Shown here in pieces: positions 1 to 64,000 of a DNA stretch of 64,000 nucleotides (its first letter is position 1; the number at the start of each line of letters is the position of its first letter). The stretch covers positions 166,346,001 through 166,410,000 of the forward strand of contig OZ024742.1 in NCBI GenBank assembly GCA_964016885.1, written 5' to 3'. The notes beneath the pieces were generated by a model that saw only the letters and a program-made list of their open reading frames with translations, was not told the origin of the DNA and searched no databases. Position numbers and translations under genes: made by a program. Source of the stretch: Eledone cirrhosa. Taxonomy: Eukaryota.

Positions 1-1130
1 AATTTGTAAAAAAAAATCAGGGGGAGATAATTTGTAAAAAAAATCAGGGGGAGATAATTTGTAAAAAAAATCAAGGGGAGATAATTTCCAGCCGTCCAAG
101 GGGAGATAATTTTCAGCCGTCCAAGGGGAGATAATTTCCCGCCAGCCAAGGGAAGATAATATTTAAAAAATGAGGCGGAGATAATTTGTAAAAAAATCAA
201 GGGGAGATAATTTCCAGCTGTCCAAGGGGAGGTAATATCTAGCCGTCCAAGGGGAGATAATTTCCAGCCGTCCAAGGGGAGATAATTTCCAGCCGTCCAA
301 GGGTAGATAATATCCAGCCGTCCAAGGAGACATATTTTCCAGCCGTCCAAGGAGAGGTAATTTCTAGCCGTCCAAGGGGAGATAATTTCCAGCCGTCCAA
401 GGGGAGATAATTTAAAAAAAAATCAGGCGGAGATAATTTGTAAAAAAAATCAAGGGGAGATAATTTGCAACCGTCCAAGGGGACATAATTTTCAGTCGTC
501 CAAGGAGAGGTAATTTCTAGCCGTACAAGGGGAGATAATTTCCAGCCGTCCAAGGGGAGATAATTTCCAGCCGTCCAAGGGGAGATAATTTTTTTTTAAA
601 AATCAGGCGGAGATAATTTGTAAAAAAAAAATCAGGGGGAGATAATTTGTAAAAAAAAATCAGGGGGAGATAATTTGTAAAAAAAAATCAGGGGGAGATA
701 ATTTGTAAAAAAAATCAAGGGGAGATAATTTCCAGCCGTCCAAGGGAAGATAATTTCCAGCCCTCCAAGGGGCTATGATTTCCAGCGTCCAAGGGGAGAT
801 AATTTCCAGCCAGCGAAGGGGAGATAATTGTTTTAAAAAAATCATTGGGAGATTTGTAAAAAAAATCAGGGGGAGATAATTAATAAAAAAAATCAAGGGG
901 AGATAATTTCCAGCCGTCCAAGGGGAGGTAATATCTAGCCGTCCAAGGGGAGATAATTTCCAGCCGTCCAAGGGGAGATAATTTCCAGCCGTCCAAGGGT
1001 AGATAATATCCAGCCGTCCAAGGAGACATATTTTCCCGCCGTCCAAGGAAAGGTAATTTCTAGCCGTCCAAGGGGAGATAAATTCCAGCCTCCAAGGGGA
1101 GATAATTTCCAGCCAGCCAAGGGGAGATAA
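1..1130 (+). repeat. Terminal part of a rearranged beta-family unit
   Basis: Beta markers AATGAGGCGG (~170), GCAACCGTCC (~467), CAGTCGTCC (~493), CCGTACAAG (~521) and ATCATTGGGAG (~841). Confidence 0.75.
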
Positions 1131-1915
1131 TTTGTAAAAAAATCAGGGGGAGATAATTTGTAAAAAAAATCAGGGGTAGATAATTTGTAAAAAAAAATCA
1201 GGGGGAGATAATTTGTAAAAAAAAATCAGGGGGAGATAATTTGTAAAAAAAATCAAGGGGAGATAATTTCCAGCCGTCCAAGGAGAGATAATTTAAAAAA
1301 AAAATCAGGCGGAGATAATTTGTAAAAAAAAATCAGGGGGAGATAATTTGGAAAAAAAAATCAGGGGGAGATAATTTGTAAAAAAAATCAAGGGGAGATA
1401 ATTTCCAGCCGTCCAAGGGGAGATAATTTCCAGCCGTCCAAGGGGAGATAATTTTTTAAAAAAAATCAGGCGGAGATAATTTGTAAAAAAAATCAGGGAG
1501 AGATAATTTGTAAAAAAAAATCAGGGGGAGATAATTTGTAAAAAAAAATCAGGGGGAGATAATTTCCAGCCGTCCAAGGTAAGATAATTTCCAGCCCTCC
1601 AAGGGGCTATAATTTCCAGCCGTCCAAGGGTAGATAATATCCAGCCGTCCAAGTAGACATATTTTCCAGCCGTTCAAGGAGAGGTAATTTCTAGCCGTCC
1701 AAGGGGAGATAAATTCCAGCCTCCAAGGGGAGATAATTTCCAGCCAGCCAAGGGGAGATAATTTGTAAAAAAATCAGGGGGAGATAATTTGTAAAAAAAA
1801 TCAGGGGGAGATAATTTGTAAAAAAAAATCAGGGGGAGATAATTTGTAAAAAAAAATCAGGGGGAGATAATTTGTAAAAAAAAATCAGGGGGAGATAATT
1901 TGTAAAAAAAATCAA

Positions 1916-2090
1916 GGGGAGATAATTTCCAGCCGTCCAAGGGGAGATAATTTTCAGCCGTCCAAGGGGAGATAATTTCCAGCCGTCCAAGGGGAGATAA
2001 TTTCCATCCTTCCAAGGGGAGATAATTTCCAGCCGTCCAAGGGGAGATAATTTTCAGCCGTCCAAGGGGAGATAATTTCCCGCCAGCCAA
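1916..2090 (+). repeat. Representative run of type A monomers (25 bp, GGGGAGATAATTTCCAGCCGTCCAA)
   Basis: Seven consecutive 25 bp units, with variants TTTTCAGCC, CCATCCTTCC and a terminal CCCGCCAGCC. The same cassette recurs near 5825, 9981, 12999, 25697, 30390, 43088, 47781, 51800 and 60566, matching the repeated 77 aa ORF in the track. Confidence 0.95.
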
Positions 2091-5000
2091 GGGAAGATAA
2101 TATTTTAAAAAATCAGGCGGAGATAATTTGTAAAAAAAATCAGGGGGAGATAATTTGTAAAAAAATCAGGGGGAGATAATTTGTAAAAAAAAAATCAGGG
2201 GGAGATAATTTGTAAAAAAAATCAGGGGGAGATAATTTGTAAAAAAAAATCAGGGGTAGATAATTTGTAAAAAAAAATCAGGGGGAGATAATTTGTAAAA
2301 AAAAATCAGGGGGAGATAATTTGTAAAAAAAATCAGGGGGAGATAATTTGTAAAAAAAAATCAGGGGGAGATAATTTCCGGCCGTCCAAGGGGAGATAAT
2401 TTTCAGCCGTCCAAGGGGAGATAATTTCCCGCCAGCCAAGGGAAGATAATATTTAAAAAAATCAGGCGGAGATAATTTTTAAAAAAAATCAGAGGGAGAT
2501 AATTTGTAAAAAAATCAGGGGGAGATAATTTGTAAAAAAAATCAAGGGGAGATAATTTCCAGCCGTCCAAGGGGAGGTAATATCTAGCCGTCCAAGGGGA
2601 GATAATTTCCAGCCGTCCAAGTGGAGATAATTTCCAGCCGTCCAAGGGTAGATAATATCCAGCCGTCCAAGGAGACATATTTTCCAGCCGTCCAAGGAGA
2701 GGTAATTTCTAGCCGTCCAAGGGGAGATAAATTCCAGCCTCCAAGGGGAGATAATTTCCAGCCAGCCAAGGGGAGATAATTTGTAAAAAAAATCAGGGGG
2801 AGATAATTTGTAAAAAAAATCAGGGGGAGATAATTTTTAAAAAAATCAGGGGGAGATAATTTGTAAAAAAAAATCAGGGGGTGATAATTTGTAAAAAAAA
2901 ATCAGGGGGAGATAATTTGTAAAAAAAATCAAGGGGAGATAATTTCCAGCCGTCGAAGGGAAGATAATTTCCAGCCCTCCAAGGGGCTATAATTTCCAGC
3001 GTCCAAGGGGAGATAATTTCCAGCCGTCCAAGGGGAGATAATTTCCAGCCGTCCAAGGGTAGATAATATCCAGCCGTCCAAGTAGACATTTTCCAGCCGT
3101 CCAAGGAGAGGTAATTTCTAGCCGTCCAAGGGGAGATAAATTCCAGCCTCCAAGGGGAGATAATTTCCAGCCAGCCAAGGGGAGATAATTTGTAAAAAAA
3201 TCAGGGGGAGATAATTTGTAAAAAAAATCAGGGGGAGATAATTTGTAAAAAAAAATCAGGGGGAGATAATTTGTAAAAACAATCAGGGGGAGATAATTTG
3301 TAAAAAAAATCAGGGGGAGATAATTTGTAAAAAAAATCAAGGGGAGATAATTTCCAGCCGTCCAAGGGGAGATAATTTTCAGCCGTCCAAGGGGAGATAA
3401 TTTCCAGCCGTCCAAGGGGAGATAATTTCCATCCTTCCAAGGGGAGATAATTTCCAGCCGTCCAAGGGGAGATAATTTTCAGCCGTCCAAGGGGAGATAA
3501 TTTCCCGCCAGCCAAGGGAAGATAATATTTTAAAAAATCAGGCGGAGATAATTTGTAAAAAAAATCAGGGGGAGATAATTTGTAAAAAAATCAGGGGGAG
3601 ATAATTTGTAAAAAAAAAATCAGGGGGAGATAATTTGTAAAAAAAATCAGGGGGAGATAATTTGTAAAAAAAAATCAGGGGTAGATAATTTGTAAAAAAA
3701 AATCAGGGGGAGATAATTTGTAAAAAAAAAATCAGGGGGAGATAATTTGTAAAAAAAATCAAGGGGAGATAATTTCCAGCCGTCCAAGGAGAGATAATTT
3801 TTAAAAAAAATCAGGCGGAGATAATTTGTAAAAAAAAATCAAGGGGAGATAATTTGTAAAAAAAAATCAAGGGGAGATAATTTGTAAAAAAAATCAAGGG
3901 GAGATAATTTCCAGCCGTCCAAGGGAAGATAATTTCCAGCACTCCAAGGGGCTATAATTTCCAGTGTCCAAGGGGAGATAATTTCCAGCCAGCGAAGGGG
4001 AGATAATTTTTTTAAAAAAATCAGGGGGAGATATGTAAAAAAAATCAGAGGGAGATAATTTCTAAAAAAAATCAAAGGGAGATAATTTCCAGCCGTCCAA
4101 AGAGAGATAATTTCTAGCCGTCCAAGGGGAGATAATTTCCAGCCAAGGGGAGATAATTTCCAGCCGTCCAAGGGGAGATAATTATTTAAAAAATCAGGTG
4201 GAGATAATTTGTAAAAAAAATCAGGGGGAGATAATTTGTAAAAACAAAATCAAGGGCAGATAATTTCCAGCTGTCCAAGGGGAGATAATTTCCAGCCGTG
4301 CAAGGGGAGATAATTTCCAGCCGTCCAAGGGGAGATAATTTCCATCCTTCCAAGGGGAGATAATGTCCAGCCGTCCAAGGGGAGATAATTTCCCGCCAGC
4401 CAAGGGAAGATAATTTTTAAAAAAATCAGGCGGAGATTGTAAAAAAAATCAGGGGGAGATAATTTGTAAAAAAAAAATCAGGGGGAGATAATTTGTAAAA
4501 AAAATCAGGGGTAGATAATTTGTAAAAAAAAATCAGGGGGAGATAATTTGTAAAAAAAAATCAGGGGGAGATAATTTCTAAAAAAATCAAGGGGAGATAA
4601 TATGCAGCCGTCCAAGGGGAGATAATTTTCAGCCGTCCAAGGAGAGGTAATTTCTAGCCGTCCAAGGGGAGATAATTTCCAGCCGTCCAAGGGGAGATAA
4701 TTTCCAGCCGTCCAAGGGGAGATAGTTTTTTTAAAAAAATCAGGCGGAGATAATTTGTAAAAAAAAAATCAGGGGGAGATAATTTGTAAAAAAAAATCAG
4801 GGGGAGATAATTTGTAAAAAAAAATCAGGGGGAGATAATTTGTAAAAAAAATCAGGGGGAGATAATTAGTAAAAAAAAATCAAGGGGAGATAATTTCCAG
4901 CCGTCCAAGGGGAGGTAATATCTAGCCGTCCAAGGGGAGATAATTTCCAGCCGTCCAAGGGGAGATAATTTCCAGCCGTCCAAGGGTAGATAATATCCAG

Positions 5001-7692
5001 CCGTCCAAGTAGACATATTTTCCAGCCGTCCAAGGAGAGGTAATTTCTAGCCGTCCAAGGGGAGATAAATTCCAGCCTCCAAGGGGAGATAATTTACAGC
5101 CAGCCAAGGGGAGATAATTTGTAAAAAAATCAGGGGGAGATAATTTGTAAAAAAAATCAGGGGGAGATAATTTGTAAAAAAAAATCAGGGGGAGATAATT
5201 TGTAAAAAAAATCAAGGGGAGATAATTTGTAAAAAAAAATCAGGGGGAGATAATTTGTAAAAAAAAATCAGGGGGAGATAATTTGTAAAAAAAAATCAGG
5301 GGGAGATAATTTGTAAAAAAAATCAAGGGGAGATAATTTCCAGCCGTCCAAGGAGAGATAATTTAAAAAAAAAATCAGGCGGAGATAATTTGTAAAAAAA
5401 ATCAGGGGGAGATAATTTGTAAAAAAAAATCAGGGGGAGATAATTTGTAAAAAAAAATCAGGGGGAGATAATTTCCAGCCGTCCAAGGTAAGATAATTTC
5501 CAGCCCTCCAAGGGGCTATAATTTCCAGCCGTCCAAGGGTAGATAATATCCAGCCGTCCAAGTAGACATATTTTCCAGCCGTTCAAGGAGAGGTAATTTC
5601 TAGCCGTCCAAGGGGAGATAAATTCCAGCCTCCAAGGGGAGATAATTTCCAGCCAGCCAAGGGGAGATAATTTGTAAAAAAATCAGGGGGAGATAATTTG
5701 TAAAAAAAATCAGGGGGAGATAATTTGTAAAAAAAAATCAGGGGGAGATAATTTGTAAAAAAAAATCAGGGGGAGATAATTTGTAAAAAAAAATCAGGGG
5801 GAGATAATTTGTAAAAAAAATCAAGGGGAGATAATTTCCAGCCGTCGAAGGGGAGATAATTTTCAGCCGTCCAAGGGGAGATAATTTCCAGCCGTCCAAG
5901 GGGAGATAATTTCCATCCTTCCAAGGGGAGATAATTTCCAGCCGTCCAAGGGGAGATAATTTTCAGCCGTCCAAGGGGAGATAATTTCCCGCCAGCCAAG
6001 GGAAGATAATATTTTAAAAAATCAGGCGGAGATAATTTGTAAAAAAAATCAGGGGGAGATAATTTGTAAAAAAATCAGGGGGAGATAATTTGTAAAAAAA
6101 AAATCAGGGGGAGATAATTTGTAAAAAAAATCAGGGGGAGATAATTTGTAAAAAAAAATCAGGGGTAGATAATTTGTAAAAAAAAATCAGGGGGAGATAA
6201 TTTGTAAAAAAAAATCAGGGGGAGATAATTTGTAAAAAAAATCAGGGGGAGATAATTTGTAAAAAAAAATCAGGGGGAGATAATTTCCGGCCGTCCAAGG
6301 GGAGATAATTTTCAGCCGTCCAAGGGGAGATAATTTCCCGCCAGCCAAGGGAAGATAATATTTAAAAAAATCAGGCGGAGATAATTTGTAAAAAAAATCA
6401 GGGGGAGATAATTTGTAAAAAAATCAGGGGGAGATAATTTGTAAAAAAAATCAAGGGGAGATAATTTCCAGCCGTCCAAGGGGAGGTAATATCTAGCCGT
6501 CCAAGGGGAGATAATTTCCAGCCGTCCAAGTGGAGATAATTTCCAGCCGTCCAAGGGTAGATAATATCCAGCCGTCCAAGGAGACATATTTTCCAGCCGT
6601 CCAAGGAGAGGTAATTTCTAGCCGTCCAAGGGGAGATAAATTCCAGCCTCCAAGGGGAGATAATTTCCAGCCAGCCAAGGGGAGATAATTTGTAAAAAAA
6701 ATCAGGGGGAGATAATTTGTAAAAAAAATCAGGGGGAGATAATTTGTAAAAAAATCAGGGGGAGATAATTTGTAAAAAAAAAATCAGGGGGCGATAATTT
6801 GTAAAAAAAATCAGGGGGAGATGATTTGTAAAAAAAAATCAGGGGTAGATAATTTGTAAAAAAAAATCAGGGGGTGATAATTTGTAAAAAAAAATCAGGG
6901 GGAGATAATTTGTAAAAAAAATCAAGGGGAGATAATTTCCAGCCGTCGAAGGGAAGATAATTTCCAGCCCTCCAAGGGGCTATAATTTCCAGCGTCCAAG
7001 GGGAGATAATTTCCAGCCGTCCAAGGGGAGATAATTTCCAGCCGTCCAAGGGTAGATAATATCCAGCCGTCCAAGTAGACATTTTCCAGCCGTCCAAGGA
7101 GAGGTAATTTCTAGCCGTCCAAGGGGAGATAAATTCCAGCCTCCAAGGGGAGATAATTTCCAGCCAGCCAAGGGGAGATAATTTGTAAAAAAATCAGGGG
7201 GAGATAATTTGTAAAAAAAATCAGGGGGAGATAATTTGTAAAAAAAAATCAGGGGGAGATAATTTGTAAAAACAATCAGGGGGAGATAATTTGTAAAAAA
7301 AATCAGGGGGAGATAATTTGTAAAAAAAATCAAGGGGAGATAATTTCCAGCCGTCCAAGGGGAGATAATTTTCAGCCGTCCAAGGGGAGATAATTTCCAG
7401 CCGTCCAAGGGGAGATAATTTCCATCCTTCCAAGGGGAGATAATTTCCAGCCGTCCAAGGGGAGATAATTTCCCGCCAGCCAAGGGAAGATAATATTTTA
7501 AAAAATCAGGCGGAGATAATTTGTAAAAAAAATCAGGGGGAGATAATTTGTAAAAAAATCAGGGGGAGATAATTTGTAAAAAAAAAATCAGGGGGAGATA
7601 ATTTGTAAAAAAAATCAGGGGGAGTTAATTTGTAAAAAAAAATCAGGGGTAGATAATTTGTAAAAAAAAATCAGGGGGAGATAATTTGTAAA

Positions 7693-10600
7693 AAAAAAAT
7701 CAGGGGGAGATAATTTGTAAAAAAAATCAAGGGGAGATAATTTCCAGCCGTCCAAGGAGAGATAATTTTTAAAAAAAATCAGGCGGAGATAATTTGTAAA
7801 AAAAAATCAAGGGGAGATAATTTGTAAAAAAAAATCAAGGGGAGATAATTTGTAAAAAAAATCAAGGGGAGATAATTTCCAGCCGTCCAAGGGAAGATAA
7901 TTTCCAGCACTCCAAGGGGCTATAATTTCCAGTGTCCAAGGGGAGATAATTTCCAGCCAGCGAAGGGGAGATAATTTTTTTAAAAAAATCAGGGGGAGAT
8001 ATGTAAAAAAAATCAGAGGGAGATAATTTCTAAAAAAAATCAAAGGGAGATAATTTCCAGCCGTCCAAAGAGAGATAATTTCTAGCCGTCCAAGGGGAGA
8101 TAATTTCCAGCCAAGGGGAGATAATTTCCAGCCGTCCAAGGGGAGATAATTATTTAAAAAATCAGGTGGAGATAATTTGTAAAAAAAATCAGGGGGAGAT
8201 AATTTGTAAAAACAAAATCAAGGGCAGATAATTTCCAGCTGTCCAAGGGGAGATAATTTCCAGCCGTGCAAGGGGAGATAATTTCCAGCCGTCCAAGGGG
8301 AGATAATTTCCATCCTTCCAAGGGGAGATAATGTCCAGCCGTCCAAGGGGAGATAATTTCCCGCCAGCCAAGGGAAGATAATTTTTAAAAAAATCAGGCG
8401 GAGATTGTAAAAAAAATCAGGGGGAGATAATTTGTAAAAAAAAAATCAGGGGGAGATAATTTGTAAAAAAAATCAGGGGTAGATAATTTGTAAAAAAAAA
8501 TCAGGGGGAGATAATTTGTAAAAAAAAATCAGGGGGAGATAATTTCTAAAAAAATCAAGGGGAGATAATATGCAGCCGTCCAAGGGGAGATAATTTTCAG
8601 CCGTCCAAGGAGAGGTAATTTCTAGCCGTCCAAGGGGAGATAATTTCCAGCCGTCCAAGGGGAGATAATTTCCAGCCGTCCAAGGGGAGATAGTTTTTTT
8701 AAAAAAATCAGGCGGAGATAATTTGTAAAAAAAAAATCAGGGGGAGATAATTTGTAAAAAAAAATCAGGGGGAGATAATTTGTAAAAAAAAATCAGGGGG
8801 AGATAATTTGTAAAAAAAATCAGGGGGAGATAATTAGTAAAAAAAATCAAGGGGAGATAATTTCCAGCCGTCCAAGGGGAGGTAATAGCTAGCCGTCCAA
8901 GGGGAGATAATTTCCAGCCGTCCAAGGGGAGATAATTTCCAGCCGTCCAAGGGTAGATAATATCCAGCCGTCCAAGTAGACATATTTTCCAGCCGTCCAA
9001 GGAGAGGTAATTTCTAGCCGTCCAAGGGGAGATAAATTCCAGCCTCCAAGGGGAGATAATTTCCAGCCAGCCAAGGGGAGATAATTTGTAAAAAAATCAG
9101 GGGGAGATAATTTGTAAAAAAAATCAGGGGGAGATAATTTGTAAAAAAAAATCAGGGGGAGATAATTTGTAAAAAAAAATCAGGGGGAGATAATTTGTAA
9201 AAAAAATCAAGGGGAGATAATTTGTAAAAAAAAATCAGGGGGAGATAATTTGTAAAAAAAAATCAGGGGGAGATAATTTGTAAAAAAAAATCAGGGGGAG
9301 ATAATTTGTAAAAAAAATCAAGGGGAGATAATTTCCAGCCGTCCAAGGAGAGATAATTTAAAAAAAAAATCAGGCGGAGATAATTTGTAAAAAAAAATCA
9401 GGGGGAGATAATTTGTAAAAAAAAATCAGGGGGAGATAATTTGTAAAAAAAATCAAGGGGAGATAATTTCCAGCCGTCCAAGGGGAGATAATTTCCAGCC
9501 GTCCAAGGGGAGATAATTTTTTTAAAAAAATCAGGCGGAGATAATTTGTAAAAAAAATCAGGGGGAGATAATTTGTAAAAAAAAATCAGGGGGAGATAAT
9601 TTGTAAAAAAAAATCAGGGGGAGATAATTTCCAGCCGTCCAAGGTAAGATAATTTCCAGCCCTCCAAGGGGCTATAATTTCCAGCCGTCCAAGGGTAGAT
9701 AATATCCAGCCGTCCAAGTAGACATATTTTCCAGCCGTCCAAGGAGAGGTAATTTCTAGCCGTCCAAGGGGAGATAAATTCCAGCCTCCAAGGGGAGATA
9801 ATTTCCAGCCAGCCAAGGGGAGATAATTTGTAAAAAAATCAGGGGGAGATAATTTGTAAAAAAAATCAGGGGGAGATAATTTGTAAAAAAAAATCAGGGG
9901 GAGATAATTTGTAAAAAAAAATCAGGGGGAGATAATTTGTAAAAAAAAATCAGGGGGAGATAATTTGTAAAAAAAATCAAGGGGAGATAATTTCCAGCCG
10001 TCCAAGGGGAGATAATTTTCAGCCGTCCAAGGGGAGATAATTTCCAGCCGTCCAAGGGGAGATAATTTCCATCCTTCCAAGGGGAGATAATTTCCAGCCG
10101 TCCAAGGGGAGATAATTTTCAGCCGTCCAAGGGGAGATAATTTCCCGCCAGCCAAGGGAAGATAATATTTTAAAAAATCAGGCGGAGATAATTTGTAAAA
10201 AAAATCAGGGGGAGATAATTTGTAAAAAAATCAGGGGGAGATAATTTGTAAAAAAAAAATCAGGGGGAGATAATTTGTAAAAAAAATCAGGGGGAGATAA
10301 TTTGTAAAAAAAAATCAGGGGTAGATAATTTGTAAAAAAAAATCAGGGGGAGATAATTTGTAAAAAAAATCAGGGGGAGATAATTTGTAAAAAAAATCAG
10401 GGGGAGATAATTTGTAAAAAAAAATCAGGGGGAGATAATTTGTAAAAAAAAATCAGGGGTAGATAATTTGTAAAAAAAAATCAGGGGGAGATAATTTGTA
10501 AAAAAAAATCAGGGGGAGATAATTTGTAAAAAAAATCAGGGGGAGATAATTTGTAAAAAAAAATCAGGGGGAGATAATTTCCGGCCGTCCAAGGGGAGAT

Positions 10601-13600
10601 AATTTTCAGCCGTCCAAGGGGAGATAATTTCCCGCCAGCCAAGGGAAGATAATATTTAAAAAAATCAGGCGGAGATAATTTGTAAAAAAAATCAGGGGGA
10701 GATAATTTGTAAAAAAATCAGGGGGAGATAATTTGTAAAAAAAATCAAGGGGAGATAATTTCCAGCCGTCCAAGGAGAGATAATTTTTAAAAAAAATCAG
10801 GCGGAGATAATTTGTAAAAAAAAATCAAGGGGAGATAATTTGTAAAAAAAAATCAAGGGGAGATAATTTGTAAAAAAAATCAAGGGGAGATAATTTCCAG
10901 CCGTCCAAGGGAAGATAATTTCCAGCACTCCAAGGGGCTATAATTTCCAGTGTCCAAGGGGAGATAATTTCCAGCCAGCGAAGGGGAGATAATTTTTTTA
11001 AAAAAATCAGGGGGAGATATGTAAAAAAAATCAGAGGGAGATAATTTCTAAAAAAAATCAAAGGGAGATAATTTCCAGCCGTCCAAAGAGAGATAATTTC
11101 TAGCCGTCCAAGGGGAGATAATTTCCAGCCAAGGGGAGATAATTTCCAGCCGTCCAAGGGGAGATAATTATTTAAAAAATCAGGTGGAGATAATTTGTAA
11201 AAAAAATCAGGGGGAGATAATTTGTAAAAACAAAATCAAGGGCAGATAATTTCCAGCTGTCCAAGGGGAGATAATTTCCAGCCGTGCAAGGGGAGATAAT
11301 TTCCAGCCGTCCAAGGGGAGATAATTTCCATCCTTCCAAGGGGAGATAATGTCCAGCCGTCCAAGGGGAGATAATTTCCCGCCAGCCAAGGGAAGATAAT
11401 TTTTAAAAAAATCAGGCGGAGATTGTAAAAAAAATCAGGGGGAGATAATTTGTAAAAAAAAAATCAGGGGGAGATAATTTGTAAAAAAAATCAGGGGTAG
11501 ATAATTTGTAAAAAAAAATCAGGGGGAGATAATTTGTAAAAAAAAATCAGGGGGAGATAATTTCTAAAAAAATCAAGGGGAGATAATATGCAGCCGTCCA
11601 AGGGGAGATAATTTTCAGCCGTCCAAGGAGAGGTAATTTCTAGCCGTCCAAGGGGAGATAATTTCCAGCCGTCCAAGGGGAGATAATTTCCAGCCGTCCA
11701 AGGGGAGATAGTTTTTTTAAAAAAATCAGGCGGAGATAATTTGTAAAAAAAAAATCAGGGGGAGATAATTTGTAAAAAAAAATCAGGGGGAGATAATTTG
11801 TAAAAAAAAATCAGGGGGAGATAATTTGTAAAAAAAATCAGGGGGAGATAATTAGTAAAAAAAATCAAGGGGAGATAATTTCCAGCCGTCCAAGGGGAGG
11901 TAATATCTAGCCGTCCAAGGGGAGATAATTTCCAGCCGTCCAAGGGGAGATAATTTCCAGCCGTCCAAGGGTAGATAATATCCAGCCGTCCAAGTAGACA
12001 TATTTTCCAGCCGTCCAAGGAGAGGTAATTTCTAGCCGTCCAAGGGGAGATAAATTCCAGCCTCCAAGGGGAGATAATTTCCAGCCAGCCAAGGGGAGAT
12101 AATTTGTAAAAAAATCAGGGGGAGATAATTTGTAAAAAAAATCAGGGGGAGATAATTTGTAAAAAAAAATCAGGGGGAGATAATTTGTAAAAAAAAATCA
12201 GGGGGAGATAATTTGTAAAAAAAATCAAGGGGAGATAATTTGTAAAAAAAAATCAGGGGGAGATAATTTGTAAAAAAAAATCAGGGGGAGATAATTTGTA
12301 AAAAAAAATCAGGGGGAGATAATTTGTAAAAAAAATCAAGGGGAGATAATTTCCAGCCGTCCAAGGAGAGATAATTTAAAAAAAAAATCAGGCGGAGATA
12401 ATTTGTAAAAAAAAATCAGGGGGAGATAATTTGTAAAAAAAAATCAGGGGGAGATAATTTGTAAAAAAAATCAAGGGGAGATAATTTCCAGCCGTCCAAG
12501 GGGAGATAATTTCCAGCCGTCCAAGGGGAGATAATTTTTTTAAAAAAATCAGGCGGAGATAATTTGTAAAAAAAATCAGGGGGAGATAATTTGTAAAAAA
12601 AAATCAGGGGGAGATAATTTGTAAAAAAAAATCAGGGGGAGATAATTTCCAGCCGTCCAAGGTAAGATAATTTCCAGCCCTCCAAGGGGCTATAATTTCC
12701 AGCCGTCCAAGGGTAGATAATATCCAGCCGTCCAAGTAGACATATTTTCCAGCCGTCCAAGGAGAGGTAATTTCTAGCCGTCCAAGGGGAGATAAATTCC
12801 AGCCTCCAAGGGGAGATAATTTCCAGCCAGCCAAGGGGAGATAATTTGTAAAAAAATCAGGGGGAGATAATTTGTAAAAAAAATCAGGGGGAGATAATTT
12901 GTAAAAAAAAATCAGGGGGAGATAATTTGTAAAAAAAAATCAGGGGGAGATAATTTGTAAAAAAAAATCAGGGGGAGATAATTTGTAAAAAAAATCAAGG
13001 GGAGATAATTTCCAGCCGTCCAAGGGGAGATAATTTTCAGCCGTCCAAGGGGAGATAATTTCCAGCCGTCCAAGGGGAGATAATTTCCATCCTTCCAAGG
13101 GGAGATAATTTCCAGCCGTCCAAGGGGAGATAATTTTCAGCCGTCCAAGGGGAGATAATTTCCCGCCAGCCAAGGGAAGATAATATTTTAAAAAATCAGG
13201 CGGAGATAATTTGTAAAAAAAATCAGGGGGAGATAATTTGTAAAAAAATCAGGGGGAGATAATTTGTAAAAAAAAAATCAGGGGGAGATAATTTGTAAAA
13301 AAAATCAGGGGGAGATAATTTGTAAAAAAAAATCAGGGGTAGATAATTTGTAAAAAAAAATCAGGGGGAGATAATTTGTAAAAAAAATCAGGGGGAGATA
13401 ATTTGTAAAAAAAATCAGGGGGAGATAATTTGTAAAAAAAAATCAGGGGGAGATAATTTGTAAAAAAAAATCAGGGGTAGATAATTTGTAAAAAAAAATC
13501 AGGGGGAGATAATTTGTAAAAAAAAATCAGGGGGAGATAATTTGTAAAAAAAATCAGGGGGAGATAATTTGTAAAAAAAAATCAGGGGGAGATAATTTCC

Positions 13601-13793
13601 GGCCGTCCAAGGGGAGATAATTTTCAGCCGTCCAAGGGGAGATAATTTCCCGCCAGCCAAGGGAAGATAATATTTAAAAAAATCAGGCGGAGATAATTTG
13701 TAAAAAAAATCAGGGGGAGATAATTTGTAAAAAAATCAGGGGGAGATAATTTGTAAAAAAAATCAAGGGGAGATAATTTCCAGCCGTCCAAGG
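7693..13793 (+). repeat. 3,018 bp tandem duplication (two copies plus a short overhang)
   Basis: ORF starts pair at a constant 3,018 offset: 7807/10825, 8189/11207, 8473/11491, 8737/11755, 8889/11907, 9586/12604, 9922/12940. The CGGCCG marker is at 10582/13600. One substitution was seen (TAATAGCT near 8888 vs TAATATCT). Confidence 0.92.
13198..13590 (+). repeat. Representative long run of type B monomers (26-29 bp, GGGGGAGATAATTTGT-A7..10-TCA)
   Basis: About 14 consecutive units that differ mainly in A-tract length. The GGGGTAG variant occurs at 13340 and 13478. Confidence 0.95.
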
Positions 13794-16639
13794 GGAGGTA
13801 ATATCTAGCCGTCCAAGGGGAGATAATTTCCAGCCGTCCAAGAGGAGATAATTTCCAGCCGTCCAAGGGTAGATAATATCCAGCCGTCCAAGGAGACATA
13901 TTTTCCAGCCGTCCAAGGAGAGGTAATTTCTAGCCGTCCAAGGGGAGATAAATTCCAGCCTCCAAGGGGAGATAATTTCCAGCCAGCCAAGGGGAGATAA
14001 TTTGTAAAAAAAATCAGGGGGAGATAATTTGTAAAAAAAATCAGGGGGAGATAATTTGTAAAAAAATCAGGGGGAGATAATTTGTAAAAAAAAAATCAGG
14101 GGGAGATAATTTGTAAAAAAAATCAGGGGGAGATGATTTGTAAAAAAAAATCAGGGGTAGATAATTTGTAAAAAAAAATCAGAGGGTGATAATTTGTAAA
14201 AAAAAATCAGGGGGAGATAATTTGTAAAAAAAATCAAGGGGAGATAATTTCCAGCCGTCGAAGGGAAGATAATTTCCAGCCCTCCAAGGGGCTATAATTT
14301 CCAGCGTCCAAGGGGAGATAATTTCCAGCCGTCCAAGGGGAGATAATTTCCAGCCGTCCAAGGGTAGATAATATCCAGCCGTCCAAGTAGACATTTTCCA
14401 GCCGTCCAAGGAGAGGTAATTTCTAGCCGTCCAAGGGGAGATAAATTCCAGCCTCCAAGGGGAGATAATTTCCAGCCAGCCAAGGGGAGATAATTTGTAA
14501 AAAAATCAGGGGGAGATAATTTGTAAAAAAAATCAGGGGGAGATAATTTGTAAAAAAAAATCAGGGGGAGATAATTTGTAAAAAAAATCAGGGGGAGATA
14601 ATTTGTAAAAAAAATCAGGGGGAGATAATTTGTAAAAAAATCAAGGGGAGATAATTTCCAGCCGTCCAAGGGGAGATAATTTTCAGCCGTCCAAGGGGAG
14701 ATAATTTCCAGCCGTCCAAGGGGAGATAATTTCCATCCTTCCAAGGGGAGATAATTTCCAGCCGTCCAAGGGGAGATAATTTTCAGCCGTCCAAGGGGAG
14801 ATAATTTCCCGCCAGCCAAGGGAAGATAATATTTTAAAAAATCAGGCGGAGATAATTTGTAAAAAAAATCAGGGGGAGATAATTTGTAAAAAAATCAGGG
14901 GGAGATAATTTGTAAAAAAAAAATCAGGGGGAGATAATTTGTAAAAAAAATCAGTGGGAGATAATTTGTAAAAAAAAATCAGGGGTAGATAATTTTTAAA
15001 AAAAAATCAGGGGGAGATAATTTGTAAAAAAAAAATCAGGGGGAGATAATTTGTAAAAAAAATCAAGGGGAGATAATTTCCAGCCGTCCAAGGAGAGATA
15101 ATTTTTAAAAAAAATCAGGCGGAGATAATTTGTAAAAAAAAATCAAGGGGAGATAATTTGTAAAAAAAATCAAGGGGAGATAATTTCCAGCCGTCCAAGG
15201 GAAGATAATTTCCAGCACTCCAAGGGGCTATAATTTCCAGTGTCCAAGGGGAGATAATTTCCAGCCAGCGAAGGGGAGATAATTTTTTTAAAAAAATCAG
15301 GGGGAGATATGTAAAAAAAATCAGAGGGAGATAATTTCTAAAAAAAATCAAAGGGAGATAATTTCCAGCCGTCCAAAGAGAGATAATTTCTAGCCGTCCA
15401 AGGGGAGATAATTTCCAGCCAAGGGGAGATAATTTCCAGCCGTCCAAGGGGAGATAATTATTTAAAAAATCAGGTGGAGATAATTTGTAAAAAAAATCAG
15501 GGGGAGATAATTTGTAAAAACAAAATCAAGGGCAGATAATTTCCAGCTGTCCAAGGGGAGATAATTTCCAGCCGTGCAAGGGGAGATAATTTCCAGCCGT
15601 CCAAGGGGAGATAATTTCCATCCTTCCAAGGGGAGATAATGTCCAGCCGTCCAAGGGGAGATAATTTCCCGCCAGCCAAGGTAAGATAATTTTTAAAAAA
15701 ATCAGGCGGAGATTGTAAAAAAAATCAGGGGGAGATAATTTGTAAAAAAAAAATCAGGGGGAGATAATTTGTAAAAAAAATCAGGGGTAGATAATTTGTA
15801 AAAAAAAATCAGGGGGAGATAATTTGTAAAAAAAAATCAGGGGGAGATAATTTCTAAAAAAATCAAGGGGAGATAATATGCAGCCGTCCAAGGGGAGATA
15901 ATTTTCAGCCGTCCAAGGAGAGGTAATTTCTAGCCGTCCAAGGGGAGATAATTTCCAGCCGTCCAAGGGGAGATAATTTCCAGCCGTCCAAGGGGAGATA
16001 GTTTTTTTAAAAAAATCAGGCGGAGATAATTTGTAAAAAAAAAATCAGGGGGAGATAATTTGTAAAAAAAAATCAGGGGGAGATAATTTGTAAAAAAAAA
16101 TCAGGGGGAGATAATTTGTAAAAAAAATCAGGGGGAGATAATTAGTAAAAAAAATCAAGGGGAGATAATTTCCAGCCGTCCAAGGGGAGGTAATATCTAG
16201 CCGTCCAAGGGGAGATAATTTCCAGCCGTCCAAGGGGAGATAATTTCCAGCCGTCCAAGGGTAGATAATATCCAGCCGTCCAAGTAGACATATTTTCCAG
16301 CCGTCCAAGGAGAGGTAATTTCTAGCCGTCCAAGGGGAGATAAATTCCAGCCTCCAAGGGGAGATAATTTCCAGCCAGCCAAGGGGAGATAATTTGTAAA
16401 AAAATCAGGGGGAGATAATTTGTAAAAAAAATCAGGGGGAGATAATTTGTAAAAAAAAATCAGGGGGAGATAATTTGTAAAAAAAAATCAGGGGGAGATA
16501 ATTTGTAAAAAAAATCAGGGGGAGATAATTTGTAAAAAAAAATCAGGGGGAGATAATTTGTAAAAAAAAATCAGGGGGAGATAATTTGTAAAAAAAAATC
16601 AGGGGGAGATAATTTGTAAAAAAAATCAGGGGGAGATAA

Positions 16640-19600
16640 TTTGTAAAAACAAATCAAGGGGAGATAATTTCCAGCCGTCCAAGGGGAGATAATTTTCAGC
16701 CGCCCAAGGGGAGATAATTTCCCGCCAGCCAAGGGAAGATAATATTTAAAAAATCAGGCGGAGATAATTTGTAAAAAAAATCAGGGGGAGATAATTTGTA
16801 AAAAAATCAGGGGGAGATAATTTGTAAAAAAAAAATCAGGGGGAGATAATTTGTAAAAAAAATCAGGGGGAGATGATTTGTAAAAAAAATCAGGGGTAGA
16901 TAATTTGTAAAAAAAAATCAGGGGGAGATAATTTGTAAAAAAAAATCAGGGGGAGATAATTTGTAAAAAAAATCAAGAGGAGATAATTTCCAGCCGTCCA
17001 AGGGGAGATAATTTTCAGCCGTCCAAGGGGAGATAATTTCCAGCCGTCCAAGGGGAGATAATTTCCATCCTTCCAAGGGGAGATAATTTCCAGCCGTCCA
17101 AGGGGAGATAATTTCCCGCCAACCAAGGGAAGATAATTTTTAAAAAAATCAGGCGGAGATTGTAAAAAAAATCAGGGGGAGATAATTTGTAAAAAAATCA
17201 GGGGGAGATAATTTGTAAAAAAAAAATCAGGGGGAGATAATTTGTAAAAGAAATCAGGGGGAGATAATTTGTAAAAAAAAATCAAGGGGAGATAATTTGT
17301 ACAAAAAATCAGGGGTATATAATTTGTAAAAAAAAATCAGGGGGAGATAATTTGTAAAAAAAAATCAGGGGGAGATAATTTGTAAAAAAAATCAAGGGGA
17401 GATAATTTGCAGCCGTCCAAGGGGAGATAATTTTCAGCCGTCCAAGGAGAGGTAATTTCTAGCCGTCCAAGGTGAGATAATATCCAGCCGTCCAAGGGGA
17501 GATAATTTCCAGCCGTCCAAGGGGAGATAATTTAAAAAAAAAAACAGGCGAAGATAATTTGTAAAAAAAAAATCAGGGGGAGATAATTTGTAAAAAAAAA
17601 TCAGGGGGAGATAATTTGTAAAAAAAATCAGGGGGAGGTAATTTGTAAAAAAAATCAAGGGGAGATAATTTCCAGCCGTCCAAGGGAAGATAATTTCCAG
17701 CCCTCCAAGGGGCTATAATTTCCAGCGTCCAAGGGGAGATAATTTCCAGCCAGCGAAGGGGAGATAATTTTTTTTTTTTTAAATCAGGGGGACATAATTT
17801 GTAAAAAAAATCAAGGGGAGATAATTTGTAAAAAAAAATCAGGGGGAGATAATTTGTAAAAAAAAATCAGGGGGAGATAATTTGTAAAAAAAATTAAGGG
17901 GAGATAATTTGTAAAAAAAAATCAAGGGGAGATAATTTCCAGCCGTCCAAGGAGAGGTAATTTCTAGACGTCCAAGGGGAGATAATTTCCAGCCGTCCAA
18001 GGGGAGATAATTTCCAGCCGTCCAAGGGTAGATAATATCCAGCCGTCCAAGGAGACATATTTTCCAGCTTTCCAAGGAGAGGTAATTTCTAGCCGTCCAA
18101 GGGGAGATAAATTCCAGCCTCCAAGGGGAGATAATTTCCAGCCAGCCAAGGGGAGATAATTTGTAAAAAAAATCAGGGGGAGATAATTTGTAAAAAAAAT
18201 CAGGGGGAGATAATTTGTAAAAAAAATCAGGGGGAGATAATTTCCAGCCGTCCAAGGGGAGATAATTTTCAGCCGTCCAAGGGGAGATAATTTCCCGCCA
18301 GCCAAGGGAAGATAATATTTAAAAAATGAGGCGGAGATAATTTGTAAAAAAAATCAGGGGGAGATAATTTGTAAAAAAATCAGGGGGAGATAATTTGTAA
18401 AAAAAAAATCAGGGGGAGATAATTTGTAAAAAAAATCAGGGGGAGATAATTTGTAAAAAAAAATCAGGGGTAGATAATTTGTAAAAAAAAATCAGGGGGA
18501 GATAATTTGTAAAAAAAATCAGGGGGAGATAATTTATAAAAAAAATCAAGGGGAGATAATTTCCAGCCGTCCAAGGGAAGATAATTTCAAGCCCTCCAAG
18601 GGGCTATAATTTCCAGTGTCCAAGGGGAGATAATTTCCAGCCAGCGAAGGGGAGATAATTTTTTTTTAAAAATCAGGGGGAGATTTGTAAAAAAAATCAG
18701 GGGGAGATAATTTGTCAAAAAAATCAAAGGGAGATAATTTCCAGCCGTCCAAAGAGATAATTTCTAGCCGTCCAAGGGGAGATAATTTCGAGCCAAGGGG
18801 AGATAATTTCCAGCCGTCCAAGGGGAGATAATTTTTTAAAAAATCAGGTGGAGATAATTTGTAAAAAAAATCAGGGGGAGATAATTTGTAAAAACAAAAT
18901 CAAGGGGAGATAATTTCCAGCTGTCCAAGGGGAGATAATTTCCAGCCGTGCAAGGGGAGATAATTTCCAGCCGTCCAAGGGGAGATAATTTCCATCCTTC
19001 CAAGGGGAGATAATTTCCAGCCGTCCAAGGGGAGATAATTTCCCGCCAGCCAAGGGAAGATAATTTTTTAAAAAATCAGGCGGAGATTGTAAAAAAAATC
19101 AGGGGGAGATAATTTGTAAAAAAATCAGGGGGAGATAATTTGTAAAAAAATCAAGGGGAGATAATTTCCAGCTGTCCAAGGGGAGGTAATATCTAGCCGT
19201 CCAAGGGGAGATAATTTCCAGCCGTCCAAGGGGAGATAATTTCCAGCCGTCCAAGGGTAGATAATATCCAGCCGTCCAAGGAGACATATTTTCCAGCCGT
19301 CCAAGGAGAGGTAATTTCTAGCCGTCCAAGTGGAGATAAATTCCAGCCTCCAAGGGGAGATAATTTCCAGCCAGCCAAGGGGAGATAATTTGTAAAAAAA
19401 TCAGGGGGAGATAATTTGTAAAAAAAATCAGGGGGAGATAATTTGTAAAAAAAAATCAGGGGGAGATAATTTGTAAAAAAAATCAGGGGGAGATAATTTG
19501 TAAAAAAAATCAAGGGGAGATAATTTCCAGCCGTCCAAGGGGAGATAATTTTCAGCCGTCCAAGGGGAGATAATTTCCCGCCAGCCAAGGGAAGATAATA

Positions 19601-22600
19601 TTTAAAAAATGAGGCGGAGATAATTTGTAAAAAAAAATCAGGGGTAGATAATTTGTAAAAAAAATCAGGGGGAGATAATTTGTAAAAAAAATCAAGGGGA
19701 GATAATTTCCAGCCGTCCAAGGAGAGATAATTTTTAAAAAAAATCAGGCGGAGATAATTTGTAAAAAAAAAATCAGGGGGAGATAATTTGTAAAAAAAAA
19801 TCAGGGGGAGATAATTTGTAAAAAAAATCAAGGGGAGATAATTTCCAGCCGTCCAAGGGGAGATAATTTTCAGCCGTCCAAGGGGAGATAATTTCCAGCC
19901 GTCCAAGGGGAGATAATTTAAAAAAAAAATCAGGCGGAGATAATTTGTAAAAAAAATCAAGGGGAGATAATTTGCAACCGTCCAAGGGGACATAATTTTC
20001 AGTCGTCCAAGGAGAGGTAATTTCTAGCCGTACAAGGGGAGATAATTTCCAGCCGTCCAAGGGGAGATAATTTCCAGCCGTCCAAGGGGAGATAATTTTT
20101 TTTTAAAAATCAGGCGGAGATAATTTGTAAAAAAAAAATCAGGGGGAGATAATTTGTAAAAAAAAATCAGGGGGAGATAATTTGTAAAAAAAAATCAGGG
20201 GGAGATAATTTCTAAAAAAATCAAGGGGAGATAATATGCAGCCGTCCAAGGGGAGATAATTTTCAGCCGTCCAAGGAGAGGTAATTTCTAGCCGTCCAAG
20301 GGGAGATAATTTCCAGCCGTCCAAGGGGAGATAATTTCCAGCCGTCCAAGGGGAGATAGTTTTTTTAAAAAAATCAGGCGGAGATAATTTGTAAAAAAAA
20401 AATCAGGGGGAGATAATTTGTAAAAAAAAATCAGGGGGAGATAATTTGTAAAAAAAAATCAGGGGGAGATAATTTGTAAAAAAAATCAGGGGGAGATAAT
20501 TAGTAAAAAAAATCAAGGGGAGATAATTTCCAGCCGTCCAAGGGGAGGTAATATCTAGCCGTCCAAGGGGAGATAATTTCCAGCCGTCCAAGGGGAGATA
20601 ATTTCCAGCCGTCCAAGGGTAGATAATATCCAGCCGTCCAAGTAGACATATTTTCCAGCCGTCCAAGGAGAGGTAATTTCTAGCCGTCCAAGGGGAGATA
20701 AATTCCAGCCTCCAAGGGGAGATAATTTCCAGCCAGCCAAGGGGAGATAATTTGTAAAAAAATCAGGGGGAGATAATTTGTAAAAAAAATCAGGGGGAGA
20801 TAATTTGTAAAAAAAAATCAGGGGGAGATAATTTGTAAAAAAAAAATCAGGGGGAGATAATTTGTAAAAAAAATCAGGGGGAGATAATTTGTAAAAACAA
20901 ATCAAGGGGAGATAATTTCCAGCCGTCCAAGGGGAGATAATTTTCAGCCGCCCAAGGGGAGATAATTTCCCGCCAGCCAAGGGAAGATAATATTTAAAAA
21001 ATCAGGCGGAGATAATTTGTAAAAAAAATCAGGGGGAGATAATTTGTAAAAAAATCAGGGGGAGATAATTTGTAAAAAAAAAATCAGGGGGAGATAATTT
21101 GTAAAAAAAATCAGGGGGAGATGATTTGTAAAAAAAATCAGGGGTAGATAATTTGTAAAAAAAAATCAGGGGGAGATAATTTGTAAAAAAAAATCAGGGG
21201 GAGATAATTTGTAAAAAAAATCAAGAGGAGATAATTTCCAGCCGTCCAAGGGGAGATAATTTTCAGCCGTCCAAGGGGAGATAATTTCCAGCCGTCCAAG
21301 GGGAGATAATTTCCATCCTTCCAAGGGGAGATAATTTCCAGCCGTCCAAGGGGAGATAATTTCCCGCCAACCAAGGGAAGATAATTTTTAAAAAAATCAG
21401 GCGGAGATTGTAAAAAAAATCAGGGGGAGATAATTTGTAAAAAAATCAGGGGGAGATAATTTGTAAAAAAAAAATCAGGGGGAGATAATTTGTAAAAAAA
21501 ATCAGGGGGAGATAATTTGTAAAAAAAAATCAAGGGGAGATAATTTGTACAAAAAATCAGGGGTATATAATTTGTAAAAAAAAATCAGGGGGAGATAATT
21601 TGTAAAAAAAAATCAGGGGGAGATAATTTGTAAAAAAAATCAAGGGGAGATAATTTGCAGCCGTCCAAGGGGAGATAATTTTCAGCCGTCCAAGGAGAGG
21701 TAATTTCTAGCCGTCCAAGGTGAGATAATATCCAGCCGTCCAAGGGGAGATAATTTCCAGCCGTCCAAGGGGAGATAATTTTAAAAAAAAAACAGGCGAA
21801 GATAATTTGTAAAAAAAAAATCAGGGGGAGATAATTTGTAAAAAAAAATCAGGGGGAGATAATTTGTAAAAAAAATCAGGGGGAGGTAATTTGTAAAAAA
21901 TATCAAGGGGAGATAATTTCCAGCCGTCCAAGGGAAGATAATTTCCAGCCCTCCAAGGGGCTATAATTTCCAGCGTCCAAGGGGAGATAATTTCCAGCCA
22001 GCGAAGGGGAGATAATTTTTTTTTTTTTAAATCAGGGGGACATAATTTGTAAAAAAAAATCAGGGGGAGATAATTTGTAAAAAAAATCAAGGGGAGATAA
22101 TTTGTAAAAAAAAATCAGGGGGAGATAATTTGTAAAAAAAAATCAGGGGGAGATAATTTGTAAAAAAAATTAAGGGGAGATAATTTGTAAAAAAAAATCA
22201 AGGGGAGATAATTTCCAGCCGTCCAAGGAGAGGTAATTTCTAGACGTCCAAGGGGAGATAATTTCCAGCCGTCCAAGGGGAGATAATTTCCAGCCGTCCA
22301 AGGGTAGATAATATCCAGCCGTCCAAGGAGACATATTTTCCAGCTTTCCAAGGAGAGGTAATTTCTAGCCGTCCAAGGGGAGATAAATTCCAGCCTCCAA
22401 GGGGAGATAATTTCCAGCCAGCCAAGGGGAGATAATTTGTAAAAAAAATCAGGGGGAGATAATTTGTAAAAAAAATCAGGGGGAGATAATTTGTAAAAAA
22501 AATCAGGGGGAGATAATTTCCAGCCGTCCAAGGGGAGATAATTTTCAGCCGTCCAAGGGGAGATAATTTCCCGCCAGCCAAGGGAAGATAATATTTAAAA

Positions 22601-24900
22601 AATGAGGCGGAGATAATTTGTAAAATAAATCAGGGGGAGATAATTTGTAAAAAAATCAGGGGGAGATAATTTGTAAAAAAAAAATCAGGGGGAGATAATT
22701 TGTAAAAAAAATCAGGGGGAGATAATTTGTAAAAAAAATCAGGGGTAGATAATTTTTAAAAAAAAATCAGGGGGAGATAATTTGTAAAAAAAATCAGGGG
22801 GAGATAATTTATAAAAAAAATCAAGGGGAGATAATTTCCAGCCGTCCAAGGGAAGATAATTTCAAGCCCTCCAAGGGGCTATAATTTCCAGTGTCCAAGG
22901 GGAGATAATTTCCAGCCAGCGAAGGGGAGATAATTTTTTTTTAAAAATCAGGGGGAGATTTGTAAAAAAAATCAGGGGGAGATAATTTGTAAAAAAAATC
23001 AAAGGGAGATAATTTCCAGCCGTCCAAAGAGATAATTTCTAGCCGTCCAAGGGGAGATAATTTCGAGCCAAGGGGAGATAATTTCCAGCCGTCCAAGGGG
23101 AGATAATTTTTTAAAAAATCAGGTGGAGATAATTTGTAAAAAAAATCAGGGGGAGATAATTTGTAAAAACAAAATCAAGGGCAGATAATTTCCAGCTGTC
23201 CAAGGGGAGATAATTTCCAGCCGTGCAAGGGGAGATAATTTCCAGCCGTCCAAGGGGAGATAATTTCCATCCTTCCAAGGGGAGATAATTTCCAGCCGTC
23301 CAAGGGGAGATAATTTCCCGCCAGCCAAGGGAAGATAATTTTTTAAAAAATCAGGCGGAGATTGTAAAAAAAATCAGGGGGAGATAATTTGTAAAAAAAT
23401 CAGGGGGAGATAATTTGTAAAAAAATCAAGGGGAGATAATTTCCAGCTGTCCAAGGGGAGGTAATATCTAGCCGTCCAAGGGGAGATAATTTCCAGCCGT
23501 CCAAGGGGAGATAATTTCCAGCCGTCCAAGGGTAGATAATATCCAGCCGTCCAAGGAGACATATTTTCCAGCCGTCCAAGGAGAGGTAATTTCTAGCCGT
23601 CCAAGTGGAGATAAATTCCAGCCTCCAAGGGGAGATAATTTCCAGCCAGCCAAGGGGAGATAATTTGTAAAAAAATCAGGGGGAGATAATTTGTAAAAAA
23701 AATCAGGGGGAGATAATTTGTAAAAAAAAATCAGGGGGAGATAATTTGTAAAAAAAATCAGGGGGAGATAATTTGTAAAAAAAATCAAGGGGAGATAATT
23801 TCCAGCCGTCCAAGGGGAGATAATTTTCAGCCGTCCAAGGGGAGATAATTTCCCGCCAGCCAAGGGAAGATAATATTTAAAAAATGAGGCGGAGATAATT
23901 TGTAAAAAAAAATCAGGGGTAGATAATTTGTAAAAAAAATCAGGGGGAGATAATTTGTAAAAAAAATCAAGGGGAGATAATTTCCAGCCGTCCAAGGAGA
24001 GATAATTTTAAAAAAAAATCAGGCGGAGATAATTTGTAAAAAAAAAATCAGGGGGAGATAATTTGTAAAAAAAAATCAGGGGGAGATAATTTGTAAAAAA
24101 AATCAAGGGGAGATAATTTCCAGCCGTCCAAGGGGAGATAATTTTCAGCCGTCCAAGGGGAGATAATTTCCAGCCGTCCAAGGGGAGATAATTTAAAAAA
24201 AAAATCAGGCGGATATAATTTGTAAAAAAAATCAAGGGGAGATAATTTGCAACCGTCCAAGGGGACATAATTTTCAGTCGTCCAAGGAGAGGTAATTTCT
24301 AGCCGTACAAGGGGAGATAATTTCCAGCCGTCCAAGGGGAGATAATTTCCAGCCGTCCAAGGGGAGATAATTTTTTTTTAAAAATCAGGCGGAGATAATT
24401 TGTAAAAAAAAAATCAGGGGGAGATAATTTGTAAAAAAAAATCAGGGGGAGATAATTTGTAAAAAAAAATCAGGGGGAGATAATTTGTAAAAAAAATCAA
24501 GGGGAGATAATTTCCAGCCGTCCAAGGGAAGATAATTTCCAGCCCTCCAAGGGGCTATAATTTCCAGCGTCCAAGGGGAGATAATTTCCAGCCAGCGAAG
24601 GGGAGATAATTGTTTTAAAAAAATCATTGGGAGATTTGTAAAAAAAATCAGGGGGAGATAATTAATAAAAAAAATCAAGGGGAGATAATTTCCAGCCGTC
24701 CAAGGGGAGGTAATATCTAGCCGTCCAAGGGGAGATAATTTCCAGCCGTCCAAGGGGAGATAATTTCCAGCCGTCCAAGGGTAGATAATATCCAGCCGTC
24801 CAAGGAGACATATTTTCCAGCCGTCCAAGGAGAGGTAATTTCTAGCCGTCCAAGGGGAGATAAATTCCAGCCTCCAAGGGGAGATAATTTCCAGCCAGCC
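16640..24900 (+). repeat. Two beta-family higher-order repeat units (~4.25-4.28 kb), separated by a short alpha-type segment at ~20.1-20.8 kb
   Basis: Diagnostic variants: CCGCCCAAGG, CCGCCAACC, GTACAAAAAATCAGGGGTATAT, AAACAGGCGAAG, a long T-tract, TCTAGACGTCC, CAGCTTTCC, AATGAGGCGG, TTCGAGCCAAG, GCAACCGTCC. ORF offsets are 4248 (16890/21138), 4276 (17839/22115) and 4275 (18871/23146). Confidence 0.85.
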
Positions 24901-27900
24901 AAGGGGAGATAATTTGTAAAAAAATCAGGGGGAGATAATTTGTAAAAAAAATCAGGGGTAGATAATTTGTAAAAAAAAATCAGGGGGAGATAATTTGTAA
25001 AAAAAAATCAGGGGGAGATAATTTGTAAAAAAAATCAAGGGGAGATAATTTCCAGCCGTCCAAGGAGAGAAAATTTAAAAAAAAAATCAGGCGGAGATAA
25101 TTTGTAAAAAAAAATCAGGGGGAGATAATTTGTAAAAAAAAATCAGGGGGAGATAATTTGTAAAAAAAATCAAGGGGAGATAATTTCCAGCCGTCCAAGG
25201 GGAGATAATTTCCAGCCGTCCAAGGGGAGATAATTTTTTAAAAAAAATCAGGCGGAGATAATTGTAAAAAAAATCAGGGGGAGATAATTTGTAAAAAAAA
25301 ATCAGGGGGAGATAATTTGTAAAAAAAAATCAGGGGGAGATAATTTCCAGCCGTCCAAGGTAAGATAATTTCCAGCCCTCCAAGGGGCTATAATTTCCAG
25401 CCGTCCAAGGGTAGATAATATCCAGCCGTCCAAGTAGACATATTTTCCAGCCGTTCAAGGAGAGGTAATTTCTAGCCGTCCAAGGGGAGATAAATTCCAG
25501 CCTCCAAGGGGAGATAATTTCCAGCCAGCCAAGGGGAGATAATTTGTAAAAAAATCAGGGGGAGATAATTTGTAAAAAAAATCAGGGGGAGATAATTTGT
25601 AAAAAAAAATCAGGGGGAGATAATTTGTAAAAAAAAATCAGGGGGAGATAATTTGTAAAAAAAAATCAGGGGGAGATAATTTGTAAAAAAAATCAAGGGG
25701 AGATAATTTCCAGCCGTCCAAGGGGAGATAATTTTCAGCCGTCCAAGGGGAGATAATTTCCAGCCGTCCAAGGGGAGATAATTTCCATCCTTCCAAGGGG
25801 AGATAATTTCCAGCCGTCCAAGGGGAGATAATTTTCAGCCGTCCAAGGGGAGATAATTTCCCGCCAGCCAAGGGAAGATAATATTTTAAAAAATCAGGCG
25901 GAGATAATTTGTAAAAAAAATCAGGGGGAGATAATTTGTAAAAAAATCAGGGGGAGATAATTTGTAAAAAAAAAATCAGGGGGAGATAATTTGTAAAAAA
26001 AATCAGGGGGAGATAATTTGTAAAAAAAAATCAGGGGTAGATAATTTGTAAAAAAAAATCAGGGGGAGATAATTTCCGGCCGTCCAAGGGGAGATAATTT
26101 TCAGCCGTCCAAGGGGAGATAATTTCCCGCCAGCCAAGGGAAGATAATATTTAAAAAAATCAGGCGGAGATAATTTGTAAAAAAAATCAGGGGGAGATAA
26201 TTTGTAAAAAAATCAGGGGGAGATAATTTGTAAAAAAAATCAAGGGGAGATAATTTCCAGCCGTCCAAGGGGAGGTAATATCTAGCCGTCCAAGGGGAGA
26301 TAATTTCCAGCCGTCCAAGTGGAGATAATTTCCAGCCGTCCAAGGGTAGATAATATCCAGCCGTCCAAGGAGACATATTTTCCAGCCGTCCAAGGAGAGG
26401 TAATTTCTAGCCGTCCAAGGGGAGATAAATTCCAGCCTCCAAGGGGAGATAATTTCCAGCCAGCCAAGGGGAGATAATTTGTAAAAAAAATCAGGGGGAG
26501 ATAATTTGTAAAAAAAATCAGGGGGAGATAATTTGTAAAAAAATCAGGGGGAGATAATTTGTAAAAAAAAAATCAGGGGGAGATAATTTGTAAAAAAAAT
26601 CAGGGGGAGATGATTTGTAAAAAAAAATCAGGGGTAGATAATTTGTAAAAAAAAATCAGGGGGTGATAATTTGTAAAAAAAAATCAGGGGGAGATAATTT
26701 GTAAAAAAAATCAAGGGGAGATAATTTCCAGCCGTCGAAGGGAAGATAATTTCCAGCCCTCCAAGGGGCTATAATTTCCAGCGTCCAAGGGGAGATAATT
26801 TCCAGCCGTCCAAGGGGAGATAATTTCCAGCCGTCCAAGGGTAGATAATATCCAGCCGTCCAAGTAGACATTTTCCAGCCGTCCAAGGAGAGGTAATTTC
26901 TAGCCGTCCAAGGGGAGATAAATTCCAGCCTCCAAGGGGAGATAATTTCCAGCCAGCCAAGGGGAGATAATTTGTAAAAAAATCAGGGGGAGATAATTTG
27001 TAAAAAAAATCAGGGGGAGATAATTTGTAAAAAAAAATCAGGGGGAGATAATTTGTAAAAACAATCAGGGGGAGATAATTTGTAAAAAAAATCAGGGGGA
27101 GATAATTTGTAAAAAAAATCAAGGGGAGATAATTTCCAGCCGTCCAAGGGGAGATAATTTTCAGCCGTCCAAGGGGAGATAATTTCGAGCCGTCCAAGGG
27201 GAGATAATTTCCATCCTTCCAAGGGGAGATAATTTCCAGCCGTCCAAGGGGAGATAATTTTCAGCCGTCCAAGGGGAGATAATTTCCCGCCAGCCAAGGG
27301 AAGATAATATTTTAAAAAATCAGGCGGAGATAATTTGTAAAAAAAATCAGGGGGAGATAATTTGTAAAAAAATCAGGGGGAGATAATTTGTAAAAAAAAA
27401 ATCAGGGGGAGATAATTTGTAAAAAAAATCAGGGGGAGATAATTTGTAAAAAAAAATCAGGGGTAGATAATTTGTAAAAAAAAATCAGGGGGAGATAATT
27501 TGTAAAAAAAATCAAGGGGAGATAATTTCCAGCCGTCCAAGGAGAGATAATTTTTAAAAAAAATCAGGCGGAGATAATTTGTAAAAAAAAATCAAGGGGA
27601 GATAATTTGTAAAAAAAAATCAAGGGGAGATAATTTGTAAAAAAAATCAAGGGGAGATAATTTCCAGCCGTCCAAGGGAAGATAATTTCCAGCACTCCAA
27701 GGGGCTATAATTTCCAGTGTCCAAGGGGAGATAATTTCCAGCCAGCGAAGGGGAGATAATTTTTTTAAAAAAATCAGGGGGAGATATGTAAAAAAAATCA
27801 GAGGGAGATAATTTCTAAAAAAAATCAAAGGGAGATAATTTCCAGCCGTCCAAAGAGAGATAATTTCTAGCCGTCCAAGGGGAGATAATTTCCAGCCAAG

Positions 27901-30900
27901 GGGAGATAATTTCCAGCCGTCCAAGGGGAGATAATTATTTAAAAAATCAGGTGGAGATAATTTGTAAAAAAAATCAGGGGGAGATAATTTGTAAAAACAA
28001 AATCAAGGGCAGATAATTTCCAGCTGTCCAAGGGGAGATAATTTCCAGCCGTGCAAGGGGAGATAATTTCCAGCCGTCCAAGGGGAGATAATTTCCATCC
28101 TTCCAAGGGGAGATAATGTCCAGCCGTCCAAGGGGAGATAATTTCCCGCCAGCCAAGGGAAGATAATTTTTAAAAAAATCAGGCGGATATTGTAAAAAAA
28201 ATCAGGGGGAGATAATTTGTAAAAAAAAAATCAGGGGGAGATAATTTGTAAAAAAAATCAGGGGTAGATAATTTGTAAAAAAAAATCAGGGGGAGATAAT
28301 TTGTAAAAAAAAATCAGGGGGAGATAATTTCTAAAGAAATCAAGGGGAGATAATATGCAGCCGTCCAAGGGGAGATAATTTTCAGCCGTCCAAGGAGAGG
28401 TAATTTCTAGCCGTCCAAGGGGAGATAATTTCCAGCCGTCCAAGGGGAGGTAATATCTAGCCGTCCAAGGGGAGATAATTTCCAGCCGTCCAAGGGGAGA
28501 TAATTTCCAGCCGTCCAAGGGTAGATAATATCCAGCCGTCCAAGTAGACATATTTTCCAGCCGTCCAAGGAGAGGTAATTTCTAGCCGTCCAAGGGGAGA
28601 TAAATTCCAGCCTCCAAGGGGAGATAATTTCCAGCCAGCCAAGGGGAGATAATTTGTAAAAAAAATCAGGGGGAGATAATTTGTAAAAAAAATCAGGGGG
28701 AGATAATTTGTAAAAAAAATCAGGGGGAGATAATTTCCAGCCGTCCAAGGGGAGATAATTTTCAGCCGTCCAAGGGGAGATAATTTCCCGCCAGCCAAGG
28801 GAAGATAATATTTAAAAAATGAGGCGGAGATAATTTGTAAAATAAATCAGGGGGAGATAATTTGTAAAAAAATCAGGGGGAGATAATTTGTAAAAAAAAA
28901 ATCAGGGGGAGATAATTTGTAAAAAAAATCAGGGGGAGATAATTTGTAAAAAAAATCAGGGGTAGATAATTTTTAAAAAAAAATCAGGGGGAGATAATTT
29001 GTAAAAAAAATCAGGGGGAGATAATTTATAAAAAAAATCAAGGGGAGATAATTTCCAGCCGTCCAAGGGAAGATAATTTCAAGCCCTCCAAGGGGCTATA
29101 ATTTCCAGTGTCCAAGGGGAGATAATTTCCAGCCAGCGAAGGGGAGATAATTTTTTTTTAAAAATCAGGGGGAGATTTGTAAAAAAAATCAGGGGGAGAT
29201 AATTTGTAAAAAAAATCAAAGGGAGATAATTTCCAGCCGTCCAAAGAGATAATTTCTAGCCGTCCAAGGGGAGATAATTTCGAGCCAAGGGGAGATAATT
29301 TCCAGCCGTCCAAGGGGAGATAATTTTTTAAAAAATCAGGTGGAGATAATTTGTAAAAAAAATCAGGGGGAGATAATTTGTAAAAACAAAATCAAGGGCA
29401 GATAATTTCCAGCTGTGCAAGGGGAGATAATTTCCAGCCGTGCAAGGGGAGATAATTTCCAGCCGTCCAAGGGGAGATAATTTCCATCCTTCCAAGGGGA
29501 GATAATTTCCAGCCGTCCAAGGGGAGATAATTTCCCGCCAGCCAAGGGAAGATAATTTTTTAAAAAATCAGGCGGAGATTGTAAAAAAAATCAGGGGGAG
29601 ATAATTTGTAAAAAAATCAGGGGGAGATAATTTGTAAAAAAAATCAGGGGTAGATAATTTGTAAAAAAAAATCAGGGGGAGATAATTTGTAAAAAAAAAT
29701 CAGGGGGAGATAATTTGTAAAAAAAATCAAGGGGAGATAATTTCCAGCCGTCCAAGGAGAGAAAATTTAAAAAAAAAATCAGGCGGAGATAATTTGTAAA
29801 AAAAAATCAGGGGGAGATAATTTGTAAAAAAAAATCAGGGGGAGATAATTTGTAAAAAAAATCAAGGGGAGATAATTTCCAGCCGTCCAAGGGGAGATAA
29901 TTTCCAGCCGTCCAAGGGGAGATAATTTTTTAAAAAAAATCAGGCGGAGATAATTTGTAAAAAAAATCAGGGGGAGATAATTTGTAAAAAAAAATCAGGG
30001 GGAGATAATTTGTAAAAAAAAATCAGGGGGAGATAATTTCCAGCCGTCCAAGGTAAGATAATTTCCAGCCCTCCAAGGGGCTATAATTTCCAGCCGTCCA
30101 AGGGTAGATAATATCCAGCCGTCCAAGTAGACATATTTTCCAGCCGTTCAAGGAGAGGTAATTTCTAGCCGTCCAAGGGGAGATAAATTCCAGCCTCCAA
30201 GGGGAGATAATTTCCAGCCAGCCAAGGGGAGATAATTTGTAAAAAAATCAGGGGGAGATAATTTGTAAAAAAAATCAGGGGGAGATAATTTGTAAAAAAA
30301 AATCAGGGGGAGATAATTTGTAAAAAAAAATCAGGGGGAGATAATTTGTAAAAAAAAATCAGGGGGAGATAATTTGTAAAAAAAATCAAGGGGAGATAAT
30401 TTCCAGCCGTCCAAGGGGAGATAATTTTCAGCCGTCCAAGGGGAGATAATTTCCAGCCGTCCAAGGGGAGATAATTTCCATCCTTCCAAGGGGAGATAAT
30501 TTCCAGCCGTCCAAGGGGAGATAATTTTCAGCCGTCCAAGGGGAGATAATTTCCCGCCAGCCAAGGGAAGATAATATTTTAAAAAATCAGGCGGAGATAA
30601 TTTGTAAAAAAAATCAGGGGGAGATAATTTGTAAAAAAATCAGGGGGAGATAATTTGTAAAAAAAAAATCAGGGGGAGATAATTTGTAAAAAAAATCAGG
30701 GGGAGATAATTTGTAAAAAAAAATCAGGGGTAGATAATTTGTAAAAAAAAATCAGGGGGAGATAATTTGTAAAAAAAATCAGGGGGAGATAATTTGTAAA
30801 AAAAATCAGGGGGAGATAATTTGTAAAAAAAAATCAGGGGGAGATAATTTGTAAAAAAAAATCAGGGGTAGATAATTTGTAAAAAAAAATCAGGGGGAGA

Positions 30901-33900
30901 TAATTTGTAAAAAAAAATCAGGGGGAGATAATTTGTAAAAAAAATCAGGGGGAGATAATTTGTAAAAAAAAATCAGGGGGAGATAATTTCCGGCCGTCCA
31001 AGGGGAGATAATTTTCAGCCGTCCAAGGGGAGATAATTTCCCGCCAGCCAAGGGAAGATAATATTTAAAAAAATCAGGCGGAGATAATTTGTAAAAAAAA
31101 TCAGGGGGAGATAATTTGTAAAAAAATCAGGGGGAGATAATTTGTAAAAAAAATCAAGGGGAGATAATTTCCAGCCGTCCAAGGGGAGGTAATATCTAGC
31201 CGTCCAAGGGGAGATAATTTCCAGCCGTCCAAGAGGAGATAATTTCCAGCCGTCCAAGGGTAGATAATATCCAGCCGTCCAAGGAGACATATTTTCCAGC
31301 CGTCCAAGGAGAGGTAATTTCTAGCCGTCCAAGGGGAGATAAATTCCAGCCTCCAAGGGGAGATAATTTCCAGCCAGCCAAGGGGAGATAATTTGTAAAA
31401 AAAATCAGGGGGAGATAATTTGTAAAAAAAATCAGGGGGAGATAATTTGTAAAAAAATCAGGGGGAGATAATTTGTAAAAAAAAAATCAGGGGGAGATAA
31501 TTTGTAAAAAAAATCAGGGGGAGATGATTTGTAAAAAAAAATCAGGGGTAGATAATTTGTAAAAAAAAATCAGAGGGTGATAATTTGTAAAAAAAAATCA
31601 GGGGGAGATAATTTGTAAAAAAAATCAAGGGGAGATAATTTCCAGCCGTCGAAGGGAAGATAATTTCCAGCCCTCCAAGGGGCTATAATTTCCAGCGTCC
31701 AAGGGGAGATAATTTCCAGCCGTCCAAGGGGAGATAATTTCCAGCCGTCCAAGGGTAGATAATATCCAGCCGTCCAAGTAGACATTTTCCAGCCGTCCAA
31801 GGAGAGGTAATTTCTAGCCGTCCAAGGGGAGATAAATTCCAGCCTCCAAGGGGAGATAATTTCCAGCCAGCCAAGGGGAGATAATTTGTAAAAAAATCAG
31901 GGGGAGATAATTTGTAAAAAAAATCAGGGGGAGATAATTTGTAAAAAAAAATCAGGGGGAGATAATTTGTAAAAAAAATCAGGGGGAGATAATTTGTAAA
32001 AAAAATCAGGGGGAGATAATTTGTAAAAAAATCAAGGGGAGATAATTTCCAGCCGTCCAAGGGGAGATAATTTTCAGCCGTCCAAGGGGAGATAATTTCC
32101 AGCCGTCCAAGGGGAGATAATTTCCATCCTTCCAAGGGGAGATAATTTCCAGCCGTCCAAGGGGAGATAATTTTCAGCCGTCCAAGGGGAGATAATTTCC
32201 CGCCAGCCAAGGGAAGATAATATTTTAAAAAATCAGGCGGAGATAATTTGTAAAAAAAATCAGGGGGAGATAATTTGTAAAAAAATCAGGGGGAGATAAT
32301 TTGTAAAAAAAAAATCAGGGGGAGATAATTTGTAAAAAAAATCAGTGGGAGATAATTTGTAAAAAAAAATCAGGGGTAGATAATTTTTAAAAAAAAATCA
32401 GGGGGAGATAATTTGTAAAAAAAAAATCAGGGGGAGATAATTTGTAAAAAAAATCAAGGGGAGATAATTTCCAGCCGTCCAAGGAGAGATAATTTTTAAA
32501 AAAAATCAGGCGGAGATAATTTGTAAAAAAAAATCAAGGGGAGATAATTTGTAAAAAAAATCAAGGGGAGATAATTTCCAGCCGTCCAAGGGAAGATAAT
32601 TTCCAGCACTCCAAGGGGCTATAATTTCCAGTGTCCAAGGGGAGATAATTTCCAGCCAGCGAAGGGGAGATAATTTTTTTAAAAAAATCAGGGGGAGATA
32701 TGTAAAAAAAATCAGAGGGAGATAATTTCTAAAAAAAATCAAAGGGAGATAATTTCCAGCCGTCCAAAGAGAGATAATTTCTAGCCGTCCAAGGGGAGAT
32801 AATTTCCAGCCAAGGGGAGATAATTTCCAGCCGTCCAAGGGGAGATAATTATTTAAAAAATCAGGTGGAGATAATTTGTAAAAAAAATCAGGGGGAGATA
32901 ATTTGTAAAAACAAAATCAAGGGCAGATAATTTCCAGCTGTCCAAGGGGAGATAATTTCCAGCCGTGCAAGGGGAGATAATTTCCAGCCGTCCAAGGGGA
33001 GATAATTTCCATCCTTCCAAGGGGAGATAATGTCCAGCCGTCCAAGGGGAGATAATTTCCCGCCAGCCAAGGTAAGATAATTTTTAAAAAAATCAGGCGG
33101 AGATTGTAAAAAAAATCAGGGGGAGATAATTTGTAAAAAAAAAATCAGGGGGAGATAATTTGTAAAAAAAATCAGGGGTAGATAATTTGTAAAAAAAAAT
33201 CAGGGGGAGATAATTTGTAAAAAAAAATCAGGGGGAGATAATTTCTAAAAAAATCAAGGGGAGATAATATGCAGCCGTCCAAGGGGAGATAATTTTCAGC
33301 CGTCCAAGGAGAGGTAATTTCTAGCCGTCCAAGGGGAGATAATTTCCAGCCGTCCAAGGGGAGATAATTTCCAGCCGTCCAAGGGGAGATAGTTTTTTTA
33401 AAAAAATCAGGCGGAGATAATTTGTAAAAAAAAAATCAGGGGGAGATAATTTGTAAAAAAAAATCAGGGGGAGATAATTTGTAAAAAAAAATCAGGGGGA
33501 GATAATTTGTAAAAAAAATCAGGGGGAGATAATTAGTAAAAAAAATCAAGGGGAGATAATTTCCAGCCGTCCAAGGGGAGGTAATATCTAGCCGTCCAAG
33601 GGGAGATAATTTCCAGCCGTCCAAGGGGAGATAATTTCCAGCCGTCCAAGGGTAGATAATATCCAGCCGTCCAAGTAGACATATTTTCCAGCCGTCCAAG
33701 GAGAGGTAATTTCTAGCCGTCCAAGGGGAGATAAATTCCAGCCTCCAAGGGGAGATAATTTCCAGCCAGCCAAGGGGAGATAATTTGTAAAAAAATCAGG
33801 GGGAGATAATTTGTAAAAAAAATCAGGGGGAGATAATTTGTAAAAAAAAATCAGGGGGAGATAATTTGTAAAAAAAAATCAGGGGGAGATAATTTGTAAA

Positions 33901-34029
33901 AAAAATCAGGGGGAGATAATTTGTAAAAAAAAATCAGGGGGAGATAATTTGTAAAAAAAAATCAGGGGGAGATAATTTGTAAAAAAAAATCAGGGGGAGA
34001 TAATTTGTAAAAAAAATCAGGGGGAGATA

Positions 34030-37000
34030 ATTTGTAAAAACAAATCAAGGGGAGATAATTTCCAGCCGTCCAAGGGGAGATAATTTTCAGCCGCCCAAGG
34101 GGAGATAATTTCCCGCCAGCCAAGGGAAGATAATATTTAAAAAATCAGGCGGAGATAATTTGTAAAAAAAATCAGGGGGAGATAATTTGTAAAAAAATCA
34201 GGGGGAGATAATTTGTAAAAAAAAAATCAGGGGGAGATAATTTGTAAAAAAAATCAGGGGGAGATGATTTGTAAAAAAAATCAGGGGTAGATAATTTGTA
34301 AAAAAAAATCAGGGGGAGATAATTTGTAAAAAAAAATCAGGGGGAGATAATTTGTAAAAAAAATCAAGAGGAGATAATTTCCAGCCGTCCAAGGGGAGAT
34401 AATTTTCAGCCGTCCAAGGGGAGATAATTTCCAGCCGTCCAAGGGGAGATAATTTCCATCCTTCCAAGGGGAGATAATTTCCAGCCGTCCAAGGGGAGAT
34501 AATTTCCCGCCAACCAAGGGAAGATAATTTTTAAAAAAATCAGGCGGAGATTGTAAAAAAAATCAGGGGGAGATAATTTGTAAAAAAATCAGGGGGAGAT
34601 AATTTGTAAAAAAAAAATCAGGGGGAGATAATTTGTAAAAGAAATCAGGGGGAGATAATTTGTAAAAAAAAATCAAGGGGAGATAATTTGTACAAAAAAT
34701 CAGGGGTATATAATTTGTAAAAAAAAATCAGGGGGAGATAATTTGTAAAAAAAAATCAGGGGGAGATAATTTGTAAAAAAAATCAAGGGGAGATAATTTG
34801 CAGCCGTCCAAGGGGAGATAATTTTCAGCCGTCCAAGGAGAGGTAATTTCTAGCCGTCCAAGGTGAGATAATATCCAGCCGTCCAAGGGGAGATAATTTC
34901 CAGCCGTCCAAGGGGAGATAATTTAAAAAAAAAAACAGGCGAAGATAATTTGTAAAAAAAAAATCAGGGGGAGATAATTTGTAAAAAAAAATCAGGGGGA
35001 GATAATTTGTAAAAAAAATCAGGGGGAGGTAATTTGTAAAAAAAATCAAGGGGAGATAATTTCCAGCCGTCCAAGGGAAGATAATTTCCAGCCCTCCAAG
35101 GGGCTATAATTTCCAGCGTCCAAGGGGAGATAATTTCCAGCCAGCGAAGGGGAGATAATTTTTTTTTTTTTAAATCAGGGGGACATAATTTGTAAAAAAA
35201 ATCAAGGGGAGATAATTTGTAAAAAAAAATCAGGGGGAGATAATTTGTAAAAAAAAATCAGGGGGAGATAATTTGTAAAAAAAATTAAGGGGAGATAATT
35301 TGTAAAAAAAAATCAAGGGGAGATAATTTCCAGCCGTCCAAGGAGAGGTAATTTCTAGACGTCCAAGGGGAGATAATTTCCAGCCGTCCAAGGGGAGATA
35401 ATTTCCAGCCGTCCAAGGGTAGATAATATCCAGCCGTCCAAGGAGACATATTTTCCAGCTTTCCAAGGAGAGGTAATTTCTAGCCGTCCAAGGGGAGATA
35501 AATTCCAGCCTCCAAGGGGAGATAATTTCCAGCCAGCCAAGGGGAGATAATTTGTAAAAAAAATCAGGGGGAGATAATTTGTAAAAAAAATCAGGGGGAG
35601 ATAATTTGTAAAAAAAATCAGGGGGAGATAATTTCCAGCCGTCCAAGGGGAGATAATTTTCAGCCGTCCAAGGGGAGATAATTTCCCGCCAGCCAAGGGA
35701 AGATAATATTTAAAAAATGAGGCGGAGATAATTTGTAAAAAAAATCAGGGGGAGATAATTTGTAAAAAAATCAGGGGGAGATAATTTGTAAAAAAAAAAT
35801 CAGGGGGAGATAATTTGTAAAAAAAATCAGGGGGAGATAATTTGTAAAAAAAAATCAGGGGTAGATAATTTGTAAAAAAAAATCAGGGGGAGATAATTTG
35901 TAAAAAAAATCAGGGGGAGATAATTTATAAAAAAAATCAAGGGGAGATAATTTCCAGCCGTCCAAGGGAAGATAATTTCAAGCCCTCCAAGGGGCTATAA
36001 TTTCCAGTGTCCAAGGGGAGATAATTTCCAGCCAGCGAAGGGGAGATAATTTTTTTTTAAAAATCAGGGGGAGATTTGTAAAAAAAATCAGGGGGAGATA
36101 ATTTGTCAAAAAAATCAAAGGGAGATAATTTCCAGCCGTCCAAAGAGATAATTTCTAGCCGTCCAAGGGGAGATAATTTCGAGCCAAGGGGAGATAATTT
36201 CCAGCCGTCCAAGGGGAGATAATTTTTTAAAAAATCAGGTGGAGATAATTTGTAAAAAAAATCAGGGGGAGATAATTTGTAAAAACAAAATCAAGGGGAG
36301 ATAATTTCCAGCTGTCCAAGGGGAGATAATTTCCAGCCGTGCAAGGGGAGATAATTTCCAGCCGTCCAAGGGGAGATAATTTCCATCCTTCCAAGGGGAG
36401 ATAATTTCCAGCCGTCCAAGGGGAGATAATTTCCCGCCAGCCAAGGGAAGATAATTTTTTAAAAAATCAGGCGGAGATTGTAAAAAAAATCAGGGGGAGA
36501 TAATTTGTAAAAAAATCAGGGGGAGATAATTTGTAAAAAAATCAAGGGGAGATAATTTCCAGCTGTCCAAGGGGAGGTAATATCTAGCCGTCCAAGGGGA
36601 GATAATTTCCAGCCGTCCAAGGGGAGATAATTTCCAGCCGTCCAAGGGTAGATAATATCCAGCCGTCCAAGGAGACATATTTTCCAGCCGTCCAAGGAGA
36701 GGTAATTTCTAGCCGTCCAAGTGGAGATAAATTCCAGCCTCCAAGGGGAGATAATTTCCAGCCAGCCAAGGGGAGATAATTTGTAAAAAAATCAGGGGGA
36801 GATAATTTGTAAAAAAAATCAGGGGGAGATAATTTGTAAAAAAAAATCAGGGGGAGATAATTTGTAAAAAAAATCAGGGGGAGATAATTTGTAAAAAAAA
36901 TCAAGGGGAGATAATTTCCAGCCGTCCAAGGGGAGATAATTTTCAGCCGTCCAAGGGGAGATAATTTCCCGCCAGCCAAGGGAAGATAATATTTAAAAAA

Positions 37001-40000
37001 TGAGGCGGAGATAATTTGTAAAAAAAAATCAGGGGTAGATAATTTGTAAAAAAAATCAGGGGGAGATAATTTGTAAAAAAAATCAAGGGGAGATAATTTC
37101 CAGCCGTCCAAGGAGAGATAATTTTTAAAAAAAATCAGGCGGAGATAATTTGTAAAAAAAAAATCAGGGGGAGATAATTTGTAAAAAAAAATCAGGGGGA
37201 GATAATTTGTAAAAAAAATCAAGGGGAGATAATTTCCAGCCGTCCAAGGGGAGATAATTTTCAGCCGTCCAAGGGGAGATAATTTCCAGCCGTCCAAGGG
37301 GAGATAATTTAAAAAAAAAATCAGGCGGAGATAATTTGTAAAAAAAATCAAGGGGAGATAATTTGCAACCGTCCAAGGGGACATAATTTTCAGTCGTCCA
37401 AGGAGAGGTAATTTCTAGCCGTACAAGGGGAGATAATTTCCAGCCGTCCAAGGGGAGATAATTTCCAGCCGTCCAAGGGGAGATAATTTTTTTTTAAAAA
37501 TCAGGCGGAGATAATTTGTAAAAAAAAAATCAGGGGGAGATAATTTGTAAAAAAAAATCAGGGGGAGATAATTTGTAAAAAAAAATCAGGGGGAGATAAT
37601 TTCTAAAAAAATCAAGGGGAGATAATATGCAGCCGTCCAAGGGGAGATAATTTTCAGCCGTCCAAGGAGAGGTAATTTCTAGCCGTCCAAGGGGAGATAA
37701 TTTCCAGCCGTCCAAGGGGAGATAATTTCCAGCCGTCCAAGGGGAGATAGTTTTTTTAAAAAAATCAGGCGGAGATAATTTGTAAAAAAAAAATCAGGGG
37801 GAGATAATTTGTAAAAAAAAATCAGGGGGAGATAATTTGTAAAAAAAAATCAGGGGGAGATAATTTGTAAAAAAAATCAGGGGGAGATAATTAGTAAAAA
37901 AAATCAAGGGGAGATAATTTCCAGCCGTCCAAGGGGAGGTAATATCTAGCCGTCCAAGGGGAGATAATTTCCAGCCGTCCAAGGGGAGATAATTTCCAGC
38001 CGTCCAAGGGTAGATAATATCCAGCCGTCCAAGTAGACATATTTTCCAGCCGTCCAAGGAGAGGTAATTTCTAGCCGTCCAAGGGGAGATAAATTCCAGC
38101 CTCCAAGGGGAGATAATTTCCAGCCAGCCAAGGGGAGATAATTTGTAAAAAAATCAGGGGGAGATAATTTGTAAAAAAAATCAGGGGGAGATAATTTGTA
38201 AAAAAAAATCAGGGGGAGATAATTTGTAAAAAAAAAATCAGGGGGAGATAATTTGTAAAAAAAATCAGGGGGAGATAATTTGTAAAAACAAATCAAGGGG
38301 AGATAATTTCCAGCCGTCCAAGGGGAGATAATTTTCAGCCGCCCAAGGGGAGATAATTTCCCGCCAGCCAAGGGAAGATAATATTTAAAAAATCAGGCGG
38401 AGATAATTTGTAAAAAAAATCAGGGGGAGATAATTTGTAAAAAAATCAGGGGGAGATAATTTGTAAAAAAAAAATCAGGGGGAGATAATTTGTAAAAAAA
38501 ATCAGGGGGAGATGATTTGTAAAAAAAATCAGGGGTAGATAATTTGTAAAAAAAAATCAGGGGGAGATAATTTGTAAAAAAAAATCAGGGGGAGATAATT
38601 TGTAAAAAAAATCAAGAGGAGATAATTTCCAGCCGTCCAAGGGGAGATAATTTTCAGCCGTCCAAGGGGAGATAATTTCCAGCCGTCCAAGGGGAGATAA
38701 TTTCCATCCTTCCAAGGGGAGATAATTTCCAGCCGTCCAAGGGGAGATAATTTCCCGCCAACCAAGGGAAGATAATTTTTAAAAAAATCAGGCGGAGATT
38801 GTAAAAAAAATCAGGGGGAGATAATTTGTAAAAAAATCAGGGGGAGATAATTTGTAAAAAAAAAATCAGGGGGAGATAATTTGTAAAAAAAATCAGGGGG
38901 AGATAATTTGTAAAAAAAAATCAAGGGGAGATAATTTGTACAAAAAATCAGGGGTATATAATTTGTAAAAAAAAATCAGGGGGAGATAATTTGTAAAAAA
39001 AAATCAGGGGGAGATAATTTGTAAAAAAAATCAAGGGGAGATAATTTGCAGCCGTCCAAGGGGAGATAATTTTCAGCCGTCCAAGGAGAGGTAATTTCTA
39101 GCCGTCCAAGGTGAGATAATATCCAGCCGTCCAAGGGGAGATAATTTCCAGCCGTCCAAGGGGAGATAATTTTAAAAAAAAAACAGGCGAAGATAATTTG
39201 TAAAAAAAAAATCAGGGGGAGATAATTTGTAAAAAAAAATCAGGGGGAGATAATTTGTAAAAAAAATCAGGGGGAGGTAATTTGTAAAAAATATCAAGGG
39301 GAGATAATTTCCAGCCGTCCAAGGGAAGATAATTTCCAGCCCTCCAAGGGGCTATAATTTCCAGCGTCCAAGGGGAGATAATTTCCAGCCAGCGAAGGGG
39401 AGATAATTTTTTTTTTTTTAAATCAGGGGGACATAATTTGTAAAAAAAAATCAGGGGGAGATAATTTGTAAAAAAAATCAAGGGGAGATAATTTGTAAAA
39501 AAAAATCAGGGGGAGATAATTTGTAAAAAAAAATCAGGGGGAGATAATTTGTAAAAAAAATTAAGGGGAGATAATTTGTAAAAAAAAATCAAGGGGAGAT
39601 AATTTCCAGCCGTCCAAGGAGAGGTAATTTCTAGACGTCCAAGGGGAGATAATTTCCAGCCGTCCAAGGGGAGATAATTTCCAGCCGTCCAAGGGTAGAT
39701 AATATCCAGCCGTCCAAGGAGACATATTTTCCAGCTTTCCAAGGAGAGGTAATTTCTAGCCGTCCAAGGGGAGATAAATTCCAGCCTCCAAGGGGAGATA
39801 ATTTCCAGCCAGCCAAGGGGAGATAATTTGTAAAAAAAATCAGGGGGAGATAATTTGTAAAAAAAATCAGGGGGAGATAATTTGTAAAAAAAATCAGGGG
39901 GAGATAATTTCCAGCCGTCCAAGGGGAGATAATTTTCAGCCGTCCAAGGGGAGATAATTTCCCGCCAGCCAAGGGAAGATAATATTTAAAAAATGAGGCG

Positions 40001-42290
40001 GAGATAATTTGTAAAATAAATCAGGGGGAGATAATTTGTAAAAAAATCAGGGGGAGATAATTTGTAAAAAAAAAATCAGGGGGAGATAATTTGTAAAAAA
40101 AATCAGGGGGAGATAATTTGTAAAAAAAATCAGGGGTAGATAATTTTTAAAAAAAAATCAGGGGGAGATAATTTGTAAAAAAAATCAGGGGGAGATAATT
40201 TATAAAAAAAATCAAGGGGAGATAATTTCCAGCCGTCCAAGGGAAGATAATTTCAAGCCCTCCAAGGGGCTATAATTTCCAGTGTCCAAGGGGAGATAAT
40301 TTCCAGCCAGCGAAGGGGAGATAATTTTTTTTTAAAAATCAGGGGGAGATTTGTAAAAAAAATCAGGGGGAGATAATTTGTAAAAAAAATCAAAGGGAGA
40401 TAATTTCCAGCCGTCCAAAGAGATAATTTCTAGCCGTCCAAGGGGAGATAATTTCGAGCCAAGGGGAGATAATTTCCAGCCGTCCAAGGGGAGATAATTT
40501 TTTAAAAAATCAGGTGGAGATAATTTGTAAAAAAAATCAGGGGGAGATAATTTGTAAAAACAAAATCAAGGGCAGATAATTTCCAGCTGTCCAAGGGGAG
40601 ATAATTTCCAGCCGTGCAAGGGGAGATAATTTCCAGCCGTCCAAGGGGAGATAATTTCCATCCTTCCAAGGGGAGATAATTTCCAGCCGTCCAAGGGGAG
40701 ATAATTTCCCGCCAGCCAAGGGAAGATAATTTTTTAAAAAATCAGGCGGAGATTGTAAAAAAAATCAGGGGGAGATAATTTGTAAAAAAATCAGGGGGAG
40801 ATAATTTGTAAAAAAATCAAGGGGAGATAATTTCCAGCTGTCCAAGGGGAGGTAATATCTAGCCGTCCAAGGGGAGATAATTTCCAGCCGTCCAAGGGGA
40901 GATAATTTCCAGCCGTCCAAGGGTAGATAATATCCAGCCGTCCAAGGAGACATATTTTCCAGCCGTCCAAGGAGAGGTAATTTCTAGCCGTCCAAGTGGA
41001 GATAAATTCCAGCCTCCAAGGGGAGATAATTTCCAGCCAGCCAAGGGGAGATAATTTGTAAAAAAATCAGGGGGAGATAATTTGTAAAAAAAATCAGGGG
41101 GAGATAATTTGTAAAAAAAAATCAGGGGGAGATAATTTGTAAAAAAAATCAGGGGGAGATAATTTGTAAAAAAAATCAAGGGGAGATAATTTCCAGCCGT
41201 CCAAGGGGAGATAATTTTCAGCCGTCCAAGGGGAGATAATTTCCCGCCAGCCAAGGGAAGATAATATTTAAAAAATGAGGCGGAGATAATTTGTAAAAAA
41301 AAATCAGGGGTAGATAATTTGTAAAAAAAATCAGGGGGAGATAATTTGTAAAAAAAATCAAGGGGAGATAATTTCCAGCCGTCCAAGGAGAGATAATTTT
41401 AAAAAAAAATCAGGCGGAGATAATTTGTAAAAAAAAAATCAGGGGGAGATAATTTGTAAAAAAAAATCAGGGGGAGATAATTTGTAAAAAAAATCAAGGG
41501 GAGATAATTTCCAGCCGTCCAAGGGGAGATAATTTTCAGCCGTCCAAGGGGAGATAATTTCCAGCCGTCCAAGGGGAGATAATTTAAAAAAAAAATCAGG
41601 CGGATATAATTTGTAAAAAAAATCAAGGGGAGATAATTTGCAACCGTCCAAGGGGACATAATTTTCAGTCGTCCAAGGAGAGGTAATTTCTAGCCGTACA
41701 AGGGGAGATAATTTCCAGCCGTCCAAGGGGAGATAATTTCCAGCCGTCCAAGGGGAGATAATTTTTTTTTAAAAATCAGGCGGAGATAATTTGTAAAAAA
41801 AAAATCAGGGGGAGATAATTTGTAAAAAAAAATCAGGGGGAGATAATTTGTAAAAAAAAATCAGGGGGAGATAATTTGTAAAAAAAATCAAGGGGAGATA
41901 ATTTCCAGCCGTCCAAGGGAAGATAATTTCCAGCCCTCCAAGGGGCTATAATTTCCAGCGTCCAAGGGGAGATAATTTCCAGCCAGCGAAGGGGAGATAA
42001 TTGTTTTAAAAAAATCATTGGGAGATTTGTAAAAAAAATCAGGGGGAGATAATTAATAAAAAAAATCAAGGGGAGATAATTTCCAGCCGTCCAAGGGGAG
42101 GTAATATCTAGCCGTCCAAGGGGAGATAATTTCCAGCCGTCCAAGGGGAGATAATTTCCAGCCGTCCAAGGGTAGATAATATCCAGCCGTCCAAGGAGAC
42201 ATATTTTCCAGCCGTCCAAGGAGAGGTAATTTCTAGCCGTCCAAGGGGAGATAAATTCCAGCCTCCAAGGGGAGATAATTTCCAGCCAGC
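34030..42290 (+). repeat. Second copy of the two-unit beta block, inside the 17,391 bp duplication
   Basis: Same markers as 16640-24900 shifted by 17,391, e.g. GACGTC at 35358 and 39634. Confidence 0.85.
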
Positions 42291-45200
42291 CAAGGGGAGA
42301 TAATTTGTAAAAAAATCAGGGGGAGATAATTTGTAAAAAAAATCAGGGGTAGATAATTTGTAAAAAAAAATCAGGGGGAGATAATTTGTAAAAAAAAATC
42401 AGGGGGAGATAATTTGTAAAAAAAATCAAGGGGAGATAATTTCCAGCCGTCCAAGGAGAGAAAATTTAAAAAAAAAATCAGGCGGAGATAATTTGTAAAA
42501 AAAAATCAGGGGGAGATAATTTGTAAAAAAAAATCAGGGGGAGATAATTTGTAAAAAAAATCAAGGGGAGATAATTTCCAGCCGTCCAAGGGGAGATAAT
42601 TTCCAGCCGTCCAAGGGGAGATAATTTTTTAAAAAAAATCAGGCGGAGATAATTGTAAAAAAAATCAGGGGGAGATAATTTGTAAAAAAAAATCAGGGGG
42701 AGATAATTTGTAAAAAAAAATCAGGGGGAGATAATTTCCAGCCGTCCAAGGTAAGATAATTTCCAGCCCTCCAAGGGGCTATAATTTCCAGCCGTCCAAG
42801 GGTAGATAATATCCAGCCGTCCAAGTAGACATATTTTCCAGCCGTTCAAGGAGAGGTAATTTCTAGCCGTCCAAGGGGAGATAAATTCCAGCCTCCAAGG
42901 GGAGATAATTTCCAGCCAGCCAAGGGGAGATAATTTGTAAAAAAATCAGGGGGAGATAATTTGTAAAAAAAATCAGGGGGAGATAATTTGTAAAAAAAAA
43001 TCAGGGGGAGATAATTTGTAAAAAAAAATCAGGGGGAGATAATTTGTAAAAAAAAATCAGGGGGAGATAATTTGTAAAAAAAATCAAGGGGAGATAATTT
43101 CCAGCCGTCCAAGGGGAGATAATTTTCAGCCGTCCAAGGGGAGATAATTTCCAGCCGTCCAAGGGGAGATAATTTCCATCCTTCCAAGGGGAGATAATTT
43201 CCAGCCGTCCAAGGGGAGATAATTTTCAGCCGTCCAAGGGGAGATAATTTCCCGCCAGCCAAGGGAAGATAATATTTTAAAAAATCAGGCGGAGATAATT
43301 TGTAAAAAAAATCAGGGGGAGATAATTTGTAAAAAAATCAGGGGGAGATAATTTGTAAAAAAAAAATCAGGGGGAGATAATTTGTAAAAAAAATCAGGGG
43401 GAGATAATTTGTAAAAAAAAATCAGGGGTAGATAATTTGTAAAAAAAAATCAGGGGGAGATAATTTCCGGCCGTCCAAGGGGAGATAATTTTCAGCCGTC
43501 CAAGGGGAGATAATTTCCCGCCAGCCAAGGGAAGATAATATTTAAAAAAATCAGGCGGAGATAATTTGTAAAAAAAATCAGGGGGAGATAATTTGTAAAA
43601 AAATCAGGGGGAGATAATTTGTAAAAAAAATCAAGGGGAGATAATTTCCAGCCGTCCAAGGGGAGGTAATATCTAGCCGTCCAAGGGGAGATAATTTCCA
43701 GCCGTCCAAGTGGAGATAATTTCCAGCCGTCCAAGGGTAGATAATATCCAGCCGTCCAAGGAGACATATTTTCCAGCCGTCCAAGGAGAGGTAATTTCTA
43801 GCCGTCCAAGGGGAGATAAATTCCAGCCTCCAAGGGGAGATAATTTCCAGCCAGCCAAGGGGAGATAATTTGTAAAAAAAATCAGGGGGAGATAATTTGT
43901 AAAAAAAATCAGGGGGAGATAATTTGTAAAAAAATCAGGGGGAGATAATTTGTAAAAAAAAAATCAGGGGGAGATAATTTGTAAAAAAAATCAGGGGGAG
44001 ATGATTTGTAAAAAAAAATCAGGGGTAGATAATTTGTAAAAAAAAATCAGGGGGTGATAATTTGTAAAAAAAAATCAGGGGGAGATAATTTGTAAAAAAA
44101 ATCAAGGGGAGATAATTTCCAGCCGTCGAAGGGAAGATAATTTCCAGCCCTCCAAGGGGCTATAATTTCCAGCGTCCAAGGGGAGATAATTTCCAGCCGT
44201 CCAAGGGGAGATAATTTCCAGCCGTCCAAGGGTAGATAATATCCAGCCGTCCAAGTAGACATTTTCCAGCCGTCCAAGGAGAGGTAATTTCTAGCCGTCC
44301 AAGGGGAGATAAATTCCAGCCTCCAAGGGGAGATAATTTCCAGCCAGCCAAGGGGAGATAATTTGTAAAAAAATCAGGGGGAGATAATTTGTAAAAAAAA
44401 TCAGGGGGAGATAATTTGTAAAAAAAAATCAGGGGGAGATAATTTGTAAAAACAATCAGGGGGAGATAATTTGTAAAAAAAATCAGGGGGAGATAATTTG
44501 TAAAAAAAATCAAGGGGAGATAATTTCCAGCCGTCCAAGGGGAGATAATTTTCAGCCGTCCAAGGGGAGATAATTTCGAGCCGTCCAAGGGGAGATAATT
44601 TCCATCCTTCCAAGGGGAGATAATTTCCAGCCGTCCAAGGGGAGATAATTTTCAGCCGTCCAAGGGGAGATAATTTCCCGCCAGCCAAGGGAAGATAATA
44701 TTTTAAAAAATCAGGCGGAGATAATTTGTAAAAAAAATCAGGGGGAGATAATTTGTAAAAAAATCAGGGGGAGATAATTTGTAAAAAAAAAATCAGGGGG
44801 AGATAATTTGTAAAAAAAATCAGGGGGAGATAATTTGTAAAAAAAAATCAGGGGTAGATAATTTGTAAAAAAAAATCAGGGGGAGATAATTTGTAAAAAA
44901 AATCAAGGGGAGATAATTTCCAGCCGTCCAAGGAGAGATAATTTTTAAAAAAAATCAGGCGGAGATAATTTGTAAAAAAAAATCAAGGGGAGATAATTTG
45001 TAAAAAAAAATCAAGGGGAGATAATTTGTAAAAAAAATCAAGGGGAGATAATTTCCAGCCGTCCAAGGGAAGATAATTTCCAGCACTCCAAGGGGCTATA
45101 ATTTCCAGTGTCCAAGGGGAGATAATTTCCAGCCAGCGAAGGGGAGATAATTTTTTTAAAAAAATCAGGGGGAGATATGTAAAAAAAATCAGAGGGAGAT

Positions 45201-47399
45201 AATTTCTAAAAAAAATCAAAGGGAGATAATTTCCAGCCGTCCAAAGAGAGATAATTTCTAGCCGTCCAAGGGGAGATAATTTCCAGCCAAGGGGAGATAA
45301 TTTCCAGCCGTCCAAGGGGAGATAATTATTTAAAAAATCAGGTGGAGATAATTTGTAAAAAAAATCAGGGGGAGATAATTTGTAAAAACAAAATCAAGGG
45401 CAGATAATTTCCAGCTGTCCAAGGGGAGATAATTTCCAGCCGTGCAAGGGGAGATAATTTCCAGCCGTCCAAGGGGAGATAATTTCCATCCTTCCAAGGG
45501 GAGATAATGTCCAGCCGTCCAAGGGGAGATAATTTCCCGCCAGCCAAGGGAAGATAATTTTTAAAAAAATCAGGCGGATATTGTAAAAAAAATCAGGGGG
45601 AGATAATTTGTAAAAAAAAAATCAGGGGGAGATAATTTGTAAAAAAAATCAGGGGTAGATAATTTGTAAAAAAAAATCAGGGGGAGATAATTTGTAAAAA
45701 AAAATCAGGGGGAGATAATTTCTAAAGAAATCAAGGGGAGATAATATGCAGCCGTCCAAGGGGAGATAATTTTCAGCCGTCCAAGGAGAGGTAATTTCTA
45801 GCCGTCCAAGGGGAGATAATTTCCAGCCGTCCAAGGGGAGGTAATATCTAGCCGTCCAAGGGGAGATAATTTCCAGCCGTCCAAGGGGAGATAATTTCCA
45901 GCCGTCCAAGGGTAGATAATATCCAGCCGTCCAAGTAGACATATTTTCCAGCCGTCCAAGGAGAGGTAATTTCTAGCCGTCCAAGGGGAGATAAATTCCA
46001 GCCTCCAAGGGGAGATAATTTCCAGCCAGCCAAGGGGAGATAATTTGTAAAAAAAATCAGGGGGAGATAATTTGTAAAAAAAATCAGGGGGAGATAATTT
46101 GTAAAAAAAATCAGGGGGAGATAATTTCCAGCCGTCCAAGGGGAGATAATTTTCAGCCGTCCAAGGGGAGATAATTTCCCGCCAGCCAAGGGAAGATAAT
46201 ATTTAAAAAATGAGGCGGAGATAATTTGTAAAATAAATCAGGGGGAGATAATTTGTAAAAAAATCAGGGGGAGATAATTTGTAAAAAAAAAATCAGGGGG
46301 AGATAATTTGTAAAAAAAATCAGGGGGAGATAATTTGTAAAAAAAATCAGGGGTAGATAATTTTTAAAAAAAAATCAGGGGGAGATAATTTGTAAAAAAA
46401 ATCAGGGGGAGATAATTTATAAAAAAAATCAAGGGGAGATAATTTCCAGCCGTCCAAGGGAAGATAATTTCAAGCCCTCCAAGGGGCTATAATTTCCAGT
46501 GTCCAAGGGGAGATAATTTCCAGCCAGCGAAGGGGAGATAATTTTTTTTTAAAAATCAGGGGGAGATTTGTAAAAAAAATCAGGGGGAGATAATTTGTAA
46601 AAAAAATCAAAGGGAGATAATTTCCAGCCGTCCAAAGAGATAATTTCTAGCCGTCCAAGGGGAGATAATTTCGAGCCAAGGGGAGATAATTTCCAGCCGT
46701 CCAAGGGGAGATAATTTTTTAAAAAATCAGGTGGAGATAATTTGTAAAAAAAATCAGGGGGAGATAATTTGTAAAAACAAAATCAAGGGCAGATAATTTC
46801 CAGCTGTGCAAGGGGAGATAATTTCCAGCCGTGCAAGGGGAGATAATTTCCAGCCGTCCAAGGGGAGATAATTTCCATCCTTCCAAGGGGAGATAATTTC
46901 CAGCCGTCCAAGGGGAGATAATTTCCCGCCAGCCAAGGGAAGATAATTTTTTAAAAAATCAGGCGGAGATTGTAAAAAAAATCAGGGGGAGATAATTTGT
47001 AAAAAAATCAGGGGGAGATAATTTGTAAAAAAAATCAGGGGTAGATAATTTGTAAAAAAAAATCAGGGGGAGATAATTTGTAAAAAAAAATCAGGGGGAG
47101 ATAATTTGTAAAAAAAATCAAGGGGAGATAATTTCCAGCCGTCCAAGGAGAGAAAATTTAAAAAAAAAATCAGGCGGAGATAATTTGTAAAAAAAAATCA
47201 GGGGGAGATAATTTGTAAAAAAAAATCAGGGGGAGATAATTTGTAAAAAAAATCAAGGGGAGATAATTTCCAGCCGTCCAAGGGGAGATAATTTCCAGCC
47301 GTCCAAGGGGAGATAATTTTTTAAAAAAAATCAGGCGGAGATAATTTGTAAAAAAAATCAGGGGGAGATAATTTGTAAAAAAAAATCAGGGGGAGATAA

Positions 47400-50300
47400 T
47401 TTGTAAAAAAAAATCAGGGGGAGATAATTTCCAGCCGTCCAAGGTAAGATAATTTCCAGCCCTCCAAGGGGCTATAATTTCCAGCCGTCCAAGGGTAGAT
47501 AATATCCAGCCGTCCAAGTAGACATATTTTCCAGCCGTTCAAGGAGAGGTAATTTCTAGCCGTCCAAGGGGAGATAAATTCCAGCCTCCAAGGGGAGATA
47601 ATTTCCAGCCAGCCAAGGGGAGATAATTTGTAAAAAAATCAGGGGGAGATAATTTGTAAAAAAAATCAGGGGGAGATAATTTGTAAAAAAAAATCAGGGG
47701 GAGATAATTTGTAAAAAAAAATCAGGGGGAGATAATTTGTAAAAAAAAATCAGGGGGAGATAATTTGTAAAAAAAATCAAGGGGAGATAATTTCCAGCCG
47801 TCCAAGGGGAGATAATTTTCAGCCGTCCAAGGGGAGATAATTTCCAGCCGTCCAAGGGGAGATAATTTCCATCCTTCCAAGGGGAGATAATTTCCAGCCG
47901 TCCAAGGGGAGATAATTTTCAGCCGTCCAAGGGGAGATAATTTCCCGCCAGCCAAGGGAAGATAATATTTTAAAAAATCAGGCGGAGATAATTTGTAAAA
48001 AAAATCAGGGGGAGATAATTTGTAAAAAAATCAGGGGGAGATAATTTGTAAAAAAAAAATCAGGGGGAGATAATTTGTAAAAAAAATCAGGGGGAGATAA
48101 TTTGTAAAAAAAAATCAGGGGTAGATAATTTGTAAAAAAAAATCAGGGGGAGATAATTTGTAAAAAAAAATCAGGGGGAGATAATTTGTAAAAAAAATCA
48201 GGGGGAGATAATTTGTAAAAAAAAATCAGGGGGAGATAATTTCCGGCCGTCCAAGGGGAGATAATTTTCAGCCGTCCAAGGGGAGATAATTTCCCGCCAG
48301 CCAAGGCAAGATAATATTTAAAAAAATCAGGCGGAGATAATTTGTAAAAAAAATCAGGGGGAGATAATTTGTAAAAAAATCAGGGGGAGATAATTTGTAA
48401 AAAAAATCAAGGGGAGATAATTTCCAGCCGTCCAAGGGGAGGTAATATCTAGCCGTCCAAGGGGAGATAATTTCCAGCCGTCCAAGTGGAGATAATTTCC
48501 AGCCGTCCAAGGGTAGATAATATCCAGCCGTCCAAGGAGACATATTTTCCAGCCGTCCAAGGAGAGGTAATTTCTAGCCGTCCAAGGGGAGATAAATTCC
48601 AGCCTCCAAGGGGAGATAATTTCCAGCCAGCCAAGGGGAGATAATTTGTAAAAAAAATCAGGGGGAGATAATTTGTAAAAAAAATCAGGGGGAGATAATT
48701 TGTAAAAAAATCAGGGGGAGATAATTTGTAAAAAAAAAATCAGGGGGAGATAATTTGTAAAAAAAATCAGGGGGAGATGATTTGTAAAAAAAAATCAGGG
48801 GTAGATAATTTGTAAAAAAAAATCAGGGGGTGATAATTTGTAAAAAAAAATCAGGGGGAGATAATTTGTAAAAAAAATCAAGGGGAGATAATTTCCAGCC
48901 GTCGAAGGGAAGATAATTTCCAGCCCTCCAAGGGGCTATAATTTCCAGCGTCCAAGGGGAGATAATTTCCAGCCGTCCAAGGGGAGATAATTTCCAGCCG
49001 TCCAAGGGTAGATAATATCCAGCCGTCCAAGTAGACATTTTCCAGCCGTCCAAGGAGAGGTAATTTCTAGCCGTCCAAGGGGAGATAAATTCCAGCCTCC
49101 AAGGGGAGATAATTTCCAGCCAGCCAAGGGGAGATAATTTGTAAAAAAATCAGGGGGAGATAATTTGTAAAAAAAATCAGGGGGAGATAATTTGTAAAAA
49201 AAAATCAGGGGGAGATAATTTGTAAAAACAATCAGGGGGAGATAATTTGTAAAAAAAATCAGGGGGAGATAATTTGTAAAAAAAATCAAGGGGAGATAAT
49301 TTCCAGCCGTCCAAGGGGAGATAATTTTCAGCCGTCCAAGGGGAGATAATTTCCAGCCGTCCAAGGGGAGATAATTTCCATCCTTCCAAGGGGAGATAAT
49401 TTCCAGCCGTCCAAGGGGAGATAATTTTCAGCCGTCCAAGGGGAGATAATTTCCCGCCAGCCAAGGGAAGATAATATTTTAAAAAATCAGGCGGAGATAA
49501 TTTGTAAAAAAAATCAGGGGGAGATAATTTGTAAAAAAATCAGGGGGAGATAATTTGTAAAAAAAAAATCAGGGGGAGATAATTTGTAAAAAAAATCAGG
49601 GGGAGATAATTTGTAAAAAAAAATCAGGGGTAGATAATTTGTAAAAAAAAATCAGGGGGAGATAATTTGTAAAAAAAAAATCAGGGGGAGATAATTTGTA
49701 AAAAAAATCAAGGGGAGATAATTTCCAGCCGTCCAAGGAGAGATAATTTTTAAAAAAAATCAGGCGGAGATAATTTGTAAAAAAAAATCAAGGGGAGATA
49801 ATTTGTAAAAAAAAATCAAGGGGAGATAATTTGTAAAAAAAATCAAGGGGAGATAATTTCCAGCCGTCCAAGGGAAGATAATTTCCAGCACTCCAAGGGG
49901 CTATAATTTCCAGTGTCCAAGGGGAGATAATTTCCAGCCAGCGAAGGGGAGATAATTTTTTTAAAAAAATCAGGGGGAGATATGTAAAAAAAATCAGAGG
50001 GAGATAATTTCTAAAAAAAATCAAAGGGAGATAATTTCCAGCCGTCCAAAGAGAGATAATTTCTAGCCGTCCAAGGGGAGATAATTTCCAGCCAAGGGGA
50101 GATAATTTCCAGCCGTCCAAGGGGAGATAATTATTTAAAAAATCAGGTGGAGATAATTTGTAAAAAAAATCAGGGGGAGATAATTTGTAAAAACAAAATC
50201 AAGGGCAGATAATTTCCAGCTGTCCAAGGGGAGATAATTTCCAGCCGTGCAAGGGGAGATAATTTCCAGCCGTCCAAGGGGAGATAATTTCCATCCTTCC

Positions 50301-53300
50301 AAGGGGAGATAATGTCCAGCCGTCCAAGGGGAGATAATTTCCCGCCAGCCAAGGGAAGATAATTTTTTAAAAAATCAGGCGGAGATTGTAAAAAAAATCA
50401 GGGGGAGATAATTTGTAAAAAAAAAATCAGGGGGAGATAATTTGTAAAAAAAATCAGGGGTAGATAATTTGTAAAAAAAAATCAGGGGGAGATAATTTGT
50501 AAAAAAAAATCAGGGGGAGATAATTTCTAAAAAAATCAAGGGGAGATAATATGCAGCCGTCCAAGGGGAGATAATTTTCAGCCGTCCAAGGAGAGGTAAT
50601 TTCTAGCCGTCCAAGGGGAGATAATTTCCAGCCGTCCAAGGGGAGATAATTTCCAGCCGTCCAAGGGGAGATAGTTTTTTTAAAAAAATCAGGCGGAGAT
50701 AATTTGTAAAAAAAAAATCAGGGGGAGATAATTTGTAAAAAAAAATCAGGGGGAGATAATTTGTAAAAAAAAATCAGGGGGAGATAATTTGTAAAAAAAA
50801 TCAGGGGGAGATAATTAGTAAAAAAAATCAAGGGGAGATAATTTCCAGCCGTCCAAGGGGAGGTAATATCTAGCCGTCCAAGGGGAGATAATTTCCAGCC
50901 GTCCAAGGGGAGATAATTTCCAGCCGTCCAAGGGTAGATAATATCCAGCCGTCCAAGTAGACATATTTTCCAGCCGTCCAAGGAGAGGTAATTTCTAGCC
51001 GTCCAAGGGGAGATAAATTCCAGCCTCCAAGGGGAGATAATTTCCAGCCAGCCAAGGGGAGATAATTTGTAAAAAAATCAGGGGGAGATAATTTGTAAAA
51101 AAAATCAGGGGGAGATAATTTGTAAAAAAAAATCAGGGGGAGATAATTTGTAAAAAAAAATCAGGGGGAGATAATTTGTAAAAAAAATCAAGGGGAGATA
51201 ATTTGTAAAAAAAAATCAGGGGGAGATAATTTGTAAAAAAAAATCAGGGGGAGATAATTTGTAAAAAAAAATCAGGGGGAGATAATTTGTAAAAAAAATC
51301 AAGGGGAGATAATTTCCAGCCGTCCAAGGAGAGATAATTTAAAAAAAAAATCAGGCGGAGATAATTTGTAAAAAAAATCAGGGGGAGATAATTTGTAAAA
51401 AAAAATCAGGGGGAGATAATTTGTAAAAAAAATCAGGGGGAGATAATTTCCAGCCGTCCAAGGTAAGATAATTTCCAGCCCTCCAAGGGGCTATAATTTC
51501 CAGCCGTCCAAGGGTAGATAATATCCAGCCGTCCAAGTAGACATATTTTCCAGCCGTCCAAGGAGAGGTAATTTCTAGCCGTCCAAGGGGAGATAAATTC
51601 CAGCCTCCAAGGGGAGATAATTTCCAGCCAGCCAAGGGGAGATAATTTGTAAAAAAATCAGGGGGAGATAATTTGTAAAAAAAATCAGGGGGAGATAATT
51701 TGTAAAAAAAAATCAGGGGGAGATAATTTGTAAAAAAAAATCAGGTGGAGATAATTTGTAAAAAAAAATCAGGGGGAGATAATTTGTAAAAAAAATCAAG
51801 GGGAGATAATTTCCAGCCGTCCAAGGGGAGATAATTTTCAGCCGTCCAAGGGGAGATAATTTCCAGCCGTCCAAGGGGAGATAATTTCCATCCTTCCAAG
51901 GGGAGATAATTTCCAGCCGTCCAAGGGGAGATAATTTTCAGCCGTCCAAGGGGAGATAATTTCCCGCCAGCCAAGGGAAGATAATATTTTAAAAAATCAG
52001 GCGGAGATAATTTGTAAAAAAAATCAGGGGGAGATAATTTGTAAAAAAATCAGGGGGAGATAATTTGTAAAAAAAAAATCAGGGGGAGATAATTTGTAAA
52101 AAAAATCAGGGGGAGATAATTTGTAAAAAAAAATCAGGGGTAGATAATTTGTAAAAAAAAATCAGGGGGAGATAATTTGTAAAAAAAAATCAGGGGGAGA
52201 TAATTTGTAAAAAAAATCAGGGGGAGATAATTTGTAAAAAAAAATCAGGGGGAGATAATTTCCGGCCGTCCAAGGGGAGATAATTTTCAGCCGTCCAAGG
52301 GGAGATAATTTCCCGCCAGCCAAGGGAAGATAATATTTAAAAAAATCAGGCGGAGATAATTTGTAAAAAAAATCAGGGGGAGATAATTTGTAAAAAAATC
52401 AGGGGGAGATAATTTGTAAAAAAAATCAAGGGGAGATAATTTCCAGCCGTCCAAGGGGAGGTAATATCTAGCCGTCCAAGGGGAGATAATTTCCAGCCGT
52501 CCAAGTGGAGATAATTTCCAGCCGTCCAAGGGTAGATAATATCCAGCCGTCCAAGGAGACATATTTTCCAGCCGTCCAAGGAGAGGTAATTTCTAGCCGT
52601 CCAAGGGGAGATAAATTCCAGCCTCCAAGGGGAGATAATTTCCAGCCAGCCAAGGGGAGATAATTTGTAAAAAAAATCAGGGGGAGATAATTTGTAAAAA
52701 AAATCAGGGGGAGATAATTTGTAAAAAAATCAGGGGGAGATAATTTGTAAAAAAAAAATCAGGGGGAGATAATTTGTAAAAAAAATCAGGGGGAGATGAT
52801 TTGTAAAAAAAAATCAGGGGTAGATAATTTGTAAAAAAAAATCAGGGGGTGATAATTTGTAAAAGAAAATCAGGGGGAGATAATTTGTAAAAAAAATCAA
52901 GGGGAGATAATTTCCAGCCGTCGAAGGGAAGATAATTTCCAGCCCTCCAAGGGGCTATAATTTCCAGCGTCCAAGGGGAGATAATTTCCAGCCGTCCAAG
53001 GGGAGATAATTTCCAGCCGTCCAAGGGTAGATAATATCCAGCCGTCCAAGTAGACATTTTCCAGCCGTCCAAGGAGAGGTAATTTCTAGCCGTCCAAGGG
53101 GAGATAAATTCCAGCCTCCAAGGGGAGATAATTTCCAGCCAGCCAAGGGGAGATAATTTGTAAAAAAATCAGGGGGAGATAATTTGTAAAAAAAATCAGG
53201 GGGAGATAATTTGTAAAAAAAAATCAGGGGGAGATAATTTGTAAAAAAAATCAGGGGGAGATAATTTGTAAAAAAAATCAGGGGGAGATAATTTGTAAAA

Positions 53301-55300
53301 AAAATCAAGGGGAGATAATTTCCAGCCGTCCAAGGGGAGATAATTTTCAGCCGTCCAAGGGGAGATAATTTCCAGCCGTCCAAGGGGAGATAATTTCCAT
53401 CCTTCCAAGGGGAGATAATTTCCAGCCGTCCAAGGGGAGATAATTTTCAGCCGTCCAAGGGGAGATAATTTCCCGCCAGCCAAGGGAAGATAATATTTTA
53501 AAAAATCAGGCGGAGATAATTTGTAAAAAAAATCAGGGGGAGATAATTTGTAAAAAAATCAGGGGGAGATAATTTGTAAAAAAAAAATCAGGGGGAGATA
53601 ATTTGTAAAAAAAATCAGGGGGAGATAATTTGTAAAAAAAATCAGGGGTAGATAATTTGTAAAAAAAAATCAGGGGGAGATAATTTGTAAAAAAAAAATC
53701 AGGGGGAGATAATTTGTAAAAAAAATCAAGGGGAGATAATTTCCAGCCGTCCAAGGAGAGATAATTTTTAAAAAAAATCAGGCGGAGATAATTTGTAAAA
53801 AAAAATCAAGGGGAGATAATTTGTAAAAAAAAATCAAGGGGAGATAATTTGTAAAAAAAATCAAGGGGAGATAATTTCCAGCCGTCCAAGGGAAGATAAT
53901 TTCCAGCACTCCAAGGGGCTATAATTTCCAGTGTCCAAGGGGAGATAATTTCCAGCCAGCGAAGGGGAGATAATTTTTTTAAAAAAATCAGGGGGAGATA
54001 TGTAAAAAAAATCAGAGGGAGATAATTTCTAAAAAAAATCAAAGGGAGATAATTTCCAGCCGTCCAAAGAGAGATAATTTCTAGCCGTCCAAGGGGAGAT
54101 AATTTCCAGCCAAGGGGAGATAATTTCCAGCCGTCCAAGGGGAGATAATTATTTAAAAAATCAGGTGGAGATAATTTGTAAAAAAAATCAGGGGGAGATA
54201 ATTTGTAAAAACAAAATCAAGGGCAGATAATTTCCAGCTGTCCAAGGGGAGATAATTTCCAGCCGTGCAAGGGGAGATAATTTCCAGCCGTCCAAGGGGA
54301 GATAATTTCCATCCTTCCAAGGGGAGATAATGTCCAGCCGTCCAAGGGGAGATAATTTCCCGCCAGCCAAGGGAAGATAATTTTTAAAAAAATCAGGCGG
54401 AGATTGTAAAAAAAATCAGGGGGAGATAATTTGTAAAAAAAAAATCAGGGGGAGATAATTTGTAAAAAAAATCAGGGGTAGATAATTTGTAAAAAAAAAT
54501 CAGGGGGAGATAATTTGTAAAAAAAAATCAGGGGGAGATAATTTCTAAAAAAATCAAGGGGAGATAATATGCAGCCGTCCAAGGGGAGATAATTTTCAGC
54601 CGTCCAAGGAGAGGTAATTTCTAGCCGTCCAAGGGGAGATAATTTCCAGCCGTCCAAGGGGAGATAATTTCCAGCCGTCCAAGGGGAGATAGTTTTTTTA
54701 AAAAAATCAGGCGGAGATAATTTGTAAAAAAAAAATCAGGGGGAGATAATTTGTAAAAAAAAATCAGAGGGAGATAATTTGTAAAAAAAAATCAGGGGGA
54801 GATAATTTGTAAAAAAAATCAGGGGGAGATAATTAGTAAAAAAAATCAAGGGGAGATAATTTCCAGCCGTCCAAGGGGAGGTAATATCTAGCCGTCCAAG
54901 GGGAGATAATTTCCAGCCGTCCAAGGGGAGATAATTTCCAGCCGTCCAAGGGTAGATAATATCCAGCCGTCCAAGTAGACATATTTTCCAGCCGTCCAAG
55001 GAGAGGTAATTTCTAGCCGTCCAAGGGGAGATAAATTCCAGCCTCCAAGGGGAGATAATTTCCAGCCAGCCAAGGGGAGATAATTTGTAAAAAAATCAGG
55101 GGGAGATAATTTGTAAAAAAAATCAGGGGGAGATAATTTGTAAAAAAAAATCAGGGGGAGATAATTTGTAAAAAAAAATCAGGGGGAGATAATTTGTAAA
55201 AAAAATCAGGGGGAGATAATTTGTAAAAAAAAATCAGGGGGAGATAATTTGTAAAAAAAAATCAGGGGGAGATAATTTGTAAAAAAAAATCAGGGGGAGA
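47400..55300 (+). repeat. Two tandem alpha-family HOR units with a 4,018-4,019 bp period
   Basis: ORF offsets 47722/51741, 48268/52287 and 48823/52842 are 4019; 49788/53806 and 50870/54888 are 4018. CGGCCG is at 48244 and 52263. Confidence 0.88.
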
Positions 55301-55639
55301 TAATTTGTAAAAAAAATCAAGGGGAGATAATTTCCAGCCGTCCAAGGGGAGATAATTTCCAGCCGTCCAAGGGGAGGTAATATCTAGCCGTCCAAGGGGA
55401 GATAATTTCCAGCCGTCCAAGAGGAGATAATTTCCAGCCGTCCAAGGGTAGATAATATCCAGCCGTCCAAGGAGACATATTTTCCAGCCGTCCAAGGAGA
55501 GATAAATTCCAGCCTCCAAGGGGAGATAATTTGTAAAAAAAATCAGGGGGAGATAATTTGTAAAAAAAATCAGGGGGAGATAATTTGTAAAAAAAAATCA
55601 GGGGGAGATAATTTGTAAAAAAAATCAGGGGGAGATAAT

Positions 55640-58600
55640 TTGTAAAAACAAATCAAGGGGAGATAATTTCCAGCCGTCCAAGGGGAGATAATTTTCAGCC
55701 GCCCAAGGGGAGATAATTTCCCGCCAGCCAAGGGAAGATAATATTTAAAAAATCAGGCGGAGATAATTTGTAAAAAAAATCAGGGGGAGATAATTTGTAA
55801 AAAAATCAGGGGGAGATAATTTGTAAAAAAAATCAGGAGGAGATGATTTGTAAAAAAAATCAGGGGTAGATAATTTGTAAAAAAAAATCAGGGGGAGATA
55901 ATTTGTAAAAAAAAATCAGGGGGAGATAATTTGTAAAAAAAATCAAGAGGAGATAATTTCCAGCCGTCCAAGGGGAGATAATTTTCAGCCGTCCAAGGGG
56001 AGATAATTTCCAGCCGTCCAAGGGGAGATAATTTCCATCCTTCCAAGGGGAGATAATTTCCAGCCGTCCAAGGGGAGATAATTTCCCGCCAACCAAGGGA
56101 AGATAATTTTTAAAAAAATCAGGCGGAGATTGTAAAAAAAATCAGGGGGAGATAATTTGTAAAAAAATCAGGGGGAGATAATTTGTAAAAAAAAAATCAG
56201 GGGGAGATAATTTGTAAAAAAAATCAGGGGGAGATAATTTGTAAAAAAAAATCAAGGGGAGATAATTTGTACAAAAAATCAGGGGTATATAATTTGTAAA
56301 AAAAAATCAGGGGGAGATAATTTGTAAAAAAAAATCAGGGGGAGATAATTTGTAAAAAAAATCAAGGGGAGATAATTTGCAGCCGTCCAAGGGGAGATAA
56401 TTTTCAGCCGTCCAAGGAGAGGTAATTTCTAGCCGTCCAAGGTGAGATAATATCCAGCCGTCCAAGGGGAGATAATTTCCAGCCGTCCAAGGGGAGATAA
56501 TTTTAAAAAAAAAACAGGCGAAGATAATTTGTAAAAAAAAAATCAGGGGGAGATAATTTGTAAAAAAAAATCAGGGGGAGATAATTTGTAAAAAAAATCA
56601 GGGGGAGGTAATTTGTAAAAAAAATCAAGGGGAGATAATTTCCAGCCGTCCAAGGGAAGATAATTTCCAGCCCTCCAAGGGGCTATAATTTCCAGCGTCC
56701 AAGGGGAGATAATTTCCAGCCAGCGAAGGGGAGATAATTTTTTTTTTTTTAAATCAGGGGGACATAATTTGTAAAAAAAATCAGGGGGAGATAATTTGTA
56801 AAAAAAATTAAGGGGAGATAATTTGTAAAAAAAAATCAAGGGGAGATAATTTCCAGCCGTCCAAGGAGAGGTAATTTCTAGACGTCCAAGGGGAGATAAT
56901 TTCCAGCCGTCCAAGGGGAGATAATTTCCAGCCGTCCAAGGGTAGATAATATCCAGCCGTCCAAGGAGACATATTTTCCAGCTTTCCAAGGAGAGGTAAT
57001 TTCTAGCCGTCCAAGGGGAGATAAATTCCAGCCTCCAAGGGGAGATAATTTCCAGCCAGCCAAGGGGAGATAATTTGTAAAAAAAATCAGGGGGAGATAA
57101 TTTGTAAAAAAAATCAGCGGGAGATAATTTGTAAAAAAAATCAGGGGGAGATAATTTCCAGCCGTCCAAGGGGAGATAATTTTCAGCCGTCCAAGGGGAG
57201 ATAATTTCCCGCCAGCCAAGGGAAGATAATATTTAAAAAATGAGGCGGAGATAATTTGTAAAAAAAATCAGGGGGAGATAATTTGTAAAAAAATCAGGGG
57301 GAGATAATTTGTAAAAAAAAAATCAGGGGGAGATAATTTGTAAAAAAAATCAGGGGGAGATAATTTGTAAAAAAAAATCAGGGGTAGATAATTTGTAAAA
57401 AAAAATCAGGGGGAGATAATTTGTAAAAAAAATCAGGGGGAGATAATTTATAAAAAAAATCAAGGGGAGATAATTTCCAGCCGTCCAAGGGAAGATAATT
57501 TCAAGCCCTCCAAGGGGCTATAATTTCCAGTGTCCAAGGGGAGATAATTTCCAGCCAGCGAAGGGGAGATAATTTTTTTTTAAAAATCAGGGGGAGATTT
57601 GTAAAAAAAATCAGGGGGAGATAATTTGTAAAAAAAATCAAAGGGAGATAATTTCCAGCCGTCCAAAGAGATAATTTCTAGCCGTCCAAGGGGAGATAAT
57701 TTCGAGCCAAGGGGAGATAATTTCCAGCCGTCCAAGGGGAGATAATTTTTTAAAAAATCAGGTGGAGATAATTTGTAAAAAAAATCAGGGGGAGATAATT
57801 TGTAAAAACAAAATCAAGGGCAGATAATTTCCAGCTGTCCAAGGAGAGATAATTTCCAGCCGTGCAAGGGGAGATAATTTCCAGCCGTCCAAGGGGAGAT
57901 AATTTCCATCCTTCCAAGGGGAGATAATTTCCAGCCGTCCAAGGGGAGATAATTTCCCGCCAGCCAAGGGAAGATAATTTTTTAAAAAATCAGGCGGAGA
58001 TTGTAAAAAAAATCAGGGGGAGATAATTTGTAAAAAAATCAGGGGGAGATAATTTGTAAAAAAATCAAGGGGAGATAATTTCCAGCTGTCCAAGGGGAGG
58101 TAATATCTAGCCGTCCAAGGGGAGATAATTTCCAGCCGTCCAAGGGGAGATAATTTCCAGCCGTCCAAGGGTAGATAATATCCAGCCGTCCAAGGAGACA
58201 TATTTTCCAGCCGTCCAAGGAGAGGTAATTTCTAGCCGTCCAAGTGGAGATAAATTCCAGCCTCCAAGGGGAGATAATTTCCAGCCAGCCAAGGGGAGAT
58301 AATTTGTAAAAAAATCAGGGGGAGATAATTTGTAAAAAAAATCAGGGGGAGATAATTTGTAAAAAAAAATCAGGGGGAGATAATTTGTAAAAAAAATCAG
58401 GGGGAGATAATTTGTAAAAAAAATCAAGGGGAGATAATTTCCAGCCGTCCAAGGGGAGATAATTTTCAGCCGTCCAAGGGGAGATAATTTCCCGCCAGCC
58501 AAGGGAAGATAATATTTAAAAAATGAGGCGGAGATAATTTGTAAAAAAAAATCAGGGGTAGATAATTTGTAAAAAAAATCAGGGGGAGATAATTTGTAAA

Positions 58601-59520
58601 AAAAATCAAGGGGAGATAATTTCCAGCCGTCCAAGGAGAGATAATTTTTAAAAAAAATCAGGCGGAGATAATTTGTAAAAAAAAAATCAGGGGGAGATAA
58701 TTTGTAAAAAAAAATCAGGGGGAGATAATTTGTAAAAAAAATCAAGGGGAGATAATTTCCAGCCGTCCAAGGGGAGATAATTTTCAGCCGTCCAAGGGGA
58801 GATAATTTCCAGCCGTCCAAGGGGAGATAATTTTAAAAAAAAATCAGGCGGAGATAATTTGTAAAAAAAATCAAGGGGAGATAATTTGCAACCGTCCAAG
58901 GGGACATAATTTTCAGTCGTCCAAGGAGAGGTAATTTCTAGCCGTACAAGGGGAGATAATTTCCAGCCGTCCAAGGGGAGATAATTTCCAGCCGTCCAAG
59001 GGGAGATAATTTTTTTTTAAAAATCAGGCGGAGATAATTTGTAAAAAAAAAATCAGGGGGAGATAATTTGTAAAAAAAAATCAGGGGGAGATAATTTGTA
59101 AAAAAAAATCAGGGGGAGATAATTTGTAAAAAAAATCAAGGGGAGATAATTTCCAGCCGTCCAAGGGAAGATAATTTCCAGCCCTCCAAGGGGCTATAAT
59201 TTCCAGCGTCCAAGGGGAGATAATTTCCAGCCAGCGAAGGGGAGATAATTGTTTTAAAAAAATCATTGGGAGATTTGTAAAAAAAATCAGGGGGAGATAA
59301 TTAATAAAAAAAATCAAGGGGAGATAATTTCCAGCCGTCCAAGGGGAGGTAATATCTAGCCGTACAAGGGGAGATAATTTCCAGCCGTCCAAGGGTAGAT
59401 AATATCCAGCCGTCCAAGGAGACATATTTTCCAGCCGTCCAAGGAGAGGTAATTTCTAGCCGTCCAAGGGGAGATAAATTCCAGCCTCCAAGGGGAGATA
59501 ATTTCCAGCCAGCCAAGGGG
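55640..59520 (+). repeat. Single beta-family HOR unit
   Basis: Full beta marker series: CCGCCCAAGG ~55700, GGGGTATAT ~56285, GACGTC 56881, TTCGAGCC ~57702, GCAACC ~58889, ATCATTGGGAG ~59263. Confidence 0.85.
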
Positions 59521-62500
59521 AGATAATTTGTAAAAAAATCAGGGGGAGATAATTTGTAAAAAAAATCAGGGGTAGATAATTTGTAAAAAAAAATCAGGGG
59601 GAGATAATTTGTAAAAAAAAATCAGGGGGAGATAATTTGTAAAAAAAATCAAGGGGAGATAATTTCCAGCCGTCCAAGGAGAGATAATTTAAAAAAAAAA
59701 TCAGGCGGAGATAATTTGTAAAAAAAAATCAGGGGGAGATAATTTGTAAAAAAAAATCAGGGGGAGATAATTTGTAAAAGAAATCAAGGGGAGATAATTT
59801 CCAGCCGTCCAAGGGGAGATAATTTCCAGCCGTCCAAGGGGAGATAATTTTTTTAAAAAAATCAGGCGGAGATAATTTGTAAAAAAAAATCAGGGGGTGA
59901 TAATTTCCAGCCGTCCAAGGTAAGATAATTTCCAGCCCTCCAAGGGGCTATAATTTCCAGCCGTCCAAGGGTAGATAATATCCAGCCGTCCAAGTAGACA
60001 TATTTTCCAGCCGTCCAAGGAGAGGTAATTTCTAGCCGTCCAAGGGGAGATAAATTCCAGCCTCCAAGGGGAGATAATTTCCAGCCAGCCAAGGGGAGAT
60101 AATTTGTAAAAAAATCAGGGGGAGATAATTTGTAAAAAAAATCAGGGGGAGATAATTTGTAAAAAAAAATCAGGGGGAGATAATTTGTAAAAAAAAATCA
60201 GGAGGAGATAATTTGTAAAAAAAAATCAGGGGGAGATAATTTCCAGCCGTCCAAGGGGAGATAATTTTCAGCCGTCCAAGGGTAGATAATATCCAGCCGT
60301 CCAAGTAGACATTTTCCAGCCGTCCAAGGAGAGGTAATTTCTAGCCGTCCAAGGGGAGATAAATTCCAGCCTCCAAGGGGAGATAATTTCCAGCCAGCCA
60401 AGGGGAGATAATTTGTAAAAAAATCAGGGGGAGATAATTTGTAAAAAAAATCAGGGGGAGATAATTTGTAAAAAAAAATCAGGGGGAGATAATTTGTAAA
60501 AAAAAATCAGGGGGAGATAATTTGTAAAAAAAAATCAGGGGGAGATAATTTGTAAAAAAAATCAAGGGGAGATAATTTCCAGCCGTCCAAGGGGAGATAA
60601 TTTTCAGCCGTCCAAGGGGAGATAATTTCCAGCCGTCCAAGGGGAGATAATTTCCATCCTTCCAAGGGGAGATAATTTCCAGCCGTCCAAGGGGAGATAA
60701 TTTTCAGCCGTCCAAGGGGAGATAATTTCCCGCCAGCCAAGGGAAGATAATATTTTAAAAAATCAGGCGGAGATAATTTGTAAAAAAAATCAGGGGGAGA
60801 TAATTTGTAAAAAAATCAGGGGGAGATAATTTGTAAAAAAAAAATCAGGGGGAGATAATTTGTAAAAAAAATCAGGGGGAGATAATTTGTAAAAAAAAAT
60901 CAGGGGTAGATAATTTGTAAAAAAAAATCAGGGGGAGATAATTTGTAAAAAAAAATCAGGGGGAGATAATTTGTAAAAAAAATCAGGGGGAGATAATTTG
61001 TAAAAAAAAATCAGGGGGAGATAATTTCCGGCCGTCCAAGGGGAGATAATTTTCAGCCGTCCAAGGGGAGATAATTTCCCGCCAGCCAAGGGAAGATAAT
61101 ATTTAAAAAAATCAGGCGGAGATAATTTGTAAAAAAAATCAGGGGGAGATAATTTGTAAAAAAATCAGGGGGAGATAATTTGTAAAAAAAATCAAGGGGA
61201 GATAATTTCCAGCCGTCCAAGGGGAGGTAATATCTAGCCGTCCAAGGGGAGATAATTTCCAGCCGTCCAAGAGGAGATAATTTCCAGCCGTCCAAGGGTA
61301 GATAATATCCAGCCGTCCAAGGAGACATATTTTCCAGCCGTCCAAGGAGAGGTAATTTCTAGCCGTCCAAGGGGAGATAAATTCCAGCCTCCAAGGGGAG
61401 ATAATTTCCAGCCAGCCAAGGGGAGATAATTTGTAAAAAAAATCAGGGGGAGATAATTTGTAAAAAAAATCAGGGGGAGATAATTTGTAAAAAAATCAGG
61501 GGGAGATAATTTGTAAAAAAAAAATCAGGGGGAGATAATTTGTAAAAAAAATCAGGGGGAGATGATTTGTAAAAAAAAATCAGGGGTAGATAATTTGTAA
61601 AAAAAAATCAGGGGGTGATAATTTGTAAAAAAAAATCAGGGGGAGATAATTTGTAAAAAAAATCAAGGGGAGATAATTTCCAGCCGTCGAAGGGAAGATA
61701 ATTTCCAGCCCTCCAAGGGGCTATAATTTCCAGCGTCCAAGGGGAGATAATTTCCAGCCGTCCAAGGGGAGATAATTTTCAGCCGTCCAAGGGGAGATAA
61801 TTTCCCGCCAGCCAAGGGAAGATAATATTTTAAAAAATCAGGCGGAGATAATTTGTAAAAAAAATCAGGGGGAGATAATTTGTAAAAAAATCAGGGGGAG
61901 ATAATTTGTAAAAAAAAAATCAGGGGGAGATAATTTGTAAAAAAAATCAGGGGGAGATAATTTGTAAAAAAAAATCAGGGGTAGATAATTTGTAAAAAAA
62001 AATCAGGGGGAGATAATTTGTAAAAAAAAAATCAGGGGGAGATAATTTGTAAAAAAAATCAAGGGGAGATAATTTCCAGCCGTCCAAGGAGAGATAATTT
62101 TTAAAAAAAATCAGGCGGAGATAATTTGTAAAAAAAAATCAAGGGGAGATAATTTGTAAAAAAAAATCAAGGGGAGATAATTTGTAAAAAAAATCAAGGG
62201 GAGATAATTTCCAGCCGTCCAAGGGAAGATAATTTCCAGCACTCCAAGGGGCTATAATTTCCAGTGTCCAAGGGGAGATAATTTCCAGCCAGCGAAGGGG
62301 AGATAATTTTTTTAAAAAAATCAGGGGGAGATATGTAAAAAAAATCAGAGGGAGATAATTTCTAAAAAAAATCAAAGGGAGATAATTTCCAGCCGTCCAA
62401 AGAGAGATAATTTCTAGCCGTCCAAGGGGAGATAATTTCCAGCCAAGGGGAGATAATTTCCAGCCGTCCAAGGGGAGATAATTATTTAAAAAATCAGGTG

Positions 62501-64000
62501 GAGATAATTTGTAAAAAAAATCAGGGGGAGATAATTTGTAAAAACAAAATCAAGGGCAGATAATTTCCAGCTGTCCAAGGGGAGATAATTTCCAGCCGTG
62601 CAAGGGGAGATAATTTCCAGCCGTCCAAGGGGAGATAATTTCCATCCTTCCAAGGGGAGATAATGTCCAGCCGTCCAAGGGGAGATAATTTCCCGCCAGC
62701 CAAGGGAAGATAATTTTTAAAAAAATCAGGCGGAGATTGTAAAAAAAATCAGGGGGAGATAATTTGTAAAAAAAAAATCAGGGGGAGATAATTTGTAAAA
62801 AAAATCAGGGGTAGATAATTTGTAAAAAAAAATCAGGGGGAGATAATTTGTAAAAAAAAATCAGGGGGAGATAATTTCTAAAAAAATCAAGGGGAGATAA
62901 TATGCAGCCGTCCAAGGGGAGATAATTTTCAGCCGTCCAAGGAGAGGTAATTTCTAGCCGTCCAAGGGGAGATAATTTCCAGCCGTCCAAGGGGAGATAA
63001 TTTCCAGCCGTCCAAGGGGAGATAGTTTTTTTAAAAAAATCAGGCGGAGATAATTTGTAAAAAAAAAATCAGGGGGAGATAATTTGTAAAAAAAAATCAG
63101 GGGGAGATAATTTGTAAAAAAAAATCAGGGGGAGATAATTTGTAAAAAAAATCAGGGGGAGATAATTAGTAAAAAAAATCAAGGGGAGATAATTTCCAGC
63201 CGTCCAAGGGGAGGTAATATCTAGCCGTCCAAGGGGAGATAATTTCCAGCCGTCCAAGGGGAGATAATTTCCAGCCGTCCAAGGGTAGATAATATCCAGC
63301 CGTCCAAGTAGACATATTTTCCAGCCGTCCAAGGAGAGGTAATTTCTAGCCGTCCAAGGGGAGATAAATTCCAGCCTCCAAGGGGAGATAATTTCCAGCC
63401 AGCCAAGGGGAGATAATTTGTAAAAAAATCAGGGGGAGATAATTTGTAAAAAAAATCAGGGGGAGATAATTTGTAAAAAAAAATCAGGGGGAGATAATTT
63501 GTAAAAAAAAATCAGGGGGAGATAATTTGTAAAAAAAATCAAGGGGAGATAATTTGTAAAAAAAAATCAGGGGGAGATAATTTGTAAAAAAAAATCAGGG
63601 GGAGATAATTTGTAAAAAAAAATCAGGGGGAGATAATTTGTAAAAAAAATCAAGGGGAGATAATTTCCAGCCGTCCAAGGAGAGATAATTTAAAAAAAAA
63701 ATCAGGCGGAGATAATTTGTAAAAAAAATCAGGGGGAGATAATTTGTAAAAAAAAATCAGGGGGAGATAATTTGTAAAAAAAATCAGGGGGAGATAATTT
63801 CCAGCCGTCCAAGGTAAGATAATTTCCAGCCCTCCAAGGGGCTATAATTTCCAGCCGTCCAAGGGTAGATAATATCCAGCCGTCCAAGTAGACATATTTT
63901 CCAGCCGTCCAAGGAGAGGTAATTTCTAGCCGTCCAAGGGGAGATAAATTCCAGCCTCCAAGGGGAGATAATTTCCAGCCAGCCAAGGGGAGATAATTTG
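59520..64000 (+). repeat. Alpha-family HOR sequence with internal rearrangements, running off the window end
   Basis: CGGCCG at 61029. ORFs 62139-63729 match 49788-51378 at a constant 12,351 offset. Confidence 0.8.

What the first reader, a model, noticed from the sequence alone, without database searches (positions are those of the whole stretch)
1..64000. Two-monomer ('binary') satellite: one constant 13 bp core carrying either a GC-rich or an A-tract tail, arranged hierarchically
Seen: every monomer is GGGGAGATAATTT followed by either CCAGCCGTCCAA (A) or GT-A7..10-TCA (B). Runs of about 1-12 A monomers alternate with runs of about 1-14 B monomers. At least five nested scales are visible: 25-29 bp monomer, 0.2-0.5 kb cassette, ~4 kb HOR, alpha/beta blocks, and a 17.4 kb duplication. 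Established: HORs are known in primate alpha satellite and in many plant and animal centromeres, usually with ~150-180 bp monomers. Inference: I do not recognise this family. Strong conservation of the shared core beside two unrelated tails could mean the core is constrained, for example as a protein-binding site, in a centromeric or telomere-associated array.
Basis: partly seen in the sequence, partly recalled or inferred. Interest (0 to 1): 0.72.

Follow-up and report, generated by a model that had tools for sequence, protein, structure and literature searches.

The report
Two-tailed octopus satellite with fossil ancestry
This window is part of a real satellite DNA, estimated at about 15 million bases, that is built from two short repeat types and sits near the middle of the curled octopus's giant chromosomes; the core shared by the two types mutates as fast as the rest, so it is likely inherited from an older repeat preserved at the array edges rather than a protected protein-binding site, and a centromere role is possible but untested.

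Summary
The window is 2,457 monomers (1,192 A, 1,265 B) in runs, cassettes, two ~4 kb block types and a 17,391 bp duplication. The ~4 kb level is irregular (3.0-4.3 kb), not a fixed HOR.

The constraint argument fails its own test: young substitutions hit core and tails alike (ratio 1.00-1.20).

The genome's COX1 is identical to that of Eledone cirrhosa. The satellite totals about 15-16 Mb, in arrays at 43-63% of the length of the four giant chromosomes, at the midpoint of C21, and on unplaced contigs.

An array edge on C3 preserves a series: a 19-mer with a ~0.9 kb spacer, then a 25-mer with a ~0.3 kb spacer, then A/B. All start with the same core. The spacer's parent repeat lies beside internal TTAGGG tracts.

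Best reading: a pericentromeric heterochromatin satellite whose core is shared by descent and whose A/B pattern is copied from old cassettes. It is not a universal centromere repeat. Apparent hits in other species look like carry-over.

The scan found this family before on other DNA of this genome (e1-10323825, e1-10328835). I found no paper on it.

The parts
1..64000 (+). Uninterrupted two-monomer satellite, 2,457 monomers. It is part of a 2.02 Mb plus-strand array at G000:C3:165,873,500-167,893,250.
251..275 (+). Example A monomer (25 bp; 13 bp core plus GC-rich tail); 359 perfect copies among 1,192 A
1889..1915 (+). Example B monomer ending a B run (27 bp, ends TCAA). B ends in CAA before A in 200 of 229 cases, and in CAG before B in 978 of 1,034.
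1257..16657 (+). Four alpha-type blocks (4,070, 3,995, 3,018 and 4,318 bp)
   Evidence: A-run order
16658..25038 (+). Two beta-type blocks (4,248 and 4,133 bp)
12245..30778 (+). First copy of the 17,391 bp tandem duplication (overlapping match of 18,534 bp, 4 mismatches)
29636..48169 (+). Second copy of the 17,391 bp duplication
47122..63653 (+). Two further alpha blocks, one beta block (55,657-59,652) and one more alpha block

Best explanation
This is a megabase satellite of the curled octopus that is likely pericentromeric heterochromatin, and its two monomers likely share a core because both descend from one composite repeat, not because the core is protected. Shown: the C3 array's 5' edge carries, in order, a 19-bp unit alternating with a 0.83-1.0 kb spacer, then a 25-bp unit (one base from A) alternating with a 0.2-0.36 kb spacer, then modern A/B. 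Every unit and every spacer begins with the same core. Inferred: the short unit grew by slippage (19, 21, 25 bp). The spacer, which always started with a last copy of the core, was replaced by a 27-bp core-plus-A-tract unit (B) that then multiplied into runs. A few ancestral A(m)B(n) cassettes were then copied by unequal exchange or replication slippage at every scale, from one monomer to 17 kb, giving nested but irregular periods. The sequence source of the B tail is not resolved.
For: Layer series on C3. The same 25-mer-plus-spacer layer lies at the 5' end of the C1 array and on C21. 19-, 21- and 25-mers lie side by side on C25. Core and tail mutation rates are equal. Junctions are inherited, not freely reshuffled: the first B after A is canonical in 55 of 228 cases against 945 of 1,034 elsewhere, and only 29 of 229 B-to-A junctions carry the TCAG end that exchange inside the core would give. 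Position: 14 of 16 family loci found lie at 37.5-62.5% of chromosome length, including all six on smaller chromosomes. Neighbours are other satellites and internal TTAGGG tracts. C-bands are centromeric in three other octopods (PMC6160780, passages).
Against: The direction of the series is read from order and copy number, not from an outgroup. No spacer between 126 bp and the 27-bp B was found, and the B tail matches the spacer no better than shuffles do (best 22 of 300). The core persists across at least six tails and at the gap-free join to the next satellite, which a weak functional preference could also produce. Mid-chromosome position is only a proxy for the centromere, and the locus list is incomplete (40 of 654 candidates scored).
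Confidence: 0.62

Rival explanations
1. The A/B array is the active, CENP-A-bearing centromere of the four giant chromosomes. It is the youngest layer of a repeat lineage that marks the central domain of many chromosomes.
For: Multi-megabase homogeneous arrays with very young duplications. Older layers lie at array edges, as in the layered-expansion model (10.1101/2021.07.12.452052, passages). The arrays are central.
Against: Modern arrays were detected on only 5 of 28 chromosome-size contigs. A complete listing of one rare variant gave 69 hits, all on C1-C4 or unplaced contigs, although it also missed the ~0.1 Mb C21 array. C1 has two arrays 27 Mb apart. Old layers were seen on one side only. 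Earlier scan notes list other candidate satellites in the same regions (unchecked).
Confidence: 0.22
2. The core is a constrained protein-binding box (it holds a GATA-type word, recalled consensus), and the tails are interchangeable spacers.
For: The core is retained across the 19-, 21- and 25-mers, A, B, the spacer starts and one satellite junction. Copy-weighted mismatch is slightly lower in the core (A 0.055 vs 0.066; B 0.030 vs 0.040). There is a precedent in Meloidogyne (PMC8097292, abstract).
Against: Young substitutions are not depleted in the core (ratio 1.00-1.20). Common variants hit the GATA word itself (A7>G in 10.7% of A, G6 in 8%). The best-conserved sites are A/T bases in both core and tail.
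Confidence: 0.09
3. The arrays are scars of head-to-head chromosome fusions that made the giant chromosomes, hence minus-strand arrays on the left and plus-strand arrays on the right.
For: C1, C2 and C3 all show minus then plus. The parent repeat adjoins telomeric repeats.
Against: The C3 minus array is bounded by 200-N gaps at both ends, so its orientation is a scaffolding choice. The C1 arrays are 27 Mb apart. Argonauta hians also has a skewed karyotype (longest 223 Mb of 1.52 Gb, L50 5; PMC12682272 supplement 1), so giant chromosomes are not peculiar to this lineage.
Confidence: 0.07

Closest known systems
Human HSat2/HSat3 nested tandem repeats and layered alpha-satellite arrays (10.1101/2021.07.12.452052; passages read)
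   Same: Short monomers carry kilobase periods that vary along the array. Older, diverged layers lie at the edge of a young array.
   Different: There are two monomer types with a shared core. The edge layer is a different, composite unit. The old layer was seen on one side only. There are no CENP-A data and no sequence relation was tested.
Meloidogyne incognita alphaCenH3-associated repeats with a 19-bp box (PMC8097292; abstract only)
   Same: Divergent short monomers share one box.
   Different: There the box is completely conserved, CenH3-bound and shared with related species. Here the core is exact in 63% of monomers and mutates like the tails, and no real copy in another species was shown.
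Heterochromatic interstitial telomeric sequences with associated satellites (recalled, no call)
   Same: The parent repeat adjoins internal degenerate TTAGGG tracts near chromosome middles.
   Different: The A/B arrays sampled hold no TTAGGG tracts (no tandem TTAGGG pair).

Membership tests
Satellite DNA | Head-to-tail array of more than 100 kb, high copy number | tested here: met
   Arrays of 0.1-3 Mb. 15,171 perfect AA dimers genome-wide give an estimate of 15-16.5 Mb. Very high depth in public data of the same species label.
Alpha-satellite-type HOR | Fixed n-mer repeated with a regular period | tested here: not met
   Blocks are 3.0-4.3 kb with two interleaved types; autocorrelation 0.14-0.17 vs 0.087.
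Alpha-satellite-type HOR | Multi-monomer units more alike than neighbouring monomers | tested here: met
   Kilobase matches at over 99% identity; 90 distinct cassettes among 228.
Centromeric satellite | Present on all or most chromosomes | tested here: not met
   Modern array found on C1-C4 and C21 only; older relatives on C6, C8, C13, C14, C25. Small arrays could have been missed.
Centromeric satellite | Internal position consistent with the primary constriction | tested here: inconclusive
   14 of 16 loci at 37.5-62.5% of length; no karyotype or FISH for this species was seen.
Centromeric satellite | CENP-A occupancy | not testable with these tools
   No chromatin data among the 23 runs listed (library not on record for 19 of them).
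Conserved-box repeats (Meloidogyne type) | Box more conserved than the rest of the monomer | tested here: not met
   Core/tail rate ratio 1.00-1.20; p=0.58 and 0.31.
Conserved-box repeats (Meloidogyne type) | Shared with related species | tested here: inconclusive
   Five of 15 runs with other species labels were laid. They showed the same variants at 0.003-0.3% of the own-species depth, which looks like carry-over.
Telomere-associated (subtelomeric) repeat | Located next to chromosome ends | tested here: not met
   All 16 loci are internal; the start of C7 is plain CCCTAA.

The most novel reading that the evidence does not exclude
This is the first cephalopod centromere DNA. One repeat lineage, born beside internal telomeric tracts, marks the centre of at least 10 chromosomes, and its youngest form, the two-monomer array, carries the kinetochore of the four giant chromosomes with its whole ancestry preserved at the edge.
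Probability: 0.2. Interest if true: 0.72.

Novelty: new member of a known kind. Interest (0 to 1): 0.4.

Why it matters
My searches found no centromeric sequence for any cephalopod. This family gives ready FISH probes and a candidate for CENP-A mapping on the giant octopus chromosomes. It also preserves an unusually complete birth record of a satellite, and shows that a constant core with alternative tails can arise by descent without measurable constraint.

Tried and rejected
- Conservation in other species: 20 runs held words. The five runs with other labels that I laid were near-identical at tiny depth, and the one RNA run laid nothing. I did not use this as evidence of homologues or of transcription.
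- Restriction to the four giant chromosomes: my own first reading, disproved by the C21 array.
- Mirror symmetry of the C3 region: unverifiable because of gaps.
- B tail as an inverted piece of the spacer: no better than shuffles.
- Dispersed solo copies of B, suggested by RAD reads that run on unlike: one pattern gave 6 hits, all inside arrays.
- Hairpin-forming DNA: folding was no stronger than mononucleotide shuffles in three stretches.
- Synteny from the supplement of PMC12682272: the stored table is cut, its Eledone rows that I saw are against Vampyroteuthis only, and the figures cannot be seen.
- Monomer strings in papers: 0 hits for the core; 3 listings for three 12-13-mers, all on unrelated subjects by title.
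- Dfam, Repbase and nt could not be searched.

Full report
Observation. The window is one unbroken satellite. A dynamic-programming decomposition gave 2,457 monomers, 1,192 A and 1,265 B, in 149 distinct sequences. The exact 13 bp core occurs 1,558 times, all on the + strand. A runs are 1-12 long and B runs 1-15; 458 runs compare with 1,229 +/- 26 in shuffles. The 228 cassettes measure 106-587 bp. The order of A runs shows two block types, and a 17,391 bp duplication with 4 mismatches in 18,534 bp that ends inside the window. The ~4 kb level is irregular (3.0-4.3 kb; autocorrelation 0.14-0.17 against 0.087). It resembles the nested tandem repeats described for HSat2/3 more than a fixed HOR (passages).

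Organism and place. The window is G000:C3:166,346,001-166,410,000 in a 3.0 Gb genome. The mitochondrial COX1 is identical to a record named Eledone cirrhosa. I saw the lengths of 19 of the contigs C1-C28: four giants of 443, 416, 379 and 379 Mb, then 135 Mb down to 22 Mb, and C28 at 136 Mb.

Extent of the satellite. Perfect AA dimers number 15,171, which scales to about 15-16.5 Mb. Sampling and variant patterns place modern arrays at C1 251.19-252.02 (minus) and 279.16-279.29+ (plus); C2 about 245.9-248.26 (minus) and 248.65-251.1 (plus, interrupted); C3 162.70-165.65 (minus) and 165.87-167.89 (plus); C4 205.5-206.4 (minus); C21 17.62-17.72 (plus); and unplaced contigs. Three of the four variant listings were cut at 100 rows. 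The complete one had 69 hits, none on C5-C28, yet it missed C21, so other small arrays may exist.

Is the core constrained? No. I decomposed 311 kb (the window and 55 loci; 11,897 monomers) and counted young substitutions as rare k-mers with a common one-mismatch neighbour. Core against tail rates were 1.95/1.62, 2.09/1.86, 2.62/2.26 and 1.83/1.82 per kb over four settings. G and C mutate more than A and T in both parts. Common alleles were 17 vs 17 (A) and 10 vs 16 (B), with Fisher p 0.58 and 0.31. The A/B pattern is not made by free exchange at the core either, because junction monomers are distinctive and inherited.

Why the core is shared. The 5' edge of this array keeps a series. At 165.860-165.863 Mb, runs of a 19-bp unit alternate with 831-1,014 bp spacers made of a GCGCATGCGC-rich part, a TTTCG-rich part and an ATTAA-rich part. 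At 165.863-165.873 Mb, runs of a 25-bp unit one base from A alternate with 217-362 bp spacers that have lost the first part. Then A/B begins abruptly. Every unit and spacer starts with the core.

The same layers elsewhere. The 25-mer layer also lies at the 5' end of the C1 array, with spacers down to 126 bp, and on C21 (98% identical to the C3 copy). C25 holds 19-, 21- and inverted 25-mers together. The 19-mer pattern matched at two loci only (12 hits). The spacer without any core occurs on C2, C4, C6, C8, C13, C14 and elsewhere on C3 (40 of 654 candidates scored). Five of the eight such loci fetched lie beside degenerate TTAGGG tracts, one carried the 19-mer, and two had neither. At its 3' end the array joins the next satellite without a gap, exactly at a core. 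I infer that B took the spacer's place as the core-started AT-rich unit after each A run. The origin of its tail letters is unresolved.

Function. Fourteen of 16 family loci lie at 37.5-62.5% of chromosome length (binomial p 3e-7, loci not independent; 6 of 6 on smaller chromosomes, p 2e-4), among other satellites. Other octopods have centromeric C-bands (PMC6160780, passages). This points to the (peri)centromeric domain. The modern array is undetected on most chromosomes, so it is not the universal centromere repeat. I put passive pericentromeric heterochromatin at 0.62, active centromere of the giants at 0.22, a constrained box at 0.09 and a fusion scar at 0.07. The minus-then-plus layout on C1-C3 is intriguing, but the C3 minus array has gaps at both ends.

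Other species. Of 23 runs listed, 15 with other species labels held 6-30% of the words. The five I laid showed the same variants at a peak depth of 170-15,100 against 4.9 million in the own-species run, which I read as carry-over. Real homologues are neither shown nor excluded. A 2026 run of the same species label from another study also holds the repeat (1,213 reads laid).

Literature and novelty. Eight paper searches found no description of this repeat or of a cephalopod centromeric satellite; most subscription journals are not covered. What I saw: PMC12682272 as passages, the text of supplement 1 and rows of supplement 2 (cut, figures unseen); PMC13218726, 10.1101/2025.08.29.672809, PMC10700109, PMC6160780 and 10.1101/2021.07.12.452052 as passages; PMC8097292 as abstract. 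Supplements of the preprints were not consulted and may bear on novelty. The scan's own notes already describe this family on other pieces of the genome. I saw e1-10328835 before examining the edges, so it was a lead; I saw e1-10323825 after my analysis, and it agrees. This report adds the rate test, the C21 and C25 loci, the position statistic, the gap caveat and the carry-over check. Verdict: a real, apparently unpublished satellite of a known kind, interest 0.4.

Noticed in passing
L143 (G000:C3 ~167,893,250), L039, L040, L018: The array joins a 9-bp AT-rich satellite without a gap, exactly at a core; an 11-bp AT-rich satellite follows at 168.1-168.3 Mb. The same two occur in reverse at C3 162.65-162.70 and C2 245.5.
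   Followed up: partly
G000:C3:165.654-165.860 Mb (L026-L035, L064): About 200 kb between the two arrays holds at least three other tandem repeats and LINE-like pieces; a 200-N gap bounds its left side.
   Followed up: partly
L122 (G000:C25 ~17.478 Mb): A small locus with 19-, 21- and 25-bp units and a fold-back inversion at a self-complementary GGCCGGCC-type word.
   Followed up: partly
L069, L071, L072, L074, L075 (C14, C8, C13, C3, C4): Internal degenerate TTAGGG arrays next to the composite parent repeat, near the chromosome middle on C8, C13 and C14.
   Followed up: partly
L036, L064, L074: The parent repeat is dense in GCGCATGCGC and CCGGAAAT words, which resemble NRF1 and ETS sites (recalled, no call).
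   Followed up: no
G000:C1:251.77-251.81 Mb: An island of the older 25-mer-plus-spacer layer inside the modern array.
   Followed up: no
L120, L131 (C2 250.9, C4 205.38 Mb): The same 7-bp CACCAAG-type satellite lies in or beside the arrays on two chromosomes.
   Followed up: no
G000:C2 (115.2, 163.8, 206.2, 345.1 Mb): Nuclear copies of mitochondrial COX1; all seven nuclear matches are on C2.
   Followed up: no
L001 (G000:C3:160.0 Mb): Broken endonuclease/reverse-transcriptase reading frame resembling a Tx1/L1-type LINE (recalled, no family search).
   Followed up: no
runs X5-X19: Fourteen other species labels hold words of this satellite; the five runs laid look like low-level carry-over between libraries.
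   Followed up: partly
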